From an uncultured Chloroflexia bacterium (lineage in GTDB: Bacteria > Chloroflexota > Limnocylindria > Limnocylindrales > CSP1-4), in contig CAVRHD010000007.1 of NCBI GenBank assembly GCA_963720965.1, positions 49,442 to 113,441 of the forward strand: DNA of 64,000 bases, given 5' to 3'. Position numbers and translations under genes: made by a program. The notes below the pieces were generated by a model, which ran no database searches, was not told where the DNA came from, and worked only from the letters and a program-made list of their open reading frames with translations. Of this stretch, positions 1 to 64,000 are shown in pieces; positions within the stretch are counted from its first letter, which is position 1; each line of letters opens with the position of its first letter.

Positions 1-2
1 TG

Positions 3-2678
3 CCCGACGGCGCTAGCCTTGTCGACCTCGGCGCCCACCGCCTGAAGGACATCGGCCGCCCCGAACACCTCTACCAGCTGGGCCATCCCGACCTGCCCTC
101 GAGCTACCCGCCGCTGATCACCGTCCACCAGGCAGGGACCGGGCTGCCGACCCGGGCTGCCGAGCTGATCGGGCGCCACGACATGCTGATCGACATTCGG
201 GATCGCCTGGTCGAGGGCGGCGTTCGACTGCTGACGCTCACCGGACCCGGCGGCAGCGGCAAGACCACGCTGGCGATCAAGATCGCCGAGGACCTCGCAG
301 CACGCTTCGAGGACGGCGCCTGCTTCGTCGACCTATCGGGCGCCCGTGACACCAATTCCGTGCTTGTCGCGATCGCCCGGACCGTGGGCCTGGGCGAGAT
401 TATCGACCGACCGCTGGAGGTCGAGCTGTTCGACTACCTCCGCGAGCGTCAGGTGCTGCTCGTGCTCGACAACTTCGAGCAAGTGACCGAGGCGGCCGGG
501 GTCGTCGCCCGACTCCTTGCCGAGTGTCCGCGGCTCACGGTCATCGCCACCAGCCGCGAGACCCTCCACGTCCGCGCCGAGCGGGTCTTTCCGGTCCTGC
601 CGCTGGGACTGCCACCGAGCGACCGGGCACAGACGACAGCCCGAGGGATCGCTCAGTCCGAGGCGGTCCAGCTTTTCGTCGACCGGGCCAGGATCGTCCG
701 ACCCAACTTCGAGCTGACCGATGAGAATGCGTCGGACGTGGCCGAGATCTGCCGCCGGCTGGACGGCCTGCCGCTGGCGATCGAGCTTGCGGCGGCCCAC
801 CTTCGGTTGTTCTCGGTCGAGGTCCTCCGGGACCGCCTGGGCAACCGCCTGGCCCTCCTGAAGAGTGGCCCGCGCGACCTCCCGGAGCGCCAGCAGACGC
901 TCCGGGCAACGATGGACTGGAGCTACGACCTGCTCGAGCCGGGCGAACAGCGCCTGTTCGAGCTGATGGCCGTCTTCGCCGGTGCCCTCGTCGCCGCGGT
1001 CGAAGCCGTCGCCGCCGGGTCAGGCGAGGCCGCCGGTCCGACGCTCGACGTCCTTGGCGGGCTGGCCGGGCTTGCCGAAAAGAGCCTCGTCCGCCTCGTC
1101 GATGGGGACGGCGGCGAGCCCCGGGTCGTCATGCTCGAGACGATTCGTGAGTTCGCAGCCGACCGGCTCGACGCCCAGCCCGAGATCGCGGCGCGCGCAC
1201 GTCGCGGACAGGCTGTCTACTTCGCCGAGTGGGCAGGCCGCGTGCGGGCCCAGCTGACCGGCGCTCGTCGCGAGATCGCCCTGACCGAGATGGGCGCCGA
1301 TGTCGGCAACCTCCGGCTGGCCTGGGCCTACTGGGTGGCAGAGCGCGATCTCGAGCGGCTCAGCCAGCTCGTGGACCCGCTCCTGATCCTTGATGACGCC
1401 CGGGGCTGGTACCTCGACACGGTTGGGCTGTCGCAGGACATGCTGTCCGTGCTTGCGGTCGTGCCCTCCTCGCCGGACCGGGTCGGCCAGGAGATTGCGC
1501 TGCGGGCTAACCTGGCGCGAGCGCTGATGACGGCGAAGGGCGTCACACCGGAAGTCGAGGCCGCCTTCGCCAGCGCGGTCGAGCTGTTCGAGAGGGGCGG
1601 CGACGTCCATCAGCAGTACGGCGTCCTGCGCGGGATGGCCAGCCTCTACCTGTTCCGGGCTCAATTCGATGAGTCCGCCAGGCTCGGCGGCGAAATCCTG
1701 GCCCTCGGCGAACGTGAGGGCAACGCCGGGATGCTGATCGACGGCCACCTTCTGATCGGCGTCCGGCAGATGTCCTTCGACGACCTCCACGGCGGTCTGG
1801 CGCACCTCGACCAGGCCATCGCCTTGTTCCCACCCGAACGGACCCGCCTGCTTGGCGGGCGGGTCGGCAACGACCCCCGGATTTCGTGCCTGACCACCTC
1901 GGGGATCACCCTGTGGCTCATGGGCTCGCTCGATCAGGCAGCCGGCCGAATGCACGCGGCCCTTGCCCTCGCGGCCGAGCTGGAGCACCCGTACTCGACG
2001 GCATACGCCCAGTTCCATGCCGGCCTGCTACGCCTGCTGATGCGCGACGGCGAGGGTGCACTCGATCTTGCGACCGAGCTGCTCGAGCTGTCGGGGGACC
2101 ACGAGTTCCGGATCTGGCTCGCGGCCGGCGGTTGCCTGCTGGGGGCCGCGCAAATCGAGCTCGGCCGGCTCGACGAGGGCCTGCACAGCCTCCACGACGG
2201 CATCGAGCGCTACCGGGAGCTTCGGTCTCCGCCGATCTTCTGGCCGTTCCTGCTATTCCTCAACGCTCGCGCCAGCCTCCGGGCGGGCGACCCAGCCGTC
2301 GGACTGGCTGCGGTCGAGTCGGCCATCGACTTCCTTAGCCAGGGCCAGGGCTCGTCCCTGCTGTCCGAGGTCGAGATCGTGAAGGGCGATCTGCTGGCTA
2401 CGGTGGCGGCCCGCGACGGGATGGACACCGCGCCGGCCGACGAGTGGTACGCCCATGCGCTCGACCGGGCTCTCCGGCTTGGTGCCCGCACCGCGCAACT
2501 CAGGGCGGCCTCGAGGCTGGCCCGAAGCCGCCAGGCCAGCGGCAACAGCAAGGCTGGGCTTGATCTCCTTCGTCCGGTCTATGACGCGTTCACCGAAGGC
2601 TTCTCGTTCCCGGATCTGGTCGAGGCGGAGGCCCTGCTGGCCAGCCTTGACATCGGCGAGGCAGCTCAGCCTGCCTGA
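3..2678 (+). CDS. Class III adenylate/guanylate cyclase (C-terminal end of catalytic domain) fused to AAA/NB-ARC (STAND) ATPase and TPR domain; 5' partial, continues upstream of window
   Basis: Frame 3 is open from nt 3 into the 183..2678 ORF. N-terminal 'LVDLGAHRLKDIGRPEHLYQL' is the conserved end of a class III cyclase domain. Walker A 'GPGGSGKTT', a 'LLVLDNFE' Walker-B-like box and long C-terminal TPR-like helical repeats follow. Same architecture as the three paralogs further along the window. Confidence 0.8.
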   Translation, partial: PDGASLVDLGAHRLKDIGRPEHLYQLGHPDLPSSYPPLITVHQAGTGLPTRAAELIGRHDMLIDIRDRLVEGGVRLLTLTGPGGSGKTTLAIKIAEDLAARFEDGACFVDLSGARDTNSVLVAIARTVGLGEIIDRPLEVELFDYLRERQVLLVLDNFEQVTEAAGVVARLLAECPRLTVIATSRETLHVRAERVFPVLPLGLPPSDRAQTTARGIAQSEAVQLFVDRARIVRPNFELTDENASDVAEICRRLDGLPLAIELAAAHLRLFSVEVLRDRLGNRLALLKSGPRDLPERQQTLRATMDWSYDLLEPGEQRLFELMAVFAGALVAAVEAVAAGSGEAAGPTLDVLGGLAGLAEKSLVRLVDGDGGEPRVVMLETIREFAADRLDAQPEIAARARRGQAVYFAEWAGRVRAQLTGARREIALTEMGADVGNLRLAWAYWVAERDLERLSQLVDPLLILDDARGWYLDTVGLSQDMLSVLAVVPSSPDRVGQEIALRANLARALMTAKGVTPEVEAAFASAVELFERGGDVHQQYGVLRGMASLYLFRAQFDESARLGGEILALGEREGNAGMLIDGHLLIGVRQMSFDDLHGGLAHLDQAIALFPPERTRLLGGRVGNDPRISCLTTSGITLWLMGSLDQAAGRMHAALALAAELEHPYSTAYAQFHAGLLRLLMRDGEGALDLATELLELSGDHEFRIWLAAGGCLLGAAQIELGRLDEGLHSLHDGIERYRELRSPPIFWPFLLFLNARASLRAGDPAVGLAAVESAIDFLSQGQGSSLLSEVEIVKGDLLATVAARDGMDTAPADEWYAHALDRALRLGARTAQLRAASRLARSRQASGNSKAGLDLLRPVYDAFTEGFSFPDLVEAEALLASLDIGEAAQPA

Positions 2679-2707
2679 CCGGCATCCCGGGCCGCCGACG
2701 TCGACTG

Positions 2708-3823
2708 TTAGCTGGCGTTCGCGGCCTCGACCTCTGCCGTGGCGATCAGGGCGGTCGCCGGAGCGCTGGTCGCATCCTGTGTCACCGGGACGTCCCGGTC
2801 CTGCAGGCGTTCAAGGATCGCCTCGGTCGCAGCCACGACTGGCACCGCGACCAACGCCCCGATCAGGCCGCCGAGGGCAGCCCCGATCAACAGGCTCACG
2901 GTCAGGAGGAACGGCGATACGCCCACGGCGTTGCGCATCACGATCGGTACGAGGACGTTGCTCTCGACGAGCTGGATGATCACGTAGGCGACGAGCACGA
3001 CAACGATCAGGTCGGGTCGGAACGCGGCCGCGACGATCAGCGCTGGTGCCACCCCGATCGCCGGACCGACGAGCGGGATCACCTCGGCCAGGGCGGCGAT
3101 CAAGCCAAGGAGCGGCGCCGCGGGCAGGCCCATGATCGTGTAGGAGACCCCGGTGGCTACCCCGAGGGCTGCCATCAGGATGAGCTGTCCGCGCACCCAG
3201 GCGCCCAATCGGAGCTCGACGATGTTCCATCCTTCGCGGACGCCGGATCGGCGCGCGGGTGGGAGGTAGCTCAGGGCAAAGCGCTGGATCCGCTGACGCT
3301 CGGTCAGCCAGAAGAACACCAGGGCCAGGATGGTCGTGGCGGAGAAGACGACATCGGCCACGGTCAACCCGGCGTTGACCAGGATCCCCGACTCACCGAC
3401 CTGCCCGCTTTCGACCAGGCCCTGGGCAGATGTGACGAAGCTGCCGACGCTAGCCGCGAGCTCGTGCGGGCGGAGTCCTGCGCTCCATTCCTTCAGTCGA
3501 ACGAAGACAGCCGGAACCTGGTCGGCGATCCTGGTGGCCTGGTCAACCAGGAGCGGTACGACGATGAATGCGCCGATGACGACCGCCGCGAAGAAGCTCG
3601 CATAGACCAGCAGGATCGCGACCTTTCGCCCCACGGGCAGGCCGTTCCGGATGCGGTCCACCAGCGGGCTCAACGCGGATCCGAGGAGGACGGCCAGGAA
3701 TACGAGCAGCATCACCTTGGCCGCACCGACGGCGGCTTCGGCGACCACGACAACAACGAGGGCTCCCGCAGCGAACCCGATCCCACGAGGGAACCAGGCC
3801 GAGGCCTCGGCTCGATTGCTCAA
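2708..3823 (-). CDS. AI-2E family transporter (PerM/TqsA-like, UPF0118)
   Basis: Multi-TM protein; motif 'GAAKVMLLVFLAVLLGSALSPLVDRIRNGLP' aligns with the AI-2E TM1-TM2 region. The ORF runs to 4108 but the first 90 codons are a low-complexity R/D-rich stretch; a TTG at 3823 just before TM1 is the more likely start. Start uncertain. Confidence 0.65.
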   Translation of the reverse strand: MSNRAEASAWFPRGIGFAAGALVVVVVAEAAVGAAKVMLLVFLAVLLGSALSPLVDRIRNGLPVGRKVAILLVYASFFAAVVIGAFIVVPLLVDQATRIADQVPAVFVRLKEWSAGLRPHELAASVGSFVTSAQGLVESGQVGESGILVNAGLTVADVVFSATTILALVFFWLTERQRIQRFALSYLPPARRSGVREGWNIVELRLGAWVRGQLILMAALGVATGVSYTIMGLPAAPLLGLIAALAEVIPLVGPAIGVAPALIVAAAFRPDLIVVVLVAYVIIQLVESNVLVPIVMRNAVGVSPFLLTVSLLIGAALGGLIGALVAVPVVAATEAILERLQDRDVPVTQDATSAPATALIATAEVEAANAS

Positions 3824-3840
3824 TCGTCGGACCCGCGGCC

Positions 3841-3927
3841 CTAGATCCTGACCACGCCGAGGACGAGGAGGACGATCACGACGATCACGATCACGCCGAC
3901 GATCCCGACTCCACCATTGGTCGACAT
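3841..3927 (-). CDS. 28-aa hydrophobic micro-protein (single TM helix) immediately upstream of the AI-2E transporter
   Basis: ATG preceded by a consensus RBS (GGAAGGAGcaagaATG). Encodes MSTNGGVGIVGVIVIVVIVLLVLGVVRI. Stop lies 18 nt before the putative AI-2E start. Confidence 0.45.
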   Translation of the reverse strand: MSTNGGVGIVGVIVIVVIVLLVLGVVRI

Positions 3928-4210
3928 TCTTGCTCCTTCCGGTGCATGGCTCGGACAAGCGCTTCCTGTCCCCGTTGCACACATTCGCTTCAACGCCATT
4001 GGCGACACCGAACCAGGCGGCCCGAATCCATTGCAGCGATGAGACAAGTTGCGGACTTCGAGGCCCGATCTCGAGGCCGCCAGCTCGTGGGTCGGACCGG
4101 ATCGTCATGTCCCCGAAATGAGAATCGGCCGGCCGCCGTCACTCCTGCGAGGCCGGCGGCGAGACCGTTGGCCTCCAAACCCTGAACAGACCGAGCAAGG
4201 AGGTTTCGTG

Positions 4211-4417
4211 ATGGCCGAGCTGACGACGAAGAAGCGGAACGCGGAGCCCAAGTCCGACTTCGGGCTACCCGATGTGCGCAAGTACCCGATGCCCGACGAG
4301 TCACACGCCCGGAACGCCAAGGCCAGAGCCTCCCAGCAGGTGCACGAAGGCAACCTGTCCAAGGCCGACGAGAAGAAGATCGACAGGAAGGCCGACGAAA
4401 TCCTGGACCAGAGCTAG
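4211..4417 (+). CDS. Small lysine-rich conserved hypothetical protein (68 aa)
   Basis: ATG at 4211 with RBS AAGGAGG 9 nt upstream. Protein MAELTTKKRNAEPKSDFGLPDVRKYPMPDESHARNAKARASQ... resembles a small-protein family with a PD..HARNA.ARASQ motif; I cannot name the family with confidence. Confidence 0.55.
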   Translation: MAELTTKKRNAEPKSDFGLPDVRKYPMPDESHARNAKARASQQVHEGNLSKADEKKIDRKADEILDQS

Positions 4418-4500
4418 GAGCGCCAACCGGCCGTGCATTGCGATTGCTAGAATCGGGGCCCAGAGGCGGGAGCCACCCAATTGGCGGAGCAGGAGCCCTG

Positions 4501-6165
4501 ATGGCGATCGACCATTCAGCGTCCGCCGCCGACAAGGACGACGCCAGTCGATGGTGGCAGGACGGGGTCGTCTACCAGGTGTACCCGCGGAGCTTCGCCG
4601 ACTCGAACGGCGATGGGGTCGGTGATCTGCCGGGGCTGATCGACCACCTGGACCACCTCGCCGGCGGACCGAGCTCGCTCGGCATCGACGCCATCTGGCT
4701 TTCGCCGATCTACCCGTCGCCCATGCTCGACGGCGGCTATGACGTCACCGATTACACGGCGGTCGATCCTGTCTTCGGTACGCTGGCCGACCTTGACCGG
4801 CTGATCCAGGAATGCCATCGCCGGGGTATCCGGCTGATCCTCGACCTGGTGATGAATCACACCAGCAGCCTGCATCCGTGGTTCAGCCAGTCGCGTCGGT
4901 CGAGGACCGGGCCATTCGCCGACTTCTATCTGTGGCGGGATCCGTCTGGGTGGGACCAGGATGGTCGGCCGGAGCCGCCGAACAACTGGCTGTCATGGTT
5001 CGGAGGGTCGGCCTGGGAGTGGGAGCCCCTGCGAAAGCAGTTCTACCTCCACACGTTCCTGCCCGAGCAGCCCGACGTGAATTGGCGGTCCCCCGCTCTG
5101 CGCACGTCCATGTGGTCGATGGTCCGGGGCTGGCTCGACCGCGGCGTCGATGGGTTCCGGCTCGACGTGTTCAATGCGTTCCTCAAGGCGGCGGAGATGC
5201 CATCGAACCCCGAGGTCGCGACCGGCGGTTCGATCCCCTGGGACAGCCAGGAGCATCGCTACGACAAGGACCAGCCCGATCTGCACGATCTCCTGGCCGA
5301 GCTCCGAGGCATCGTCGACTCGCGGCCAGGCACCGCCACGGTCGGCGAGCTGTTCACGAGCGGGATCGAGACCGCCGTCTCGTTTTGGGCACCGCGTCAC
5401 CTCGTGTTCGACTGGGTCCTCCTCGAGACCACCTGGTCGGCGGCGTCCTTCCGCGCGGCGATCGCTGCCCGCGAGGCGGCCTGGTCCGATCGCTGGCCGG
5501 CGATCGCGTTGTCCAACCATGATCACTCCCGACACGTCTCGCGCTATCTGGACACGCTCGGTCGTCGCGATCCAGCGACAGCAGATGCCGTCGCGAAGGC
5601 CGCCGCGACGATCGAGCTGACGCTCCGGGGCACGCCCTTCCTCTACTACGGCGAGGAGATCGGCGCCCAGGACATCGCGGTGCCCCGTGCGGGCGCCCGG
5701 GATCGGGCGGCAGTGCGCATGCCCGACTGGTGGAACCGCGATGGCTGCCGCGCGCCGATGGCCTGGTCCGGCGACACGAACGCCGGCTTCACGGGCGGCT
5801 TGCCATGGTTGCCGGTTCCACCCGATGCGGCGTCGCGGAACGTCGAGCGCCAGCGGGCGTCGCACAGCTCCGTCCTGGCCCACTACCGGCGGCTCCTGGC
5901 GCTTCGGCGAGGGACTGCCGCACTTCGGACCGGTGAGCTCGCCCTGGTCGACGTGGGCGACCCCGACGTCCTCGCCTATCTCCGCCGGTCAGGCGACGAG
6001 GTCGCCCTGGTGGTGGTCCGCTTTGGTCTTCGAGGTGGCGAGATCGAGCTACCCTCCGCCGCCGGTCCGTGGCGGGTCGCGCTCTCAAGCCACGACCTGG
6101 CCACGCCAACGGTCGGGTCGCGCGTGCCGCTGCGACCGCTCGAGGCGATCGTCCTGCTGTCCTGA
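4501..6165 (+). CDS. Alpha-glucosidase / oligo-1,6-glucosidase (GH13)
   Basis: Classical GH13 motifs: '[26 protein letters not shown]', '[11 protein letters not shown]', 'GGYDVTDY', '[14 protein letters not shown]', 'GFRLDV'. ATG at 4501 with a GGAGCAGGAG upstream; the ORF-track start at 4438 is in the same frame. Confidence 0.85.
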
Positions 6166-6181
6166 GCCGTACGATGCACGG

Positions 6182-7549
6182 GTGAGCCTGCCGACCTTCG
6201 AGACCGACCCTGTCCGGCTCGCCAGCCCGTTCCCGGCCGACTTCGCCTGGGGCTTCGCCGCCTCCGCCTACCAGATCGAGGGTGGTGCGGCGGAGGACGG
6301 CCGCGGACCATCGATCTGGGACACCTTCGCCCGCCGGCCGGGTGCGATCGCCGATGGCAGCTCGGGCGACGTCGCCTGCGACCACTATCACCGCTACCCG
6401 GACGACATCCAGCTGATGGCCGAGCTGGGGGCCCGCGCCTATCGCTTCAGCATCAGCTGGTCGCGGGTCCTGCCCACCGGGACGGGGGCCATCAACCAGC
6501 GCGGCCTGGATTTCTACGAGCGCCTCGTCGACGCCCTGCTCGGACGCGGGCGTCCAGCCGCTGATCAATCTCTTCCATTGGGACCTGCCCCAGGCGTTAC
6601 AGGACCGCGGGGGCTTCGCCAACCCGGAGGTCGTGGGCTGGTTCACCGACTATGCCGCACCTGCTCGCGTCGAAGCTGGGCGACCGGGTCAAGGATTGGA
6701 TGACGTTCAACGAGCCGGCCGTGTTCGCCTTCCTCGGCCATGCCGACGGCATTCACGCGCCGGGGCTGCGCGACTGGCCGACGGCGATCCGTGTCGCCGA
6801 CAACGAATTGCGCGCTCACGCCAGCGCCGTCCAGGCGATCCGCGCCCAGGTCGGACGTCGCCAGGATCGGGCTGGCGATGGACGTCAACCAGGTCGCGCC
6901 GGCGACGGATTCCGAGCGGGATCGAGTCGCCGCCGACCAGTGGAGCTCGGCCCGCGACGCGTGGTTCCTCGATCCACTCTTCGGTCGTGGCTACCCGGCG
7001 CTCGGGCTCGCGGCTCATCGCGAGGCTGGTCACCTCGAAGGCGTCGACCTCGCCGAGCCGCCGGCCGGCGATCTCGACTACCTGGGCCTGAACTACTACC
7101 GGCGCGACTCGGTCAGCAGCAGGTCGGACCGACCATTCGACTGGGAGATCGGCGCCCAGCCCGGCTCGGAGCAGACCCAGATGGGCTGGCATGTCGCGCC
7201 CGATGGCCTGCGCGACGTGTTGATCGAGCTCAACCGGACGTACGCTCCGGCGGAGATCGTGATCACCGAGAACGGCGCGGCATATCCCGATGTCGTCGAT
7301 CCGGACGGCCGGGTGCGCGACGAGGCCCGCCTTGGCTACCTGGCCCGCCATGTCGCGGCGGCAGCCGAGGCGCTTCGCGCGGGCGTGCCGCTGACCGGCT
7401 ACTACGTCTGGTCGCTCCTCGACAACTACGAGTGGAGCCTCGGCTATACCCGGCGGTTCGGCCTGGTCCACGTCGACTTCGCCAGCCAGCGGCGCACCCC
7501 GAAGGACAGCGCCCGCTGGTATCAGCGACTCATGGCCGGGAGCGAATGA
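6182..7549 (+). pseudogene. Beta-glucosidase (GH1), interrupted by three single-base frameshifts (~6547, ~6657, ~6850)
   Basis: GH1 hallmarks split over three frames: '[19 protein letters not shown]', '[29 protein letters not shown]', '[10 protein letters not shown]', 'TFNEP', 'ITENGAAY', 'YYVWSLLDNYEWSLGYTRRFGLVHVD'. Each break is a 1-nt indel in a G/C run, e.g. 'ctcggacgcggg' where 'ctcgacgcgggc' gives LLDAGVQPL. Confidence 0.8.
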
Positions 7550-9090
7550 CCGCGCGGATACAGGCCGGCGATGTCCACCGGCAAGCGGCCGACGAAGGGC
7601 GCCTCGCCCAGCAGCGCGGCCGCCAGCGCCTCCATCGTCGGTGGCAGGATGCCGTAGCTGCAGACATGGCTTCGAGCTGACGGGTACGCGAGCAGGTCCC
7701 ACGGCGTGCGCAGGGCGACGGTGACGGTCGGCCGGCCGGACGCGAGGACCGCCGCGGCGAGGCCGGCCTGCGCCGCCTGGAGGTGCGCGGAGTATCGTCC
7801 CGACCACGACGAGGTCGAAGGTCGCGAGCCGCTCGCCAAGGCCGCCAAGGTCAGCCTCCCGGAGCTCCGCCGGCAGGAGGATCTCCTCGACGCCCGCGAG
7901 CCGGCGCCGGAGCGCCGCCGCCAGCGTCGGCGGCACCGTGGAGGACGTATCGGCCGGGGTGAGGTCGGCGGGCATCGACTGGACGACGGCGACCCGCGCG
8001 TCGGCGGCGAGCTTCAACGGCAGCAGTCGGTCGTCGTTGCGGACGAGCGTGATCGAACGCTGGGCCAGCTCGGCGGCGAGGGCCTGGTGCTCGGCGCAGC
8101 CGACGACGTCGAGCGCTGGCTGCTCGAAGCGTCCGATCCAGCGACGCAGGTCGCCCAGCCTGCGCCTCGCCGCGGCGTCCTCATCAGGCTCGATCAGGCC
8201 TCGCCAGTGCGCCTGCGCGAGGCCCTCCGCCAGCCGTTCCAGGGCGGGCTCGTCGGCGGTTCCGAGGAGCACGTCCTCGCCGGCCCGGAGGGCCACGACC
8301 GCATCGACGATCTGGGCCGATCCCTGGGCCAGGGCCCTCATGTCCAGGGCGTCGCTGACGGTCACGCCAGCGAACTGGAGCTGCCCGCGCAGCAGGTCGC
8401 GCAGCACCGCCGCGGACAGGCTGCTCGGCAGGTCGTCGTTCTGGCCGGGCAGCACGACGTGGCCGGCCATGACCATCCGCGCGCCCGCTGCCAATGCCGC
8501 TCGAAACGGGACCAGCTCCCGCTCAGCCAACTCGGCATTCGTCCGCCGGACGAGCGGCAGCTCGTGGTGGGGATCGGCGGTGGTGTCGCCGGCTCCCGGG
8601 AAGTGCTTGGCCGTCGCGGCCACGCCCTCGCGTTGGAGGCCCCGGACGGTCGCCGCCGCGAGCCGTCCGACCGCCTCGGGATCGTCGCCAAAGCTGCGGA
8701 TCCCGAGGGCCGGATTGGCCGGGTTGTTGGCAACGTCGCACACCGGCGCGTAGTTCACGTTGACCCCGAGCGCACGCAGCTCGCGCGCCGTCGCGCCGGC
8801 GACGCGCTCGGCCAGCTCCTCGTCGCCGGTCGCGCCAAGCGCCATCGCGCCGGCGAACTGGGTCGTCGCCGTCGCCCAGGCCGATCAGCTGGCCGCCCTC
8901 CTGGTCGGCGGCAATCGAGCAACGCTGGTGCCCCGGCCGGACGGGCCTCCTGGATGGCCGCCGTCAGCGTCCTGATCTGGGGCGGGTCAACGATGTTGTG
9001 GGCGCGGAAGAGCGTCACACCCGCGACTCCGTCCTCGTGGATCCTCTTCGCCGCCGAACGCGGCAGCTCGCTGCCGGCGAAGGCGATCAT
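7522..9090 (-). pseudogene. nagZ: GH3 beta-N-acetylhexosaminidase (NagZ-like), frameshifted at ~8905 and ~7850; 3' end overlaps the GH1 gene convergently
   Basis: N-terminus 'MIAFAGSELPRSAAKRIHEDGVAGVTLFRAHNIVDPPQIRTLTAAIQEA', then after a 1-nt indel 'LLIAADQEGGQ...MALGATGD...KHFPGAGDTTADPHHELP...', and C-terminus 'VALRTPWDLLAYP...VCSYGILPPTMEALAAALLGEAPFVGRLPV' in a third frame. Confidence 0.75.
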
Positions 9091-9104
9091 GAGCCGAGCC
9101 AGGG

Positions 9105-10007
9105 TCACGACTTGACGGAGCCGGCCAGGATCCCTCTCACGAATGCCCGCTGGAGGACGATGAAGACGAGCAGGGGCAGGGCCATCGTGACGAACGCGCC
9201 CGCGGTCAGGAGCTGCCACTGCCCACCGCGGCTTCCGAGCAGGGCATACAGGGCCGTGGGCATGACCCGAAGGTCGTTGGATGGACCCAGGAACACCAGC
9301 GCGACAAGCAGGTCGTTCCAGACCCACAGGAACTGGAAGATGGCAAACGCACCCAGGGCCGGAATCGACAGCGGGAGGACGATTCGGGTGAAGGCCTGGA
9401 GGTGCGACGCGCCGTCGATCGCGGCCAATTCGAACAGGTCGCGGGGCAGCTGCGAGATGAAGTTATAGAGCAGGAAGATCGCCAATGGCAGGCCGAACCC
9501 CGTGTGGGCCAGCCAGATGCCGAGGAACGTGCCGTACAGCCCTGCGCCGCTGTACAGCTTCAGGACCGGGATCAGCGACATCTGGATGGGCACGACGAGC
9601 AGCCCCACCACGATCGTGAACAGGATGGCCCGGCCCCGGAACGGGATCCAGGCGAACGCGTACGCAGCGAACGCGGCGATCGTGATCGGGATGACGGTCG
9701 CCGGGATGGTCACGATCAGGCTGTTCAGGAAGGCGGGGGCCATGCCCCCGCTGGTCAGGACCTCCTGGTAGTTCGCCAAGGTCCACTGGCCGGCTGCCAG
9801 GGGGTTGAGCAGCGACGTCCACCAGCCGGTGCTGCTGATCAGGTCCGGGTTGCGCACCGACGTGACCAGCAGGCCCAGGGTGGGGATGGTCCACAGGAAG
9901 CAGATCACGAGGACCGCCAGTCGCAACGGCAGGCTGCGCAGGAGCGCCGGGCGCCACGACGAGACGGGCGCCACGTCCCGGCTGGCTGGTTGCGCCTGCC
10001 CGGTCAT
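9105..10007 (-). CDS. Carbohydrate ABC transporter permease (MalG/UgpE-like)
   Basis: Intact 300-aa 6-TM permease with an EAA-like loop; start overlaps the upstream permease stop (ATGA-type coupling). Confidence 0.8.
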   Translation of the reverse strand: MTGQAQPASRDVAPVSSWRPALLRSLPLRLAVLVICFLWTIPTLGLLVTSVRNPDLISSTGWWTSLLNPLAAGQWTLANYQEVLTSGGMAPAFLNSLIVTIPATVIPITIAAFAAYAFAWIPFRGRAILFTIVVGLLVVPIQMSLIPVLKLYSGAGLYGTFLGIWLAHTGFGLPLAIFLLYNFISQLPRDLFELAAIDGASHLQAFTRIVLPLSIPALGAFAIFQFLWVWNDLLVALVFLGPSNDLRVMPTALYALLGSRGGQWQLLTAGAFVTMALPLLVFIVLQRAFVRGILAGSVKS

Positions 10008-11171
10008 CGCTGGGCCTGCTGTTGGCGGAAGTTGCGGAGGTTGAAGTACATGATCGGCAGGACCCCGATGAAGAGCAGCGTGGCCAGTGCCGCGGCCCGG
10101 CCGTCGTTGAAGAACTGGAACATCTCGTGGAACATCCGGTTGGCCACGACGTCATCGCCGAAGCGGCCGCCCGTCGTCACGTACACGATGTCGAAGACCT
10201 TGAGCGTGACGATGGCGATCGTCGTGGCGACCGTGACGATCGAGCCGCGGATCAGCGGCACGACGATCCCGAAGAACAGCTGGCGCTCGTTGGCGCCGTC
10301 GAGCCGGGCGGCCTCGATCAGGTCCGTTGAGACGCCCTTGATGGCGGCCGACAGGACGACCATCGCGAAGCCCGTCTGGAGCCAGATCATGATCACGATC
10401 TCGGCAAAGACGTTGAGCGGATTGGTCGTGAAGAACGGGATCGCCTGGCCGCCGAACCCGACGACGATCGCGTTCAGGAGCCCGATCTGGGGCTGGCCGG
10501 CCGGCTCCCAGGCATACATGAAGCCCCAGATCACGGAGGCGCCGATGAGCGAGATCGCCACCGGCATGAAGATGAACGTCTTGGCCAGGGACTCGCGCCG
10601 GATCCGATCGAACAGGCCGGCGATCACCAGGCCAAGGACCACGCTGCCGGCCGTGGCGACGAGCAGCCAGATGAGGTTGTTGCCCAGGGTCGAGATGAAG
10701 TCGGGAGTCGTCATCACGGCGTAGTTGTCGAGGGTGAGCGCTCCCTTGTCATTGAAGAAGCTGCGCGCGAACGTGGCCAGCCCGGGATAGAGCAGGTAGG
10801 TCGCCAGGAAGACGAGCGCCGGGCCGACGAAGACCCAGGGCAGGATCCGGTCCCGCCAGACCGGCCGGAGCATGCTGACCAGGCCGCCGACGCCCGAGGA
10901 ACAGCAGCCAGATCCCGCCGACGCCCACGCCCAGGGCGATCACGGCCAGGAGGATCCGGGCGATCACCACGTCGCCGCTGCCGTTGCGCAGGTCGTTCGC
11001 GCCGGAGCTGTTGCCCAGCGCGTCGTAGATCGAGGCGAGCAGGTTCTGCGCGCCGTGATGGTCGATCAGGACGAGGATGCCGCCCACGCACAGGCCGAGC
11101 GCGACCAGGCCCAGGATCGGCAGGATGAACCGAGACGGCGGCGGGTTTCCGATGCGCGGGCCTGCTGCCAA
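10004..11171 (-). pseudogene. Carbohydrate ABC transporter permease (MalF/UgpA-like), one frameshift near 10880
   Basis: N-terminal TM region in the 10749..11171 frame (TTG start with GGAGGGAG RBS), joined to the 10004..10873 frame by a 1-nt indel in 'cggcggcctgg'. The C-terminal part carries the EAA loop 'IEAARLDGANERQ'. Confidence 0.75.
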
Positions 11172-11249
11172 CTCCCTCCTCCTCTCCGATTCGTGATGGT
11201 AGCGGGGCGCCTACCCGGTTGGGCAGGCGCCTCGCGAGCTAGCCGACGA

Positions 11250-12743
11250 CTACTGGGCGGGCCAGCTGTCGTCGATGGCCTTCAGGATCGAGTCGGTGTT
11301 CGACCCGTTGTTGGTCACCCAGTCGACTGACTTGGTCCAGAACGTTCCGGCGCCGACGGCCGCGGGCATCGAGTCCGATGCGTCGAAGCCGATCCCGGAA
11401 GCCGTGCTGAGGACCGTATTGGCGACCTGGAGCTTGTAGGCCCCGGCGTACCAACTGGCTGGGGTGGTGGTGTTCGGGGAGATTGCGCTGCCGGCCTCGA
11501 TCCAGCGCTGGAGACCCTGGGGCGTGCCCAGGAACTCCTCGACGGCACGGACTTCGGGCCGGTCGGCGAGCATGAACATGGCGTCAGCCGAGCCTTCAAC
11601 GTTGGCCTGGCTGGGGTCGATGGTCGGGAACGGGAAGATCCCGACGTCCTGGCCCACGACGTACTGGGAGGGGTTGCCGCTGGCTCGCTCGTCCGGGAAG
11701 AAGTCCGGGCCGTACCAGGTCGGGACCTTCTGCATCCAGCACTTCGGGGCGGCCATGTTGTTGTTGAACATGGGATCCATGGTCGTCTTCTGGTCGGTAT
11801 TGACGATCGCCTGCGCGCCGCCGTAGACGTAGTTCGGGGTGAAGAAGATCTTGCCGACGTACTTGTCGAAGGCATCCTTGATGCCTGGATCTTCGAAGGT
11901 GACCTTGTGGCTGATCCAGTCGTTGTAGTACTGGAGGCCCTTGGTCTTCAGGACGACTTCCTCGACCCAGTCGGTGATCTGCCAGCCGGTCGCGTCGCCG
12001 GGGCCGCCGGCGCTGATGCACCATGGGTTGCTGCCGGCCGCGACGATCTTGTCGGACAACGCGATCAGGTCATCCCACGTCTTCGGCACCTGGTAGCCCG
12101 CGGCGGCGAACGCCTTGATCGGATACCAGATCGTCGACTTGACGTCGGCCTTGTACGGGAGGCCCCAGATGTGGGCGCCCGAGGTGTACAGGCCGATCGT
12201 CGCCGGATAGTTGGTCTTGAGCTTGGCCGGGTCCATGAACGTGGCGAGGTCGATCACCTTGCCCTCGGCCCCATAGGCGAGGATCCCGGTCGGCTGGGCA
12301 AGCTGGGCGATATCAGGCGGCGCGCCGCCCTCGATCCGGGCCTTGAGGACCGTCTCGTGGCTGGTCGGGACGCTGTCGACCTGGATGGTGATCCCGGTGG
12401 CCTTCTGGAAGTCGGCCAGCGAGTTCTGGAAGTTGGTCAGCTCGCCCTGGGTCCACTGGACCTGGATCGAGACCGTCTTGCCCTTGTAGGGCTGGCTCGA
12501 ACCGAGCGCGTTGTCGAGCTCGGTGAAGCCGGTCGGGACCGCCGGAATGGCTGCCGCGGGCGCGGCTGAGGCTGCTGCGCTGGGCGCCGCGGCCGACGCC
12601 GCTGTGCTGGGCGCGGCGGCCGACGCGGGCGGCGTCGTGGCCGACGCGGCCGGCACCGGCGTCGTGCTGGCCGAGCATGCGCCGACGAGCACCATGACGA
12701 CGGCCACCAGGCCGGACGTCCTCCGTAATCTCCGATTCATCAA
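11250..12743 (-). CDS. Extracellular solute-binding protein (family 1) of a sugar ABC transporter; lipoprotein
   Basis: Signal peptide with lipobox 'LVGAC', Ala/Pro-rich linker, intact 497 aa; RBS GAAGGAGGAGG before the ATG. With the two permeases and NagZ it resembles NgcEFG/DasABC-type GlcNAc/chitobiose importers. Confidence 0.8.
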   Translation of the reverse strand: MMNRRLRRTSGLVAVVMVLVGACSASTTPVPAASATTPPASAAAPSTAASAAAPSAAASAAPAAAIPAVPTGFTELDNALGSSQPYKGKTVSIQVQWTQGELTNFQNSLADFQKATGITIQVDSVPTSHETVLKARIEGGAPPDIAQLAQPTGILAYGAEGKVIDLATFMDPAKLKTNYPATIGLYTSGAHIWGLPYKADVKSTIWYPIKAFAAAGYQVPKTWDDLIALSDKIVAAGSNPWCISAGGPGDATGWQITDWVEEVVLKTKGLQYYNDWISHKVTFEDPGIKDAFDKYVGKIFFTPNYVYGGAQAIVNTDQKTTMDPMFNNNMAAPKCWMQKVPTWYGPDFFPDERASGNPSQYVVGQDVGIFPFPTIDPSQANVEGSADAMFMLADRPEVRAVEEFLGTPQGLQRWIEAGSAISPNTTTPASWYAGAYKLQVANTVLSTASGIGFDASDSMPAAVGAGTFWTKSVDWVTNNGSNTDSILKAIDDSWPAQ

Positions 12744-12802
12744 TTCCTCCTCCTTCGAACGACTCTGACGTTGCGTGACGATTGGGCTCCATCCTTTGGG
12801 CT

Positions 12803-13853
12803 TCAGGCCAAGGACGCGCGTGCGACCACCTCCTCCTCGATGTCTTCATGCTGCGGTTTGGGCGTTTCAGTCAGGATCAGGCTTCGCGCCAGGGCGACGC
12901 CGCCCCGGGCGACAGCGTCGAACTGCGCCGGGAGTGCCCGGACCGAGCCGGGCGGGATCATCAGCGCGACCAGGGCCGACGCGGAGCGCGCTCGATCGAG
13001 CTCGGCCGCAATCGGGTCGAGGAAGGGCGCACCGGCAGCGGCCACGCCGCCACCAAGCAGGACCAACTCGAGGTCGCAGGTGAGCATCAAGGCCTCGATG
13101 GCGTGAGCCAGCGTCCGGCCGGCTTCATGGGCAACCGCCAGGGCAATCGTATCGCCTGCGGCCGCCGCTTCATAGACTGTCTTGGCCGTGATCGTGGGGA
13201 TGGACGTGAGCATGGGATGGGCCGCCGCCGGCGTCCCCGTCGCCAGCGCAGACGCCAGGGCAGCCGCGGCTCGCCGGGCGATGAACGGCCCCGACGCGAC
13301 CGTTTCGATGCAGCCCCGCTGGCCGCACCGACAGACCGCACCATCCGGTTCGACGATCGCGTGACCGATCTCGCCGGCCATCCCTCGATCGCCCTGGTGG
13401 AGCCGGCCGTTGAGCACCAGGCCGGCCCCGATGCCGGTCCCGACCGCGACGTAGGCCAGGCTGCGAGCGCCCCGGGCGATCTCGTGGCCGACCAGCCCGG
13501 AGGCCGCCAGGCCGACGTCGTTCGCGACGCCGCAGGGCACCCCGAACTCGTCCCGGATCAGCAGGGCGAGGGGCAGGTCCTGCCAACCCAGGTTGGTTGC
13601 CAGGACGACGATCCCGGCCACCGAGTCGATCCGGCCCGGAACACCGACGCCGATCGCGGCGAGGTCAGTGGCGCCTGGCGCCGGCCTCCTTGAGGGCCGC
13701 GCGGACCGCAGCGACGATCGGCTCGATCCCGGTCTCGGAGCGACCGGCCATCGGCTGGACGGCGCGACCCCGGGTCTGGCCGGCCTCGTCAACGACGAGC
13801 GCCGCGACTTTCGTGCCGCCAATGTCGAGCCCGGCAACGAGGGAACCGCTCAC
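12803..13853 (-). pseudogene. ROK-family sugar kinase (N-acetylglucosamine kinase/glucokinase-like), one frameshift near 13670
   Basis: N-terminus 'LVAGLDIGGTKVAALVVDEAGQ' (13665..13853 frame) then 'AIGVGVPGRID...GIGAGLVLNGRLHQG...CRCGQRGCIETVASG' (ROK zinc motif) in the 12803..13837 frame. Confidence 0.75.
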
Positions 13854-13904
13854 GCCGGGATCGCCAGGTCGGCCGGACCGGGCTCGCCCGCGAGCGGGGC
13901 CTCG

Positions 13905-15083
13905 TCAACGGCATCCGGCGGCAGTCCGGCCAGGCTCAGTCCCAGCTCCCGCGTCATCAACAGCGCGGTGGCTCCGAGGACCACGCCATCGGCGTGCAGC
14001 CGGCCGATCTCGATCGTGGTGTCCCTGGCCAGGAGCCCGAGGGCGCTCGCCTGCCATCGTCTCGCGGACGGCGTTGAGCCAGGGCTCGCCAAACTCGGCC
14101 GCGCTGCCGACCAGCACGATCCGCTCGACATTCAGGACGCCGATCAGCCAGGCGACGGCCACCCCCAGCTGACGTCCGGCGGCGACGACGACGTCGCGCA
14201 CGAGCGGGTCGCCGGCCTCGAGTGCGGCAATGGCGTCGGGCAGCCGGCTGATGCCATGACCGGCCAGCCGGCCCAGGATGGCCCGGGTGCTGGCGATCGT
14301 CTCGAGGCAGCCCCGCCGGCCGCAGCGACAGGCGTCGCCGCCGGGCTGGACCGTCATGTGGCCGATCTCACCGGCGCCGAAGCCGTCGCCCTGGAACAGC
14401 CTCCCGCCCAGGATCAGCCCGGCGCCGATCCCTTCGCCGACCTTGACGACGACGAGATTCGAGACCCGCGGCCCGCCGAATACGTGTTCGGCGAGGGCGG
14501 TCGCCTGGCTGTCGTTCGCGACGTAGACCGGCAGGCCGGTCCGGGCCTGGAGGAGCGCGCCCAAGGGGCAGCCCGTGCCAGTCGAGGTTGACCGCCTCGA
14601 GGACCGTCCCGACGGTCGTGTCGATCAGCCCGGCGGTTCCGATCCCGATCCCGAGGATCGGCCGGTGGGTTCGGGCGAGCAGCCGGTCGACCAGGCCGAA
14701 GACGCGTTCGAGCGCCTCGTCGCCATCGCGGTCGTCGACGACCACCTCGATGGCCGAAACGATCTCGCCCGCGCAGGTCGACGATCGCCCCGCGGAAGAC
14801 GTTCTCGCCGAGGTCGAGCCCGACGAGGTGACGGGCGTCATCGGTGAACGGCGAGGAGGATCGGGGCCTTGCCACCCGTCGACGGGCCGCGCCCGATTTC
14901 GCGGGTGAGGCCGTCGCGGATCAAGTCGGAGACGACGTCCGAGACCGTGGTCCGGGTGAGACCGGTGGAGCGAGCCACTGCCGCACGGCTGATCGGCCCG
15001 CGGTCATAGATCGTGCCCAGGACAAGCCGCGAGTTGTGGGCTCGTGTTTCCTGGTGGGTGGCCTTGCCCGAACGTTCGATCAC
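13905..15083 (-). pseudogene. ROK-family transcriptional repressor (NagC/Mlc-like: N-terminal wHTH plus sugar-kinase-like domain), at least 3 frameshifts
   Basis: HTH 'NSRLVLGTIYDRGPISRAAVARSTGLTRTTVSDVVSDLIRDGL' (frame 14838..15446), 'HLVGLDLGENVFRGAIVDLRGR', 'ILGIGIGTAGLID' and the C-terminal 'GIGAGLILGGRLFQG...CRCGRRGCLETIAS' lie in different frames. Probable GTG start near 15083. Confidence 0.7.
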
Positions 15084-15113
15084 GCGAATGCCGGCCCTCA
15101 CCGCCGTGTCGGT

Positions 15114-15158
15114 CTTTGTCAAGACACTGGACAAACGGAGCGTACGACCTTTGTCAAG
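15114..15158. promoter_or_regulatory. Divergent promoter/operator region between the ROK repressor and nagA: two direct CTTTGTCAAG 10-mers (15114, 15149) and an inverted TTTGTC-N9-GACAAA element containing GACAAACGG
   Basis: Sequence ggtCTTTGTCAAGacacTGGACAAACGGagcgtacgacCTTTGTCAAGag. On the minus strand each 10-mer reads CTTGACAAAG, i.e. contains a -35-like TTGACA. Local coordinates may be off by 1. Confidence 0.45.
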
Positions 15159-15257
15159 AGCCCTTACGAAGTAGGCGCACGTCGCTCGATCCGGCGAGGC
15201 ACAATCCCGGGATGGCATCCCCCGATCGAGTCCGAGCGACGCCTCGCAGGGACGTTC

Positions 15258-16452
15258 GTGGTGGGTGATCGTGTCGTGCCGGGCGAGATCGCGATCAGCG
15301 CCGGACGGATCACCGGCTGGTGGTCGGCGAGTCGGCGACGCCTCGACCAGGTCCGACCCGACTGCGAGCGCAGTGGCAGGATCGTTCGCGAAGCTGTGGC
15401 CGCGCCGTTCGTCGTCGCCCCCGGCTTCATCGACGTCCACGTTCACGGCGGCGGCGGGGCCAGTGCGATGGACGGACTGGCGCAGCTCGACCGGCTGGCC
15501 AGCTTCCTCGCTGTCCGCGGGGTCACGTCCTTCCTGCCGACGTCAGTCTCGGCCCCGCTCCCCGAGCTCGCTCGAATTCGTCGCCGATGTGCGGGCCGCC
15601 CGGATCGAGCAGGAGGGTCCTGGATCGGTCACGGACCGACGACCGGCGCGGGCTCGAATCCTCGGAGCCAGCCTCGAGGGCCCGGCGATCGACCCAGCCC
15701 ATCACGGCGCACACGACCCGGCGACGATCATCGATCCGGCCACGCTGCTGGCGGCATGGCGAGCCAGGCCGACCGATTGGGCAGAGGTGCGGATCGTCAC
15801 CCTGGCCCCCGAGCGTCCGGGTGGGCTGGCGCTCGTCCGTCAGCTGGCCCAGCTCCGGGTCATTGCGAGCCTGGGGCACAGTGGCGCAACCTTCGACGAG
15901 GCTCGGGCGGCATTCCAGGCGGGCGCCCGGTCGACGACCCACCTGCTCAATGCGATGACCGGCATCGGGGCCCGTACCCCGGGCCTCGCCGGTGCCGCGC
16001 TGGCCGATCCGCGGGCGACCGTCGAGCTGATCGCGGACGGTGTCCACGTTGATCCCGGCCTGTGGCCGGTCCTCTGGAGCGTGCTCGGACGACGGCTCCT
16101 GCTGGTCTCCGACGCGATGCCGGCTGCGGGGCTCGGCGACGGGACGTACCGCCTCGGGAGCCTGGCAGTGTCGGTCAGCGACGGTCGAGCCCGGACCGCC
16201 GCCGGATCACTGGCCGGGAGCACGATCAACGTGGGCGACGCCGTGGTGAACCTGGTCGAGGCCGGGCTTTCGCTGCCGCGGGCCGTCGCCGCCGCCACGG
16301 TCACGCCGGCCACGCTGCTCGGTCGTCGGGACCTCGGTCGGATCAGGGTCGGCGCGCGGGCCGATCTCGTGGTCCTGGACCCGGCTGGGCGCGTCCAGCG
16401 AACGATGATCGACGGCGAGTGGCTGGCTGAGCGGGCGCCCCTCAGCGGGTGA
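15258..16452 (+). pseudogene. nagA: N-acetylglucosamine-6-phosphate deacetylase, one frameshift near 15580
   Basis: 'PGFIDVHVHGGGGASAMDG' in frame 0; 'IASLGHSGATFDEARAAFQAGARSTTHLLNAM...ELIADGVHVDPG...LVSDAMPAAGLGDGTYRLGS' in frame 1. Start position approximate. Confidence 0.75.
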
Positions 16453-17510
16453 GGGTCACCTTGCTCAGCCCCTCGGGTCGGTCCGGACTCAAGCCCAGGC
16501 TGACTGCCACGGCCTCGGCCAGGAGCTGTCCGGGGAGGACGAGCGCGAGTGGGGTGAGGCACTCGGGCAGGTCCGCCAGGGCCGCCAGCACCAGCATCGT
16601 CCCGGAGTCGCCGGAATGCGAAGCGCCCAGCTCGGGCCCACCGATGGTCCACGGCTTGGCTCCCGCCGCGCGAGCCCGGTCGATCGCCGGGATCGATCGC
16701 GGACCCCATCGGGCCATCCGGTCGAAACACCAGCGCCGGGATGTCGGAGGCGGCCAGGGCGATCGGACCATGCTCGAAGTCGGCGCTCGAATAGCCCTCG
16801 GCGAAGACGTGCCCGGTCTCCTTCAGCTTCAGGGCGGTCTCGAGGGCCGTGGCCAGGTTGAAGCCGCGCGAGATGACGAGCGCCCGGCCCGACCCGGCGA
16901 TCGCTCCGACGAGATCGGCACCGGGACCGCCACGCCAGGCCAGCGTCGCCTCCAGCGTTTGGCGGAGCACCTCCGGGACGCGTGGCAGGTTCGAGGCGAG
17001 CGCGGAGTCCGGGAGCAGGGCAGCGACGATTCCGGCCACCGCCGCGAGCTCGGCGACATAGCTCTTGGTGGCCGCGACCGCGAGCTCGGGTCCCGCCCGA
17101 CAGGGAACCGTGAGCTGGGCGGCGGCCTCGAGCGGCGAATCGGCCGTGTTCGTGATCGCCACGGTCAGCGCTCCGCCCCGCCGGGCGGCCTCGAGGACCG
17201 CGACAAGATCGGGGCTGCGGCCGGACTGCGAGAACGCGAGGAGCAAGCTGTCCGACCAGTTGGTCGTCGCACCGTAGATCGTCGTGACCGACGGCGAGGC
17301 CAGGGACACCGGCCAGCCGAGCTGGGTCTCGATCAGGTATCGAGCGTAGATGGCTGCGTGGTCCGAGGTTCCACGAGCAACGATCGAGACCCAGCGAGGC
17401 TGGGCCGCCCGAACGGCATCGACCACGGCCGCCAGTGCAGGCGAGTCGAGGACCAGCTGGTCTTCGACCACCTTGGGGATCTCTCGAATCTCCTCGGCCA
17501 TGATTGTCAT
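16442..17510 (-). pseudogene. SIS-domain glucosamine-6-phosphate deaminase/isomerase (AgaS/NagB-II-like, two SIS domains), frameshift near 16735; 3' end overlaps nagA convergently
   Basis: 'VSIVARGTSDHAAIYARYL', 'LLAFSQSGRSPDLV', 'AITNTADSPL', 'ALVISRGFNLATALETALKLKE'. The C-terminus 'AIDRARAAGAKPWTIGGPELGASHSGDSGTMLVLAALADLPECLTPLALVLPGQLLAEAVAVSLGLSPDRPEGLSKVTLTR' lies in a second frame. Confidence 0.7.
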
Positions 17511-17626
17511 CCGGGAGATGATCGCACCCGGCTCTCAGCGGGATCTGGTCGTCGCGCCGCCCGAATTGACAAACGGCGGGATGAGGGCAGGCTAGCAATG
17601 GACCAAATGATGGAGCTTCGTGCCTG

Positions 17627-18967
17627 ATGACTGAGGGCCAATCGTTCCACGGCGCGCCGCGCGCCAGCGGCCGGCGGGACCTGCTCGTCGGCCTGGCCTT
17701 CGTCCTGGTCGTGGCCGGGATCGGACTGGCCATCGTCAAGCCGTGGGGGGACACCCCAAGGCCTGCGGCTTCGGCCGAGCCCGGCGTCGCCGCGGCGAGC
17801 CCATCTGGGGCGTCGGCAAGCGCCCCGCCGATCGCCCTGGCGACGCCCCAGCCTCACCGGCTGCCGGTTGCATTCACGGCTCCGGCGCCGCAGGGATCGT
17901 CGGCCTGGGCCGGCCTCACCTGGCGCCGCCTGGCGCCGGACGACCCGCTCGGCGCCGTCCTGACCGAGGTGACCGCCGGCGGAACGTCCATCGCGATCGG
18001 CGACATCCCGGGGACGACCTCGACGACGGTCTGGTCCTCGACCGACGCGACGCACTGGGATCCGATCGAGGCCAACACCCCGACCACCTTCTGGCCGAAC
18101 CTCTCGATCATCGGCCTGGCGGCCGTCACGGGCAGGTTCGTCGCCGTCAGCGAGATGAACGACTACCTGATGCGCGATCTCCCGCCGGTCGTGGCCTGGG
18201 CCTCGACCGACGGCCGGAGCTGGACACCGACGGAGGCCCTGCCGGTCGACCCACTCTCGATCCCGGCCAATTCCGCAACACTCGTTGCCGCCGGACCGAA
18301 CGGCCTGGTCGTGGCGACGACCGGACCCGACGCACGTCTCGCCACCTCGCCCGATGGTTCGAATTGGGTCCTCTCGCCACCGAACGTCTTACCGGCCGGC
18401 TTCGCCCTCGACGACCTCGAGGGCAGTGCGACGGGCTACATTGCGATCGGGAGCTCGACAAGGGGCGCCGGTCCGAGCCGGGCGGCCGCGCTCTGGTCGG
18501 CCGACGGCCGTCACTGGCCGAAGACGCCGACCCTCCTGCCCACATCAGCACCGGGCTCCGGATCGGCGGCGTTCTCGAACGCGCTGACGCTCACGGTCGG
18601 CGACCAGGGCATGATCGCTGCCGGGATCGGCGGCACCCTGGCCGGAGCGCTGTGGTGGCGTTCCGCGGACGGCCAGCACTGGCAGGCGCTCCCGGGGTTC
18701 CCGCCCATTGGGGTCACGAAGTGTGGCGGCGCGAGCTGCGGCCTCCAGCCGAACGGCACGCTGTTCGGGGACGGGCATCGGCTGGTCGCTCTCCGCACCG
18801 GCGCCGATGGAGTGGGCTGGGTGTCGAATGATGGCGAGCGGTGGGCGGCGCTCAGCTTCTCGGGCGACGTCCCGGATGCGCAGGCGACGCAGGCGACACT
18901 GCTGCCCGGCGGGGTCCTGCTCTCGAACGGCACGACCACCTGGTTCGGCCAGGCCGAGGGACACTGA
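17627..18967 (+). CDS. Membrane-anchored BNR/Asp-box repeat (beta-propeller) protein
   Basis: N-terminal TM anchor, Ala/Pro linker, then six S-x-D-G-x-x-W Asp-box repeats (STDGRSWT, SPDGSNWV, SADGRHWP, SADGQHWQ, SNDGERWA, STDATHWD). Intact 446 aa. Confidence 0.7.
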   Translation: MTEGQSFHGAPRASGRRDLLVGLAFVLVVAGIGLAIVKPWGDTPRPAASAEPGVAAASPSGASASAPPIALATPQPHRLPVAFTAPAPQGSSAWAGLTWRRLAPDDPLGAVLTEVTAGGTSIAIGDIPGTTSTTVWSSTDATHWDPIEANTPTTFWPNLSIIGLAAVTGRFVAVSEMNDYLMRDLPPVVAWASTDGRSWTPTEALPVDPLSIPANSATLVAAGPNGLVVATTGPDARLATSPDGSNWVLSPPNVLPAGFALDDLEGSATGYIAIGSSTRGAGPSRAAALWSADGRHWPKTPTLLPTSAPGSGSAAFSNALTLTVGDQGMIAAGIGGTLAGALWWRSADGQHWQALPGFPPIGVTKCGGASCGLQPNGTLFGDGHRLVALRTGADGVGWVSNDGERWAALSFSGDVPDAQATQATLLPGGVLLSNGTTTWFGQAEGH

Positions 18968-18987
18968 CCACTCGCGAAAGGCGCCAC

Positions 18988-21900
18988 TCAGCTGGCGCCC
19001 GCCACGGCCTCCGGCAAGGGCACGGCAATCGCCCCGAGGCCGGCCAGGATCGTCGCGGCTTCATGAGCCTCCTCGACGGCTTGGACGTCATCAGGCGCGA
19101 GGAGGATCTGTCTCGACCGCAAGGTCGTGGCGACCTCGAAGCTCGCGCCGAGCCCGCGGGCGATGCCCAGGCTCGCCTCGAGGTGAGCCCGGGCCGCCTC
19201 GGTCTCGCCGAGCTCGAGGGCACACCAGCCGAGCGTCCGCTCGAGCTGGGTTTCCTGCAGGCCCGCATCCGACAGACGCACTCGATCGAGCGTCTCCCGG
19301 GCGACCGATTTCAGCTTCGGCCGGCCGGCCGGCCAGGGCCAGGCACTCGGCGACCCGGGTCCGGGTCTCGTCGACGTACCCGGCGGCCCCGATCCGCCCG
19401 AAACGCTCGACTGCTTCAGCCAGGATGACGAGGCCTTCGTCGTGCCGGCCGGCCCGGGCGGCAACCCGCCCGAGATTGCTCGTGGCCAGGGCGATCCCGA
19501 TCTCGTAGCCGGCCGCCCGCCACACTCGGAGGGCATCTCCCAGGAGCGCCTCCGCTGCCTCGTAGTGGCCCTGGTCGGACAGGATCTCGGCCTCGTTGTT
19601 CGACTGGACCGCAGCGTTTGCCACGTCGCCGGCCCGCGTCTTCGCCTCCTTGCTCCGGCCGTACAGGGCCAGGGCCTCATCCCAGCGGCCTTCGAAATAG
19701 GCTTCGATCCCGAGATTGTTCAGGACGTTTCCCTGGCCGACGAGGTCACCCAGCTCCTCGTAGATCGGCAGGGGAAGGTCGCGATAGCGGGCCGCTGCCT
19801 CGGCATTGCCCAGGACGCCGTAGGCCGCGTGAAGGAGGTAGTACGCGTGGGCCAGGAGGGCTCGGTCACCGACCCGGTCCGCGGTGGCCGCAGCCGGAAT
19901 ACAGACCCGGACGCAGTCGGCCCAGCGACCCTGGCGAAAGCGGATCCCGGCCCGATCGAGCATGAGCCGGATGCGCAGCGACTCGACGCCGTCGCCCTGC
20001 GCCCCATCGAGCCGGTGCTGGCCCCGGGTGTACCAGGCGAGGGCCCGGCCATAGTGCCCGGCCCGCTCGCAGACGATCCCCGTCTTGCGGGCAAGCTGGG
20101 CCTGGACGAAGGCGGCCTCCGGCCCGCCGACGGCTTGCGGGGCAGGGCTCGTGGCCAGGAGGCGGCGCAGGCCGCGGGCCCGGGCATAGCCGGCGAGCGA
20201 TTCGTCGTAGCGGCCGGCCAGCTCGGCCACGTCACCACGGGCCTCGGCGACCGAGGCGACGTCGGCGGGGGCGATTGCCCGGCTGAGCGTGGCGCAGGCC
20301 AGCGCCCGCCCGTAGAGGGCTGCCGCATCGACGTTGGCGTACCGGTCACGGGCCATGTCACCGGCCCGGCGGGCATAGCGGAACGCCGGATCAGGCAGGC
20401 CGCCGCGCTCGAAATGGACCGCCAGGGCGCTCGCGACCACGTCCGTGTCCGAGCCCGCCCGGCGCTCGATCGCCGTGGCCAGCCGGGCATGGAGCGTTCG
20501 CCGGCTGGCGTTAGAGAGGCCCTCATAGGCGGCCACCCGGACCAGGTCGTGGCGGAATCGAACTCGGGTCGAGTCGACCCGGGCAACAAAGTCGTCGAGC
20601 TCGCTCCACGCACCGATGTCGTACGCGACGTCGTCGTCGTCGAGGACCTCGCCGAGCAGCTCCAGGTCGACTGTCCGGCCCAGCACCGCGGCCCGTCGGA
20701 GGAGGGCCCGGCCCCGGCCGTCGAGACGATCGATCCTGCTCGCAAGCAGGGTTTCGAGCCGATCGGGCAGGTTCTCCAGGCTGCCCTGCTCCGCTGCGGC
20801 GGTGGCCAGCTCGCGGGCGAAGAGCGGGTTGCCGGCCGCCCGCTCGATAATCGAGGCGAGGTCGGCGTCGGACAGGGCGTTCGTACCGGAGGCCGCGAGT
20901 GCCACCCGGACTACCGCCTCCGGCTCGAGCGCCGGCAGGTCGATCTGGGTGGCCCCGGCTCCGCCGAACGGACGTCCGTCGGGACGCTGGAGCCCGATCA
21001 GTAGCCACGGTTTAGAGGGTGCGGCCTCGGCCAGCGCTTCGAGCAGGGCGAACGATGCCTCGTCGGCCCAGTGAAGGTCCTCGAGGACCACCACGGCCGG
21101 CGCCCGGAGGGTCTGCCCGAGCAGCTCGACGATCGCGGCATGGAGCTGGCGACGTCGGAAGGCAGGCGCGAGATGGGTCACTTCAACGGATTCGGGAACC
21201 GAGGCCCCGATGGGGATCGCGATCAAGGGCAACCAGCCGATCAGTCCGGGCGCCAGGCCCTCGACCCATTGGCCGAGCTGCTCGCCGGCGGCCGGAGGCT
21301 CCGTCTCGTCGGCGATCCCGGCCAGGTCGCGCAAGCCGGCCTGCACCCCGGCGTAGGGCGTTCCTTCCTCGGCTGGGGTGAACCGCACGACAAGGTGCGA
21401 GGCGATCCGATCGTCCGCCATCAGCTCCTGAACGAGACGAGATTTGCCGGCGCCCGGGTCGCCCGCGATCGAGACCACCCGGCCGTTGCCGAGGGCCGCC
21501 TCGCCGAGGGCGCCGGTGAGCAGCCGCAGCTCGGCATCCCGCCCGGCGAGAGGCAGGCGGGCGGGGGTCCGAGCATGCCGGCCCACGAGGCGGCCGATCC
21601 GGTACGGCACGACCGGGTCGCGCTTGCCCTTCGGGGTGAACGCGGGCAGCGGCTCAGTCTCGAACTCGACCGCCGAGCGGGACAGCACGTCGGCCGTCGC
21701 GAGCAGCTCGCCGGGCGCGGCCCGGGCGGCGATCCGGGCGGCCAGGTTGGTCGTATCGCCCATCGCCGTGTACGTCCGGCGAGACGGCGCCCCGAGATCC
21801 CCGGCGAAGACCGGTCCGCGGTTCACCCCGGCCCGCAGCCGGAGGCCCGCTGCCTCGGGTGAGTCGAGAATCTCGCGCAGGACCCGGAGCATCCGCTCCT

Positions 21901-22804
21901 CGTCCTGGCCGGTGGCCACTGGAGCGCCCGCCGCCAGGAACAGGGTTACTCCGTCCTCGGTCGCGTCCGTGCCGAGGAGGGTTACGCGATGGCGATCGGC
22001 CGCCTCCGCCACGGTTCGATAGAGCGCGTCGAGATCGGCCACGACAGCGTCCGGTTCATCAGCGAGCCGGGCGTCAAGGCTGCCAGCGAGGACGAAGGCG
22101 ATCGTGGCCAGACGATTTTCCCCTTCCAGCCCGCCTCCTGCTCCGCCCAGGAATGGGCGCAGCGGGGCAGGCAGGAGACTGCTCAGGTCGACCTTCGGCG
22201 GGGCGACCCGGGTCGGGGGCACCACCGGGCCGGGACGGATGTGGCGCAGGAGCCGGCCGGCCGGATGGACCGCTCCGAGCCAGCCCTGGTCGATCGAATT
22301 GGCCGTCCGCTGGTCGAGCAGAATCTGGCCGGCCTCGGCGGCTCGCTCGAGCCGGACCATCTCGGTCGTTGTCGGGCCGGCCACGAACAGGCCGCGTGTC
22401 CCGGTACCGGCGAGCACCAGGTCGACTGGCCCACTGGCGAGCCCGATCGAGACCCGCAGCGTCACTGCACCGGCAGAGGTGGCGATCGAGCCGCGGGCAG
22501 CGAACCACTGGCGGACCGCCGCCGCGGCCTGAACGGCCCGCGACGCGGACGCCTGGCCATCGAACATGACGACCAGGGCGTCGCCGGCAAAGATCAGGAC
22601 GTCTCCGCCACGCGCCTCGAGCTCGGCGACCAGCGCCGTCAGGACTCCGCCAATGAGGCCCGCTACCTCTTCCGCACCGGCCCGACCCCGACTGGCCAGT
22701 CGCTCGGACAAGCGGGTGAAGCCGGCAATGTCGGCGAACAGGAGGGTGCCCTCGACCCGCCTGTGCGTCGCCAGCGGATCGGCGCCCAGCCACTCGACCG
22801 CCAT
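18988..22804 (-). pseudogene. Tandem class III nucleotidyl cyclase domains + AAA/NB-ARC ATPase + TPR (STAND-type regulator), one frameshift inside a (GGCC)n run near 19320-19340
   Basis: First cyclase domain 'LLFADIAGFTRLSERL...FAGDALVVMF'. Second 'ATIAFVLAGSLDA...GVNRGPVFAGDLG...AMGDTTNLAARI'. Walker A 'GDPGAGKSRL'. TPR region. The true C-terminus '...LQETQLERTLGWCALELGETEAARAHLEASLG...' is read in the 18988..19680 frame. ATG at 22804 (MAVEWLG) is the preferred start; 22984 is possible. Confidence 0.75.
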
Positions 22805-23874
22805 GCGCGGCGCGTACGGCCCGACCTCAACCTCTCCTGGCTGGGCGGATCGGTGCGGTCTGGTGCCTTCCGGCACCGGTATCTCGTCCCTCACCGATGC
22901 AGTGTCGCAAAGATGACAACCGGTGCACCAAAACACCGCTGGACAAACGTCCCATCCGGACCGTACGGTTCCGGGACCGGCCACGGGCGCGGGCCGGTCC
23001 CGGGACGTGCGTGAAAGTGGGGACGCCCGCCGAGGTCAGCCGCACATCATCGTCAGCGCGGCCGCCCAGGCGCCGCGGTTGGAGGTTCGATCATCGTGGC
23101 GTCCCATCGCCTGTTCCCGCGCGCCCTCGTCCTGGTCGTCTCGGGCCTGCTCGCGGCACTTCCAGCCGGCACCGGGCTGGCTGCGGTCGTCCCTGCCCAG
23201 GTCGTCCGAGCCGACAGCCCCGAGTACCCCACCTGGGCCGGCGGCTTCAACGGGGGTTCGTCCTACGCCGCCGCCCCGGCCGGCGTCGTCAACCTCGCGG
23301 TCCCCGCGGTCGCCGGCGAACAGCCGGCCAACCCGGACCCGGCCTCGGTCACGGCGACGGCGGGGACGGCAGGCATCCAGGGCGCCGCAATCCTCCAGTC
23401 CGACCTGACTGGGTCGACCCTGGCCACGACGCCAATCGACTCGCTGGGCCTCGAGAACCTGCCCGTCCAGATTCCCTTGTCGACGCTCCCATTCAGCCGG
23501 TCAACCTCACCGAAGAGCTGGCAGGACCTGCTCAGCTCGACCGTGCTCGCCGGCGTGCCCCTGCAGAACGTCACCTGGCAGCAGGTCCGCCAGCTGGCGC
23601 CCGCCCCGGCCGGCCTCCACTCGATCGATATGGGCGACGTGGACTGGTCGGGCAGCGTGTTGGCGAACCTGCCCCTCGCCGCGTTCACCTTCGGGGGAAC
23701 GGACATCACCACGATCCAGATCCCCCTCCAGCCAGGCGAGCCGAGCACGGATACGTCCGCGGCCGATCGCTGGTGCTACGCCCTCAACCAGGCCCAGGCA
23801 GGCAGCTGCCCGAGCGCGGCCAGCCTGGCCGGCAAGTCGCTCCTGGGGGTCAGCATCCAGGGCGCCTCCCTCCA

Positions 23875-24240
23875 GGACCTGCCGCTCCACAACATCCCGC
23901 TGCACAACATCGACCTGCTCAATTCGCCGCTCCACAACATCCCGCTGCACAACATCGTGCTCGAGGTCTCGTCGCTCAAGAACCTGCCCCTGCACAACAT
24001 CGACATGGTCAATTCGCCGCTGCACAACATCCCGCTGCACAACATCAACCTGGCCACGTCGCCGCTCCACAACATCCCCCTCCACAACATCGACTGGGTC
24101 GCCTCGCCGCTCCACAACATCCCGCTCCACAACATCAACTTGGCCACTTCGCCGGTCGGCGCGATCCCGCTCCACAACATCGCCTTCGCCGATGCGCCGC
24201 TCCACAACATCCCGCTGCACAACATCGATCTCCTCGCGTC
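23875..24240 (+). repeat. Coding tandem repeat (~45-48 bp units) encoding SPLHNIPLHNI(D/N)L motifs inside the giant secreted protein
   Basis: Reiterated 'ccgctccacaacatcccgctgcacaacatc' blocks visible directly in the sequence. Confidence 0.8.
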
Positions 24241-27200
24241 CGGCCTCGGCGCCATGCCGCTCACCGCGATTGCCTGGGGAACGGCGACGATCGGGACGAC
24301 GCTGCTCAGCCAGCTGTCGATTGCCGGCGGACCCCTCGACCCAATCCTCCTCAGCGCGACGGCGAACCCGGCCAACATCGATGCCGCCTGTGCCACGACC
24401 TGCCCGGCCGGCAAGACCCTCGGCCAGGCGGAATCGAACCACGAGATCCTGGGCACCGCGACTCTCGCCGACATCGGCGCGACGGCCTTCGGCAGCGTCA
24501 CCCTCGGCCAGCTCCTGGCCGGGTCGTCGCTCACCCCGACGCTTGGCGACCTGCGCCTCGACCTCGCTGGCGCGGGCGCCCCGCCGCTGACCGTGGCCGG
24601 GCTCGAGAACGCCCTCATCGGCTCGCCGGCCCCAGTGATCAAGCTGGGCGACCTGCGCCTCGACGAAGCGACCGGAGCGAACGCCCTTGTCCTGGGCGAC
24701 CTGTCGGACTACCTCTCAGACCCGGCCACGTTCGACGCCTACCTGCTCGGCGACATCGGCACGTATACCGACAACACCGGCCACGAGATCACCCTGGGTG
24801 AGCTCGGCATCTGGACCGACAACACCGGCGCGGACATCACCCTGGGTGAGCTCGCCCAGTACCTCGACGACTCGGTCTCCCTCGCCGACGTCCTCCTCGG
24901 CCTCGTCCCGCCGGCCCAGTTCCCGTTCGAGAACTTCCCGATCGCCAGCCTGGGTCTGAACACGCCCGGGCGCTCGATGATTCAGCCCACGAGCGGGTTC
25001 ATGGCCGGCTATGGCCCCGGCTGCGGCGCAACCGGGACTTCGATCGGGTCGGGCTTCCTCGCGAACCTGCCGACCTGCTTCACCCGCCGGCTCCTCGGCC
25101 CCGAGGAGCCGGATATGCAGTCAAGCCCGCCGGTGATGATCGACGCCATCCTGCCGTTGGGCGCCCAGTTCCTGGCCGTCAGCCCGGGTGGCAACACGCC
25201 CGCGCTCGGTGTGGCCCAGACCTCGACCGACCCCGACGGGCGCCAGCGCGTCGCATTCGAGTTCCCGTCGATCACGGCCGGAGCGCTCGTTTCGTTCGAG
25301 CTCACCTACGAGAACAGCCTGCACCTCGGGACGAACCACGTCGACTTCGAGATGCGGGCGCTGGACGGCACCCTGATCGCCTCCGACAGCGAGGATGCGC
25401 CAAATGTCCTGGATGCCGCCGAGCCGAACTCGCCGATCGAGGATCCATCCATCCAGAACTCCGGGCGTAGCGACAAGATCGTCTTTCCGATCGATCCCGA
25501 CGGCTGCTCGGCAAGCTCGTCGACATGCGCTGGCCTTGGCTCGACCTACATCGACGCGATGGTCGCCGGCTACATCAGCTACCCCGGCGACCTCGACTGG
25601 TACTACCTGCCGAACGTTCGGGCGGGCAGCCGGATCAGCGCCGACCTGACGAACCTGCCCCTCGATGCCGACCTCGTCCTGTACGGACCGCCCGGGTATC
25701 GCGACCTCGCCGACGCTCTTCCCGCCGTCGACCAGCAAGCTGCCCGGCCTGCTCGTCGAGGACCCGGGGCTCGGGGTCGGCCAGGCGGCCCATTCGATCG
25801 CCACCCAGGCCCTCGGTGACCTCCAGCTCGACAAGGGCTACACGGAGACCCTGGAGTCGCCGCCCGTGCAGGTCCCGCCGATGACGCCGATCTCGATCTC
25901 GCAGCATCGCGGGACCGACCCGGAGAGCGTCGGCGCGATCGCCCCGGTGGACGGCGACTACGTCGTCGCCGTGACCGGCTACAACGGGGCCACCTCGAAT
26001 GACCCGTACCTCCTGCGGGCCCGGGTGACGGCCCCGCCGGCCGAGGCGACCTGCCCCGCCCGCTCGTTCGCCACCTACGGCTCGGCCGGCGCGATCCCGA
26101 CGATCCCGGCCAACGTCAATGCCCTGTTCCTGACCGACCCGGGCCGGATCGTGGCGACCTACGGCCAGGCGGCCGAGGACACCCTGTCCGGGCAGCTGAC
26201 CGACCTCGTCAACTACCTCAATGCGAACCCGCAGCTCGGCGTCGTCCCGGCGGTCATCCCGCTGGAGGCCTATCCGGGAGTTGCGGGCGCCTACCACGCC
26301 TGGGATCAGAGCCCCTGTAGCGTCGCGGCCGCCAACGCCGTGGCCGCCCAGATCACCGGCGTCATCCACTCGATCCGGGCGGGCGCCCCGGGCATCTCCT
26401 ACATCACGATCCTCGGCGGCGACGACATCATCCCGATGGGCCGCACGCCGGACCTCACCCGGGTCAGCAACGAGTCGGAATACGCCTCGACGTTCACGGC
26501 GACGAACCCGATCTCGGCGGCCGAGGCCGCCTCGGAGACCCTGACCGACGACGTCTATGGCGATCCGAACCCGACCCCGACCGGCGACGGCAACAGCCTG
26601 TTCGTGCCCCAGATGGCCGTCGGCCGGCTGGTCGAGTCGCCGACGGACATCGGCAGCCAGCTCGAGTCGTATGTCACGAACAAGGGCGCCCTGGACACGA
26701 AGACGGGGCTCGTCGCGGGCTACGACTTCCTGGCCGATGGTGCCCAGGCCGTGGCGGACCGGCTGGCAGCCGGCGACGGCGGGCGGACGATTGACGACAG
26801 CCTGATCGACCAGCCTGGGGCGACACCCGGCTGGAGCCAGGCCGACCTGCTCAGCAAGCTCTTCCCGAACGGGTGGCGCATCGCCTCTCGTCGATTCGAT
26901 CAACGCCCACTACGACCACACGGCGCTCGAGCCGTCGGCGGTCAACGCCGGCACCTCGAGCCAGCTCGAAGCCGACTCCGACCTCGTGGCCAGCGCAGCC
27001 GGCCAGCTCGCCGGCCACGTCCTGTTCACGATGGGCTGCCACGCCGGCCTGTCGGTGCCCGATGCCTACGTGCCGGGCACGACCGCGGCCGACACCGCCA
27101 CCAAGCTCGACTGGGCCCAGGCCCTGTCACAGGCGGGCGTCTCAATCTATGTTGCGAATACCGGCTATGGCATCGGCGACACGACATCGGTCGCCTACTC

Positions 27201-28232
27201 CGAGCGAATCATGGCCCTCTACGCCAAGGAGCTCGACGGATCGCTGACGGCCGGCCAGGCGCTCGTCTACGCCAAGCAGGCCTACTTCGGCAGCCTCGGC
27301 GCGGTCGGCGTGTACGACCTCAAGGTGCTCCAGCAGGTGGCCTTCTACGGCCTGCCGTTCTGGTATGTCGGAGCGGCCCCGACCGGCAGCACACCACCAC
27401 CTCCGCCGACCGCCCCGGCGCCCCCGGGAACGATCGGGCCTGATCCGGTCATCTCCGGGCTTCAGTCGGCCTCGCTGACCGTGTCCTCGACCTTCACCCA
27501 GAAGAATGTCACCGGGCGTGGCAGCTTCTGGGTCGTGAACGGCCCGGGCGGCACGACGCTCGATCCGCAGGTCACCCAGTACGAGCCGATCCAGCCGGCC
27601 ACGAGCGAATCGGTCGTGGCCCCTGGCTTGACCGCCCACGGTGCATTGATCACGGCCCTGACCTCGCACGACATGTCGAACGTCAATCCCGTCCTCAACA
27701 CGCCGACGATCGACCTGTCGGCCTCCTCGCCCGAGGTGAAGAGCGGTGACGCCGCCTGGCCAGCCAGCATCGCCTCGATCACGAATTCGAAGGCACCCTA
27801 CGGCCGGGCGCAAAGCCTGGTCCTGGTGCCGGGCCAGTTCCTCGGCTCGACCTCGGATGGCACCGGCCGGCAGCGCCTGTTCGACAGCGTCGGCGTGAGC
27901 GTCCTGTACGGCTCGACCTCCTCGATCGACTTCAACGCGCCGACGATCGCGACCTCCTCGGCCGGGGCTACCGGGAGCTCGATCACGTTCAAGGTCTCGG
28001 CCGCGGACGGGGAGGGCCCGGTGGCACGGGTCCTGGCCGGATTCCACGACTTCGACGGCAGCTGGAAGTTCGTCGACCTCAGCCTGCAATCCGACGGCTC
28101 GTGGTCCGGTATCGGCACCGCCAGTCGCACCCTTGGCCCAACCGACGGGATCGAGTACTTCATCCAGGCCGTCGATGCGGCGGGCAACGTCAGCACCGCC
28201 TCGAACAAGGCCGCCAATTTCGACGCGAGCAC

Positions 28233-29400
28233 CGATATCACCCCACCGACGATCACGGCCAATGTGAGCCCGACCCCGAACGCGGCCGGCTGGAGCAAGA
28301 CCGCCGAGACCGTCACATTCACCTGCTCGGACAGCGGCTCGGGGATTGCCCCGGGCACCTGCCCCGCTCCGGTTGGCATCAGCGCCGACGGGAGCACGAC
28401 GGTCACCCAGAGCGTGTCCGACCGGGCCGGCAATACCGCCTCGGCCACGGCCGTCGTCCAGATCGACCAGACCGCTCCGTCGATCAGCGCCGCGATCAGC
28501 CCACCACCGAACGCCTCGGGCTGGAGCTCGGCCACGTCGGAGACGGTCACGTTCAGCTGCTCGGACGGCGGGAGCGGTCTCGCCACCGCCTGCCCCGCGC
28601 CGGTGACGGTCAGCAATGAAGGCACGACCCCGGTGAGCGGGAGCGTGACCGATGTCGCCGGTAACACCGCGTCGACCAGCGTCTCGGTCGAGCTGGACAG
28701 GACAGCACCGACGATCAGCGCCTCCGTTGCCCCGGTCCCGAACGCGAACGGCTGGAACAACGGGGCGTCGGCCCAGGTGACGTTCAGCTGCACCGACACC
28801 GGCTCCGGGATCGCCGGGTGTCCATCACCGGTCACGGTCTCGGCCGAGGGAATCGCCTCGGTCAATGGCAGCGCGACCGACCAGGCCGGCAATTTGGCCA
28901 CGATCGTCGCCACCGTACGGATCGATCGGACGGTGCCGACGATCAGCGCCGTCGTGACCCCGGCCCCGAATGCATCAGGCTGGAGCAACGCGGCCTCGGA
29001 GACCGTCACGTTCACCTGCGGCGACACGGGCTCAGGCCTCGCCACAAGCGCGTGCCCCACGGCGCAGACCGTGACTGCACAGGGCTCGACCACGGTCAGC
29101 GGCACGGTCCTCGACCTGGCCGGGAATAGCGCCACGAAAAGTGTCGTGGTCAAGATCGACCGGACGCCACCGACGATCAGCGCGGCCATCTCGCCCAGCC
29201 CGAACTCCGCCGGCTGGCTCAACCTGCCGGTGGCCAAGGTGACCTTTACCTGCTCCGACGGCGGCAGCGGCCTGGCTTCGGGAGCCTGCCCGGCGGCGGT
29301 CCTCGTGTCGACGGAGGGGATCACAGCGGTCACCCGCTCGGTCACCGATGTCGCCGGCAATACGGGTTCGGCCACGGCCACCGTCCGGATCGACCGGACC
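28233..29400 (+). repeat. Five tandem ~240-bp coding repeats (Ig-like modules) inside the giant secreted protein
   Basis: Repeated protein blocks starting TITANVSP..., SISAAISPPP..., TISASVAPVP..., TISAVVTPAP..., TISAAISPSP..., each with GW, VTF(T/S)C(S/T)D, GSG and CP.P motifs. Confidence 0.75.
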
Positions 29401-30001
29401 GCCCCGGTCGTCAGCCTGACCGGCTACCCCATTCACCCCGTGTGCACGACGACCGACGCCCTGTCGGGCGTCAAGATCGCGGCGAGCCTGCTCAGTGCAA
29501 CCGCCCGCGTCGCCGGAGTCCCGGTGACGGTGGCTACGTGCCTGGGGGCGCTGGACGTGGCCGGCAACCTGGCGCTGCCGGTCGTCCGGACCTACGTGGC
29601 GCCGATCACCTTCTCGGGTTTCCAGGCCCCGGTCGTCGGGCAGCCGACGGTAAACACGGGCAGCGTGAGCAAGGCCTACCCGGTCAAGTTCCAGCTGCGC
29701 GACGCGGGCGGGGCGTTCATCAGCGCCCTCCCGGCGATCACCTCGACGACCTACCAGAGTGTCTCGTGCACGACGTTCGGGACCACGACCAGTGCACTCC
29801 CGACCGGCACCGGAGCCTCGACCGGCCTGGCCTACGACAGCAAGGCAAACCAGTACGTCTACACCTGGAAGACGCCCAGCGCGGCAGGTTGCTACGTCCT
29901 CACGATCGGCCTCGCCGACGGGACCTCGTACAAGGCGAACTTCAAGCTGAAGTGATTTCGGCGGCCCGGCGCAACGGGCCGACCACGTTCGGGAGGATCA
30001 G

Positions 30002-31498
30002 TTGCGGGCGAGAGCCGGACTCATCGCCGCGTCTGGATTGCTCGCGGCATTGTTTGGGTACAGCATCTTCGCTGTTCCCATTGCCGCCGCGTCGCCTGAC
30101 TACAACATCACGGGCACGTGGGATTGTTGTGGTGCTGGTGGCGCAGCCCCGCAGGACTTTGTCATCACCTCCGGATCCGGTTCGCTTGCTGGAACGGGGG
30201 TGCTGCCTTCAGGGGTTGTTTACGCGTCGATTACTGGCAGTGAGAGTGGCGGCGCGGTGACAATCGTGACCACCTATAACAGCTTCGCGCCTGGGTATGT
30301 GGCGACGTTCACTGGGACTGTCTCAGCGGACGGGAGCACGATGTCTGGTACGTGGGTCAGTAACGGAAATCAATCGGGCACCTGGACAGCAACGCGGTCC
30401 GGCCCAACGCCTCCAGTGGCTGGGGCAGCATCTTCTCCAACGACTGATGAAACACCTTCTCCGACAGGAGACGGCGTGCCCGTCTGGGCGATTGCTGCGG
30501 TCGTCGTACTTGGCATCGGTGCGCTCATCGGTGCGACCGTGCTGATAGCGGGCGGGGGTGCGTTCGGTGCCGGAGGCGAGGGCGGCGGCGGTCCAGCCGA
30601 GAGTGGTGCCGGGTCTGCCGGCGAGGGCGGCGGTGGTCCGGCGGGCGAGTTCGGGGCCGGCGGCGAAGGTGGCGGCGGTCCAGCCGAGAGTGGTGCCGGG
30701 TCTGCCGGCGAGGGCGGCGGCGGTCCGGCCGAAGGCGGGGGTGCGTTCGGTGCCGGAGGCGAGGGCGGCGGCGGTCCAGCCGACGGGGGTGCGGGTGCCG
30801 GAGGCGAGGGCGGCGGTGGTCCGGCGACGGCGGGGGCGAGTTCGGTGCCGGCGGCGAGGGCGGCGGCGGTCCGAGCCGAGAGTGGTGCCGGGTCTGCCGG
30901 CGAGGGCGGCGGCGGTCCGGCCGAAGGCGGGGGTGCGTTCGGTGCCGGAGGCGAGGGCGGCGGCGGTCCGGCGGACGGCGGGGGTGCGTTCGGTGCCGGA
31001 GGCGAGGGCGGCGGCGGTCCGGCGGACGGCGGGGGTGCGTTCGGTGCCGGAGGCGAGGGCGGCGGCGGTCCGGCGGACGGCGGGGGTGCGTTCGGTGCCG
31101 GAGGCGAGGGCGGCGGCGGTCCGGCCGACGGCGGGGGTGCGTTCGGTGCCGGAGGCGAGGGCGGCGGCGGTCCGGCCGACGGCGGGGGTGCGTTCGGTGC
31201 CGGAGGCGAGGGCGGCGGCGGTCCGGCCGAAGGCGGGGGTGCGTTCGGTGCCGGAGGCGAGGGCGGCGGTGGTCCGGCGGGCGAGCGGGGCGGCGGCGAA
31301 GGTGGCGGCGGTCCAGCCGAGAGTGGTGCCGGGTCTGCCGGCGAGGGCGGCGGCGGTCCGGCCGACGGCGGTGCGACCTGGGGCGAGGGCGGTGGTGGTC
31401 CCGCGACCGAGGGCGGGGCCGGCGGCGAAGGTGGCGGCGGTCCAGCCGAGAGTGGTGCCTCGGGTGAGATCGGCAGCGGCAGTGGTCCGGACTCCTAG
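30002..31498 (+). CDS. Glycine-rich repeat membrane protein: signal peptide, ~120-aa N-terminal domain, one TM helix, then about 15 copies of a 17-aa [17 protein letters not shown] repeat
   Basis: Intact 498-aa ORF. Signal peptide '[19 protein letters not shown]'. TM '[24 protein letters not shown]'. C-terminal tail is a perfect 51-bp tandem array. Confidence 0.75.
30551..31470 (+). repeat. 51-bp tandem repeat array (unit ggcggcggcggtccggcggacggcgggggtgcgttcggtgccggaggcgag; about 15 copies plus 48-bp variants), coding
   Basis: Direct inspection of lines 30541-31470. Several consecutive copies are 100% identical. Not CRISPR: no unique spacers, and the array is in frame inside a CDS. Confidence 0.9.
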
Positions 31499-31796
31499 TC
31501 CGGTCTAGCTCACGTCTTGCAGTTCGATGGGGCTTGTGCCAGATAGCATCCGCACTGCTACTCGGCACGAGTCGCGGGTCAAGAACGCTCGGTTGGGGCG
31601 GAGGGCCACCGCCCCCGAGCGTGGGCGGTGCACCCTGCACGGCTCGGATCGCGTCGCTCAGGCTCTGATCCTTGCTGAGTAGCACTGCCCGCGCTAGGCG
31701 GCAAAATTCTTGCCAGGTACTCCCGCACGGCAAAGCTGCGAGCACGGTCCGGAGGACCGGCGCTCGTATGCGCTTGATAGAATGGCGGCCTCCCGA

Positions 31797-31872
31797 GCGG
31801 GAGTAACTCAGCTGGCAGAGTGTCTGCTTCCCAAGCAGAATGTCGCGGGTTCGAATCCCGTCTCCCGCTCCA
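31797..31872 (+). tRNA. tRNA-Gly (anticodon CCC), CCA encoded
   Basis: GCGGGAGTAACTCAGCTGGCAGAGTGTCTGCTTCCCAAGCAGAATGTCGCGGGTTCGAATCCCGTCTCCCGCTCCA folds as a canonical cloverleaf: 7-bp acceptor GCGGGAG/CTCCCGC, anticodon stem TCTGC/GCAGA with loop TTCCCAA, T-loop TTCGAAT. Confidence 0.9.
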
Positions 31873-31920
31873 CCTCCCGCTCCAGGTAGCTTTGTTCGAG
31901 GATTGACTCGCCGTGTTGCG

Positions 31921-31939
31921 TGTCATACAGTGTATGACA
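31921..31939 (+). promoter_or_regulatory. Perfect 9-bp inverted repeat TGTCATACA-g-TGTATGACA overlapping the antitoxin start codon; likely autoregulatory operator
   Basis: Palindrome seen directly; RHH antitoxins typically autorepress through such operators. Confidence 0.5.
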
Positions 31940-32190
31940 TGAAGCGATCATCCGCCGTTCTGTCGGTGTCACTACCACCGGAATCGGCCCGGGAATTCGA
32001 GCGTTTGGCCGAACGGGAGGGGCGCAACAAGAGCGAGCTGTTCCGGGAGATGCTGGCCGTCTATCTCACGTACCAGGAAACGCAAACATTCGAATCGCTG
32101 CAGCGATACGGGGCGTCCGCGGCCCGACGCGCCGGCGTACGAGACGAGAGCGACGTCGAGCGTTTGATCCAGGAGTCGCGAGAGCAGTGA
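31939..32190 (+). CDS. Ribbon-helix-helix (CopG/VapB-like) antitoxin
   Basis: 83-aa protein MKRSSAVLSVSLPPESAREFERLAEREGRNKSELFREMLAVYL... with an N-terminal RHH fold signature, directly upstream of a PIN-domain gene. Confidence 0.7.
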   Translation: MKRSSAVLSVSLPPESAREFERLAEREGRNKSELFREMLAVYLTYQETQTFESLQRYGASAARRAGVRDESDVERLIQESREQ

Positions 32191-32242
32191 ACCGCGGGGG
32201 TACCGTAGGTCCCGGTCGGACATCCCCTCGTCGGTCGCTCGG

Positions 32243-32647
32243 GTGAGGGCCATTCTCGACACGAACGTCCTCATTTCGGCCTACGTATTTCCCGGCGGCA
32301 AGCCGGAAGCGGTCTACCGCCTGGCGCTGGAGCGGCGCCTGGAGATCGGGACGTCACTGCCCCTGCTCGCCGAATTCGGACGCGTTCTCGGCCTGAAGTT
32401 CGGCTGGATGCCTGATCGAGTCGAGGCGGCGGTCGCCCAGATGACGCGGATCGCCAGGGTGGTCGAGCCGTCTGAGACGGTTCAGGTGGTCAGGGCAGAT
32501 CCGGACGACGACCGTGTCCTGGAGGCAGCCCGCGCCTTCGGCGCACACGTGATCGTCAGCGGTGACCGGCACCTCCTGGATGTGGGGACGTGGAGTGACA
32601 TCGAGATTGTCTCGCCATCGGAGTTCATGGACCGATGGGGTTCCTGA
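32243..32647 (+). CDS. PIN-domain toxin (VapC-like, TIGR00305-type)
   Basis: 'ILDTNVLISA' N-terminal acidic motif, '...DPDDDRVLEAA...VIVSGDRHLL' typical of PIN nucleases; GTG start; 134 aa. Confidence 0.7.
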   Translation: MRAILDTNVLISAYVFPGGKPEAVYRLALERRLEIGTSLPLLAEFGRVLGLKFGWMPDRVEAAVAQMTRIARVVEPSETVQVVRADPDDDRVLEAARAFGAHVIVSGDRHLLDVGTWSDIEIVSPSEFMDRWGS

Positions 32648-32815
32648 GCGCGCTCCTGGTGAATCTGGGGGTTCAACGCATCATTCGGTGCTCGCCGGCA
32701 ACAGGATTTGGTTGCCCGGCCCGATTGCGGCCGTAGTCATGCTGATTGTGCCGGTCTCGCGAACCCGCTCCGGTGAAGCCCGGGGTATCGTGTCGCCACG
32801 TAGCTGGGGGTTGCG

Positions 32816-33678
32816 ATGTATTCGCGTCGTACGCGCATCCGTTCTGCCGCCGCGAGTCTGGGAGTCGCATTCGCGGTCCTCGCCTTCGGTGTACCCGCTC
32901 AAGCCGCTTCGAACATCACGGTGCCCTCGATCCCGGGCGCTGGCTGGATCCAGGGGCCAGACAACACCGCCGGCCGCACGGCCGTCATCGCCGCCAGCCC
33001 GGTGGCCGGTCTTGGCAAGGACAGCGTCAAGCTGACGAGCACCGGCACGTCCGATGTCGTCGGCATCGGCCGGGTGATCCCCGATCCCGTGGTCGGTCTC
33101 ACCGGTGCCTCATGGATGACGTACGTGGCGGGCAATACCGGTGACACCAACGCCGAGCCCGCCGCCCTCAGGTTCGGGTTGTACCGGACGAGCGGTACGT
33201 CGGTGTTCACGACCCTGGTGGTCGAGCGGTCTCTGAATGCGACGGTGACCCCCGGGGTCTGGCAGACAACGACGATGTCCGACAGTACCGTGGTCTGGCA
33301 GACCAACGCGCTCGGTAACTTCTGCCTCCAGGCAGCGCCATGCACGTTCGGCGATTCAAGACCGAGTACGGAGGGTCTGCCCATTTCACCAGCGTCCAGG
33401 TGGCGGTTGGGCCAGGTACCGGCGCGACCAGCTCGTACGTCGATGGCATCTCCCTGACCCTCGGCGAGGTCCCGGTCACCGAGAGCTGGGACTTCGAGCT
33501 CCCGGCGCAGGCCCCGACCCCGACCCCTAAGCCGACGACGACTCCGCCGGCGACCAGCACTGCCGCGCTGGCGACCGACTCGCGGACGCTCGATGGCGGG
33601 ATCTTGATCATCCTTAGCGTCGTTGGGCTGCTCGCGCTGCTGTCGGTTCGATTGCGCCGATCGGAGTCGACCAGCTGA
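32816..33678 (+). pseudogene. Secreted protein with signal peptide, Thr/Pro-rich linker and C-terminal TM anchor; one frameshift near 33345
   Basis: Signal peptide 'AFAVLAFGVPAQA/AS'. C-terminus 'TPTPKPTTTPPATSTAALATDSRTLDGGILIILSVVGLLALLSVRLRRS' in the 33340..33678 frame (cell-wall sorting-signal-like: hydrophobic stretch then basic tail, but no LPXTG/LAXTG). Confidence 0.55.
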
Positions 33679-33883
33679 ACCCGCCTTCTTGACTCGACTC
33701 TCTCGTCGGAGCCCAGTGCTCGCCAGCGGTACCGGTGCGGGGCGACCGGCGCGGTCATCGGGCGGAGCGAGGCCTCTGGTCTCCGAAGCGCGACGCTCAA
33801 GGGCCTGTCCGAGCCAATCGAGGTCGTGAACGTCGAGTGGCGTTGAGCGATGACCGCGGCGTCGGGCCGCGACTCCCTCGCCC

Positions 33884-35464
33884 TCAGTCCGGAGCGCCTC
33901 GCGGGGGCAGGGAGCGGACGGCTTCGCGCTCGATCGCGAGACCACGCCGGTGGCGCTCGTAGAACTCGGCGAAGCCCTGGACATCTCGCGGGTCGGGCTG
34001 GCGCGGCCGGCCGATGCTCTTGCTGATGTGTCCGTCGAGGTAGTCCGGGAGCGACTGGTCCCGGTCGGCGCGGAGGAGGTAGCCAGCAAGCAGGGCCATT
34101 CCCCACGCCCCACCCTCCCCTGCCGTGGTCGGGATGCTGACTGGGACGTTCAGCGCGGCAGCCATCATCCGCTGCCCGGTGTCGCCGCCCTTGAAGAAGC
34201 CGCCGTGCCCCCGGAGCTCCTCGACGACCACGCCTTCTTCGCCCGTCAGGATGTCCATCCCGGTCCGCAGGGCACACAGCGAGGCAAAGGTGAGCGCCCT
34301 GATCAGGTTTTCGATGGTGAGCCGGCTGTCCGGATTCCGCGCGATCAGCGGCCGGCCTTCAGTGAAGCCAGTCGCATGCTCGCCCGAGACGTAGTTGATC
34401 GCCAGGAGCCCGCCTGCGTCCGGATCGCCCAGGGCGGCCAGGGGCAGGAGCCGGCCGTAGAGCTCGTCGAGCGTCACTTCGGCGCCGAGCACCTTGGCCG
34501 CCTGCCCGAAGACCGCGATCCACGCGTCGAGGTCCGAAGAGCCGTTATTCGAATGGACCATCGCCACCGGCTTCGCGTCGGGCGTGACCACGACGTCGAT
34601 CGCCTCGTGGACCCGGCCGAGGCTCCGCTCGAGGACGAACATGGCGAAGACCGACGTGCCCGCCGAAACGTTGCCGGAGCGCGGTCGGACCGCGTTCGTG
34701 GCGACCATCCCGGTCCCCGCGTCGCCTTCCGGCGGGCACAACGGGATGCCTGGCTGGAGTCGGCCCTGCGAGTCGAGCAACGTCGATCCGGCTTCGCTCA
34801 GGGTTCCGGCCGAACGCCCGGCCGGCAGGACCGAAGGCAGGATGTCCCTAAGCTGCCAGGCCAGCCTGCGGGAGGCGATCAGGGCGTCAAAGACGGCGAT
34901 CCGGGCAGTGTCCCAGTCGCCGGTAAGCGGATCGATCGGGAACATGCCCGAGGCCTCGCCCACGCCCACGACATGCTCGCCGGTCAGCAGCCCGTGAACG
35001 TAACCGGCCAGGGTGGTGAGCCGGGCGATCCGGGCAACGTGGGCCTGGCCCTCGAGGATCGACTGGTACAGGTGGGCGATGCTCCAGCGCTGGGGCACGC
35101 CGAAGTCCAGCGCGGCCGTCAGTTCGGCACAGGCCTGCCCGGTGTTCGTGTTGCGCCACGTCCGGAACGGCACGAGGAGCTTGCCGGCCGCATCCAGGGC
35201 CAGATAGCCGTGCATCATCCCGCTGATCCCGATGGCGGCGACCCGCTCCAGCCCCGTCCCATGGCGCACCTGAACGTCCTCGGCAAGCGCGGCAAACGCG
35301 TCGGCCAGGCCGGTCCGAACGTCCGCCATGTCGTAGGTCCACAACCCGTCGCGGAGCTGGTTCTCCCAGGCATGGGCGCCTGAGGCCAGCGGCGTCGAGT
35401 CGGGCGCGATCAGCGAGGCCTTGATCCGGGTTGAACCCAGCTCGATCCCGAGGATCGCCTGACC
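33884..35464 (-). CDS. araB: FGGY-family carbohydrate kinase, probable L-ribulokinase
   Basis: FGGY motifs '...AIGISGMMHGYLALD...', 'INYVSGEHATGF', 'HGGFFKGG'. The conserved N-terminal 'ILGIELGSTRIKASL' lies in frame upstream of the ORF-track start (35344, TTG) with no canonical start codon before araD's stop, so the true start (~35464) is uncertain or affected by an error. Confidence 0.6.
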   Translation of the reverse strand, partial: GQAILGIELGSTRIKASLIAPDSTPLASGAHAWENQLRDGLWTYDMADVRTGLADAFAALAEDVQVRHGTGLERVAAIGISGMMHGYLALDAAGKLLVPFRTWRNTNTGQACAELTAALDFGVPQRWSIAHLYQSILEGQAHVARIARLTTLAGYVHGLLTGEHVVGVGEASGMFPIDPLTGDWDTARIAVFDALIASRRLAWQLRDILPSVLPAGRSAGTLSEAGSTLLDSQGRLQPGIPLCPPEGDAGTGMVATNAVRPRSGNVSAGTSVFAMFVLERSLGRVHEAIDVVVTPDAKPVAMVHSNNGSSDLDAWIAVFGQAAKVLGAEVTLDELYGRLLPLAALGDPDAGGLLAINYVSGEHATGFTEGRPLIARNPDSRLTIENLIRALTFASLCALRTGMDILTGEEGVVVEELRGHGGFFKGGDTGQRMMAAALNVPVSIPTTAGEGGAWGMALLAGYLLRADRDQSLPDYLDGHISKSIGRPRQPDPRDVQGFAEFYERHRRGLAIEREAVRSLPPRGAPD

Positions 35465-35484
35465 CGATTGGATCAGCCCGGCGC

Positions 35485-36216
35485 TCAGCGGTTCTTCTGC
35501 CCGTAATACGCGGCCGGGCCGTGCTTGCGCTGGTGGTGCTTCTCGGCCAGGAACGAAGGGAGCTCAGGGGCGTCTGGATTCAGGCCAAGGGTCTGGATCG
35601 CCATCAGGGCGACCGTCTCGAGGAGGATCGCGTGGTCCGCGGCCTCGGCTGCGCTCCGGCCCCAGGTGAACGGCCCATGCGACGCGACGAGCACGCCCGG
35701 CATCTCGTCCGCCCGAAGCCCGAGGCTGGCGAGCGTGTCCACGATCACGGCGCCCGTCTCGGCCTCGTAGCTGCCGTCGACTTCGGCGGGCGTCAGCTGG
35801 CGGGTGACCGGGATCGGGCCGTGGAAGTGATCGGCGTGGGTCGTGCCGAGGGGCGGGATCGAGCGGCCGGCCTGGGCCCAGGCGCTGGCCGCGCTCGAAT
35901 GGGTATGGACGACGCCGCCGATCGTGCCAAGGTCGCGGTACAGGCGGAGATGCGTCGGGGTGTCCGAGGAGGGCCGGGCATCCCCGTCGAGGACGCTGCC
36001 GTCCGCCAGGGAGACAACGACGAGCCCCTCGGCCCGAAGCTCGCCGTAGGGCACGCCGCTCGGCTTGATGATCAGGATGCCGGCGTCGCGATCCGCTCCG
36101 CTCGCATTGCCGAAGGTCAGCCGAACCAGGCCGGCCTCGACCAGGGCCAGGTTCGCTCGAAGGACCTCCTGGCGCAGGTCCGGGAACGACAGTCCGTGAC
36201 GGCCGGTCACAGCCAC
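35485..36216 (-). CDS. araD: L-ribulose-5-phosphate 4-epimerase (class II aldolase fold)
   Basis: 243 aa; 'LVEAGLVRLTFGNASGADRDAGILIIKPSGVPYGEL', 'GGVVHTHSSAASAWAQAG', 'THADHFHGPIPVT'. GTG start with GGGAG RBS overlapping the araA stop. Confidence 0.85.
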   Translation of the reverse strand: MAVTGRHGLSFPDLRQEVLRANLALVEAGLVRLTFGNASGADRDAGILIIKPSGVPYGELRAEGLVVVSLADGSVLDGDARPSSDTPTHLRLYRDLGTIGGVVHTHSSAASAWAQAGRSIPPLGTTHADHFHGPIPVTRQLTPAEVDGSYEAETGAVIVDTLASLGLRADEMPGVLVASHGPFTWGRSAAEAADHAILLETVALMAIQTLGLNPDAPELPSFLAEKHHQRKHGPAAYYGQKNR

Positions 36217-36222
36217 GGCTCC

Positions 36223-37728
36223 CTAAAGCCCGCGGGCAAGGCGGTAGTACACCGAGTTCCAGCGGAGCTCCCGGCTGAACTCCGGGATCGTGGTCCGCGC
36301 CCCGATCGCGAGGAACTCGAGCCCGGCGATCTCGGCGAAGTCGGCCAGCGGCTCGAGCCCGACCGCCCGGCTCAGGACCGTGTGGTGCGAGCCGCCGGCC
36401 ATCAGCCAGGCCTCGGCCGCCGTGACCAGGCCCGGGCGTGGCTGCCAGACCGCCCGGCCAACCGGCAGGCGCGGCATCGGCTCGTCCGGCGGGACGAGGT
36501 CAACCTCGTTGGCCAGGAGCCGGAACCGGTCGCCCATGTCCATCAGGGCCACGATCACGGCCGGTCCGGTGCCTGCATCGAAGACGAGCCGAACCGGATC
36601 GTGCCGGCCGCCGATCGAGAGAGGATGAATCTCGCATGAGACCGTTTGATCGGCGATCGTCGGGCAGACCTCGAGCATGTGGGCGCCGAGGACCTTCGGC
36701 CCGGCCGGATCGAGGTGATACGTGTAGTCCTCCATGAACGACGTCCCACCCGGCAGCCCCCGGGCCATCGTCTTGACCAGGCGGACCATGATCGCCGTCT
36801 TCCAATCGCCCTCGGCGCCAAAGCCAAAGCCCTCTGCCATCAGGCGCTGACAGGCAATGCCGGGCAGCTGCCGGAGCCCGTCGAGGTTCTCGAACGTGTC
36901 GGTGAAGGCCGTGCAGCCGGTCGCCCCCAGGAATCCGCGCAAAGCGGCCTCGATCCGCGCGGCTTCGCGCAGGGAGTCATGGTCGGTGCCTCCGGCGAGC
37001 AGGCTCGGGGCAACCCGATAGCTCGATCCATACTCCTCGACCAGGCGATCGACCTCGGCCTCGGCCACCGCCTGGACGGCGTCGCCGAGCTCGCTCACGC
37101 TGTAGCCGTTGATCGAGGCGCCGAGCCGGATCTGGGCCTCGACCTTGTCGCCCTCGGTCACTGCGACATCGCGCATGTTGTCGCCGAAGCGCGCGACCTT
37201 GAGGCCGTGTGCGTCGCGCCAGGCGCAGGCGGCCCGGGTCCACCAGCCAATTCGGTCCTGGACGGCCGGATCGGACCAATGACCGGCCACCGTCTTGCGG
37301 GCGGTCCCAACTCGGTCCTCGATGTGGCCGAACTCGCGGTCGCCGTGGGCGGCCTGGTTCAGGTTCATGAAGTTCATGTCGATCTCGGCCCAGGGGAGAT
37401 CGCGGTTGAACTGGGTGTGCAGGTGCAGGAGCGGCTTCTGCAGCGCTTGTAGGCCGCCGATCCACATCCGGGCCGGCGAGAACGTGTGCATCCAGGCGAT
37501 CACCCCGACGCATTCGTCCGAGGCGCTGGCCGCCCGGCAGGCGGCCGCGATGCTCTCGGGCGACTTGACGATCGGCTTGAACACGACCCGGACGGGGATC
37601 GAGTCCGAGCTGTCCAGGGCGCCCGCGATCACGCCCGCATTGGCGGCGACCTGGCGCAGGACCTCGTCGCCATACAGGTCCTGGCTGCCGGTCAGGAACC
37701 AGACCTCGAACTCGCCCAGCGGCTTCAT
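36223..37728 (-). CDS. araA: L-arabinose isomerase
   Basis: 501 aa intact; '[14 protein letters not shown]' N-terminus, '[11 protein letters not shown]', 'MEDYTYH' typical AraA motifs. ATG start overlaps the upstream permease stop (ATGA). Confidence 0.85.
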
Positions 37729-38564
37729 CCCTTGATCGCCCCGGACATGAAGCCGCGGACGTACTGGCCCTGGAGGGCGAAGAAGAGGATCAGGCAGGGC
37801 AGCGCCATGACCACGACCCCGGCCTCGAGCGAGCCGTAGTCGATCACGCCCATCGTCTGCTGGCGGAGGCTCGTGATCGCCAGCGACAGCGGTGCCTTGC
37901 TCGAGCTGCTGATCAGGATCAGGGGTGTGATGAAGTCGTTCCAGGCGGCCAGGAAGGCGAACAGGGCGACCGTCACGATGCCCGGCCGGACCGAGGGCAG
38001 CATCACCCTCCGAAACACTCCGAACGTGCCGGCGCCATCCACCTGGGCCGCGTCCTCCAGCTCCCTCGGTACCGCTTCGATCGAGATTCGCATCATGAAC
38101 GTTGCGAATGGCAGCTGGAACATCGTCATGACCAGGGCCAGGCCGATCAGCGAGTCATTCAGCCCGATCACTTTGAGCAGGACGAACAACGGGATCAGCA
38201 GGGTCGCGTACGGGACCATCAGGATCCCGAGGGTTACCAGGAACAGGACGTCCTTGCCCGGAAAACTGAACCGGGCAAAGCCGTAGCCGCCAAGCAACGA
38301 CACCGACAGGGTGAAGACCACCGTCGCGACCGAGATGACGATGCTGTTGAACAGGTACTGGGGCAACCCGTCGGCGTAGTTCATCAACCGGGCGTAGTTG
38401 CCCAGGCCGATCCCCGTTGGCTGGCCGGAGCCCGGCTGGCCGGAGACCGAGGCGAACGCAGCCCAGATCAGCGGGAACAGGAACAGGATCGCCAGGCCAC
38501 CAGTCAGGACGTAGAACGAGGTCCGGCTCAGGAAGGCCGGGACGCGCGGCGGCCGCGAGATCAT
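37725..38564 (-). CDS. Carbohydrate ABC transporter permease (MalG-like)
   Basis: 6-TM permease with an EAA loop; start ATG at 38564 overlaps the stop of the upstream permease. Confidence 0.75.
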
Positions 38565-38565
38565 G

Positions 38566-39510
38566 TCAGCCTGCCTCAGCCCGGCGCAGGGCCCGGAACT
38601 GGCCACCGTTCAGGACAAGCAGGACGAGCAGGACCACGATCGAGAGGGCCGCTGCGGTGCCCAGGTTCTCGCGCTGGAACGCCTCGCGGTAGATCAGCTG
38701 GACGACCGTGATCGTCGAGTTGTCCGGACCGCCCTTGGTAAGGATGTAGAACTGATCGAAAGCCAGCAGGGACCCGGTGATGCACAGGATCAGGGCCAGG
38801 GCCAGCGACCGGCGCAGGAGCGGCAGGGTCACGTAGCGGAAGGCGGCCCAGCTCGAGGCGCCGTCGATCGCCGCTGCTTCGGTCAGGTCTCGCGGGATGG
38901 CCTGCAGGCCGACGAGCAGGATGAGCATGTAGAACCCGGCGAACTTCCAGACCACCAGGAAGGTCGTCGACAGGAGAGCGCTCAGCGGATCGCCCAGGAA
39001 TTCGATCGGGCTCGAGGTAACGCCCATCGCCTGGAGGATCGGGTTGATCGGTCCGATGCTCGGCGAGTACAGGCCCCAGAACAGCAGGGAGGCCGAGGCA
39101 AGACCCATCGCGCTCGGCAGCAGGAACGAAGTTCGCAGGAATCCCCGCCACTTGCCGCCGCGATCGATCAACAGGGCCAGGCCCAGGCCCAGCCCGATCA
39201 GGCAGATCGTGACGAGCACGGTGTACTCGATCGTGAACCCGACGGCCGGCCAGAACAGCGAGTTCGTCGAGATCGCGCTGTAGTTGGCCGGGAAGTTCAC
39301 CCCCTGGGCGCCGCCCAGGAGGGGCCAGCGGGTGATCGACATACGGCCGACCAGGACGAGCGGGGCGATGAAGAAGACGACGGTGAACAGGAACGTCGGC
39401 GCGACGTAGAGCAAGCCGATCAGCTGGCGCCGTCGGCGCTGGGACAGGTCACGCCGGCTGCGGCGGCGGACCGAACCGGTAGGCGGGGCGATCGATGACG
39501 CGGTGGTCAT
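38566..39510 (-). CDS. Carbohydrate ABC transporter permease (MalF/UgpA-like)
   Basis: 314 aa, N-terminal basic cytoplasmic segment then TM helices, EAA loop 'TEAAAIDGASSW'. Confidence 0.75.
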   Translation of the reverse strand: MTTASSIAPPTGSVRRRSRRDLSQRRRRQLIGLLYVAPTFLFTVVFFIAPLVLVGRMSITRWPLLGGAQGVNFPANYSAISTNSLFWPAVGFTIEYTVLVTICLIGLGLGLALLIDRGGKWRGFLRTSFLLPSAMGLASASLLFWGLYSPSIGPINPILQAMGVTSSPIEFLGDPLSALLSTTFLVVWKFAGFYMLILLVGLQAIPRDLTEAAAIDGASSWAAFRYVTLPLLRRSLALALILCITGSLLAFDQFYILTKGGPDNSTITVVQLIYREAFQRENLGTAAALSIVVLLVLLVLNGGQFRALRRAEAG

Positions 39511-39617
39511 TGCGAAAGCGGCTCTCCCTGCCGGTTCAACAGCTCGCGTGGGGCGGCTTCGGACGGCCGGGCCGCCCCACGCTGTGTACAGCTACCTTGG
39601 CAGAAACGGGTGTGCGC

Positions 39618-40976
39618 TTATTGGCCGACCAACGAGGCGGTGATCGCGTCGTTGTCCTTGTCGATCTGGGCCGAGGAGGCCCCATTGAAGACGGCGTCCC
39701 GGGTCAGGACGAGCCACGGCCCGTTCGGGTCGTTGAACGTCTGGCCGAAGTTCTTGGCCAGGGGTGTCTGGCCCTTCGAGGCAACCTGGTTCACGATGAC
39801 GACCCGTGGGTCGGCCGCGGAGTACTTGTTGTTGGCCAGGTCCGAACGGGCCACGATGTTGCCACCCTTGGCCACGATCTCGACCTGGGCATAGTCGCCG
39901 AGCGTCCAGGCCAGGAAGTTCCAGGCCTGCTGGCTGACCTTGCTGTTGGCCGTGATCCCGACCGCGTCGCCACCGACGAAGGTCGACTGGCCGCCGTTCA
40001 GGCCGCCGATCGGCGCCACGCCATAGTTGACCGTCGACGGGATCGAGCTGAGGGCGCTGCCCGGGAAGGGCATGATCCCGATGTTGCCCTTCGGAAAGAA
40101 GCTGGTCCAGGTCGGGCCCGACTCGGTCTTCGTGCCCGTCGCGACGATCCCGTCCTTGACCTCGCCGGCGAAGATCGCGTAGACGGACTTCGCCTCGTCG
40201 CTGTTCAGCATCGAGGCCGTGCCGTCGGCGTTCATGACCTGCGAACCGTCGGCCCAGATGCTCGGCCACCAGGTAAAGACCTGGCAGCCGCCGCAGGCGC
40301 CGCCGAAGAACGTACCGCTGACTCCGCCGCCGAGCTTCTGGATCGCCCGGGCATCGGTGTCGTAGTCCTTGAGGGTCGCCGGCGGCGTGTTCGGATCTAG
40401 CCCGGCCTTCGTGAACAGGTCCTTGTTATAGACCCAGACCGAGAGGTCCATGATGAATGGGACGCCGTACTCCTTGCCGCCTGTGGTCGAGGCCGCGATC
40501 GGGCCTTGCGCCAGGGTGCTCGCGAACGGCAGCGCGCTGATGTCGCTGGTGATGTCGGTGAACAGGCCCTGGGAGGTCCAGTTCGGCATGAACACCACGT
40601 CGCCCGAGATGATGTCGGGCAGCGAACCGGCGCCGGCCGCGGCCCCGACCTTGGTCTGCATGTCGTCGGTCGGCACGATCGTCAGATCGACCTGGTTCTT
40701 GTGGGTCGCGTTATAGGCGGCCACGAGCTCCTGTGCCTGTGTCTGGGTGGCGGCTCGCGTCCACATCGTGATCTTGCTGCCGTCGTCGATACCCGCCGAG
40801 AACGAACTCGGCGCTGGCGACCCGGCCGCGCTCGATGGTGCCGATGACGCCGGCGGTGCGGCCGTTGCTGCTGCAGTCGGAGCCGCGGTGGGGGCCGGCG
40901 TGGCCGACCCCGAGCAGCCGACCAGCGAGACAACGGCCAGTGTCGCCAGGGTGGTCATCCCCAAGCGGTGCCTCAT
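39618..40976 (-). CDS. Sugar ABC transporter substrate-binding lipoprotein (family 1)
   Basis: ATG at 40976 with GGAGCAAGGG RBS; signal peptide and lipobox 'LAVVSLVGCSGS'; Ala/Pro linker; 453 aa. The ORF-track extension to 42131 is antisense to the GH127 gene and rejected. Confidence 0.75.
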   Translation of the reverse strand: MRHRLGMTTLATLAVVSLVGCSGSATPAPTAAPTAAATAAPPASSAPSSAAGSPAPSSFSAGIDDGSKITMWTRAATQTQAQELVAAYNATHKNQVDLTIVPTDDMQTKVGAAAGAGSLPDIISGDVVFMPNWTSQGLFTDITSDISALPFASTLAQGPIAASTTGGKEYGVPFIMDLSVWVYNKDLFTKAGLDPNTPPATLKDYDTDARAIQKLGGGVSGTFFGGACGGCQVFTWWPSIWADGSQVMNADGTASMLNSDEAKSVYAIFAGEVKDGIVATGTKTESGPTWTSFFPKGNIGIMPFPGSALSSIPSTVNYGVAPIGGLNGGQSTFVGGDAVGITANSKVSQQAWNFLAWTLGDYAQVEIVAKGGNIVARSDLANNKYSAADPRVVIVNQVASKGQTPLAKNFGQTFNDPNGPWLVLTRDAVFNGASSAQIDKDNDAITASLVGQ

Positions 40977-41246
40977 CCCTTGCTCCTCCAGTACAACCGG
41001 CCGGCGAGGATTCCCGGCCGTCCAATACGTCGGGTGCCTGCCCTTGGCCCGCGCCAGACTACCATGAGCAATCCTGTGCGTACAATCGTATTCATTCGCC
41101 CGGGCAGATCGGCGAAACCTGCACGCAATCGTATGCGCGCGTACGTTACTCTGTGCGCCAACACGGTGGGCCCTCCAGGCGCCTCGTGAGGCCGTCATGA
41201 CCGGCCGGGCTGCGGGCCGGCTCGGGCAGAACTGAGGATTGAACAG

Positions 41247-43202
41247 GTGGCATCTCCGGCCAGGGTTCCAGTCGCAACCGTTGCCCCGACCGACCATGCC
41301 CTGAGCGCGCTCAGGCCGCTTCAGGCCGGCGATGCCACGATCAGCGGCGGCTTCTGGGCGACCCGCCAGCGCCTGAATCGCGAGCGCTCCCTGGCCCACG
41401 GCTTCGGCGAGCTGGAGCGAGCCGGCAATCTGAACAACCTGCGCCTGGCCGCCGGGGCGAGCGGAACCTACCGGGCCGTCGGCCTGGCCAGCGGCCTCGT
41501 CTTTCCATTTCTCGACACCGACGTCTACAAGTGGCTCGAGGCGGTCGCCTGGGAGCTCGGCCGCGCTCCGTCGGCCGACCTGAGCCGGGCTGCCGACGAG
41601 GCCATCACGGCCGTGGCCGGGGCCCAGCGCGCGGACGGCTATCTCAACAGCTACGTCCAGGTCCTGGGCGAGACGAAGCCCTACGCGGACCTCCAGTGGG
41701 GCCACGAGCTGTACTCGTACGGCCATCTGACCCAGGCGGCCGTCGCCTGGCACTCGGTCCTGGGCGACGACCGGCTCCTGAACGTCGCGCTCCGGGCGAT
41801 CGAGTCGGTCGAGCGCGAGTTCGGCTCGGCCGATCGGCCGCCCCTCGACGGTCATCCCGTGTTCGAGACGGCCCTGGTCGAGCTCTACCGAGCGATCGGT
41901 GACGAGCGGTTCCTGGACCTGGCTGCCCGGATGATCGACCAGCGCGGCCACGGGCTGATCGGCGAGGGTCGCTTCGGCTCGGCCTACTGGCAGGACCTGG
42001 AACCGGTCCATGAGGCACGCTCGGTCGCCGGACACGCCGTCCGCCAGCTGTACCTGGACGCCGGAGCCGTGGACGTGGCCGCCGAGGTCGGCGATCAGCG
42101 CCTTCTCGACGCCGTCCAGCGGCGCTGGCAAGACCTCGTCGCGACCCGGACGTATCTCACCGGCGGGATGGGCAGCCGGGCCCGCGACGAGGCGTTCGGC
42201 GACCCGTTCGAGCTACCGCCCGATCAGGCCTACGCCGAGACCTGCGCGGGCGTGGCCAGCGTGATGCTGGCCTGGCGCCTCCTCCTGGCAACAGGCGATC
42301 CGGCTTGTGCCGACCTGATCGAGCGAACGATCTTCAACGGAGTCCTGGCTGGCTCGTCGCTCGAGGGGACCGAGTTCTTCTACACGAACCCGCTCCAGCG
42401 CCGGACCGAGCGAGCCGCCGCCGAGCCGGGTTCTGGTCGTCGAGCGCGCTGGCAGGCCTGCGCCTGCTGTCCACCAAACCTGATGCGCCTGCTCAGTTCG
42501 TGGGAGCAGTACCTCGCCACGAGCGATCGGGGCGGGGTCCAGATCCATCAGTACGCGACGGGCGAAGTCCGGGCAACGGTCGGAGGCGGGGTCGTTCGGG
42601 TAGCCGTCGAGACCGACTACCCGTGGGATGGGCGCGTCGTCGTCCGGATCGTCGAGAGTCCGTCCGAGCCGTGGTCGCTGTCCCTGAGGGTCCCCGGCTG
42701 GTGCCAGTCGGCCTCCGTCCGAGTTAACTCAGGCGAGAGCCAGGCCGGCCACGGGGGGACTCGCTGGGCCTCGCCGACCCAGGCCTGGCGCCGGGGCGAC
42801 GAGGTCGTGCTCACGATGGACATGCCGGTCCGGGTTACCCAGCCCGATCCGCGGATCGACGAGATCCGGGGCTGCCTCGCTTTGGAGCGCGGCCCGCTCG
42901 TCTACTGCATCGAGAGCGCCGACCTGCCCGACGGCGTGATCCTCGAGGACGTCGTCCTCGAACCGACCGTGCGGCCGCGCACGACCGCCCGGCCCGACAT
43001 CGCCGAGTCGATGGTCGGCTTGATCGTGCCCGCGATCCATCGACCAACGCCGAATCCGACCGAGTGGCCCTACCGGCGCAGCGGTGGTGGCGGCCATCGC
43101 GCGGTCGAGGCCCGGCCGATCGACGCCGGGGCGATCCCCTACTTCGCCTGGGCGAACCGCGCGGACGGCGCAATGCGAGTGTGGATACCCGTCCGGGCCT
43201 GA
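41247..43202 (+). CDS. Glycoside hydrolase family 127 (beta-L-arabinofuranosidase HypBA1-like, DUF1680)
   Basis: 651 aa with the GH127 Cys-rich zinc motif 'CACCPPN' and 'ETCA'. GTG start with GAGGA RBS. Confidence 0.75.
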   Translation: MASPARVPVATVAPTDHALSALRPLQAGDATISGGFWATRQRLNRERSLAHGFGELERAGNLNNLRLAAGASGTYRAVGLASGLVFPFLDTDVYKWLEAVAWELGRAPSADLSRAADEAITAVAGAQRADGYLNSYVQVLGETKPYADLQWGHELYSYGHLTQAAVAWHSVLGDDRLLNVALRAIESVEREFGSADRPPLDGHPVFETALVELYRAIGDERFLDLAARMIDQRGHGLIGEGRFGSAYWQDLEPVHEARSVAGHAVRQLYLDAGAVDVAAEVGDQRLLDAVQRRWQDLVATRTYLTGGMGSRARDEAFGDPFELPPDQAYAETCAGVASVMLAWRLLLATGDPACADLIERTIFNGVLAGSSLEGTEFFYTNPLQRRTERAAAEPGSGRRARWQACACCPPNLMRLLSSWEQYLATSDRGGVQIHQYATGEVRATVGGGVVRVAVETDYPWDGRVVVRIVESPSEPWSLSLRVPGWCQSASVRVNSGESQAGHGGTRWASPTQAWRRGDEVVLTMDMPVRVTQPDPRIDEIRGCLALERGPLVYCIESADLPDGVILEDVVLEPTVRPRTTARPDIAESMVGLIVPAIHRPTPNPTEWPYRRSGGGGHRAVEARPIDAGAIPYFAWANRADGAMRVWIPVRA

Positions 43203-43245
43203 TCGCTGAGGGCCGCGCGAACCTTCCGGAGACGGCTGCGCGGCG

Positions 43246-44265
43246 CTAGGTGGTCCGGCGGACCCAGGACGCGGTCGAATTGCGAACGACCAGGGTCGGC
43301 TCGAACATCGTGACCCGCGGCTCGCGCGGCAGCGACGGATCCCGGGCAAACTCGATCGCCTGCCGAACTCCCTCACCCACGATCTCGGTGATCGGCATGC
43401 GCATCGTCGTCAGCGCGGGAACGGTGTAGGCGGCCAGCTGGAGGTCGTCGAAGCCCACGACCGACAGGTCGTTCGGAATCGACAACCCGCGCAGGGAGGC
43501 AGCATGGAGCGCCCCGAGAGCGACGTAGTCGGTCGAGGTCGCGATCGCCGTCGGCGGTTCGGACAGCTCGAGCAGGGCCCGAAGGGCCGCCTCGCCGCCC
43601 GCCAGACTGTTCGGGACACGCTGAACGTAGCCCTCGGGTAGCCGGCCGAAACGGACCCGCATGAACTCGACGAAGGCGTCCTCGCGATGCGGGTTGCCGC
43701 CGGGCAGCTCCGCGCTGACGAACGCGATCCGCTCGTGGCCCAGGCCGATCAGGTGCTCGAGGCCGGCCATCACGCCAGCCCGGTCGTCACTTTCCACGGT
43801 CGGGAAGTCGATCGGGCTCGAACCCTGCCACAGGGCGACAACAGGCACGGGCGTTTCGCGCAGGTCTTCGAGCAGGCGCGGCTGATGCTGGATATCGCCG
43901 AGCAGGACGATCGCGTCGCAATGCCGGGGCTCGAGGACGGCCGTCAGGGCGAGCGCTTCGTCGAGCCGTCCGTGGGCGTGGCCGAGCACGATGTTGTAGC
44001 CCCGTGACATGGCCTCGACGACAAGGGTGGCGATCGCCGAGGCGAAGAAAGGGTCGCTGAAGTCACGCACGACGGCGCCGACGAGCATCGTCGGGGCGCC
44101 GCGCAGGCCGCGGGCAAACGGATTCGGTCGGTAGTGCAGCCGCTCGGCGGCGGCCCGCACCCGCTCGCGTGTCTCGGGCGCGATGGGCACCCGGGTCGGG
44201 GCGTCGTTGAGGACCCGCGAAACGGTGCTCTGGGAGACACCGGCGAGTTCGGCAATATCGCGCAT
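43246..44265 (-). CDS. LacI-family transcriptional regulator
   Basis: 'MRDIAELAGVSQSTVSRVLN' HTH N-terminus followed by a periplasmic-binding-protein-like sugar-binding domain. ATG at 44265; the ORF-track start at 44415 is too early. Confidence 0.8.
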   Translation of the reverse strand: MRDIAELAGVSQSTVSRVLNDAPTRVPIAPETRERVRAAAERLHYRPNPFARGLRGAPTMLVGAVVRDFSDPFFASAIATLVVEAMSRGYNIVLGHAHGRLDEALALTAVLEPRHCDAIVLLGDIQHQPRLLEDLRETPVPVVALWQGSSPIDFPTVESDDRAGVMAGLEHLIGLGHERIAFVSAELPGGNPHREDAFVEFMRVRFGRLPEGYVQRVPNSLAGGEAALRALLELSEPPTAIATSTDYVALGALHAASLRGLSIPNDLSVVGFDDLQLAAYTVPALTTMRMPITEIVGEGVRQAIEFARDPSLPREPRVTMFEPTLVVRNSTASWVRRTT

Positions 44266-44428
44266 CGTCGTGATCTGGACAACCTGCCGGAGTCCAGGTG
44301 GGCGGGCGGCTGGCTCCTGTGGCGAGTCCCTGGGCATCGGCATCCGTCCCGTGCGAATCTTCGCTGGATCGTAGCACGCTGCCATGCACTCATACGTATT
44401 CATGAGGGCTGCCAACGCGTAGCCCGTC

Positions 44429-44479
44429 GGCTTCCGTGCCAGGAAGCACGTCGCGGGGTCGAATTCCGTCTCCCGCGCC
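44429..44479 (+). repeat. tRNA-Gly 3'-half-like direct repeat (27/30 nt identical to the T-arm/acceptor 3' end of the tRNA-Gly at 31797..31872); candidate attR or tRNA remnant
   Basis: GTCGCGGGGTCGAATTCCGTCTCCCGCGCC against tRNA GTCGCGGGTTCGAATCCCGTCTCCCGCTCC, preceded by a degenerate anticodon-arm-like hairpin GCTTCC-GTGCCA-GGAAGC. No matching 5' acceptor strand, so not a complete tRNA. Confidence 0.55.
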
Positions 44480-44511
44480 GCGTCGGACCGGGCTGCGGCG
44501 CGATCGGCCGG

Positions 44512-44961
44512 CTAGCTCGGTTCCTCGTCCGCGAGGAGATCCTCTTCGTCGTCCTCCGACGGGTCGAGCCTGCGCCGGCTCAATCGCGGCATCGCTTCCC
44601 GAGTGTCGAACATCATCCGCTCGGCGTCCTCGTCCAGAGCGTGCAGCGATCTGGCCAGCGTCCGGTTGATGATCAGGGTAAGCCGCTCGTCGGTGACCAC
44701 CTCGGTCCCTCGCCGATACGAAATCTGGGCCTTGGTGAGAGGCACCCAGGGCGGCCGGCGAACGACCATGACGAGCGGGTTCGAGGCCGGCGTGCCGTGG
44801 ATCTCGCCGATCACCTCGTACGGCCCGAGCTCGGCGATGACCTCGATCGTGCGGGTCCGGATCCGGCGAGTCGGGTCGCCCCGGATGCCCGTCGCCACCA
44901 CCGCATACAGCTCGTTGAGCGGTACACCCAGGTCCGGGTGGCTGACGACCCGGTCGTCCAC
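44512..44961 (-). CDS. Hypothetical protein with acidic C-terminal tail
   Basis: 149-aa ORF ending '...DPSEDDEEDLLADEEPS'. No recognisable family from sequence alone. Confidence 0.4.
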   Translation of the reverse strand: MDDRVVSHPDLGVPLNELYAVVATGIRGDPTRRIRTRTIEVIAELGPYEVIGEIHGTPASNPLVMVVRRPPWVPLTKAQISYRRGTEVVTDERLTLIINRTLARSLHALDEDAERMMFDTREAMPRLSRRRLDPSEDDEEDLLADEEPS

Positions 44962-45233
44962 GATGCTCTCGATCCGGGCATCGCTGATCTGGAGCTCAGC
45001 TGAGTGCGTTGAGCAGGTCGCTCAGCCGACCGTCGCCGGGCTCCAGGCGACCGAACAGGCGGCAGTCGACCGCGTACGCGTTGAACTCGATCACCCGTCC
45101 ATCCTAGTCCCGCCAGCCAACCCGCCGAACACGCCGCGCAACGGCCCAGGGTGCCGCTCATAGGCTCAGCCGCGCATGGCTCGCGTGACAGCCCGACACG
45201 ATCGCGGAGCGCTCGAACAGTTATACTCGCGGT

Positions 45234-45473
45234 ATGAAGACGGCTGTCTCCGTTCCCGACGACCTGTTCGCTCAGGTCGACCGTCTCGCCCGACGCTCGC
45301 GCAGGTCCCGCAGCGAGCTCTACAGTGCCGCGCTACGGGAGTACGTCGCCCGGCACGCGCCCGATGAGGTGACGGCGGGACTCGATCGCGTCATCTCGGA
45401 GGTCGGCCAGCCAGACGGTGACCAGTTCATTGCCGCGGCCGCCCAGGGGACTCTCGGCTCGACCGAGTGGTGA
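45234..45473 (+). CDS. Ribbon-helix-helix antitoxin (MazE/CopG-like)
   Basis: 79 aa '[38 protein letters not shown]'; stop overlaps the toxin start (GTGA). -10-like TTATACT upstream. Confidence 0.7.
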   Translation: MKTAVSVPDDLFAQVDRLARRSRRSRSELYSAALREYVARHAPDEVTAGLDRVISEVGQPDGDQFIAAAAQGTLGSTEW

Positions 45474-45814
45474 TCGCCCAGGGCGAGGTGTGGTGGGCCG
45501 ACCTCGGGGAGCCGGCTGGGTCAGGGCCCGGGTTCAGGCGGCCGGTGGTCGTAGTCCAGGGTGACGCCTTCAACCGCAGCTCACTTCGCACGGTCGTATG
45601 CGTCAGCCTGACGAGCAACGTCCATTGGGCGGATGCTCCGGGCAACGTGCTCCTGCTCGCTCGTGCAACCGGCCTGCCGAGGGACTCCGTGGCCAACGTG
45701 TCGCAGCTCGTGAAGCTCGACCGGGACGCCCTCACCGAGCGCACCGGCGCGCTGTCAGCATCGAGCCTGGAGCTCGTGCTGGCCGGGATCGACGTAGTGC
45801 TCGGGCGTTCGTGA
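45467..45814 (+). CDS. MazF/PemK-family mRNA interferase toxin
   Basis: 'GEVWWADLGEP...RPVVVVQ' N-terminal SH3-like barrel signature of PemK/MazF; 115 aa. Confidence 0.7.
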   Translation: MVIAQGEVWWADLGEPAGSGPGFRRPVVVVQGDAFNRSSLRTVVCVSLTSNVHWADAPGNVLLLARATGLPRDSVANVSQLVKLDRDALTERTGALSASSLELVLAGIDVVLGRS

Positions 45815-45875
45815 GACACGACCTACGAGTTGGTGACCGTGCGCGGCTGACAGCGGTCATCCATAGAATTCGCGG

Positions 45876-46902
45876 ATGAAGAAGATCGGGTTCCTCTCCT
45901 TCGGCCACTGGTCGGACATCACCCTACTCGCAGGTGCGCTCCGGCGTCGGACGCGCTCATCCAGTCGATCGAGCTGGCGGAGGCGGTCGAGGACCTGGGA
46001 GCCGACGGCGCCTACTTCCGGGTCCATCACTTCGCCCGGCAGCTGGCGTCGCCGTTCCCGCTCCTCGCGGCGATCGGCGCGCGGACCAAGCGGATCGAGA
46101 TCGGGACGGCCGTCATCGACATGCGCTACGAGAACCCGCTGTACATGGTCGAGGACGCCGGCGCGGCCGACCTCATCGCCGGCGGCCGCCTGCAGCTCGG
46201 CATCAGCCGCGGCTCACCCGAGCAGGTCATCGACGGCTTCCGCTACTTCGGGTACGCGCCGGCCGAGGGGGCAGACCGACGCCGACATGGCCCGCGAGCA
46301 CACCGAGGTCTTCCTGCAGGCCCTGACTGGAGCCGGCTTCGCCGCAGCCGAACCCCACGCCGATGTTCGCGAACCCGCCCGGGCTGCTTCGCCCGGAGCC
46401 GCACTCGGCCGGGCTGCGCGACCGGATCTGGTGGGGAGCCGGGTCACGCGCGACGGCCCAATGGACTGGCCAGCAGGGCATGAACCTGATGTCGTCGACG
46501 CTCCTGACCGAGGATGCCGGCGTGCCGTTCCACGAGCTCCAGGCGGAGCAGATCCGCCTGTTCCGGGAGGCGTGGGCGGCGGCTGGGCATCAGCGCGAGC
46601 CGCGGGTCTCGGTCAGCCGGAGCATCTTCGCCCTGGTCGACGACCGGGATCGCGCCTACTTCGGTCACGGCAACCAGGACGCGGACCAGGTCGGCTACAT
46701 CGACGCCCAGACCAAGGCGATCTTCGGGCGTTCGTACGCCGCGGAGCCGGACGTCCTGGTCAGGGAGCTCGCCGGGGACACAGCGATCCAGGCGGCGGAC
46801 ACGATCCTGCTGACCGTCCCGAACCAGCTCGGCGTCGAGTACAACGCCCACGCGATCGAGAGCATCCTCAAGTTCGTCGCGCCGGAGCTCGGCTGGCGAT
46901 AG
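45876..46902 (+). pseudogene. LLM-class (luciferase-like) flavin/F420-dependent oxidoreductase, about 3 frameshifts
   Basis: 'MKKIGFLSFGHW' N-terminus. 'ELAEAVEDLGADGAYFRVHHF', 'RIEIGTAVIDMRYENPLYMVEDAGAADLIAGGRLQLGISRGSPE', 'GTAQWTGQQGMNLMSSTLL' and the C-terminus '...AHAIESILKFVAPELGWR' lie in different frames. Confidence 0.65.
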
Positions 46903-46949
46903 GACGGCTTGGCCGTCTCGGCCCAGGCCAAGGCGCGTAGGCTGCCGAC

Positions 46950-49752
46950 GTGACCCAGCCAGGGGCGACCCACACCGCGACGTTCCTGATGACCGACATC
47001 GCGGGGAGCACGCGCCTGTGGGAGGAGCAGCGCGAGGCGATGGTCCTCGCCCTGGCGGCCCACGACGACTTGCTGCGAGCCGCCGTCGAGGAGGCCGGCG
47101 GCACCGTCTTCAAGACGACCGGGGATGGGCTCCTTGCGGCCTTCGAGCGCCCCGGAGCTGCCGTCCGGGCGGCCATTGCGGGACAGCAAGCCCTGCAGGA
47201 TCACCCCTGGCCTACCACCACCCCGCTCCTGGTCCGGATGGCGATCCACGCCGGCGATGCCGAGCTCCGCAACGACGACTACTTCGGACCGTCGCTCAAC
47301 CGCGTGGCCCGGGTGCTCGCGATCGGCCACGGCGGGCAAGTCCTCGTGTCCGCGGCGGCCGCGGCGCTCGTCGCCGACGACCTGCCGGCGGGCGCGGCGC
47401 TGTTCGACCGCGGCGAGCACCATCTCAGGGACCTCACCCGGTCCGAGCACGTCTACCAGCTGACCGCACCCGGCCTCACCACCGACTTTCCAGCGCTTCG
47501 CTCAGGCGCGGCACCCACGAACCTGCCGGCCGACCTGACCACCTTCATCGGTCGGAGCCGGGAAGCGGCCGAGATCCGGGGCATCCTCGCAACCCACAGG
47601 TTCGCGACGCTCGTCGGGGTTGGCGGCACCGGCAAGACGCGTCTCATGCTCCACGTCGCCGGCGAGCTGTCTGACCAACACGTCGATGGGGCGTGGCTGG
47701 TCGAGCTCGCTCCGCTGCGCGAGCCCGAGCTCGTCGCCTCCGAGGTCGCCCGGGCCCTGGGTGTCCAGGTTTCGCCCGGCCCAGCCGGCCATCGTCGCGC
47801 TCACTGACTTCCTTCGGAGCAAGGACCTGATCCTGCTGCTCGATAACTGCGAGCACCTGATCGAGGCAGCAGCCGGCCTCGTCGAGCATCTTCTTGCGAG
47901 CATGCCGCACCGTGCGGGTGCTGGCGACAAGCCGCGAAGCACTCGGGGTCCCGGGTGAGGCCACCTATCCGGTGCCCTCGTTGGCCCTGCCCGAGACGAT
48001 GGACCAGCTCGACCTCGAGGCGATCGCGGCGACCGAGGCCGTGAGCCTCTTCGTCGAACGGGCCACGACCACGTTGCCCTCGTTCCGGCTCGATGACTCC
48101 AACGCGGCCAGCGTGGTCGAGATCTGCCGGCGGCTGGACGGCATCCCGCTGGCCCTGGAGCTGGCCGCCGCCCGGGTCAACGTCCTGTCGGCGGCCGAGA
48201 TCGCCCAGGGCCTGGGCGATCGATTCCGCCTCCTGACCGGCGGCCGGCGGACCGCCGTGCCCAGGCAACAAACCCTCCAGGCGCTCATCGACTGGAGCTG
48301 GGACCTGCTGACCGAGGCCGACCAGCGGCTCCTCGGCCGGCTGTCCGTCTTCACCGGCGGCTGGACGCTGGACGCCGCGGCCGGGGTGGCCGGCGACCAG
48401 GATGATCCGGCGGCGGCGCCGTCCGGCGCAGCCCGTCTCGAAACGCTCGACGGCCTGGGCCGCCTCGTCGATCGCTCCCTCGTCGTCGTGACCCCCGCCG
48501 AGACCACCCGCTACGGCATGCTCGAGACGATCCGCCAGTACGCAAACGACCGGCTGGTCGCCAGCGGCGAGGCGGCCGCCCGGCGGACCCGGCACCTCGC
48601 CTGGTTCCGGCGCCTGGCGGCCGACGCGTCGACCGGCATCGCCGGCCCCGACATGGCGACCTGGCTGGGCCGGGTCGAAGTCGACCTCGACAACCTGCGG
48701 ACCGCGCTGGATTGGGCCTACGAGACCGACGTGCCAATAGCGCTCCGAGATGTACGTCGGCCTCGGCGCCTACTGGCGACTGCGCGGCCTCGGCTCGGAG
48801 GGCGTCGACCGGATGGCCGAGGCGATCGACGTCCTTCGGCGCTGGCGATCGGAGCCGTCGGACGATGCCCGAGGCTGAGCGGACCCTCCTCGCTGCGCGG
48901 GTGATGGTCGCGGCGTTCAACATGTCCGGCTACGCAGGCTGGAGTGCCGTTGGCTCGATCGGCGACGAGACTATGGCGGTCGCACGCGCCTCGGGTGATC
49001 CGGCGGCGATCGTCGATGCCCAGGTCCTGGCCCTTCAGACGGAGATCATGACCCGTGGTGGACGTAACACCGAAGGACTTCGGGCCGCCGCCCTGGAGGC
49101 GCTCCAGCTCGCCACGAATCTCGACGACCCACTCCGGCAGTCCACGGTCCTGACCGGCCTGGCGATGATCGATGCCCAGGTTGATCCCGACGCCGCGGAG
49201 GGATGGCTCGAGCGGGCGGCTGCTGCCGCCGAACGGAGTGGCAATCCAGCCGCGATCGCAGGCATCTTCCAGATGCGCGGCCGGGTCGCCAGTCGCGCCG
49301 GTCGAGAGGTCGAAGCCCAACGCTGGTTCCGGGAAGCGGCCGAGCGCTATGGGGCCGTTGGCGACATCCGGTTCACGATGTCCTCCCAGAGCGAGCTCGC
49401 CCACGCCATGCGCCGAGCCGGCGCTATCGACGAGGCCGACGCGGAGTACCGCCAGACGATCATGGGCTGGCAGCGCATCGGCAACCGCGGGGCCGTGGCC
49501 AATCAGCTGGAATCGATGGCCTTCACCGCGATCGCGCGGGGCTCCGGGGCGAGGGCGGCGCGGCTGTTGGGGGCCGCCGAAGCGTTGCGCGAGGCCTCGG
49601 GGGATCCGATGACGGTCGACGAGCGCGGGGAGTACGACGCGGAGGTGGACCGCCTGCGCGGGCTCCTCGACCCGCCGGACCTGGCCGACGCCTGGGCCGA
49701 TGGCCGGCGGCTGACCTCGGATCAGGCCGTGGCGCTCGCCGTCTCCGTGTAG
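46950..49752 (+). pseudogene. Class III nucleotidyl cyclase + AAA/NB-ARC ATPase + TPR (STAND-type), about 3 frameshifts (~47790, ~47900, ~48740)
   Basis: Cyclase 'ATFLMTDIAGSTRLWEE...FKTTGDGLLAAF...MAIHAGDAELRNDDYFGPSLNRVARV...RGEHHLRDLTRSEHVYQL'. Walker A 'GVGGTGKTRL'. 'ILLLDNCEHL'. 'ICRRLDGIPLALELAAARV'. C-terminal TPR block in the 48712..49752 frame. Confidence 0.75.
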
Positions 49753-49790
49753 GCGACCTCGTCCATCGTTAAGCCGCTGCCCAAGCAGCT

Positions 49791-49820
49791 ATTTCATGTT
49801 AGGCTTCACTAATATGAAAT
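49791..49820 (+). promoter_or_regulatory. Inverted repeat ATTTCAT-N16-ATGAAAT spanning the TetR start codons; candidate TetR operator
   Basis: Perfect 7-bp arms seen directly; AT-rich in a ~70% GC context. Confidence 0.45.
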
Positions 49821-50401
49821 CCACCAGGCGACCCTACCGGCTGCAAGCCCGGGCCGACTCGAGTGACGCGACACGCCGGCGGATCCTGGATGCCGCGGTG
49901 GATGCCTTGGAGCGCCGGCGGGCCTCCGAGATCCGCCTCGAGGACGTGGCGACCGCCGCCGGCGTCACGGTCCAGACCGTGCTCCGCATCTTCGGCCGGA
50001 AGTCCGACCTGCTTTCGTGCGCGTCGACCGAGTTCCGCGATCGCATCCTCGCCCAGCGGGAGTCGGCAACGCCGGGCGATATCGGCGGAACGATCGCGGC
50101 GCTCTTCGACCACTACGAGGACATGGGCGACTTCGTGATCCGCAACCTGGCAGACGAAGAGGCCCAACCCGATCTCCAGGTCTGGCTCGCGATGGGCCGC
50201 CAGGCGCACCGGGAGTCGGTCGAACGCCAGTTCGCGCCCCAGCTCGCTCGGCGAACTGACCACGACCTGGTCCTCGAGGCCCTGGTCGTCGCGTGTGATG
50301 TCTACACCTGGAAGCTGCTCCGACGTGACGCCGGCAAGGGCCGGGACGACGCCGAAGCATCGGTCCGATTCATGGTTCGCCGGCTCCTGGAGGTTGGATG
50401 A
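49796..50401 (+). CDS. TetR-family transcriptional regulator
   Basis: 'TRRRILDAAVDALERRRASEIRLEDVATAAGVTVQTVLRIF' HTH. Alternative start ATG at 49814 (MKSTRRP). Stop overlaps the glycosyltransferase start. Confidence 0.75.
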   Translation: MLGFTNMKSTRRPYRLQARADSSDATRRRILDAAVDALERRRASEIRLEDVATAAGVTVQTVLRIFGRKSDLLSCASTEFRDRILAQRESATPGDIGGTIAALFDHYEDMGDFVIRNLADEEAQPDLQVWLAMGRQAHRESVERQFAPQLARRTDHDLVLEALVVACDVYTWKLLRRDAGKGRDDAEASVRFMVRRLLEVG

Positions 50402-50402
50402 C

Positions 50403-51566
50403 ATGACCCGATTTGGATTCGTTACCTGGGACGGCGGCGGCAACGTGCCGCCGGCCGTGGGCATCGCCCAGGGGCTGGCCGCCCGTGGCCATGAAGTGGT
50501 GTTCATCGGCTACGAGGTGCAGCGAGCGAGCTTCGCGGCGCGGCGGTTGCCGTTCTTCGCACTCCCCCGCACCGGTGGCTTCGACATCTATGCCGCGGCC
50601 GACCCTGGCCAGCGCATCGCGGGGCTGATGGCCAACGTGTGGGCCAGCCCGGAGCACCTGGACGATATTCCTGCGGCCGTCGCCGACACCTCGTCGGACG
50701 TGCTTGTCGTCGACTTCTCGATGCAGGGTGCACTCGCGGCAGCGGCTCGATGTGGCGCGCCAGTGGCTGTCCTGGCCCACTCTGCCATCACCGGGCTCAC
50801 CCCGGGTCCCGAGACGCCGATGGGTGCGGCCCGGCTCAACGCGACGAACCGGTTGCGGGAGGAGGCCCGCCTGCCGCAGATCGCCGGCTTGGCCGATGGC
50901 TGGCTGGGCTACACGACACTCGTGACCACCATCCCTGAGCTCGATCCTGCCGCCCTTGTGGCAGACGGCTCCGTTCACTACCTCGGGCCGATCTTCGAAG
51001 CGCTTGGCGACGAACCCTGGGAATCGCCCTGGCCGCCTGGTGACGACCGTCCGCTGGTGCTGGTCAGCTTCAGCACGACCGGCCTGTGGGACCAGAGTGG
51101 GCGCATTCGAAACACCCTCGAGGCCCTCGCCGACGAACCCGTCCGAGTCCTGGTCTCTGCCGCGCAGGCAATGGACCTAGGGCCGATCCCGGACAACGCA
51201 GCGATTCGTCCATTTGTGCCCCACCACAAGGTATTGGAAGCGGCAGTGCTTACCGTCACCCATGCCGGCCATGGAACGGTCGCGGCGTCGCTCGCTCATG
51301 GCGTGCCCATCGTCGCCCTGCCAAACCAGGCAGCCGATCAGCCATTTCTCGCAGCCCGAATCCAGCAGCTCGGGGCCGGCCTGGCGCTGGACGGCGAGTC
51401 TGGTCCGGCCAGGATCCGAGAAGCAGCGCGGGACGTCATGGCCGAGCGTTCCTACGCCGCGGCCGCCGGCAGGTTGGCCCTGGCGATTCGGGCCGCGCCC
51501 GGCGTCGAGGGCGCGGCGTTCGAGCTTGAGCGGCTCGCGGCCGTGGCCAGCCCGACATTCGGCTGA
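50403..51566 (+). CDS. GT1-family UDP-glycosyltransferase (MGT/macrolide- or small-molecule-glycosyltransferase-like)
   Basis: 'GFVTWDGGGNVPPAVGIAQGLAARGHEV' N-terminal acceptor domain; C-terminal 'VTHAGHGTVAASLAHGVPIVALPNQAADQPFLAARIQQLGAG' UDP-sugar-binding signature; 387 aa. Confidence 0.75.
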   Translation: MTRFGFVTWDGGGNVPPAVGIAQGLAARGHEVVFIGYEVQRASFAARRLPFFALPRTGGFDIYAAADPGQRIAGLMANVWASPEHLDDIPAAVADTSSDVLVVDFSMQGALAAAARCGAPVAVLAHSAITGLTPGPETPMGAARLNATNRLREEARLPQIAGLADGWLGYTTLVTTIPELDPAALVADGSVHYLGPIFEALGDEPWESPWPPGDDRPLVLVSFSTTGLWDQSGRIRNTLEALADEPVRVLVSAAQAMDLGPIPDNAAIRPFVPHHKVLEAAVLTVTHAGHGTVAASLAHGVPIVALPNQAADQPFLAARIQQLGAGLALDGESGPARIREAARDVMAERSYAAAAGRLALAIRAAPGVEGAAFELERLAAVASPTFG

Positions 51567-51608
51567 CCCACGGGCGGGCGGCCGGCACATTGCCACGGCC
51601 GCACTTCT

Positions 51609-52070
51609 TCAGCCGGAGGGCCGATCACCGCGCGGCCCCTGCCGGCCGTCGCTGTGGATCAGGACCCCGCCTGGGCGTAGCAAACGGCGCTCCTGCTCGT
51701 GGATCTCGCGGCGGATGCGTTCCGTCGCGGGCCGATAGGCGGCGCGGAACTCAGGCGAACCGAATAGGCGGCTCTCGTGGACCGCGTCGAAGGAACCTGT
51801 TGCGAGGAAGTCGAGCGAACCCGGGACGCCAAGGTCGACCAGATGATGGACGAACGCCTCGCCGTCCAGGTCGCCAACATCGATCCCGACCGGTTCCGCC
51901 CCGAGCTCCAGGAGGAGCCGGCACATCCACGGCTCGAACTCGGCGGTCCGCGCGCCGGTGATCGGCGAGCGGCTGGAGTTCGACCCGCAGGCGATATCGA
52001 GGACCGACTTGCCACGGACCGCCGAGAAGGGGTCGAAGGCATTTGCCAGGCGGCCGATGAGCTCGGTCAT
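51609..52070 (-). CDS. Class I SAM-dependent methyltransferase-like protein (short, 153 aa)
   Basis: Motif I-like 'VLDIACGSN' and post-I 'RLLRPGGVLIHSD'. Weak assignment. Confidence 0.45.
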   Translation of the reverse strand: MTELIGRLANAFDPFSAVRGKSVLDIACGSNSSRSPITGARTAEFEPWMCRLLLELGAEPVGIDVGDLDGEAFVHHLVDLGVPGSLDFLATGSFDAVHESRLFGSPEFRAAYRPATERIRREIHEQERRLLRPGGVLIHSDGRQGPRGDRPSG

Positions 52071-52263
52071 GATCTTGCCGAGTCGCGGTTCCGCCCCGAT
52101 CTTCGCGCCCAGATGATGGCGGGCGTCGAGCTCGTGGAGAGCACGGCCGAGGGCCTCGCGGTCGGATGGCGTCCGGCCGAGAGCCGCGAGCCGTGGAAGG
52201 TGGTCAGGCGCCGTAGAGGAGCTCCGCTGTCCAGGATGACCGTCGCTGGTTCAGGATGGCACG

Positions 52264-52550
52264 ATGCACCTCGAGTTCGCCAATGAGCTCTGGTACTGGC
52301 GGGGTCCGGCGCCGTTCCACTTCATCACCGTGCCCACGCAGAGAGCGCCCAACTGCGGGCCATCTCGCGGGCCGTCAGCTACGGCTGGGGGATGATCCCG
52401 GTCAGCGTCCGAATCGGTCAGACCGAGTGGACCACGGCGTTGTTCCCGAAGGACGGACGGTACGTCGTGCCCGTCAAGGACAGCGCACGCGCGGCCGAAG
52501 ACCTGGCCCTTGGCGACCGCCCGACCGTGGAGCTGACCGTCAGCCTGTGA
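52264..52550 (+). pseudogene. DUF1905-family small protein, one frameshift near 52335
   Basis: 'MHLEFANELWYWRGPAPFHFITVP' then, in a second frame, 'LRAISRAVSYGWGMIPVSVRIGQTEWTTALFPKDGRYVVPVKDSARAAEDLALGDRPTVELTVSL', matching the DUF1905 pattern (SYGWG.IPV...G.T.W.TSL.P....Y.LPVK). Confidence 0.6.
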
Positions 52551-52862
52551 TCGCTCGCAAGCGCGATCGGAATCCTTCCTGCTGGACGATCCGGCCGAAT
52601 TGAGCCCGTATGCGGGCCGATGGTCCACGCTTCCTGCCAGAAACGAGGTCAATGAACGCTTAGGCGACGCTCAGCCACGCGATCAGGCCCGGCTCGACTG
52701 GTCGCCCATCAATTCGTGCACGGACCGACAAGCCAGGGGCAGGATCGACCCCGGGAATTGGCTGGAGTGTGGCCTAAGCCTCGATCGGCGAACGATTTGA
52801 CACGTTCGGCCGGACCCGGCCGGACCCGCGGACGGCGGACCCGGACGAAGAGCGAGCCACGC

Positions 52863-53573
52863 CTAGTGGCCGACGATCTCCGGAATGGTGGCGCTCAGCT
52901 GCACGATCCGGCCACCGATCGGGACGGCGTCCGGGTACTCCTCGCGATGGGCGAGGCCGACGTCCGACAGGCCCAGCCCCATGGCCGCCGAGTCGGTGAT
53001 GAACAGGTACGGCTTGTAGCCGATGGTGTCGCGGATCGTGTTCTTGAGCAGTCGGTGGGCGACGGTCACGGTCGGCCCGAGCAGGTCGCTCCCGGAGCCG
53101 ACGCTCTGGCGCACGGCCAGTCCGCGATGCAGGATCACCTTCAGGTCGAGGTGGGCGACGGCGGGACAGGCGATGCAGACATGGTCATTCGCCGGGATGG
53201 CGGCCGTCCGTCGATCGATGAACGACTGGTACATCGCCCCGATTCGATCGAGCACCTCTTCGCCCTGCCCGTCGAGGCTGCCCGCCGGAGCCGCGGCGAA
53301 GACTGCGTCGCCTTCGAGCTTGACCAGGCTGAAATCGGGCTCGACGCCCTCGATCACCGCGTCGAGCAGCGCGCCGAGGACCCCGTACGCGGCCGGAATG
53401 CCAGCGCTGAAGTCCACGCCATGCTCGTGCTCGACGCCGGTCATGAAGCCGGTGTAGCCGGAGATGTCGGCGAGCAGCAGGTAGCGCTCCCCAGCCGATG
53501 GCTCGGCGGCCGGTGCCACGGATCGATCGGCCTGGTCCACGGACGCTCCTGCCTTCCCGGTGCGCACCCCCAC
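52863..53573 (-). CDS. DUF2652-domain protein (nucleotide-cyclase-like fold), divergent from the downstream cyclase gene
   Basis: 'LLLADISGYTGFMTGVEHEHG...KLEGDAVFAAAP...GPTVTVAHRLLKNT' parallels the cyclase-like core of the paralog at 57219..58313 (LLIADISGYTSYLAGVELDHS...KLEGDAAFVFAP...GPDVIIVHRLLKNE). Confidence 0.65.
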   Translation of the reverse strand: MGVRTGKAGASVDQADRSVAPAAEPSAGERYLLLADISGYTGFMTGVEHEHGVDFSAGIPAAYGVLGALLDAVIEGVEPDFSLVKLEGDAVFAAAPAGSLDGQGEEVLDRIGAMYQSFIDRRTAAIPANDHVCIACPAVAHLDLKVILHRGLAVRQSVGSGSDLLGPTVTVAHRLLKNTIRDTIGYKPYLFITDSAAMGLGLSDVGLAHREEYPDAVPIGGRIVQLSATIPEIVGH

Positions 53574-53672
53574 GGCTAGAGTACGGCTCGTGGAGACATA
53601 CGACCAGCCTGGATCCCGTCGAAATGGGGCCCGTTGTACCCTGCGATCTGATCAACCGTCCCGAGGAAACCG

Positions 53673-56600
53673 GTGAACTGCTCGATCTGCGGATCGCTCA
53701 ATCCGCCGGGGGTCAAGTTCTGCGAGGAGTGCGGCTCGCGGCTCGGGACGACTTGCGCCTCGTGCGGCGCCGCGCTGAGTTCGAGCGCCAAGTTCTGCGG
53801 TGAATGCGGGGCTGCGGCGGCGTCGGCAGCGCCGGCTTCAGCTGCGCACCCGGATCACGACCAAGCCCAGGCTCCAGTTGCCGAGCGCCGCCTCGTCTCG
53901 ATCCTGTTCGCCGATCTCGTCGGCTTCACCTCCCTGGCCGAAGGCCGCGACGCCGAGGACACCCGCGAGCTGCTGAGCCGCTACTTCGAGCTTTCGCGCG
54001 ACGTCATCGCCCGCTATGGCGGCACGGTCGAGAAGTTCATCGGCGATGCCGTCATGGCGGTCTGGGGAGCACCGACGGCCCACGAGGATGACGCCGAGCG
54101 AGCAGTCCGAGCGGCGCTCGAGCTGATCCACGCGGTCAAGTCGCTTGGCCCGGAGATCGAGGCGCGGGCGGGCGTCCTGACCGGCGAGGCGGCGGTCACG
54201 ATCGGGGCGACGAACGAGGGCATGGTCGCGGGCGATCTGGTCAACACGGCGTCGCGGCTCCAGAGCGTCGCCCAGCCGGGAACCGTGCTCGTCGGCGAGG
54301 CGACCCAGCGGGCTGCGTCGGCCGCGATCGCCTTCGAGCAGGCCGGCGACCAGGTGGTCAAGGGCAAGACCGCCCCTGTCCCGGCCTGGCGTGCGTTGCG
54401 GGTCGTTGCCCAGGTCGGCGGTCGCAACCGCTCGGAGACGCTCGAGGCTCCATTCGTCGGCCGGGACGACCAGCTTCGCCTGCTGAAGGACCTCTTCCAT
54501 GCCACGAGCCGGGATCGCCACGCCCGGCTGATCTCGGTCACCGGACCTGCCGGGATCGGCAAGAGCCGCCTCGCCTGGGAGTTCCGCAAATATGAGGACG
54601 GCCTGGTCGAACGTGTCTGGTTTCACGACGGTCGCTCCCCAGCGTACGGCGAGGGGATCAGCTTCTGGGCGCTGGGCGAGATGGTCCGGCGGCGGGCCGG
54701 GCTCGTGGAGACCGACGACGAGGACACTACCCGGACCAAGGTCGCCGAGACCCTGGCTCTCCACGTTCCCGATCCGGCCGAGCGGCGCTGGATCGAATCG
54801 GCGCTGCTGACCCTCCTGGGGGTCGAACCATCCACGACCGTTTCGGAGCAGCTCTTCGCGGCCTGGCGGACCTTTTTCGAACGTCTTGCGACGACGGCGC
54901 CAGTCGTCCTGGTCTTCGAGGACTTCCATCACGCCGACACCGGCCTGATCGACTTCGTCGACCACCTCCTCGAATGGAGCCGGAACGTCCCGATCTACGT
55001 CGTCACGCTGGCTCGGCCCGAGCTCCTCGAGCGCCGACCCGACTGGGGCGCCGGCAAGCGGAGCTTCATCGCGCTCTATCTCGAGCCGCTGCCAGAGCCG
55101 GCCATGCGCGAGCTCCTGGCCGGGCTCGTGCCCGGGTTGCCCAGTTCCGCCGTCAAGGCAATCGTCGAGCGGGCCGGCGGGATCCCGCTGTACGCCGTGG
55201 AAACCGTCCGGATGCTTGTGTCCGAGGGCCGCCTGAGCCTCGAGGGAGATTGCTATGTCCCGATCGGCGACCTGACCAACCTGGCCGTGCCCGAGACGCT
55301 GACGGCACTGATTGCCAGCCGCCTCGACCGGCTACCGGCCGACGATCGGGCCCTGGTCTCGGACGCGGCCGTTCTCGGCCAGAGCTTCACGATCGCCGGC
55401 CTGTCGGCCGTCTCCGGGATCGACCAGGGCGAGCTCGAGCCACGCCTCCTGGCCCTCGTCCGCCGGGAGCTCCTGACAGTCGAGACCGATCCCCGCAGCC
55501 CTGAGCGCGGCCAGTACTCGTTCGTCCAGGCGCTGATCCGTGAGGTCGCCTACAACACTCTGGCCAAGCGTGACCGGAAGTCGCGCCATCTCGCCGCGGC
55601 CCGGTTCTTCGAATCGCTCGGCACAGACGAGATTGCCGGCGTCCTGGCCGGCCACTACCTGGCTGCCCACGGAAACGCAACCGATGGGCCGGAAGCCGAA
55701 GCCCTGGCCGGCCAGGCCCGGATTGCCCTCCGAGCGGCGGCCGAACGAGCCATCGCCCTGGGCAGCTACGGCCAGGCCCTTCGCTTCTATGAGCAGGCCC
55801 TCACCGTCGCAACCGACCCGATCGAGGTCGCGGAGCTGCACGAGCGGGTGGGTGAGGCAGCCACCATCGCCGGCCGCCACGAGATCGCCGAGGACGAGCT
55901 TCGGCGGGCGATCGAAGCGCGCCATGCCCTGGCGGATCGTCCCGGCGTCGCCCGCGCCACGACCGCCCTGGGCCGGGAGTTGATCGCCGTGTTCCGGGTG
56001 GCGGACGCGTTGGCCCTGCTCGAGCCTGCCTCGCTGGAGTTCGCCGATCTCGAGACCGAACCGGTGGGCGTTGACCTGCTCAGCCAGCTTGCCCGGGCAT
56101 TGTTCCTGTTGGACGAGACCACCCGCGCGCTCGAGGTCGCTGAACGGGTCCTCAACCTGGCCGAACGGGCCAACCTCCAGGCGATCATCGCCGACACCCT
56201 CGTTACCCGGGGAACCGCGCTGGCTCTCGTCGGCCGGGCCTACGAAGGCCTCGGGGTGATCAAGGCGGGCCGCGAACTGGCTGAGTCGATTGGGCTCAAC
56301 ACGACCGTCCTGCGGGCGATCAACAACATCGTGTTCGTCGGCGGACCTCGGGATCCCCGGTCGGCCCTGGCGCTGTGCCGGGAGGGGATCGCCATCGCCC
56401 GGCGGCTCGGCCAGCGGACATGGGTCCCGGGTCTGATCGACGGCGTCGCCGAAGGAGGCCTGCGTACAGGCGAATGGGCGCAGGCGCTGGCTGAGATCAT
56501 CGATGCTCTCGACGACGATTGGGAACCGGTCGACCGAGCCTGGTTCTTGATCGATGCGACGATCCACTGGGCGGTGCGGGGCGATGCCCTCGATGACCGG

Positions 56601-57204
56601 CTTGACGAGCTGTCGGCCCTGGTCAGGGACTCGGACGATCAGCAGACCCTGGCCAATGCGGCGCACGCGGCCGGGTTTGTCGAGCTCGCACGGGGAGACT
56701 TCGTGGCGGCCCGGGCGTCCTGGCACCGGGCCACCTCGCTCTCCATCGGGCAGCTCCTGTATGCCGGGCCGCGCGCAGCCCGGGCGGCGCTGTGGGCGGG
56801 CGACCGTGCCGGAGCCAGTGCCGATCTCGAGGCTCTCGATGAAGCCGGACTTCACGGGCCGGCCGTGGAGGCTGATCGGCGCACGATCCGGGCCGGCATC
56901 GCCGCGCATCGACGGCCGGACCACCGAGGCGCTCGCCTTGTATCGCGAGTCGTTGCGTGCATGGCGCGACCTGGGCCTGCCCTGGGATGAGGCCCTGTGC
57001 GGGATCGACATGGCGACCCTCCTCGACCCGGACCTCCCGGAAGTCAAGGCGGCTGCCGATACTGCGATGGAGATCCTCACCCGGCTGGAGGCGGCGCCGT
57101 TCGTCGCGCGGCTGGAGGCCGTCCGCGCTCGCGCTTCGTCCGAGCGCCCGCTGCCCGTGCCCGAGTCGAGCCCAATAGCAACCTCGTCACAGATCCGCGG
57201 CTGA
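53673..57204 (+). pseudogene. Double zinc-ribbon + class III nucleotidyl cyclase + AAA/NB-ARC ATPase + TPR (STAND-type), one frameshift near 56905
   Basis: N-terminus 'CSICGSLNPPGVKFCEECG...CASCGAALSSSAKFCGECG'. Cyclase 'VSILFADLVGFTSLAE...FIGDAVMAVWGAP...TGEAAV...GDLVNTASRLQ'. Walker A 'GPAGIGKSRL'. 'LVFEDFHHAD'. TPR block. Real C-terminus '...EALALYRESLRAWRDLGLPWDEALCGIDMATLL...' read in the 56554..57204 frame. Confidence 0.75.
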
Positions 57205-57218
57205 GGTCGGGTCCGGTC

Positions 57219-58313
57219 ATGCTCCAGCCTGAGCCGGTCGTCCTGCTGATCGCCGACATCTCGGGCTACACGAGCTACCTCGCCGGGGTCGAGCTCGATC
57301 ACTCCCAGGACATCCTGGCCGACCTCGTCGGCACGATCGTGACCGCGCTCCGGCCGACGTTCCGGCTGGCCAAGCTCGAGGGCGATGCCGCCTTCGTCTT
57401 CGCGCCGGCAGGCAAGCTCGACGCCTCGATCCTGCTCGATACGGTGGAGCGCTGCTACTTCGGCTTTCGCCGCCGGCGGCGCGACGTGAGCCAGGCCACG
57501 TCGTGCACCTGCAACGCATGCGTGCGGATCCCCGACCTGAACCTGAAGTTCGTGGTCCACCAGGGTGAGGCGCTCCGGCACCGGATTGCCGGCCGCGATG
57601 AGCTCCTGGGGCCGGACGTGATCATCGTCCACCGGCTGCTGAAGAACGAGGTGGTCGAGCGGCTGGGCATCCACGCCTATGCCCTGTTCACCCAGGCCAG
57701 CCTCGACGCTGTCGCCGTCGATCCCGCCGCGCTCGGGATGGTGCCCCTGGCCGAGACCTACGAGTTCGTGGGCGAGATCGGGACGTGGGTCCTCGACCTC
57801 GAGCGGCGCTGGCAGGAGGAGGAGACCAGGCGGCGGATCCTGGTCACGCCCAAGGCCGCCTGGTTGACCTTCAGCGTGGACACCAAGGCCCCGCCCCAGC
57901 TCGCCTGGGAATTCATCACGGCGCCCGGCCGGCGCCCGAGCTGGCAGGTCGGCGTGACCCAGGTGCTCCTCGTCGACAGCCCCGGCGGTCGGCGCGCCGT
58001 GGGCGCCACGAACCACTGTGTCCACGGCGCGAATGGCGGGGTGACCGAGGAGATCGTGGACTGGCGGCCGTATGACTACCTGACCGATCGGGGAACCCAC
58101 CCGACGCCCGGAGGGCCGGTCAAGATGCTCGAGACGATCGAGCTCGAGCCGACCGCCGAAGGGACGAGGATCCAGTTCCGATATGCCCCGCCGACCTCGG
58201 CCCGGGAGCGGACGATCGTCGCCGGCCTCGAGGGCGACTACCGCGAGCTTTTTGCCGTCTGGCTGGCCCGCCTGGCCGAGCTGATCGACGCGGAGGTGGC
58301 GGACCAGGCCTAG
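57219..58313 (+). CDS. DUF2652 (cyclase-like) N-terminal domain fused to an SRPBCC (START/Bet v1/polyketide-cyclase-like) C-terminal domain
   Basis: ATG 15 nt after the stop of the cyclase-STAND gene. N-terminal half paralogous to 52863..53573. C-terminal ~150 aa ('WEFITAPGRRPSWQVGV...IQFRYAPP') has SRPBCC character. Confidence 0.6.
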   Translation: MLQPEPVVLLIADISGYTSYLAGVELDHSQDILADLVGTIVTALRPTFRLAKLEGDAAFVFAPAGKLDASILLDTVERCYFGFRRRRRDVSQATSCTCNACVRIPDLNLKFVVHQGEALRHRIAGRDELLGPDVIIVHRLLKNEVVERLGIHAYALFTQASLDAVAVDPAALGMVPLAETYEFVGEIGTWVLDLERRWQEEETRRRILVTPKAAWLTFSVDTKAPPQLAWEFITAPGRRPSWQVGVTQVLLVDSPGGRRAVGATNHCVHGANGGVTEEIVDWRPYDYLTDRGTHPTPGGPVKMLETIELEPTAEGTRIQFRYAPPTSARERTIVAGLEGDYRELFAVWLARLAELIDAEVADQA

Positions 58314-58316
58314 CCG

Positions 58317-58830
58317 CCCGGCCGAGCGAGATCCATGGCCATGAACACGACCACGGGAATGAGTGCCTCCGGGAAATCCCTCCGGCGGGTCGACGAACTC
58401 GAAGCCGGCCGCCTGGTAGATCCGATGGGCGCCGGTCATCGTGTGGTGGCTGTCGAGGATGATCCGCCGGTAGCCCGCCGCCCGGGCGGACTTGACCAGC
58501 GCCTCGACCAACCTTGAGCCGACCCCCTGCCCGCGGAAGACCGGCCGGACGTACATCCGCTTGAGCTCGCCCGTCGTCGCGCTGACCGGCTTGAGCGCGA
58601 CACAGCCGGCCGGCTGGCCGTCGGACAGGGCGAGCAGCAGGCGCCCGCCCGGCGGGGCGTAGACGCCCGGTAGCGTCCGGCCAGCTCCTCTTCGACACCC
58701 TGAATGTTGGGGCGTCCTCGGCGTCGCCGTCGATGGCCAGGGCCCAGCCGAGGTACTCGTGGAGGAGTGTCCGGACGTCGTCTGCCTGCGCCGGCGTGCT
58801 CAGTCGACGACTTCGATCAGCCGCCGCCCC
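58317..58830 (-). pseudogene. GNAT-family N-acetyltransferase, 2-3 frameshifts; 3' end convergently abuts or overlaps the SRPBCC gene
   Basis: 'LPGVYAPPGGRLLLALSDGQPAGCVALKPVSATTGELKRMYVRPVFRGQGVGSRLVEALVKSARAAGYRRIILDSHHTMTGAHRIYQAAGFEFVDP' (Q/R-x-x-G-x-G/A motif A) plus the N-terminal 'ADDVRTLLHEYLGWALAIDG' in another frame. Boundaries approximate. Confidence 0.5.
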
Positions 58831-60403
58831 GGCCGGCGCCCGTTCGTCGAGGCTGTCCCATACCGTCTTGAGCGGATCCTGCTGGCCAAGCGCGAACAGC
58901 GCGATCGCCCCGCCGATCACGCCGACGAAGCCGCACAACAGGAATGCGCCGTGCAGGCCGGCCAGGTAGGCGTCGATGTACGGTCGGACATCGGCGCTGC
59001 CGATCGTCGTGGCCACGTCGGCGAACGATGGCGTGCCCACGGCAACAAGGACCGCTCGGAATGCATTGATGGCCGCCGTGGCCTCGGCGGCCGGCAGGCC
59101 GGCTACCGACGCCGAGTAGGTCGTGATCGCGATCTGGGCCACGACCACGGTAACGATCACGACCCCGATCCGCGACCCAACCGAGATCGAGGCTTCGTTC
59201 AATGCCGCGGCCGTGGCCGGCAGTCCCTGGGGCACGCTGGCGAAGATGATCGCCGTGCGCACGGTCGTGGCGACCACGAAGCCGGCTCCGATGACCAGGC
59301 AGGGCAGGACGAATCCGACGTAGGACGACGATTCGCCGGTCACCGACCACAGGACGAAGTTGCCCAGTCCAACGAAGATCACCCCGCCGCCAACCAGCCA
59401 GCGTGGCGTTACCCGGCCGAGCAGGAAGCCGGCAACCGGGCCGGCCAGCACGAGTGCGGCGAAGAGCGGAGCGAGGGCTGCCACGGCGGCCACCGGACCA
59501 TAGCCAAGGACGAGCCGGAAGTAGAGCGGCAGGTTGAGCATCGCCGCGGTCTGCGAGATCGCGATGACGACGCCCACGAACAGGGCGACCGAGACGCGTC
59601 GGCGGACGATACCGGCTGTCGATGCTGCCCGCGCCCGTCCCAGGCGCGAGTAGCCAATCGCGAGGACCGGTCCCCCGATGATCAGGGCCAACCGGAGCGG
59701 CGTGTTCACGCCGTCGCCGAACCAGGTCAGTCCGACGGTGAGGGTGATGATCCCGAACGCCCAGACCGCGACGCCGATGACGAGCGGACGCTCAGCCAGC
59801 GAAGGCCGTCGCAGCTCGAGGACTCGCCTCGAGGCCAGCCGAATGGCGACCAGGCAGGCCAAGATCGCGGCAACGAAGGCCGGCCAGTCCTGGCCCGGGA
59901 TCAGCTGGAGCAGGATCGGGGCGGCGGCACCGGCTGCACCGTAGGCGCCATAGGCGATCCCGATCGCGGTGGCCCGGACGGGACCGCGATAGCTCGTCGC
60001 AACGAGGGCAAGCGACACGGGAATGACGAAGGCGGCACTCGCGTGCCCTACGAGTCGGGCGATCAGGAAGAGCGGTCCGACCGGCACGAACATGGCGACC
60101 AGGCTGCCGAGCAGCTCGCCAGCCAATCCGCCCAGGATGATCGGGGTGGCTCGTCTGGAGTCTCCGATTGCGCCGCCCAGCAGGATCAGGCCGGACGCGC
60201 TGAGCGAAGCCAGCAGGACGACCGTCTCGAGCTGGGGATTTTCCCGGACGGCAGCCTGGATCGAGGGCAGGGCCGGGACTCCAGGCCTGGGGATCCAGGG
60301 CCGCCGCGAACAGAGCGACCGATCCGGCCAGCAGCGCGCCCTTCGCAACGGGATCGACGAACAGGTCGCCGATGAACGACGGGAGCTTCCGTTGGCGGGT
60401 CAC
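58830..60403 (-). pseudogene. MFS transporter (12-14 TM), one frameshift near 60255; runs in frame into the GNAT gene in this assembly
   Basis: N-terminus 'MTRQRKLPSFIGDLFVDPVAKGALLAGSVALFAAALDP' (59792..60403 frame), then a long TM-rich region in the 58120..60348 frame. 3' boundary with GNAT uncertain. Confidence 0.55.
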
Positions 60404-60494
60404 CGGCCAGATGCTACCGCGTGCCAGCCCTGTGATTGACTCGTCCGCGAGCGCTGGGGCCCCGCATCAACGTTGCGGGGCCTGGTCACCGCCC

Positions 60495-60731
60495 TTACTT
60501 GCGGCGATCCTCGCGCATCGAGGGGAAGGGCTTGGTCAGCGGCGGCAGGTTCTCGTCGGCCTTGTTGCGAGCCTTGTCATCGCGAGGCGCCGGTGCCCGG
60601 AGCGCGCCCGAGACCGCGATCGACGAAAGGACCGAATGTCCCTCGACGTCATCCTCGTCGGCCGCTGGCTCCTCGACGATCTCTTCCTTGGGCTGGACAT
60701 CCATCAGAGTTCTCCAGTGGTGCGGGACCAC
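60495..60731 (-). CDS. Small acidic hypothetical protein
   Basis: 78-aa ORF. The inner Met gives MDVQPKEEIVEEPAADEDDVEGHS...KPFPSMREDRRK. Divergent from the DUF5317 gene. Start uncertain (60731 or 60704). Confidence 0.4.
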   Translation of the reverse strand: MVPHHWRTLMDVQPKEEIVEEPAADEDDVEGHSVLSSIAVSGALRAPAPRDDKARNKADENLPPLTKPFPSMREDRRK

Positions 60732-60978
60732 GACGACAGGTCCTGATCCCCGACTGGAGCAGATTATCGTTGGGCCGCGAGGGCCCGGTCTATCCCTCCC
60801 GAGACCTCCTGCCTGTCACCTGGCCGACAGCCAGCGACCAGCCCGTACTGGAGTCGTTCCCGGCCGGCCGGTCGTACCCCCTCGGCCGGTACGACTGCGC
60901 TGCGGTCAGGCTCCGACGTCGGCTCAACAATGGGCAGGTGACTTCACGTCCTTCTGTCTTGCTGCCCGCCGCCCGCTG

Positions 60979-61524
60979 ATGTTCATCCTGTACGCCCTGG
61001 TGATCGGGATCGGCGTTGGGTTGCTGGCCGGCGGTCAGGTGTCGGGTATTGGCGAAATCCGCTTTCGCTGGGCCGGCCTGGCCGCGATCGGCCTGCTCGT
61101 CCAGGTTGTCCTGTTCGCAGGACCCGTCGCAGACCGGATCGGGAACCTCGGCGTGCCGCTGTACGTCGGCTCCACGGCGCTGGTCCTTGCCGCACTGTTG
61201 CGGAACGCGGCACTGCCGGGGATCTGGATCGTCGCCCTCGGCGCGCTCTCGAACATGGCCGCGATCGCCGCAAATGGCGGCTACATGCCGGCGTCGCCCG
61301 GCGCCCTGGCCTCGCTCGGGCTGCACGATGGGCTCGACTATTCGAACAGCACGGTGGTCGCCCATCCCGCCCTCCAACCGCTGACCGACGTGTTCGCGAT
61401 GCCGGCCGGCCTGCCGTTCGCCAACGTCTTCAGCATCGGTGACGTCCTGGTCGGCGTTGGGATCGCGGTCGTGCTGGCAATGGCCATGATCCGGGCCCGC
61501 CCGTCACGCCAGGTGCGCTCCTAG
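60979..61524 (+). CDS. DUF5317-like small membrane protein
   Basis: 'MFILYALVIGIGVGLLAGG' N-terminus, 4-5 TM helices, 181 aa. The ORF-track start at 60436 adds an implausible non-membrane N-terminal extension and is rejected. Confidence 0.6.
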   Translation: MFILYALVIGIGVGLLAGGQVSGIGEIRFRWAGLAAIGLLVQVVLFAGPVADRIGNLGVPLYVGSTALVLAALLRNAALPGIWIVALGALSNMAAIAANGGYMPASPGALASLGLHDGLDYSNSTVVAHPALQPLTDVFAMPAGLPFANVFSIGDVLVGVGIAVVLAMAMIRARPSRQVRS

Positions 61525-61804
61525 GCCCTTCGCACCGGAAGCCGGCGCTCGCGGGCCGCGCGTCGACGTTGCGTGCAGCAGGACAAAACGGCCTTTTTGC
61601 CACCCCGGCCGAGTCCGGAACCCTCGCCGAGCATCCAATTCGTCCCGATCCACGCTCAGGCGGTGCAACTTTCGGCGGCCCAACGCTGACCCTGGACTCC
61701 GGCGTGGGCCCGAAACCCGTCATTTGTCGCGCACGTAGCAACACCAGCGCGCCGGGAGCTGACACTCGGCTACGCATCAGCGCCGTTTGGCACGCCCGCG
61801 CCGT

Positions 61805-62822
61805 GGCACGATGGTCGCATGCCGAACCGCCTGGATCCGCCACCCAGCTCCGCCTGGCCCTGGTCGGCGCGGGCTGGATCAGCGGCTACCACCTGGCGGC
61901 GCTCGATCGCCTGGATCGGACCCGGCTCGTGGCCGTGGTCTCGGGCCGCGAGTCGACCGCCCGGGCCGTGGCCGAGCCTCGCGGCGCGACTGCCTACCGA
62001 CTGACCGAGCTCGAATCAATGCTCGACAGCGAGCGCCCCAGTGTCGCCTTCGTGGCCGTACCGCCGGCCCAGGCCGTCAGTGTCCTCAATCAGCTGGTTG
62101 AGCGCGGGATTCCGTTCTTGACCGAGAAGCCGCTGGCCGCCCTTGATCCCGAAGGTCCGGCTCGGATCGCTGCGTCGGTCGCGGCACGGGGCCTGGTCGC
62201 CGCCGTCGGCTACCACCTGCGTGGGCTCGACGCGCTCGCCGAGGTTCGTGCGCGACTCGCCGCCACGCCCGCCCACCTCCTCACCGCACGCTGGCTGAGC
62301 GAGACGCCTCCGCCGGCATGGTGGCGAGCCGAGGCGACGGGTGGCGGCCAGGTGGTCGAGCAGGCCACCCACTTCTACGACCTCGCCCGCTCCCTGCTCG
62401 GCGAGGCCGGCGTCGTCGGCGCGGCCTCGGTCCAGGAGAATCCGTTCGTGCCGGACGGTGTCGACCTCGTGGATGCCACGGCGGCCGTCCTCCGCTTCGA
62501 GTCGGGCGCAATCGGCAGCTTCGCCAACAGCCGCCGGCTGGCCTCAGCGGCAGTGGTCGAAGTGGAGATCGCAGCGCTGACCTGCTGATCACGATCCGCA
62601 AGCTGCCCGAGGCGCAGACGACGTGGGAGGTTGTCTTCGACGACGGGCGGACCACCCGCGACGATTCCGCCGGGACGCGACCCGTACGAGGTCCAGGCCG
62701 AGGCCTTCCTCGATGCGGTCGAGGCCGCCGATCCGGCCCTCGTGCTGTCGAGCTACGCCGACGCCCTCAAGACCGATCGCCTCACCCGGGCGGTCGTCGC
62801 CGCCACGGGCGGCCACGGCTGA
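61805..62822 (+). pseudogene. Gfo/Idh/MocA-family NAD(P)-dependent oxidoreductase, frameshifts near 62585 and 62665
   Basis: Rossmann 'LRLALVGAGWISGYHLAAL', 'FLTEKPLA' and the C-terminal '...DPYEVQAEAFLDAVEAADPALVLSSYADALKTDRLTRAVVAA' lie in different frames. Likely GTG start near 61805. Confidence 0.6.
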
Positions 62823-62872
62823 CAGTAGTGGCCCGCCTTGACGTCCGGATCTCACGTGTCGATACTGGACCC

Positions 62873-63130
62873 ATGGGCACTCGGACCAAGCGGACCTACA
62901 ACCTGAGTCTGGAGGCAGTCGCCCACGTGCGTGAGCTCGCAGAGCAAGGCAGTCCGGGAACGAGCCAGGACAGGATCGTCGAGGTCGCGATCGACCGGCT
63001 GTATCGCGAGGCGCGCGAACACATCGAGGCGGCTCAGTGGACGCGCGCAGGCGAGGATCCCGCTTTCCGAAGTGAGATGCTCGGGCTGGCAGCCGACTAC
63101 CGTGATCGCGAGAGCTGGCCGGCCGAGTGA
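62873..63130 (+). CDS. Ribbon-helix-helix antitoxin
   Basis: 85 aa 'MGTRTKRTYNLSLEAVAHVRELAEQGS...'; stop overlaps the start of the downstream toxin (GTGA). Confidence 0.65.
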   Translation: MGTRTKRTYNLSLEAVAHVRELAEQGSPGTSQDRIVEVAIDRLYREAREHIEAAQWTRAGEDPAFRSEMLGLAADYRDRESWPAE

Positions 63131-63507
63131 GGCCCATTCGATGGGCGGTCGTGATCGTCGACTTCGACCCGTCGACCGGGCACGAGCAGTCCGGTCAACG
63201 GCGGGCACTCGTCGTGTCCTACGAGGCGTTTCACTCGTCCGGGATGGCCGCGGTCTGTCCGATCTCGGCACGCGACCCGAAGTATCCCGGCGAGGTGCCG
63301 ATCCCGATCGGAGAGGCCGGCCAGACAAAGGACGGCGTGATCCTCTGCCACCAGCTTCGCACGATCGACCTGACCCGGGTCACGACATTCGAGCTGGCAG
63401 GGCAGCCACAGCACGTTTCGGACCCGTCGGTCCGTAGGTCAGTCCGCTCGGCGCTTGCCCACCACCTGGGACTCGATCTGCCCGCCGTCGTCGATGGCGC
63501 GGCCTGA
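63127..63507 (+). CDS. MazF/PemK-family toxin
   Basis: 'VVIVDFDPSTGHEQSGQRRALVVS...AAVCPIS' matches the PemK/MazF N-terminal barrel signature; 126 aa. Confidence 0.65.
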   Translation: MRPIRWAVVIVDFDPSTGHEQSGQRRALVVSYEAFHSSGMAAVCPISARDPKYPGEVPIPIGEAGQTKDGVILCHQLRTIDLTRVTTFELAGQPQHVSDPSVRRSVRSALAHHLGLDLPAVVDGAA

Positions 63508-63563
63508 CCCGAGCGGTGGTCGCCGCCACGGGTCAGAGGAGCTGCTTTGTCTGGCCCGTTGCC

Positions 63564-64000
63564 TCAACAGACCTGGGCGATGACCGTGCCGCTGCCTCCG
63601 TGACCGGGGTTCGGCCCGTAGCCGGGGGTCCGTCTTGACCACGGTGATATGAGCGACGTCGCCCGAGATCGTCGAGCCCGACTTGCCATAGCTGCTCGTG
63701 ACGATGACGCCCATATAGCTTGGTAGCGGTCCGGACGGAGGCGATGCGCTATTGCCCGGACCCGCATTCCAGGTTGCGAGGCAGGTGGGGGTCGAGGGCT
63801 GTGGAGCGAAGCCCTTGAAGCTCGCGGCGCTGGCGCCGCCGATCGTTGGATTGTCCTTCGACCACTGGGCGCCCCAGAAGTCGACCGTCGTACCGACCAC
63901 GTTTTCCTTGTCGCCGATCGTGAACGCCCCGCCGCCGGGAGCGAACGCGAAGACCAGCACGTTCGAGCAGGTCGCCTTGGTCGAGCTCCCGCCGTCATCG
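63564..64000 (-). pseudogene. Secreted/hypothetical protein, 5' end outside the window, frameshift near 63640
   Basis: Minus-strand reading '...FAFAPGGGAFTIGDKENVVGTTVDFWGAQWSKDNPTIGGASAASFKGFAPQPSTP...' continues into the 63564..63998 frame ending '...GYGPNPGHGGSGTVIAQVC'. Confidence 0.4.

Follow-up and report, generated by a model that had tools for sequence, protein, structure and literature searches.

Four nucleotidyl cyclase-STAND NTPase-TPR proteins of two lineages, one of them with an sAC-like tandem cyclase, in a Chloroflexota genome

Mammalian soluble adenylyl cyclase (sAC, ADCY10) includes two non-identical cyclase domains in one chain; the metal Asp pair is located in C1, and Thr, Asn, and Arg are located in C2. 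A P-loop STAND region behind the cyclases is predicted in full-length sAC, and a biochemical study of 2025 identified no regulator specific to the full-length protein (PMC12802110). Chloroflexus aurantiacus has an sAC-like cyclase that, in the work of Kobayashi et al. as it is cited in PMC11006738, is activated by bicarbonate as sAC is. In the mycobacterial proteins Rv0386, Rv1358, and Rv2488c, an N-terminal class III cyclase is followed by a STAND NTPase of AAA_16/MalT type, a helical/TPR region, and a C-terminal LuxR/GerE HTH. Furthermore, the AfsR-type regulators of the AP-ATPase clade join an N-terminal SARP DNA-binding module to an NB-ARC NTPase, a winged-helix region, and C-terminal TPR, and the MalT/PH0952-type switches consist of a P-loop NOD, an arm, and a TPR sensor. 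Two defence systems are also similar in part: Avs proteins have an effector-STAND NTPase-repeat sensor layout, and in Pycsar the cyclase PycC stands beside a TIR or transmembrane effector that is activated by cNMP.

In this study, we analyzed a stretch of 64,000 nucleotides (the window) from an uncultured soil Limnocylindria-like Chloroflexota genome, which is a long-read assembly. Four ORF sets (g1 to g4; Table 1) combine Guanylate_cyc, a STAND-type P-loop NTPase (NB-ARC or AAA_16), and TPR, with Pfam E-values from 1e-7 to 1e-22; the g1 cyclase lies outside the window and was assigned from relatives. Judged from their sequences, they are large soluble enzymes in which a domain for cyclic nucleotide synthesis is coupled to a switch driven by ATP and to a TPR sensor. 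Both of their families are already known and abundant, and g1 to g4 are further members. The positions given in an earlier note on this DNA were about right, except that g2 lies on the minus strand and that alignment with the N-termini of homologues places its likely start at a GTG at 22894 rather than at 22804.

Table 1. Positions of the four cyclase genes and of neighbouring genes in the window
Feature	Position	Strand	Basis or remark
g1: 3' part (891 aa) of a cyclase-NB-ARC-TPR protein	3..2678	+	Pfam NB-ARC E 3.5e-12, TPR_MalT 1.6e-5
g2: sAC-like tandem cyclase (C1-C2), AAA_16 STAND NTPase, and TPR; ~1301 aa	18988..22894	-	Pfam, alignment, AF2
Gene for a luciferase-like monooxygenase, immediately 5' of g3, interrupted by 4 inserted bases	45876..46902	+	Adjacency kept in L002 and L005/L007
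g3: cyclase, NB-ARC-type NTPase, and TPR; 932 aa after removal of 4 single-base insertions	46950..49752	+	Pfam, alignment to the intact L002 gene
DUF2652 gene, 236 aa, divergent from g4	52863..53573	-	Cyclase-like motifs ADISGYT, KLEGD
g4: double zinc ribbon, cyclase, AAA_16 STAND NTPase, and TPR; 1176 aa after one frameshift fix	53673..57204	+	Pfam; intact P0121 in L002
DUF2652 and SRPBCC (Polyketide_cyc2) gene	57216..58313	+	Pfam DUF2652 E 8e-30, Polyketide_cyc2 E 2e-13

The earlier note had described four paralogues with a common cyclase-NB-ARC-TPR core. The cyclase-STAND-TPR plan is present in all of them, but they represent two unrelated STAND lineages. In BLASTP comparisons among the four, only g1 and g3 (42% identity) and g2 and g4 (28%) were linked, and the STAND modules of one pair showed no significant similarity to those of the other. 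The first lineage, g1 and g3, has an NB-ARC/AfsR-type NTPase as described, whereas that of the second, g2 and g4, is of MalT/AAA_16 type. Besides the Pfam matches to NB-ARC or AAA_16 and TPR, the assignment to STAND NTPases is supported by the Walker A and Walker B motifs, which are invariant in the homologue alignments of g2, g3, and g4 (n = 118, 118, and 126, the sets used for residue conservation), and by a model of g2 matching 6MFV. For every family, full-length homologues of matching length and without a LuxR domain number in the thousands. No GerE/LuxR domain was found by Pfam in g1 to g4, even at permissive E-values, as the note had stated; GerE was also absent from the best 120 of the thousands of homologues of g2, g3, or g4.

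The proteins g2 and g4 share the arrangement of the Rv0386-type proteins up to the missing C-terminal HTH, and without it they have no DNA-binding output. In addition, g4 has a double zinc ribbon and g2 has two cyclase domains. Meanwhile, g1 and g3 resemble AfsR in their NB-ARC NTPase, winged-helix region, and C-terminal TPR, and NCBIfam gave partial AfsR matches. Unlike AfsR, they carry a cyclase in place of SARP, and therefore their output would be a small molecule and not transcription.

The sequence and the models indicate that g2 is a bacterial relative of mammalian sAC. Counted from Met22804, it includes two cyclase domains (CHD1, aa 10-190; CHD2, aa 231-400), AAA_16 (aa 419-603; Walker A GDPGAGKS, Walker B VVVLEDLHWAD), and TPR (aa ~880-1271). 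The AF2 model of the N-terminal 410 aa (pLDDT 93.4, pTM 0.92) had human ADCY10, a single-chain C1-C2 core, as its top Foldseek matches (TMq 0.82, rmsd 3.3 Å over ~438 columns), and 4usu, 4clf, and related entries gave TMq 0.80-0.83 over ~438 columns. ADCY10 was also the best PDB sequence match in phmmer (E 1.2e-15). The pseudo-heterodimer that the earlier note had suspected for the tandem domains of g2 is thus well supported, and the residues are complementary: across 118 family members, D25 and D75 are retained in C1 and N353 and R357 in C2, and each domain has lost the positions kept by the other. Relative to sAC, D25 corresponds to D47, D75 to D99, R151 to R176, T346 to T405, N353 to N412, and R357 to R416. 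The note had used the Rv0386 type as reference; however, the closest characterised relatives of g2 are ADCY10 and the Chloroflexus enzyme, which comes from the same phylum (PMC11006738).

There are also differences between g2 and sAC. The bicarbonate-binding pair of sAC, Lys95 and Arg176, is incomplete in C1 of g2, where Ile71 replaces the Lys and Arg151 is retained; in the family, Lys is found at the first position in 80 of 118 members and Arg at the second in 57 of 118. The purine-specifying positions of C2 are Leu276 and Thr346 in g2 and mostly Trp and Ala in the family. The substrate Lys of sAC is K334, and mapping by motif position places Leu or Trp there in C2. Behind the cyclases, the AF2 model of aa 401-1165 (pLDDT 91.4) had the STAND-TPR protein 6MFV as its best fold match, and g2 shares with the MalT/PH0952-type switches the NOD, arm, and TPR sensor as well as the Walker B context hhhhEDxHWxD. 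It differs from MalT in having an enzyme output at the N-terminus instead of a C-terminal LuxR HTH.

The other member of this lineage, g4, begins with the double zinc ribbon that had been noted before (aa 1-47; DZR, E 9e-11), followed by the cyclase (aa 74-233), AAA_16 (aa 260-434), and TPR. Its catalytic residues D81, K121, D125, N191, and R195 and its Walker residues are invariant among 126 homologues. The second specificity position, where Asp or Thr is expected, is Met184, which is also invariant in the family.

In g3, the single cyclase domain proposed earlier has the full catalytic set of canonical adenylyl cyclases (D16, K55, D59, D110, N117, and R121), and the D-K-D-D-N-R set is kept in about 107-117 of 118 family sequences. 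The specificity pair K55 and D110 is of the canonical adenylyl type. The Walker A and Walker B motifs are GVGGTGKT and LLLLDNCE. For g1, the window edge cuts the cyclase, as the note had recognized, and only its last ~25 residues are visible (nt 3..~80), followed by NB-ARC (aa 60-308, nt ~180..926; Walker A GPGGSGKT, Walker B LLVLDNFE) and a TPR/MalT-like region (aa ~460-891). Its full-length relatives have ~1010-1040 aa, and their residue ~145-155 aligns with residue 1 of g1. The nearest, P0371 (59% identical), has Guanylate_cyc at residues 9-159 with the D-K-D-D-N-R set, and such relatives, with a complete catalytic set that includes the Lys/Asp pair canonical for adenylyl cyclases, point to a putative N-terminal cyclase in g1. 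The metal Asp pair and the transition-state Asn/Arg, which the note had considered might be absent in all four, are complete in g3 and g4 and complementary across C1 and C2 in g2.

In the window, the reading frames of g2, g3, and g4 are all interrupted. There are four single-base insertions in g3 (about 47774, 47900, 48748, and 48864), one frameshift in g4 (near 56907), and one in g2 (near 19309). Such damage is what decaying pseudogenes from a paralogue expansion would show, but we regard genuine frameshifts as very improbable. A sister assembly (L002, 96-97% identical) carries intact g3 (932 aa) and intact g4. Furthermore, there are 45-102 gap openings per ~20 kb between assemblies, and inserted bases also break the luciferase-like gene (dN/dS 0.02), GH1/GH3 genes, and a giant ORF. 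L002 and a second assembly, L004, are in turn frameshifted in other genes that are intact in the window or in each other, and the closest genomes are long-read MAGs. In addition, dN/dS is 0.13 for g4 and 0.18 for g3, which means purifying selection. Because the L002 copies are intact, housekeeping genes are likewise broken, and dN/dS is low, we read the frameshifts as long-read assembly indels and not as signs of pseudogenes.

We consider it fairly probable that g1 to g4 are cytosolic receptor-type class III nucleotidyl cyclases, that is, ligand-gated cAMP signalling enzymes and not transcription factors. The earlier note had proposed cyclic-nucleotide-producing sensors, and the conserved catalytic and Walker residues, together with the missing GerE domain, agree with it. 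From the shared plan we infer how they may be activated and what they may do. The N-terminal cyclase would be the output, the STAND NTPase a nucleotide-dependent oligomerisation switch, and the C-terminal TPR the sensor. By analogy with MalT, APAF-1, and PH0952-type STAND proteins, binding of a ligand to the TPR arm would relieve autoinhibition, the NTPase would exchange ADP for ATP, and the protein would oligomerise. The active sites of class III cyclases form only at a dimer interface. Therefore, oligomerisation would activate g1, g3, and g4 by bringing their single cyclase domains together, and cAMP synthesis would be switched on. In g2, C1 would contribute the two metal Asp and C2 the Thr, Asn, and Arg, giving one composite active site and one degenerate regulatory pocket. 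Since this pair is already in one chain, the STAND-TPR part would modulate a preformed catalytic core. The window itself shows no gene for a cAMP receptor, and the receptors that would respond to the cAMP would be encoded in other parts of the genome.

The product is most probably cAMP. The canonical Lys/Asp pair in g3 and in the g1 relatives argues for it, and so does the Thr/Asn/Arg set of g2, which is that of sAC, an adenylyl cyclase. That the cyclases make cGMP, cCMP, or cUMP, or that g2 is mainly a nucleotide/bicarbonate sensor, seems to us improbable; the proteins would then not count as ordinary adenylyl cyclases. In favour of these alternatives, the Lys of g4 is paired with an invariant Met, the purine-specifying positions in C2 of the g2 family are occupied by Leu/Trp and Thr/Ala, and weak PycC similarities exist. 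The best PDB sequence match of the g4 cyclase is the guanylyl cyclase Cya2; however, the position of a Glu in Cya2 is taken by Lys in g4.

The neighbouring genes of the window and of sister loci belong to sugar utilisation/carbohydrate metabolism, together with two PemK toxin-antitoxin pairs. The DUF2652 gene beside g4 is weakly matched to cyclase profiles by hhalign, and it adjoins g4 only in the closest orthologues of g4. On the other side, the DUF2652 and SRPBCC gene begins 12 nt past the g4 stop codon, an arrangement also found in L002, and the two are probably co-transcribed; in L052, a related gene precedes the orthologue of g4. A complete MAG chromosome (OY970185.1) contains an orthologue of each of g2, g3, and g4 with 80-85% identity, and the gene order is partly conserved across genomes. 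The density of cyclases had been thought unusual. However, such clustering recurs in relatives of this lineage, and another cyclase gene lies within 6 kb at ~30% of g4-like loci; therefore the density is not unusual. In the cluster of one relative, a LuxR-bearing AAA_16 protein is a separate gene beside a stand-alone Fer4-cyclase.

The layout of g1 to g4, an enzyme followed by STAND and TPR, is that of Avs and NLR proteins, and the note had drawn an analogy to defence. As conflict or anti-phage sensors, they would recognise an invader protein by TPR, oligomerise by STAND, and use a cNMP alarm to trigger an effector or growth arrest. Cyclases for cNMP are known as effectors of conflict systems (PMC7159879), and variability is highest in the TPR regions, with about 54% identity against 70-86% in other domains. 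Further hints come from the NB-ARC-TPR chassis of g1 type. This chassis (46-54% identity over ~840 aa) carries other N-termini in relatives, namely SIR2_2 (P0372, P0402), TCAD9 (P0376, P0405), and TIR-like DUF4062 (P0407, P0430), and such effector swapping is typical of conflict systems. The SIR2-bearing relatives match the PADLOC candidate PDC-S65 by their SIR2 part (E 1e-131 to 1e-134). Because close relatives of g1 exchange the cyclase in this way, g1 and g3 in particular might be bacterial NLR immune/conflict receptors with cAMP or another cNMP as alarm, although we hold this to be doubtful. SARP/BTAD and HTH N-termini are found on the same chassis, and thus the swapping is not specific to defence.

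For all four proteins, a role in defence is unlikely on the remaining evidence. In PADLOC, neither an Avs model nor any other model for STAND defence proteins matched g1 to g4; PycC matches were weak, generic, and confined to the cyclase core (E 1e-18 at best), and the structural match of Avs3 to the g2 model of aa 401-1165 was weak (TM 0.20). The cyclase fold is common with PycC, but neither the Pycsar arrangement nor any cNMP-activated effector gene adjacent to the cyclases was found at the window and sister loci. These loci also have no defence-island context, only sugar-metabolism neighbours and the two PemK pairs. Unlike Avs, the proteins are highly conserved by vertical descent, with retained orthologues under purifying selection. 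We therefore prefer ligand-gated signalling enzymes to the defence analogy.

Our results have several meanings for these families. For annotation, the frameshifts found here should be taken as assembly errors and not as pseudogenes. Proteins of the cyclase-STAND-TPR plan are very abundant, with >130,000 representatives of 50%-identity clusters matched by the g1-type module alone, yet almost none have been studied beyond the LuxR-bearing mycobacterial enzymes. In addition, a single NB-ARC-TPR chassis that accepts cyclase, SIR2, TIR-like, or SARP modules could show how signalling and conflict STAND proteins interconvert. Furthermore, proteins of g2 type are probable bacterial counterparts of sAC over its full length. 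Since they are compact, and their catalytic core and STAND-TPR arm were modelled with confidence, they could make it testable what the STAND region does in mammalian sAC.

Pfam scans of the open reading frames (ORFs) at the coordinates of the earlier note bore out the core plan of cyclase, STAND NTPase and TPR in the four genes (g1–g4), far beyond chance and, for the cyclase of g1, through its relatives. Only the final ~25 residues of the g1 cyclase (PDGASLVDLGAHRLKDIGRPEHLYQL) lie inside the window, and the remainder is beyond its edge. The full-length relatives of g1 have ~1010-1040 aa, and their residue ~145-155 pairs with g1 residue 1. The nearest of them (P0371, 59% identity) carries Guanylate_cyc at 9-159 with a complete D-K-D-D-N-R set. 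The four loci were placed correctly, except that g2 lies on the minus strand and needs another start, which is most likely the GTG at 22894, judging from alignment to homologue N-termini. In addition, permissive Pfam thresholds included, we found no GerE/LuxR domain in g1–g4, and there was none in the best 120 homologues each of g2, g3 and g4. Thus, the claimed absence of the LuxR helix-turn-helix holds. For g3-like proteins there are precomputed matches to PF25872 (HTH_77), which we take to be the STAND winged-helix domain, yet the local Pfam model gave none, even at E 5. The G+C content of the window is 70%.

Features of the window, with Pfam matches (E values in brackets) for g1–g4
Feature	Position	Strand	Content
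g1	3..2678	+	NB-ARC (3.5e-12), MalT-like TPR
Stretch with insertion sites	~6163..8861
g2 (ORF)	19091..22984	−	two Guanylate_cyc stretches, AAA_16 (1.3e-22), TPR_12 (1.4e-20)
~2285-aa protein	23096..29955	+	divergent from g2; no confident Pfam domain; weak Pentapeptide_4, Big_13 and Peptidase_C25 matches; GC skew strongly negative; insertion sites
15-nt repeat	23881..24235		pentapeptide-type, within the ~2285-aa ORF
51-nt tandem repeat	30707..31290		11.7 copies, 89% matches; encodes a 17-aa Gly-rich unit; ORF without Pfam match; local GC skew +0.21
L-arabinose/arabinofuranoside utilisation cluster	33884..44415		between g2 and g3; FGGY kinase, AraA isomerase, ABC transporter with solute-binding protein, GH127 beta-L-arabinofuranosidase, LacI regulator
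RHH/PemK (MazF-type) toxin-antitoxin pair	~45234..45814		mapped from the annotation of L002
Luciferase-like gene	45876..46902		insertion sites
g3	46950..49752	+	Guanylate_cyc, AAA_22/NB-ARC-like NTPase, TPR_12
~694 bp missing from L002	51567..52260		between glycosyltransferase and DUF1905 genes
DUF2652 gene	52863..53573	−	flanks g4
g4	53673..57204	+	double zinc ribbon (9e-11), Guanylate_cyc (2e-20), AAA_16 (1e-19), TPR
DUF2652 gene	57216..58313	+	flanks g4 downstream; fused to SRPBCC/Polyketide_cyc2
RHH/PemK (MazF-type) toxin-antitoxin pair	~62880..63510		mapped from the annotation of L002

The four proteins had been described as paralogous. However, BLASTP yielded two unrelated pairs, and four recent paralogues were rejected. 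g1 and g3 share 42% identity in the NTPase and winged-helix region, and g2 and g4 share 28% over cyclase plus NTPase. Across the two pairs, the NTPase and cyclase parts had no BLASTP match, and one short TPR match was significant. The NOD of g1 and g3 is of the NB-ARC/AfsR type (Walker B hhhhDN.E; partial AfsR matches in NCBIfam), and that of g2 and g4 is of the MalT/AAA_16 type (Walker B hhhhEDxHWxD).

Class III cyclases use two metal-binding Asp, a specificity pair of Lys and Asp/Thr, and a transition-state Asn and Arg. We checked these positions on PDB alignments. In the g4 family (126 sequences), D81, K121, D125, N191 and R195 are invariant, as are Walker A K297 and Walker B E416/D417; 125 sequences have Met at the second specificity position, and all eight zinc-ribbon Cys are kept wherever the N-terminus is present. 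The g3 family has the canonical D16, K55, D59, D110, N117 and R121 in about 107-117 of 118 sequences. The 118 sequences of the g2 family retain both metal Asp (D25 and D75) in domain 1, with Thr/Ser at the Asn position; in domain 2 the first metal Asp is gone, and N353 and R357 are invariant. This is a complementary C1/C2 arrangement. Catalytic residues are thus not missing, in agreement with the proposal that these proteins are cyclic-nucleotide-producing sensors.

An AlphaFold2 model of the first 410 residues of g2, with 49 homologues as input, reached a pLDDT of 93.4 and a pTM of 0.92. Its best PDB folds were 24 entries of the catalytic core of human soluble adenylyl cyclase (sAC, ADCY10; TMq 0.80-0.83, rmsd ~3.3 Å, ~438 columns), followed by the soluble domain of AC9. 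ADCY10 was again at the top in a sequence search of the PDB (E 1.2e-15). Like the two cyclase domains of g2, the sAC core has C1 and C2 in one chain, and the alignment equates D25, D75, R151, T346, N353 and R357 of g2 with D47, D99, R176, T405, N412 and R416 of sAC. However, the bicarbonate-binding Lys95 of sAC corresponds to Ile71 in g2; Lys occupies this position in 80 of the 118 family members. The top fold for a model of residues 401-1165 (pLDDT 91.4) was the STAND-TPR protein 6MFV, whereas Avs3, an antiviral STAND (Avs) protein, matched weakly. A STAND domain with a P-loop is also predicted in mammalian full-length sAC, and no regulator acting via it has been found (PMC12802110). Furthermore, a Chloroflexus cyclase is described as sharing bicarbonate activation with sAC (Kobayashi et al., as cited in PMC11006738). 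Among characterised proteins, g2 is therefore closest to the sAC family, not to Rv0386 or Avs. The earlier note was right about two tandem, pseudo-heterodimer-like cyclase domains, but it named Rv0386-type homologs and lacked the relationship to sAC.

In the window, the ORF of g3 is scattered across several reading frames, and g2 and g4 each lose the frame once near the 3′ end. The reconstructed products have 1271 aa (g2, counted from Met22804), 932 aa (g3) and 1176 aa (g4). Frameshift counts from a GC3-based hidden Markov gene caller alone were too noisy, and comparison with sister assemblies took their place. An intact protein of 1176 aa (P0121) shares a protein cluster with the truncated g4 product, and its contig (locus L002, a sister assembly) is 96-97% identical to the window in nucleotides. 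In L002, g3 (932 aa), g4 and the luciferase-like gene are intact. Base by base, g3 of the window differs from it by exactly four single-base insertions, placed at the predicted frame changes, and over the four genes compared the window has 13 bases extra and 1 missing. Gap openings between assemblies number 45-102 per ~20 kb. The surplus bases also disrupt the luciferase-like gene (dN/dS 0.02), GH1, GH3 and the 2285-aa ORF, and L002 and the related locus L004 carry frameshifts of their own in genes that are intact in the window or in each other. The closest public genomes are long-read metagenome-assembled genomes (MAGs; 'uncultured Chloroflexia bacterium MFD...' and 'Candidatus Limnocylindrales'), and the insertion bias suggests a systematic error of long-read assembly or polishing. 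Pseudogene decay was rejected, since the sister copies of g3 and g4 are intact, housekeeping genes are equally broken, and dN/dS is 0.13-0.18 (g4 0.13; g2 0.15, against the orthologue of locus L003; g3 0.18). From the sister-assembly comparison, dN/dS and the long-read relatives, we conclude that the frameshifts of g2, g3 and g4 are in all probability assembly indels and that the genes should be functional. Insertion sites affect the whole window (examples are marked in the table).

At E ≤ 1e-10, g4 has at least 8000 homologues, and among 8000 candidates scored there were 7932 for g3 and 710 for g2. The best 120 of each nearly always share length and architecture (identity 65-77% for g4, 55-86% for g3 and 41-85% for g2), and homologues bear names such as 'class 3 adenylate cyclase/TPR' and 'predicted ATPase/class 3 adenylate cyclase'. 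Among the representatives of 50%-identity clusters, 130,620 match the module of g1. A complete MAG chromosome (OY970185.1) has orthologues of g2 (85%) and g3 (80%) and three g4-like genes (82, 68 and 62%). Its cluster runs AAA_16+GerE gene, Fer4-cyclase, DUF2652 (−), g4-like (82%), luciferase-like and g3-like. The g3/g4/luciferase/DUF2652 neighbourhood is therefore inherited. In addition, 79 g4-like loci from several phyla were surveyed, and about 25 of them have a second cyclase-domain gene within 6 kb. The density of cyclases, once thought unusual, is typical for these lineages.

In the locus of that chromosome (L005, 1..2101; ~3.0096-3.0117 Mb), the AAA_16+GerE (LuxR) STAND gene is followed directly by the Fer4+cyclase gene. 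This pair looks like a split version of a LuxR-type STAND cyclase, and it adjoins g4-like and g3-like genes.

Both DUF2652 genes beside g4 contain the cyclase-like motifs ADISGYT and KLEGD. Together with the Pfam clan, these motifs suggest a possible relationship with cyclases; in hhalign, the two proteins matched cyclase profiles weakly (E 0.006, probability about 6%). A conserved g4-DUF2652 linkage was rejected, as the adjacency is restricted to the closest orthologues of g4 (L002, L005/L007 and L052). The g2 orthologues in L003 and L004, like g2 itself, adjoin large genes without Pfam domains.

The layout of g1–g4 had also been likened to Avs-like defence proteins, and this reading is not supported. 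PADLOC gave no Avs model on the cyclases, and its PycC matches were weak and confined to the cyclase core. The window neighbours serve chiefly sugar utilisation: with the arabinose cluster included, they encode enzymes (amylase, GH1, GH3, GH127, arabinose isomerase, an FGGY kinase, a glycosyltransferase and an acetyltransferase), transporters (AI-2E, MFS and sugar ABC) and regulators (LacI and TetR). No gene for a cNMP-binding effector is among the window genes, and the two RHH/PemK pairs are the sole conflict-type genes near the cyclases. Moreover, the cyclase genes are conserved, under purifying selection and partly in the same order in relatives.

A conflict role restricted to the g1/g3 type draws on module swapping, and some conflict systems do use cNMP cyclases as effectors (PMC7159879). 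Among the top 150 representatives for g1, the N-terminus is a cyclase in 92, and in 23 a different module precedes the same NB-ARC-TPR chassis (35-54% identity). Modules were identified in nine scanned proteins of these 23. SIR2_2 occurs in P0402 and in P0372, which is 54% identical over residues 42-880. The SIR2 part of both matches the PADLOC candidate PDC-S65 (E about 1e-131 to 1e-134). The cyclase is replaced by TCAD9 in P0376 and P0405 and by DUF4062 in P0407 and P0430. However, regulators ride the same chassis (SARP/BTAD in P0422 and P0434, HTH_3 in P0447), so module swapping alone does not decide for a conflict role.

On this evidence g1–g4 are probably cyclic-nucleotide-producing sensors rather than transcription factors, and the paralogy, the unusual density and the Avs-like defence proposed with that interpretation are not supported. 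All four belong to already known kinds of protein. STAND proteins of the MalT/APAF-1 type undergo ligand-gated, NTP-dependent oligomerisation, and class III cyclase domains are obligately dimeric. On this model, ligand-gated, NTP-dependent oligomerisation of g1, g3 and g4 would unite their single cyclase domains and so trigger the production of cAMP. The catalytic pair of g2 would be preformed, so that its STAND-TPR arm would act as a modulator. The product nucleotide, ligand and downstream receptors of g1–g4 are inferred. The g1/g3 type offers a handle on output-module swapping across NB-ARC-TPR chassis, and the g2 type could serve as a tractable bacterial model for what the STAND region does in soluble adenylyl cyclase.

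Follow-up and report, generated by a model that had tools for sequence, protein, structure and literature searches.

Crossover in the anticodon loop is known for mycobacteriophage L5, which uses a tRNA-Gly with a common core of about 43 bp, and for the pSAM2-type elements of actinomycetes. The ends of tRNA and tmRNA gene islands are marked by a regenerated target gene and a displaced fragment of it, and Islander uses an integrase gene as a defining feature of such islands (PMC4383910). Integrase-less islands have been described at ssrA of Dehalococcoides, in the phylum Chloroflexota. Their target is the tmRNA gene, with a 20-bp T-loop repeat and a CcrB-like serine recombinase, and 15 islands without an integration module were read as cis-mobilizable elements or as fixed (PMC3146451). 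Additive flexible genomic islands (PMC7771536) and tandem tycheposon remnants (bioRxiv 10.1101/2020.12.28.424599) were reported from marine Actinomarinales, Alteromonas and Prochlorococcus.

A DNA stretch of 64,000 nucleotides from an uncultured Chloroflexia bacterium, hereafter the window, was analysed. A block of about 12.6 kb in it (31873 to about 44479) probably entered the chromosome by site-specific recombination into a tRNA-Gly(CCC) gene and is now fixed, without a detected recombinase gene. The first-pass annotation had proposed the att-site scar of an element integrated into this tRNA gene and, for want of an integrase, an old, fixed island or the loss of its mobility genes. The first proposal is supported by the tRNA-derived ends and the empty sites of relatives, the second by the decayed repeat and by four assemblies of the same species. 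The features of the locus are as follows.

31797-31872, + strand: tRNA-Gly(CCC), intact (ARAGORN; RF00005)
31939-32190, + strand: RHH (CopG-type) antitoxin, 83 aa (Pfam RHH_1, E = 2.3e-10; start set from the 83-aa L001 gene call and the window reading frame)
32243-32647, + strand: PIN_3-family toxin, 134 aa (Pfam PIN_3, E = 2.6e-16)
32816-33678, + strand: hypothetical protein, 287 aa, interrupted in the window by a frameshift (L001 gene call; tblastn)
33884-35344, - strand: araB-like ribulokinase, FGGY family (Pfam FGGY_N, FGGY_C)
35485-36216, - strand: araD, L-ribulose-5-phosphate 4-epimerase, class II aldolase fold (Pfam Aldolase_II, E = 6.9e-45)
36223-37728, - strand: araA, L-arabinose isomerase (Pfam AraA_N, AraA_central, Arabinose_Iso_C)
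37725-38564 and 38566-39510, - strand: two ABC-transporter permease genes (Pfam BPD_transp_1 in both; L001 gene calls)
39618-40976, - strand: extracellular solute-binding protein (SBP) of an ABC importer (Pfam SBP_bac_1, SBP_bac_8; 452-aa L001 gene call)
41084-41095, no strand: operator-like motif AATCGTATTCAT in the divergent SBP/GH127 promoter region (motif count)
41247-43202, + strand: GH127 beta-L-arabinofuranosidase (Pfam GH127 catalytic, middle and C-terminal domains)
43246-44338, - strand: LacI-family regulator, 363 aa (Pfam LacI, Peripla_BP_3; L001 and L091 gene calls)
44392-44403, no strand: operator-like motif, second copy (ATACGTATTCAT), located upstream of the LacI gene (motif count)
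44426-44479, + strand: decayed displaced copy of tRNA-Gly(CCC) positions 26-75, an attR-like scar (alignment; nhmmer E = 0.0011)
44512-45094, - strand: conserved hypothetical protein, 193 aa, chromosomal anchor, frameshifted near 45004 in the window (homologues in relatives)

The locus resembles the islands of the Islander type in four respects. An intact target tRNA gene lies at one end (31797-31872), a displaced 3' fragment of the same tRNA lies at the other end in direct orientation, relatives (L086/L087 and L216) lack the block at this site, and the cargo is accessory and metabolic. Unlike those islands, it contains no integrase gene, its fragment is decayed (84% identity and an indel) and it shows no compositional contrast. 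The ssrA islands of Dehalococcoides come from the same phylum and likewise lie downstream of a single small-RNA gene with direct repeats of its 3' end; a considerable share of them has no integration module, and some were proposed to be fixed. However, the target in the window is tRNA-Gly(CCC), the repeat runs from the anticodon loop over about 46-50 nt, and the search has so far turned up no recombinase of any type. The island is of an ordinary, well-known kind, a tRNA-gene island without an integrase, like an additive flexible island or a CIME, which is flanked by att sites and lacks integration and transfer genes of its own: both ends are tRNA-derived, and neither a recombinase nor a conjugation gene was found.

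The tRNA-Gly(CCC) gene claimed at 31797-31872 was called on the + strand by ARAGORN as the single tRNA of the whole window and reached 68.2 bits against RF00005 in Infernal (gathering score 29). It equals the tRNA of L084 in 76/76 nt, and the genes of L086 and L216 also read identical to it. On the integration model, it would be the attL-like end, with its 3' 46 nt regenerated by the inserted DNA.

At the other end, a 30-nt match to the tRNA 3' end had been claimed. The match is real: 44450-44479 agrees with tRNA positions 46-75 on the same strand in 27 of 30 positions, the mismatches being T54 (T->G), C61 (C->T) and the discriminator base (T->G). It is the sole other match to the 30-mer in the window at up to three mismatches, and 100 dinucleotide shuffles gave none at that threshold. 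The tRNA gene and its same-strand 3' copy are thereby confirmed as a real observation beyond chance. The extent of the repeat had been underestimated, its true length being about 50 nt from the anticodon arm onward. The full homology joins 44426-44479 to tRNA positions 26-75 with 42/50 identities (counted by hand from the alignments) and a 4-nt insertion at 44435-44438, inside the former anticodon loop. Eight of the 50 positions are substituted (84% identity, about 16% substitutions). As claimed, the 5' half is absent. Ahead of 44426 the alignment shows nothing similar to tRNA positions 1-25, and between 44200 and 44700 there was neither an ARAGORN call nor an RF00005 match at E up to 10. The element near 44.45 kb has no cloverleaf with a 5' acceptor strand and a D-arm and no covariance-model score, and it is not a functional tRNA. 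The decay of the displaced copy indicates an old, immobilised insertion. The same fragment was detected in every same-species assembly spanning the position, namely L001 (99.3% identical over 141 nt) and L091, and the block was present in 4/4 same-species assemblies from three samples. Therefore, the island appears to be fixed.

The anchor gene lies 33 nt beyond the repeat. The first-pass annotation had placed a hypothetical gene outside the right boundary; there is indeed a gene, which encodes a conserved 193-aa protein and carries the frameshift listed above. In two other lineages, represented by three assemblies, an identical full tRNA-Gly(CCC) gene lies beside the stop codon of the 193-aa gene, at 14 nt in L086/L087 and at 7 nt in L216, and the arabinose block is missing from the junction. 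L086 is the Ca. Limnocylindrales MAG DATGGC010000335.1 and L087 an independent ENA assembly, which jointly count as one lineage. In a three-way alignment, the tRNA and 193-aa gene of L086, the tRNA and island start of the window, and the repeat and 193-aa gene of the window follow the pattern of attB, attL and attR. L086 also retains the DUF1905 and DUF2652 genes that are seen further right in the window. The empty-site genomes are only about 84% identical to the window in the anchor protein, and to the left of the tRNA they share no conserved flank with it. Beside the anchor gene of the closest relatives sampled, L219 and L220 (93% and 89%), there is no tRNA and no clear repeat. To the right of the 193-aa gene, the window contains a second variable stretch, which has no repeats.

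The cargo consists of an RHH-PIN pair, a single hypothetical gene and a regulon, complete in itself, for the use of beta-L-arabinofuranosides and L-arabinose (GH127, ABC importer, AraA, AraD, AraB and a LacI-type repressor). Pfam explains every open reading frame of the interval except the 287-aa hypothetical and agrees with the gene list given earlier, apart from a cyclase-domain C-terminal remnant. That item, at 33340-33678, has no Pfam match and is the frameshifted C-terminal part of the 287-aa hypothetical, whose other part had been read as a secreted protein. Both window reading frames map by tblastn onto one single gene of L001, the gene is intact in a 98.8%-identical assembly, and the whole product likewise has no Pfam match. 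The content of toxin-antitoxin, sugar catabolism, transport, regulator and one hypothetical gene includes none of the phage structural or conjugation genes that would mark a prophage or ICE. The araB-like product is 71% identical over 479 aa to its homologue in L009, and the best relatives of araA (75% identical) are in Limnocylindria-like MAGs. The ara genes, transporter, GH127 and LacI gene also travel together in other Limnocylindria-like genomes. A tRNA scan of 15 Chloroflexota relatives found no tRNA beside their arabinose clusters, and a fragment search found no tRNA-Gly fragment near the clusters in 80/80 related loci. The ara cluster therefore does not carry the repeat as cargo.

The absence of an integrase and excisionase, claimed at first pass, agrees with our screen of the window for recombinases by phmmer and sequence motifs, which was run without a positive control and detected none. 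L5 Int, lambda Int and Bxb1 Int gave no phmmer match at E up to 1, and box-II and resolvase motifs were absent. Composition and codon usage over 31.9-44.5 kb gave no signal, and the 12.6-kb block is native-like.

Comparison with relatives marks tRNA-Gly(CCC) as a major hot spot of gene exchange within the Limnocylindria-like clade. L084 has other small modules (1-3 kb) at the site, with tRNA positions 31-76 repeated between them as exact 46-nt copies. At least 120 contigs with displaced tRNA-Gly(CCC) copies came out of a metagenome scan, and at least two same-strand copies were present in 29/81 loci. About 100 metagenomic copies and the exact L084 repeats begin at the anticodon arm, as the window copy does. 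The modules of these arrays measure 0.2-4.9 kb with 1-4 genes each, recur in differing orders among contigs and show no bias of gene orientation (26 forward, 33 reverse). Around most displaced copies of the Limnocylindria-like arrays, an arm of about 70 nt, CGACACCCTAAC...TTCGCTCGCC...CACGCTCGTGC...CTCACGAGGTCAGGA, is conserved directly 5' of the tRNA copy, and a GACACCCTAAC-like motif follows the tRNA or copy on its 3' side after about 30 nt. Profiles of 53 arms and of 32 downstream flanks recover all L084 copies, but find nothing in the window at 44340-44430 or 31873-31960 (E < 10), so that by arm and 3' motif the island does not belong to these arrays. About 0.55 Mb of these arrays yielded no recombinase.

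With additive flexible islands and tycheposon remnants, the locus shares small cassettes beside a tRNA, where newcomers displace earlier ones, old events leave degenerate partial tRNAs behind, and cargo for nutrient uptake or catabolism is common. In contrast, tycheposons come with a tyrosine recombinase and replication genes of their own, and the Limnocylindria-like arrays differ from both by the arm before each copy and the lack of a detected recombinase. The arrays of the relatives, though not the window island, also resemble chromosomal integrons in one fixed entry site, many tandem modules of 1-4 genes, a conserved site-like sequence ending each module, and modules free of recombinase genes. 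Unlike integrons, they have no intI-like gene beside the entry site, no orientation bias and no attC-kind conserved hairpin in the repeat, and their site is tRNA-derived. We tentatively propose, as a speculative extension, that the window island may be a large decayed member of a wider Limnocylindria-like system. In such a system, tRNA-Gly(CCC) would be the common entry platform for integrase-less modules, each ending in the arm and a 46-nt tRNA copy that spans anticodon loop through CCA. The modules might be inserted, excised and reshuffled in an integron-like manner by a recombinase whose gene lies elsewhere in the genome, at a tRNA-derived duplex site without orientation constraint.

For the island itself, the crossover would have occurred at or just 5' of the anticodon loop of tRNA-Gly(CCC), most likely by a tyrosine integrase of the anticodon-loop class, which may have come from the element or acted in trans. 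The incoming DNA would have brought its own copy of the tRNA, spanning anticodon loop through CCA end, and so restored the gene on the left. The native 3' part would have been moved 12.6 kb away, still adjoining its old neighbour, the 193-aa gene. It would then have gained its substitutions and the 4-nt insertion at the would-be crossover region. These changes probably argue against att sites that an integrase in trans could still use. No recombinase gene remains, and therefore the block would be fixed and its mobility lost.

This single-event origin has one possible, though less probable, alternative, in which successive small insertions at the tRNA or later homologous exchange built up the 12.6 kb, the inner boundaries were erased and only the outermost, oldest scar was left. 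The arrays of small modules at the same tRNA in relatives and their changing order agree with such a composite. So does the RHH-PIN pair, which is promiscuous across distant taxa, unlike the ara genes: the PIN toxin has homologues of 80-88% identity in more than 100 clusters, some source-named Thermomicrobiales or Saccharimonadia. However, no further tRNA relic lies in 31873-44425, where the next best nhmmer match has E = 7, and the regulon genes travel jointly in other Limnocylindria-like genomes. A composite origin would alter the number of events and not the nature of the feature.

It is improbable that the arabinose block was ancestral at the tRNA and that an older island array underwent an unrelated rearrangement which placed the repeat, the 193-aa gene and the DNA to the right beside it. 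The quite different contexts of the 193-aa gene in L083, L085, L089, L219 and L220, the tRNA fragments flanking it in L084 and the repeat-free variable stretch to its right could be read in this way. Against it, an ara cluster lies beside a tRNA in 0/15 Chloroflexota loci and a tRNA-Gly fragment near none of 80 ara loci, the tRNA/193-aa adjacency in two lineages mirrors the repeat/193-aa adjacency of the window, and two events are needed where one suffices.

Still less credible is a decayed second tandem tRNA-Gly gene (e.g. GCC) near 44.45 kb with ordinary chromosomal genes in between. A GCC triplet does lie within a hairpin (gcttcc/ggaagc) at the expected anticodon-loop position, and T-arm and acceptor sequences are often alike among tRNA-Gly isoacceptors. 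But neither a trace of a 5' half nor a tRNA score at E up to 10 was obtained, the homology begins at the anticodon arm as in the L084 and metagenomic copies, and in L086 and L216 the position beside the 193-aa gene is held by tRNA-Gly(CCC) itself. Similarity of the two sites by chance is practically negligible, given the empty shuffles, our own estimate of about 1e-8 for the expectation (30-mer, up to three mismatches, 128 kb) and the 20 nt of homology beyond the 30-mer.

Recombination into tRNA-Gly(CCC) shows how an uncultured soil Limnocylindria-like lineage of Chloroflexota probably gained a complete arabinose and arabinofuranoside utilisation regulon. The block is a precisely bounded example of an island with its mobility lost. 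The island itself adds no new principle; the hot-spot finding aids the reading of pangenome variation in abundant soil Limnocylindria-like bacteria. As a minor observation, the operator-like motif occurs twice in the window and nowhere else in it, and two matches arose in 0/100 shuffles. Both copies (41084-41095 and 44392-44403) may have a regulatory role, and 22 nt separate the second from the tRNA-like segment that starts at 44426.

A single tRNA gene, a tRNA-Gly(CCC) on the forward strand (31797-31872), was detected in the window by ARAGORN. It scored 68.2 bits against RF00005 in Infernal, and no other Rfam match was found in the 64 kb. A 30-mer of this tRNA, GTCGCGGGTTCGAATCCCGTCTCCCGCTCC (positions 46-75), has one further copy in the window, at 44450-44479 and likewise on the forward strand, which differs at three bases: T54, C61 and the discriminator. 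No such match arose in 100 dinucleotide-preserving shuffles. Alignments extended the homology 5' of the 30-mer, so that 44426-44479 is identical to tRNA positions 26-75 at 42 of 50 positions, and 4 nt (44435-44438) have been inserted into what was the anticodon loop. Nothing resembling positions 1-25 was aligned upstream of 44426. A tRNA was called at the displaced copy neither by ARAGORN nor by Rfam at E values up to 10. Therefore, the first-pass annotation was correct in describing a 3'-tRNA-Gly-like repeat (27/30) that lacks a 5' half, and only its length of 30 nt was slightly understated.

The decisive evidence is the gene just outside the right boundary, which encodes a conserved 193-aa hypothetical protein and serves as an anchor. 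Relatives were compared with the window by tblastn with called proteins, as tblastx gave only high-GC noise. In a Candidatus Limnocylindrales MAG (GCA_035308745.1; locus L086) and an independent ENA assembly (L087), an identical complete tRNA-Gly(CCC) faces the anchor gene in convergent orientation, with 14 nt between its end and the stop codon. In L216 (JGI 3300044821) this distance is 7 nt for the same tRNA. The tRNA thus adjoins the anchor gene at these loci, which represent empty sites. The DUF1905 and DUF2652 genes lying further right in the window (52264-53540) are also present in L086. A three-way alignment reflected the attB/attL/attR pattern: the tRNA and the anchor gene stand together in L086, unrelated sequence follows the tRNA of the window, and the repeat of the window stands between unrelated sequence on its left and the anchor gene on its right. 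Conservation between the window and the empty-site genomes does not extend to the left flank of the tRNA, and their anchor proteins share only about 84% identity. The nearest relatives sampled, L219 (93%) and L220 (89%), carry other genes 3' of the anchor and no clear tRNA remnant there; both of them, the window and L084, a further relative, have in common a spacer (about 30 nt) beside the anchor stop codon. Eighty genome loci collected via AraA were also tried as empty sites and dropped as too distant, with no synteny in the flanks. The AraA relatives nearest to the window (75% identity) belong to MAGs that bear the label Chloroflexia or Candidatus Limnocylindrales. In the 15 closest relatives the arabinose cluster has no tRNA within 10 kb, and no tRNA fragment was found near the clusters of the 80 other genomes. 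The displaced repeat of tRNA-Gly(CCC) is confirmed as an observation, and the empty sites and the att pattern support its interpretation as the end of an island. It is quite likely that the interval entered the tRNA gene through site-specific recombination, and the chances are about even that the 12.6 kb arrived as a single event.

With tyrosine integrases of the L5 and pSAM2 types, the identity block typically starts in the anticodon loop and reaches the 3' end, and the block of the window island has the same extent. As had been claimed, no integrase was found: phmmer and motif screens, run without a positive control, detected no tyrosine or serine recombinase in the window. A compositional change across the island was also looked for, and none appeared. 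In GC content, GC3 and tetranucleotide profiles the island is indistinguishable from the remaining window (r = 0.989; range across the window 0.972-0.995). The tRNA-Gly(CCC) is 100% identical in the window, L084, L086 and L216, which implies that the displaced copy was identical to it when the insertion took place. Today the copy differs at 8 of 50 positions and by the indel, which presumably sits in the crossover region. The island was found in four same-species assemblies from three samples, and no tRNA relics lie inside it. Taken together, the decayed copy, the native-like composition, the four assemblies and the lack of internal relics support an old insertion, now fixed as the first-pass annotation had suggested, and a donor of similar composition that was probably a relative. 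Integrase-less islands with repeats of this sort at their ends have been described. In Dehalococcoides, also of the Chloroflexota, 15 ssrA islands lack an integration module like the window island and were read as cis-mobilizable or fixed elements (PMC3146451). In additive flexible genomic islands, cassettes pile up beside tRNAs and are bounded by direct repeats of the tRNA (PMC7771536), and tycheposons in tandem or degenerate form are comparable (bioRxiv 10.1101/2020.12.28.424599). Therefore, the window island belongs to an already known kind of integrase-less, repeat-bounded islands, known in Chloroflexota as well.

The gene content of the island agreed with Pfam for the toxin-antitoxin pair, araA-araD-araB, the ABC transporter, GH127 and the LacI regulator.

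Pfam-assigned genes of the island (window coordinates, strand, product)
31939-32190, +, RHH antitoxin
32243-32647, +, PIN_3 toxin
33884-35344, -, FGGY kinase (araB)
35485-36216, -, araD
36223-37728, -, araA
37725-39510, -, two ABC permeases
39618-40976, -, solute-binding protein
41247-43202, +, GH127 beta-L-arabinofuranosidase
43246-44338, -, LacI-family regulator

What had been listed as a 'secreted protein' and a 'cyclase remnant' turned out to be a single 287-aa hypothetical protein read in two frames, for which Pfam gave no match. The motif AWWCGTATTCAT occurs at 41084-41095 and 44392-44403, that is, only in the divergent promoter between the solute-binding protein and GH127 genes and just upstream of the LacI gene. 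From this placement, it is a candidate operator of the island's LacI-family regulator, and the interval may be one self-regulated unit whose regulatory DNA reaches the tRNA-like scar. As for the RHH-PIN pair, homologues of its toxin with 80-88% identity were found in more than 100 protein clusters, some of them labelled Thermomicrobiales or Saccharimonadia at source; this toxin-antitoxin module is unusually conserved, widely spread and highly promiscuous, and may in particular have arrived separately from the other genes.

The AraA of the window is identical to that of a 460-kb ENA contig (ERZ25039552:contig_40150; locus L001). Over 17 kb the two contigs are 98.8% identical with 43 gap openings. 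The genes of the 193-aa protein, the 287-aa protein and a 957-aa cyclase regulator (46950-49752) are split by frameshifts in the window and whole in near-identical or other assemblies. The frameshifts probably reflect indel errors of long reads, made in either assembly, rather than real pseudogenes. Examples of split genes are found at 44512-45094, 32816-33678, 46950-49752, 12803-14564 and 23096-30088.

A more unusual lead came from arrays with conserved arms at tRNA-Gly(CCC), which occur in many metagenomic contigs and in which no recombinase was detected. In L084 (ERZ25039458:contig_82006), same-strand copies follow the tRNA (array at L084:6500-12700): partial fragments at 11.6 and 10.7 kb, and exact or near-exact 46-nt copies of positions 31-76 at 9.7, 8.4 and 6.6 kb. 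They separate modules of 1-3 kb encoding HAD-like, GNAT, AMP-binding and hypothetical proteins and the 193-aa protein itself. A scan for displaced copies of the 42-nt core, in which tRNA position 30 was forced to differ from the real tRNA, retrieved at least 120 metagenomic contigs. Most copies have a conserved arm of about 70 nt on the 5' side and a GACACCCTAAC-like motif about 30 nt on the 3' side. In L084 and the loci L092-L171, a module closes with this arm and an exact 46-nt copy of tRNA positions 31-76. Two or more same-strand copies, spaced by 0.2-4.9 kb, are present in 29 of 81 retrieved loci. A module has 1-4 genes, which may point either way (26 forward, 33 reverse), and homologous modules stand in different orders in different contigs. 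Their Pfam cargo includes TetR regulators, methyltransferases, alpha/beta hydrolases, GGDEF proteins, cyclase regulators and sugar clusters; the Pfam/PHROGs scan took in half of the metagenomic loci (alignment A2) with 139 ORFs and covered the 25 most frequent families, so that single occurrences, such as one recombinase, could escape. KatG, among others, is presumably also carried, by our own reading of translated sequences.

An attC-like or small-RNA nature of the arm was rejected because RNAalifold found no conserved fold on either strand; no Rfam family matched the repeats. No recombinase was detected in about 0.55 Mb of loci by phmmer and motifs, a search of moderate sensitivity without a positive control. 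An integron-like capture system acting in trans is an unlikely, though conceivable, explanation of the arrays. Profile searches found neither arm at the window island, and a resemblance to the 5' arm seen by eye before the repeat was not supported by them. The island either belongs to a different element family or has decayed too far to tell. A weak match to the GACACCCTAAC-type downstream-arm profile at 58688-58727 (nhmmer E = 0.022), with no tRNA fragment nearby, is probably due to chance. No viral contig carried the 42-mer core or the arm pattern, and the only viral match to the 30-mer, a phage tRNA array with tRNA-Gly(TCC), was irrelevant. In L102, L113, L126, L128, L145 and L163, the 5' flanks of this tRNA core form a second, unrelated family (…CCGGGCCG…GACGGTCCC directly before CTTCCCAAGC), and therefore at least two element families appear to use the site. 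In L114 (2229-2330) and L142, a short duplicate from the T-loop to the CCA end directly follows the displaced copy (TCCACCTTCTTG GTTCGAATCCCGTCTCCCGCTCCA CCTTCTTG), which looks like the scar of another event with its crossover in the T-loop. The tRNA-Gly(CCC) gene is a hot spot in this clade.

Some other features of the window were recorded. Just upstream of the tRNA, 30550-31500 is tandemly repetitive with 81% GC and a strong G skew. It encodes the low-complexity tail, (G)GEGGGGPA(D/E)GGGAFGA, of a 498-aa protein whose N-terminus has a hydrophobic segment, and the repeat number of the stretch appears different from that in L001. A second variable stretch (45100-52260) lies between the anchor gene and the DUF1905/DUF2652 genes, with no tRNA-derived repeats at its bounds. 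It carries RHH-MazF, the 957-aa cyclase-AAA regulator, a TetR-like gene and one further protein, which has counterparts with a weak Bac_luciferase Pfam match in the same-species loci L001 and L091. In L086 a single 103-aa gene takes the place of this stretch. There are three paralogous adenylate/guanylate-cyclase regulators with an AAA domain (19091-22984, 46950-49752 and 53673-56990), two of them with TPR repeats in Pfam, and two DUF2652 genes (52863-53573 and 56997-58313). In relatives, the tRNA-Gly modules often carry members of both families.

Follow-up and report, generated by a model that had tools for sequence, protein, structure and literature searches.

The locus lies in a 64-kb stretch of DNA that was analysed as a whole (the window) and contains three genes, each encoding a protein with a class III cyclase fold. 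Along the window these are a standalone DUF2652 gene on the minus strand, a zinc-ribbon cyclase-STAND gene on the plus strand and, also on the plus strand, a gene in which DUF2652 is fused to an SRPBCC domain. The host, taken for an actinobacterium in a preliminary description of this DNA, is a Limnocylindria-like Chloroflexota metagenome-assembled genome (MAG). The open reading frames of that description were all found at the coordinates it had given, and Pfam profile searches assigned both 52863-53573 (minus strand) and 57219-58313 (plus strand) to DUF2652 (PF10851), as it had proposed. On the evidence of their sequences, the genes belong to known families. GC content is uniform, and a scan of the genes and repeats examined found no mobile-element gene and no flanking repeat.

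The longest open reading frame of the standalone gene extends to 53573. Its homologs, about 226 aa long and 70-88% identical to it, begin at positions equivalent to a GTG at 53540, and this codon is probably the true start, giving a gene at 52863..53540 (minus strand) and a product of 225 aa like those of the homologs. The gene is indeed divergent from the STAND gene, as previously described, but with this start the spacer between the two measures 132 nt (53541..53672) rather than 100. A consensus scan of the spacer found no sigma-70-like promoter and no terminator, and a search of Rfam returned no match. The protein scored 74.1 bits against PF10851 (gathering threshold 22.1; E 1.2e-20). Its AlphaFold model (pLDDT 83.7) has the cyclases CyaC, Cya2 and Rv1900c as top PDB matches in Foldseek (E 1e-9), and residues D36, K85, D89, H131, C133, C136 and R174 are invariant among standalone proteins (numbering of the 236-aa frame from 53573). 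This model places the standalone protein among those with a class III cyclase fold, as a divergent member. At one of the standalone loci (L090), a histidine kinase with a cNMP_binding domain adjoins the gene.

The central gene (53673..57204, plus strand) encodes 1176 aa once a single extra base is removed. A DZR zinc ribbon (53679-53810) is followed in one polypeptide by a cyclase domain (Guanylate_cyc, 53892-54371), a P-loop STAND ATPase (AAA_16, 54450-54974) and a repeat sensor of TPR-type repeats that reaches the C-terminus, an architecture kept in the orthologs listed (65-78% identity, 1165-1195 aa). The cyclase and ATPase domains scored 73.7 bits (PF00211) and 72.3 bits (PF13191); TPR_12, at 27.9 bits, fell just under its cut-off. 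The cyclase domain keeps the canonical metal-binding Asp, Lys, Asn and Arg residues and the motifs FADLVGFT and KFIGDA. As sequenced, the frame runs from 53673 to 56990 and corresponds to an annotated product of 1105 aa, which is truncated by an extra G at 56906 (GCCGC[G]CATCGAC); the C-terminal 99 residues lie in the +1 frame and match the orthologs of L024 and L028. Removing the G restores a 1176-aa frame, which aligns colinearly with the intact cluster member P0511 at 97% identity. The extra G is also present in contig L001, which is 98.3% identical to the window; neither the JGI contig L002 nor the 1176-aa P0511 has it. Because many other 1-nt indels separate the window from L001, and because a second STAND gene of the window (46941-49752) is split by at least four frame changes, an assembly error is probably the cause of the extra base. 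Small cNMP_binding proteins are encoded near STAND orthologs in L167 and L172.

In placing an AAA_16 STAND ATPase and helical repeats after a cyclase domain, the product of the central gene resembles the cyclase-ATPase-HTH proteins Rv0386, Rv1358 and Rv2488c of Mycobacterium tuberculosis. It differs from these proteins, and from the TOMM kinase/cyclase fusion TIGR03903, in its N-terminal double zinc ribbon and in the TPR array that replaces the C-terminal LuxR HTH or kinase domain. The match to TIGR03903 is partial, with 208 bits far under the cut-off of 705.75.

The third gene (57219..58313, plus strand) encodes 364 aa, with a cyclase-fold domain at 57219-57818 and an SRPBCC domain at about 57867-58250. 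Homologs keep the start at 57219 (MLQPEP...). The protein scored 104.2 bits against PF10851 (threshold 22.1; E 5.6e-30), and its C-terminal 150 residues match PF10604 (Polyketide_cyc2; 52.7 bits, cut-off 27.4, E 7e-14) and PF08327 (AHSA1/YndB; 22.8 bits, cut-off 22.1), which bears out the SRPBCC domain recognised in the preliminary description. JGI names these proteins 'class 3 adenylate cyclase / YndB with AHSA1/START domain'. The AlphaFold model (pLDDT 77) matches class III cyclases in its N-terminal domain (E 8.5e-9). In the C-terminal part, which by its profile matches belongs with the SRPBCC, START and Bet v 1 domains, the model shows a beta-sheet (strands 264-322) and a long C-terminal helix (338-363), with pLDDT below 50 at residues 240-283. 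Fusion to a domain of cyclase fold sets this protein apart from those families. Invariant positions are D13, K52, D56, C79, C96, C98, C101, E128 and H138 in the cyclase-fold domain, where R139 is nearly invariant, and H266, C267 and H269 in the SRPBCC domain. These searches tied no characterised protein to the invariant HCxHG and DWRPxDY signature. The 120 listed of 3896 fusion homologs share one architecture and come from MAGs labelled Chloroflexota, Actinomycetota and Methylomirabilota; their 65-99% identity indicates that the family is under strong purifying selection. The reported distance of 15 bp between the STAND gene (stop 57204) and the fusion gene (ATG 57219) applies only once the extra G has been removed, since the frame as sequenced stops at 56990. 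With the G removed, the 14-nt spacer and a GAGG upstream of the ATG make the proposed co-transcription of the two genes plausible.

The two DUF2652 proteins are paralogs, as had been claimed (37% identity over 191 residues, E 6e-35), and the shared motifs then quoted are present in both and invariant in both families (alignments A1, A2 and A3), far beyond chance. The noted resemblance to cyclases extends to the predicted structures: when the AlphaFold models were compared with the PDB by Foldseek, all 50 best matches listed for each DUF2652 model were class III cyclases (E 1e-8 to 1e-9, probability 1.0). The best of these were CyaC of S. platensis, Cya2, Rv1264 and Rv1900c, with target-normalised TM-scores of about 0.6-0.78. 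The two metal-binding Asp residues (D13 and D56 in the fusion, D36 and D89 in the standalone protein), located in ADISGYT and KLEGDA and invariant in A1, A2 and A3, align with FADLVGFT and KFIGDA of the STAND cyclase domain. In the register given by that domain, D13 of the fusion corresponds to the metal-binding Asp, K52 and D56 to the K..GD motif and R139, in HRLLKN, to the transition-state Arg; E128 occupies the purine-specifying position and I135 the place where Asn is expected. The substrate Lys is thus kept, and the transition-state Asn/Arg pair is incomplete, with Arg kept and Asn replaced by Ile or Val.

DUF2652 shares the FxDIxGFT-like and KxxGD motifs with canonical soluble class III adenylyl and guanylyl cyclases. 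In sequence and models it differs from them by Glu at the purine-specifying position and by an inserted helix with a Cys/His-rich element (CxCxxC in the fusion, HxCxxC in the standalone protein). Sequence identity to canonical cyclases is only 10-20%; the PF00211 profile matched neither DUF2652 protein at E<=0.01, a PDB sequence search gave no match, and an hhalign comparison with the canonical cyclase domain was weak (probability 14%, E 0.002). The modelled fold and the motif register lead us to place DUF2652 in the class III cyclase superfamily, as a soluble branch that has diverged.

This assignment is not new, and the view of the preliminary description, that no such system had to its knowledge been described, is only partly true. 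DUF2652 was tied to class III cyclases in 2016, with its D,D / K,E / R residues listed in a register that agrees with ours (Ramakrishnan et al. 2016, PMC4886424). That survey already lists one fusion of DUF2652 with a polyketide-cyclase domain (U1IMS0, 385 aa) and points out that the Asn is also missing from some active cyclases, such as Rv1900c. The proteins of M. tuberculosis described there (Rv2561/Rv2562) belong to the same Pfam family as ours and have the same metal ligands, K,E specificity pair and Arg, likewise without the Asn, and the standalone form is similarly soluble and about 225-245 aa long. Our host, in contrast, belongs to a Chloroflexota lineage outside the coverage of the survey, the fusion, a single case there, is a large and very conserved subfamily here, and the neighbourhood with a zinc-ribbon cyclase-STAND gene was not reported. 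The literature on DUF2652 that we found is computational only, and we found no published enzyme assay.

We analysed gene neighbourhoods in species-level sets of 80 fusion loci and 80 standalone loci, together with eight STAND-centred loci; the close STAND homologs share 75-86% identity in the cyclase domain. At 10 of the 80 fusion loci (about 12%) such a homolog is found no more than 10 kb from the fusion gene, and at five it adjoins the gene; the remaining 88% or so have no such linkage, and the fusion gene adjoins at two of the eight STAND-centred loci and is not adjoining at six. Close copies are concentrated next to the fusion gene: the nearest 500 bp, amounting to 76 kb of exposure, hold five, as many as the other 1031 kb. 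Clustering identified the STAND homolog as the commonest neighbour family shared by fusion loci. When syntenic groups were collapsed, two independent adjacent cases were left in the species-level set. The genes occur as STAND then fusion (the window, L001 and L002), as fusion then STAND (L003 and L006-L008), convergently (L028, L037 and L169) and divergently (L167). In Terrabacter (L041) the neighbour of the fusion gene is of the AAA_16-LuxR type. The standalone gene has an adjoining close STAND homolog at two of 80 loci (L106 and L131), and the window, L001 and L131 are the only places where all three genes occur together. The bracket, with the STAND gene between two DUF2652 genes, is otherwise seen only in the near-identical strains L001 and L002; in the closest other relatives, L005 and L089, the two DUF2652 genes lie side by side. 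Co-occurrence of DUF2652, cyclase-STAND and DUF2652-SRPBCC genes was not found in most carrier genomes. Within this sample of flanks of chosen loci, which is not an unbiased genomic background, the STAND ortholog shows a real but facultative tendency to sit near the fusion gene. The three-gene arrangement is a loose, occasional association and not a fixed or obligate system: of the module suggested earlier, a facultative link between the fusion gene and this particular STAND ortholog stands, and the bracket as a conserved unit does not.

The explanation that we favour, if by a modest margin over even odds, is that the DUF2652 proteins are ligand-regulated soluble cyclases within a dense cyclic-nucleotide network, and that their STAND neighbourhood stems from a shared repertoire with facultative pairing. 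DUF2652 proteins would form dimers, as other class III cyclases do, and make a cyclic nucleotide from an NTP, and the C-terminal SRPBCC pocket of the fusion would bind a hydrophobic small molecule and gate the cyclase. The central gene, which encodes a canonical cyclase-STAND protein with double zinc ribbon, cyclase, AAA_16 switch ATPase and TPR sensor array, is probably co-transcribed with the fusion gene in the strain of the window, and the neighbourhood would reflect the very dense cyclic-nucleotide signalling repertoire of Limnocylindria-like Chloroflexota. The cNMP_binding proteins and kinase mentioned above, together with the GAF histidine kinases near standalone genes, are consistent with cyclic-nucleotide signalling.

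A less likely but serious alternative is that functionally independent genes have met by chance in genomes that are saturated with cyclase-STAND genes and fluid in gene order. The window carries four STAND NTPase genes and L168 five within 23 kb, so that adjacency to some cyclase-STAND gene is expected by chance; STAND-type genes number about 3.3 per 100 kb in fusion flanks, standalone flanks come close to this figure, and neither density exceeds that of the window; about 13% of fusion genes adjoin some STAND gene, roughly as this density predicts. The enrichment near DUF2652 anticipated earlier therefore fails for cyclase-STAND genes in general. The lack of an intervening STAND gene in L005 and L089 fits the same account, as does the usual company of the standalone gene, namely MsrA (18 of 80 loci) and GAF histidine kinases. 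For the specific ortholog, however, enrichment is found. Among the 120 STAND matches listed there is one protein per large contig, suggesting about one ortholog per genome. For a pair of unlinked single-copy genes and a genome of 3.5 Mb, proximity within 10 kb would be expected in roughly 0.6% of cases, well below the observed 10 of 80 species. Chance also sits poorly with the rank of this homolog among shared neighbours and with an adjacency that returns in four orientations though all other flanking genes differ.

Class III cyclases work as dimers, and DUF2652 might instead be a pseudo-cyclase or regulatory partner that heterodimerises with the STAND cyclase domain or a paralog, in the manner of mammalian C1/C2 or the alpha/beta pairs of soluble guanylate cyclase, and passes the SRPBCC ligand signal into the STAND output. 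Loss of the transition-state-stabilising Asn would suit such a role, and cyclase-domain genes of several types adjoin the fusion gene (L006-L008, L014, L045, L058, L067 and L082), as DUF2652 paralogs adjoin each other in L005, L034 and L089. Yet both paralogs retain the full metal, Lys and Arg set without the complementary degeneration of obligate heterodimers, and most DUF2652 genes have no cyclase gene beside them, making this reading improbable. We give equally little credence to a bolder proposal, a dedicated multi-cyclase signalling module of the three proteins in which sensing of a hydrophobic ligand by the SRPBCC domain is coupled to the STAND switch through mixed dimers or a shared product and DUF2652 makes or senses a non-canonical messenger; the Lys-Glu pair, missing Asn and Cys cluster would hint at such a messenger, and the rearranged but recurring adjacency would be the footprint of the coupling. 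STAND NTPases are frequent in defence systems, and the STAND cyclase domain matches PADLOC PycC models (best E 1.2e-18), which brings to mind a STAND sensor with cyclase effector and accessory cyclase-like proteins acting against phage, as in Avs, Pycsar or CBASS. These matches span only the generic class III cyclase domain, however, no PADLOC model matches either DUF2652 protein, and the locus encodes no effector with a cNMP-sensing domain. The uniform GC content, the absence of mobile-element genes and flanking repeats among the genes and repeats examined, and the conservation of the STAND family at 65-78% identity across many species, like that of a core signalling gene, further render a defence role very improbable.

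As a system the three genes are a weak case, given the facultative STAND association. DUF2652 is a large and very strongly constrained family (2717 clusters at 50% identity, E<=1e-3) with members in M. tuberculosis, and its fusion to an SRPBCC pocket gives a concrete handle on both product and ligand. If DUF2652 proteins are active, the class III cyclases would gain a ligand-gated branch. The survey also points to an unusually dense set of cyclase-STAND genes in Limnocylindria-like Chloroflexota, a finding of relevance to environmental sensing in these abundant bacteria of soil and freshwater.

The two DUF2652 (PF10851) genes that flank the zinc-ribbon cyclase-STAND gene are paralogs, as the preliminary description had proposed. 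The standalone gene (52863-53573, minus strand) and the DUF2652-SRPBCC fusion gene (57219-58313, plus strand) match PF10851 in Pfam with 74 and 104 bits, respectively, and share 37% identity over 191 residues (E 6e-35); the motifs quoted as common to both are invariant in both DUF2652 families. The SRPBCC domain attributed to the downstream copy was likewise recovered (Polyketide_cyc2, 53 bits; AHSA1). The STAND gene between them (53673-56990 as sequenced, plus strand) encodes a double zinc ribbon followed by a class III cyclase domain at about residues 60-245 (74 bits to PF00211 in Pfam), an AAA_16 ATPase and TPRs. Composition is uniform across the region, with a G+C content of about 70%. A promoter and terminator scan gave nothing useful, and the sole Rfam match in the window is an unrelated tRNA gene (31797-31869, plus strand).

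The junctions between these genes required revision. Standalone homologs are about 226 residues long and begin at the position matching GTG 53540, so the divergent spacer between the standalone and STAND genes is probably 132 nt and not 100 bp, and the 15 bp given for the downstream junction is correct only after removal of a single base. As sequenced, the STAND frame runs into junk and stops at 56990, giving a 1105-aa product, and the conserved final 99 residues lie in the +1 frame, reaching to 57204; the orthologs continue unbroken across this point (GIAAL(E/D)GR...YREAL.AWRDLGLAWDEALCG). The source of the break is one extra G at 56906, which is common to the window and L001, a contig 98.3% identical to it, and is missing both from L002, a JGI contig, and from an intact 1176-aa STAND protein of the same 90% cluster, P0511. 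Removing this G yields a 1176-aa ORF that is colinear with P0511 at 97% identity and stops at 57204, 14 nt before the fusion ATG. Because dozens of 1-nt indels distinguish the window from L001 and a second STAND gene is also broken, the extra G is most likely an assembly error; a pseudogene or a programmed frameshift was rejected in view of its absence from L002 and P0511 and of the many other assembly indels. The fusion start (MLQPEP, ATG 57219) is kept among homologs, with a GAGG 10-14 nt 5' of the ATG, and the 14-nt junction with this GAGG would allow the STAND and fusion genes to be transcribed together.

The second cyclase-STAND gene (cyclase, P-loop NTPase and TPR; 46941-49752, plus strand) is 79-86% identical to its ortholog L086_3 and, relative to it, shows at least four frame changes and at least five reading-frame segments, a pattern suggestive of assembly indels or of a pseudogene. 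At locus L086 the ortholog is convergent with and directly adjoins a standalone DUF2652 gene, which makes this another loosely syntenic pair. Downstream of the fusion, a single 742-aa ORF of the window (58120-60348, minus strand) corresponds to two genes in L001, encoding an MFS transporter and a GNAT acetyltransferase, the latter ending 4 nt inside the fusion stop; since several indels of 1-2 nt distinguish the two assemblies (58369, 58678-58679, 58699, 58801, 58819), the merged ORF is probably an assembly artefact. A 694-bp segment (51567-52260) is missing from L001, the contig being otherwise 98-99% identical. Within the segment lies a small ORF (51609-52070, minus strand) whose VLDIACGSN motif resembles that of methyltransferases; the ORF was without match in a Pfam search and has homologs near fusion genes in three loci (L010, L067, L077).

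AlphaFold models of the fusion and standalone proteins (pLDDT 77 and 84) retrieved only class III cyclases from the PDB with Foldseek among the 50 best matches listed for each (E 1e-8 to 1e-9, probability 1.0), bearing out the proposed cyclase fold. Neither protein matched PF00211 in the Pfam search, and searching PDB sequences with the fusion profile likewise yielded no match. Profile-profile alignment (hhalign) of DUF2652 with the STAND protein's own cyclase domain has the expected register and is statistically weak (E 0.002). In this weak alignment ADISGYT pairs with FADLVGFT, which holds the first metal-binding Asp, and KLEGDA with KFIGDA, site of both the substrate Lys and the second metal-binding Asp; residue E128 of the fusion falls at the purine-specifying position, I135 occupies the Asn position and R139 aligns to the catalytic Arg. 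The same pattern (D,D / K,E / R, Asn absent) was reported for DUF2652 together with a single DUF2652-polyketide-cyclase fusion (Ramakrishnan et al., 2016; PMC4886424). Publications and database annotations thus already contained both the kinship with cyclases and the fusion architecture. The fusion has four invariant cysteines (C79, C96, C98 and C101; HxCxxC in the standalone protein) and an invariant HCxHG in its SRPBCC domain, a conservation that suggests a metal site.

The locus encodes three cyclase-fold proteins, one of which carries the fused SRPBCC domain. We propose that the DUF2652 proteins would be soluble dimeric nucleotide cyclases, that the SRPBCC pocket may sense a hydrophobic ligand and gate the cyclase to which it is fused, and that the STAND protein would work separately as an ATP-switch sensor whose output is its own cyclase. 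DUF2652 keeps the catalytic metal, Lys and Arg residues, and its reading as a pseudo-cyclase or heterodimer partner appears improbable. Even less credit can be given to a defence system: PADLOC yields generic PycC domain matches and nothing specific, the locus encodes no effector, and none of the genes examined belongs to a mobile element. We found no biochemical study of DUF2652 in the literature and nothing relevant on SRPBCC-cyclase fusions, Limnocylindria cyclases or the biochemistry of Rv2561/Rv2562.

The neighbourhood comparison covered 80 species-level loci with a fusion homolog (flanks totalling 1.1 Mb), 80 metagenome loci with a standalone homolog (flanks totalling 0.31 Mb) and eight loci centred on STAND orthologs. 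The zinc-ribbon cyclase-STAND was the commonest neighbour family of the fusion in the species-level set, and a close homolog (cyclase domain 75-86% identical, remainder 47-72%) lay within 10 kb in 10/80 loci. Since the 120 listed STAND matches comprise one protein per large contig, the ortholog is roughly single-copy; by chance, fewer than about 1% of loci would have it within 10 kb. Five close copies fell within 500 bp of the fusion (76 kb of exposure) versus five in the other 1031 kb; among the 61 loci flanked on each side by 1 kb or more, 5 show direct adjacency, and the fusion adjoins two of the eight STAND orthologs. Adjacent pairs from all sources occur in four orientations: STAND then fusion (window, L001, L002), fusion then STAND (L003, L006, L007 and L008, one syntenic group), convergent (L028, L037 and L169, one group) and divergent (L167). 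We read the link to this particular ortholog as real but facultative, present in perhaps 10-25% of genomes, and not as an obligate system.

Several observations speak against a fixed three-gene unit. The bracket of two DUF2652 genes around the STAND gene is limited to near-identical relatives of the window. Locus L131 has all three genes in a different order; in L005 and L089, the closest relatives after these, the two DUF2652 genes are divergent and adjoining without a STAND gene between, and in L034 they lie in tandem. The divergent standalone-STAND layout recurs only in L106 and L131 among the 80 standalone loci, and collapsing syntenic groups leaves two independent adjacent fusion-STAND cases in the species-level set. 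These genomes are also crowded with STAND genes: the window has four in 64 kb, an unusually high density, three of them with a cyclase domain, and L168 has five in 23 kb. Besides the two described above, those of the window are one encoding NB-ARC and a MalT-like TPR region (3-2678, plus strand, cut by the window edge) and one of 1297 aa with Guanylate_cyc in two stretches, AAA_16 and TPR (19091-22984, minus strand). STAND-type genes of any kind around the fusion (about 3.3 per 100 kb) are not above the window's density, so adjacency to some cyclase-STAND is at background level, the background being the window itself. A 4.5-fold excess of any STAND in the first 500 bp beside the fusion was downgraded, because this bin always contains the nearest gene and because of the four STAND genes in the window's own 64 kb. 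The expected enrichment near cyclase-STANDs held for the specific ortholog and not for the class. A pure chance neighbourhood of the three genes is doubtful yet keeps appreciable weight, and of the sensor/effector module a loose, recurrent association is at best what stands.

The sole repeats found in the repeat search are inverted coding segments of the two DUF2652 paralogs: 64 and 73 nt, 77% complementary (53270-53481, 57242-57423), from their 5' coding parts, with the STAND gene between. Inversion through them, perhaps related to the varied orientations in other genomes, is speculation.

Around the standalone gene the usual neighbours (80 loci) were MsrA (18/80), histidine kinases, mostly of GAF type (12), assorted cyclase-STANDs (11) and glyoxalase-fold proteins (10), with a recurrent one-strand order of GAF histidine kinase (joined at some loci by a response regulator), MsrA and standalone DUF2652. 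Given the MsrA neighbourhood, the standalone protein, which also has the invariant HxCxxC, may be tied to redox or oxidative stress. A cNMP-binding kinase adjoins a standalone gene in L090; as a general assignment this was rejected, the other kinases checked being GAF kinases. Small single-domain cNMP_binding proteins adjoin a zinc-ribbon cyclase-STAND in L172 (13549-13968) and lie about 6 kb from one in L167 (19574-19990). These proteins, the L090 kinase and the GAF kinases fit a cyclic-nucleotide network. An unfused 143-aa SRPBCC gene adjoins a zinc-ribbon cyclase-STAND in L171 (17324-21533). In the actinobacterium Terrabacter sp. (L041, 6681-9644) the fusion is divergent from a large AAA_16 ... 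GerE (LuxR) ATP-binding regulator, a STAND with a DNA-binding HTH output in place of a cyclase.

The nearest loci in a one-genome-per-species collection belong to Candidatus Limnocylindrales/Limnocylindria and 'uncultured Chloroflexia' MAGs, which places the host in a Chloroflexota lineage and not, as first supposed, in the actinobacteria. Other members of the fusion family come from Terrabacter, Jiangellaceae, Acidimicrobiia and Methylomirabilota. The fusion has 3896 homologs, of which the 120 listed all have the same architecture at 65-99% identity, and the DUF2652 cyclase-like domain forms 2717 clusters at 50% identity; judged by these sequences, this is a large family under tight constraint. 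What the analysis chiefly offers is a well-defined and strongly conserved candidate on which DUF2652 biochemistry could first be tested.
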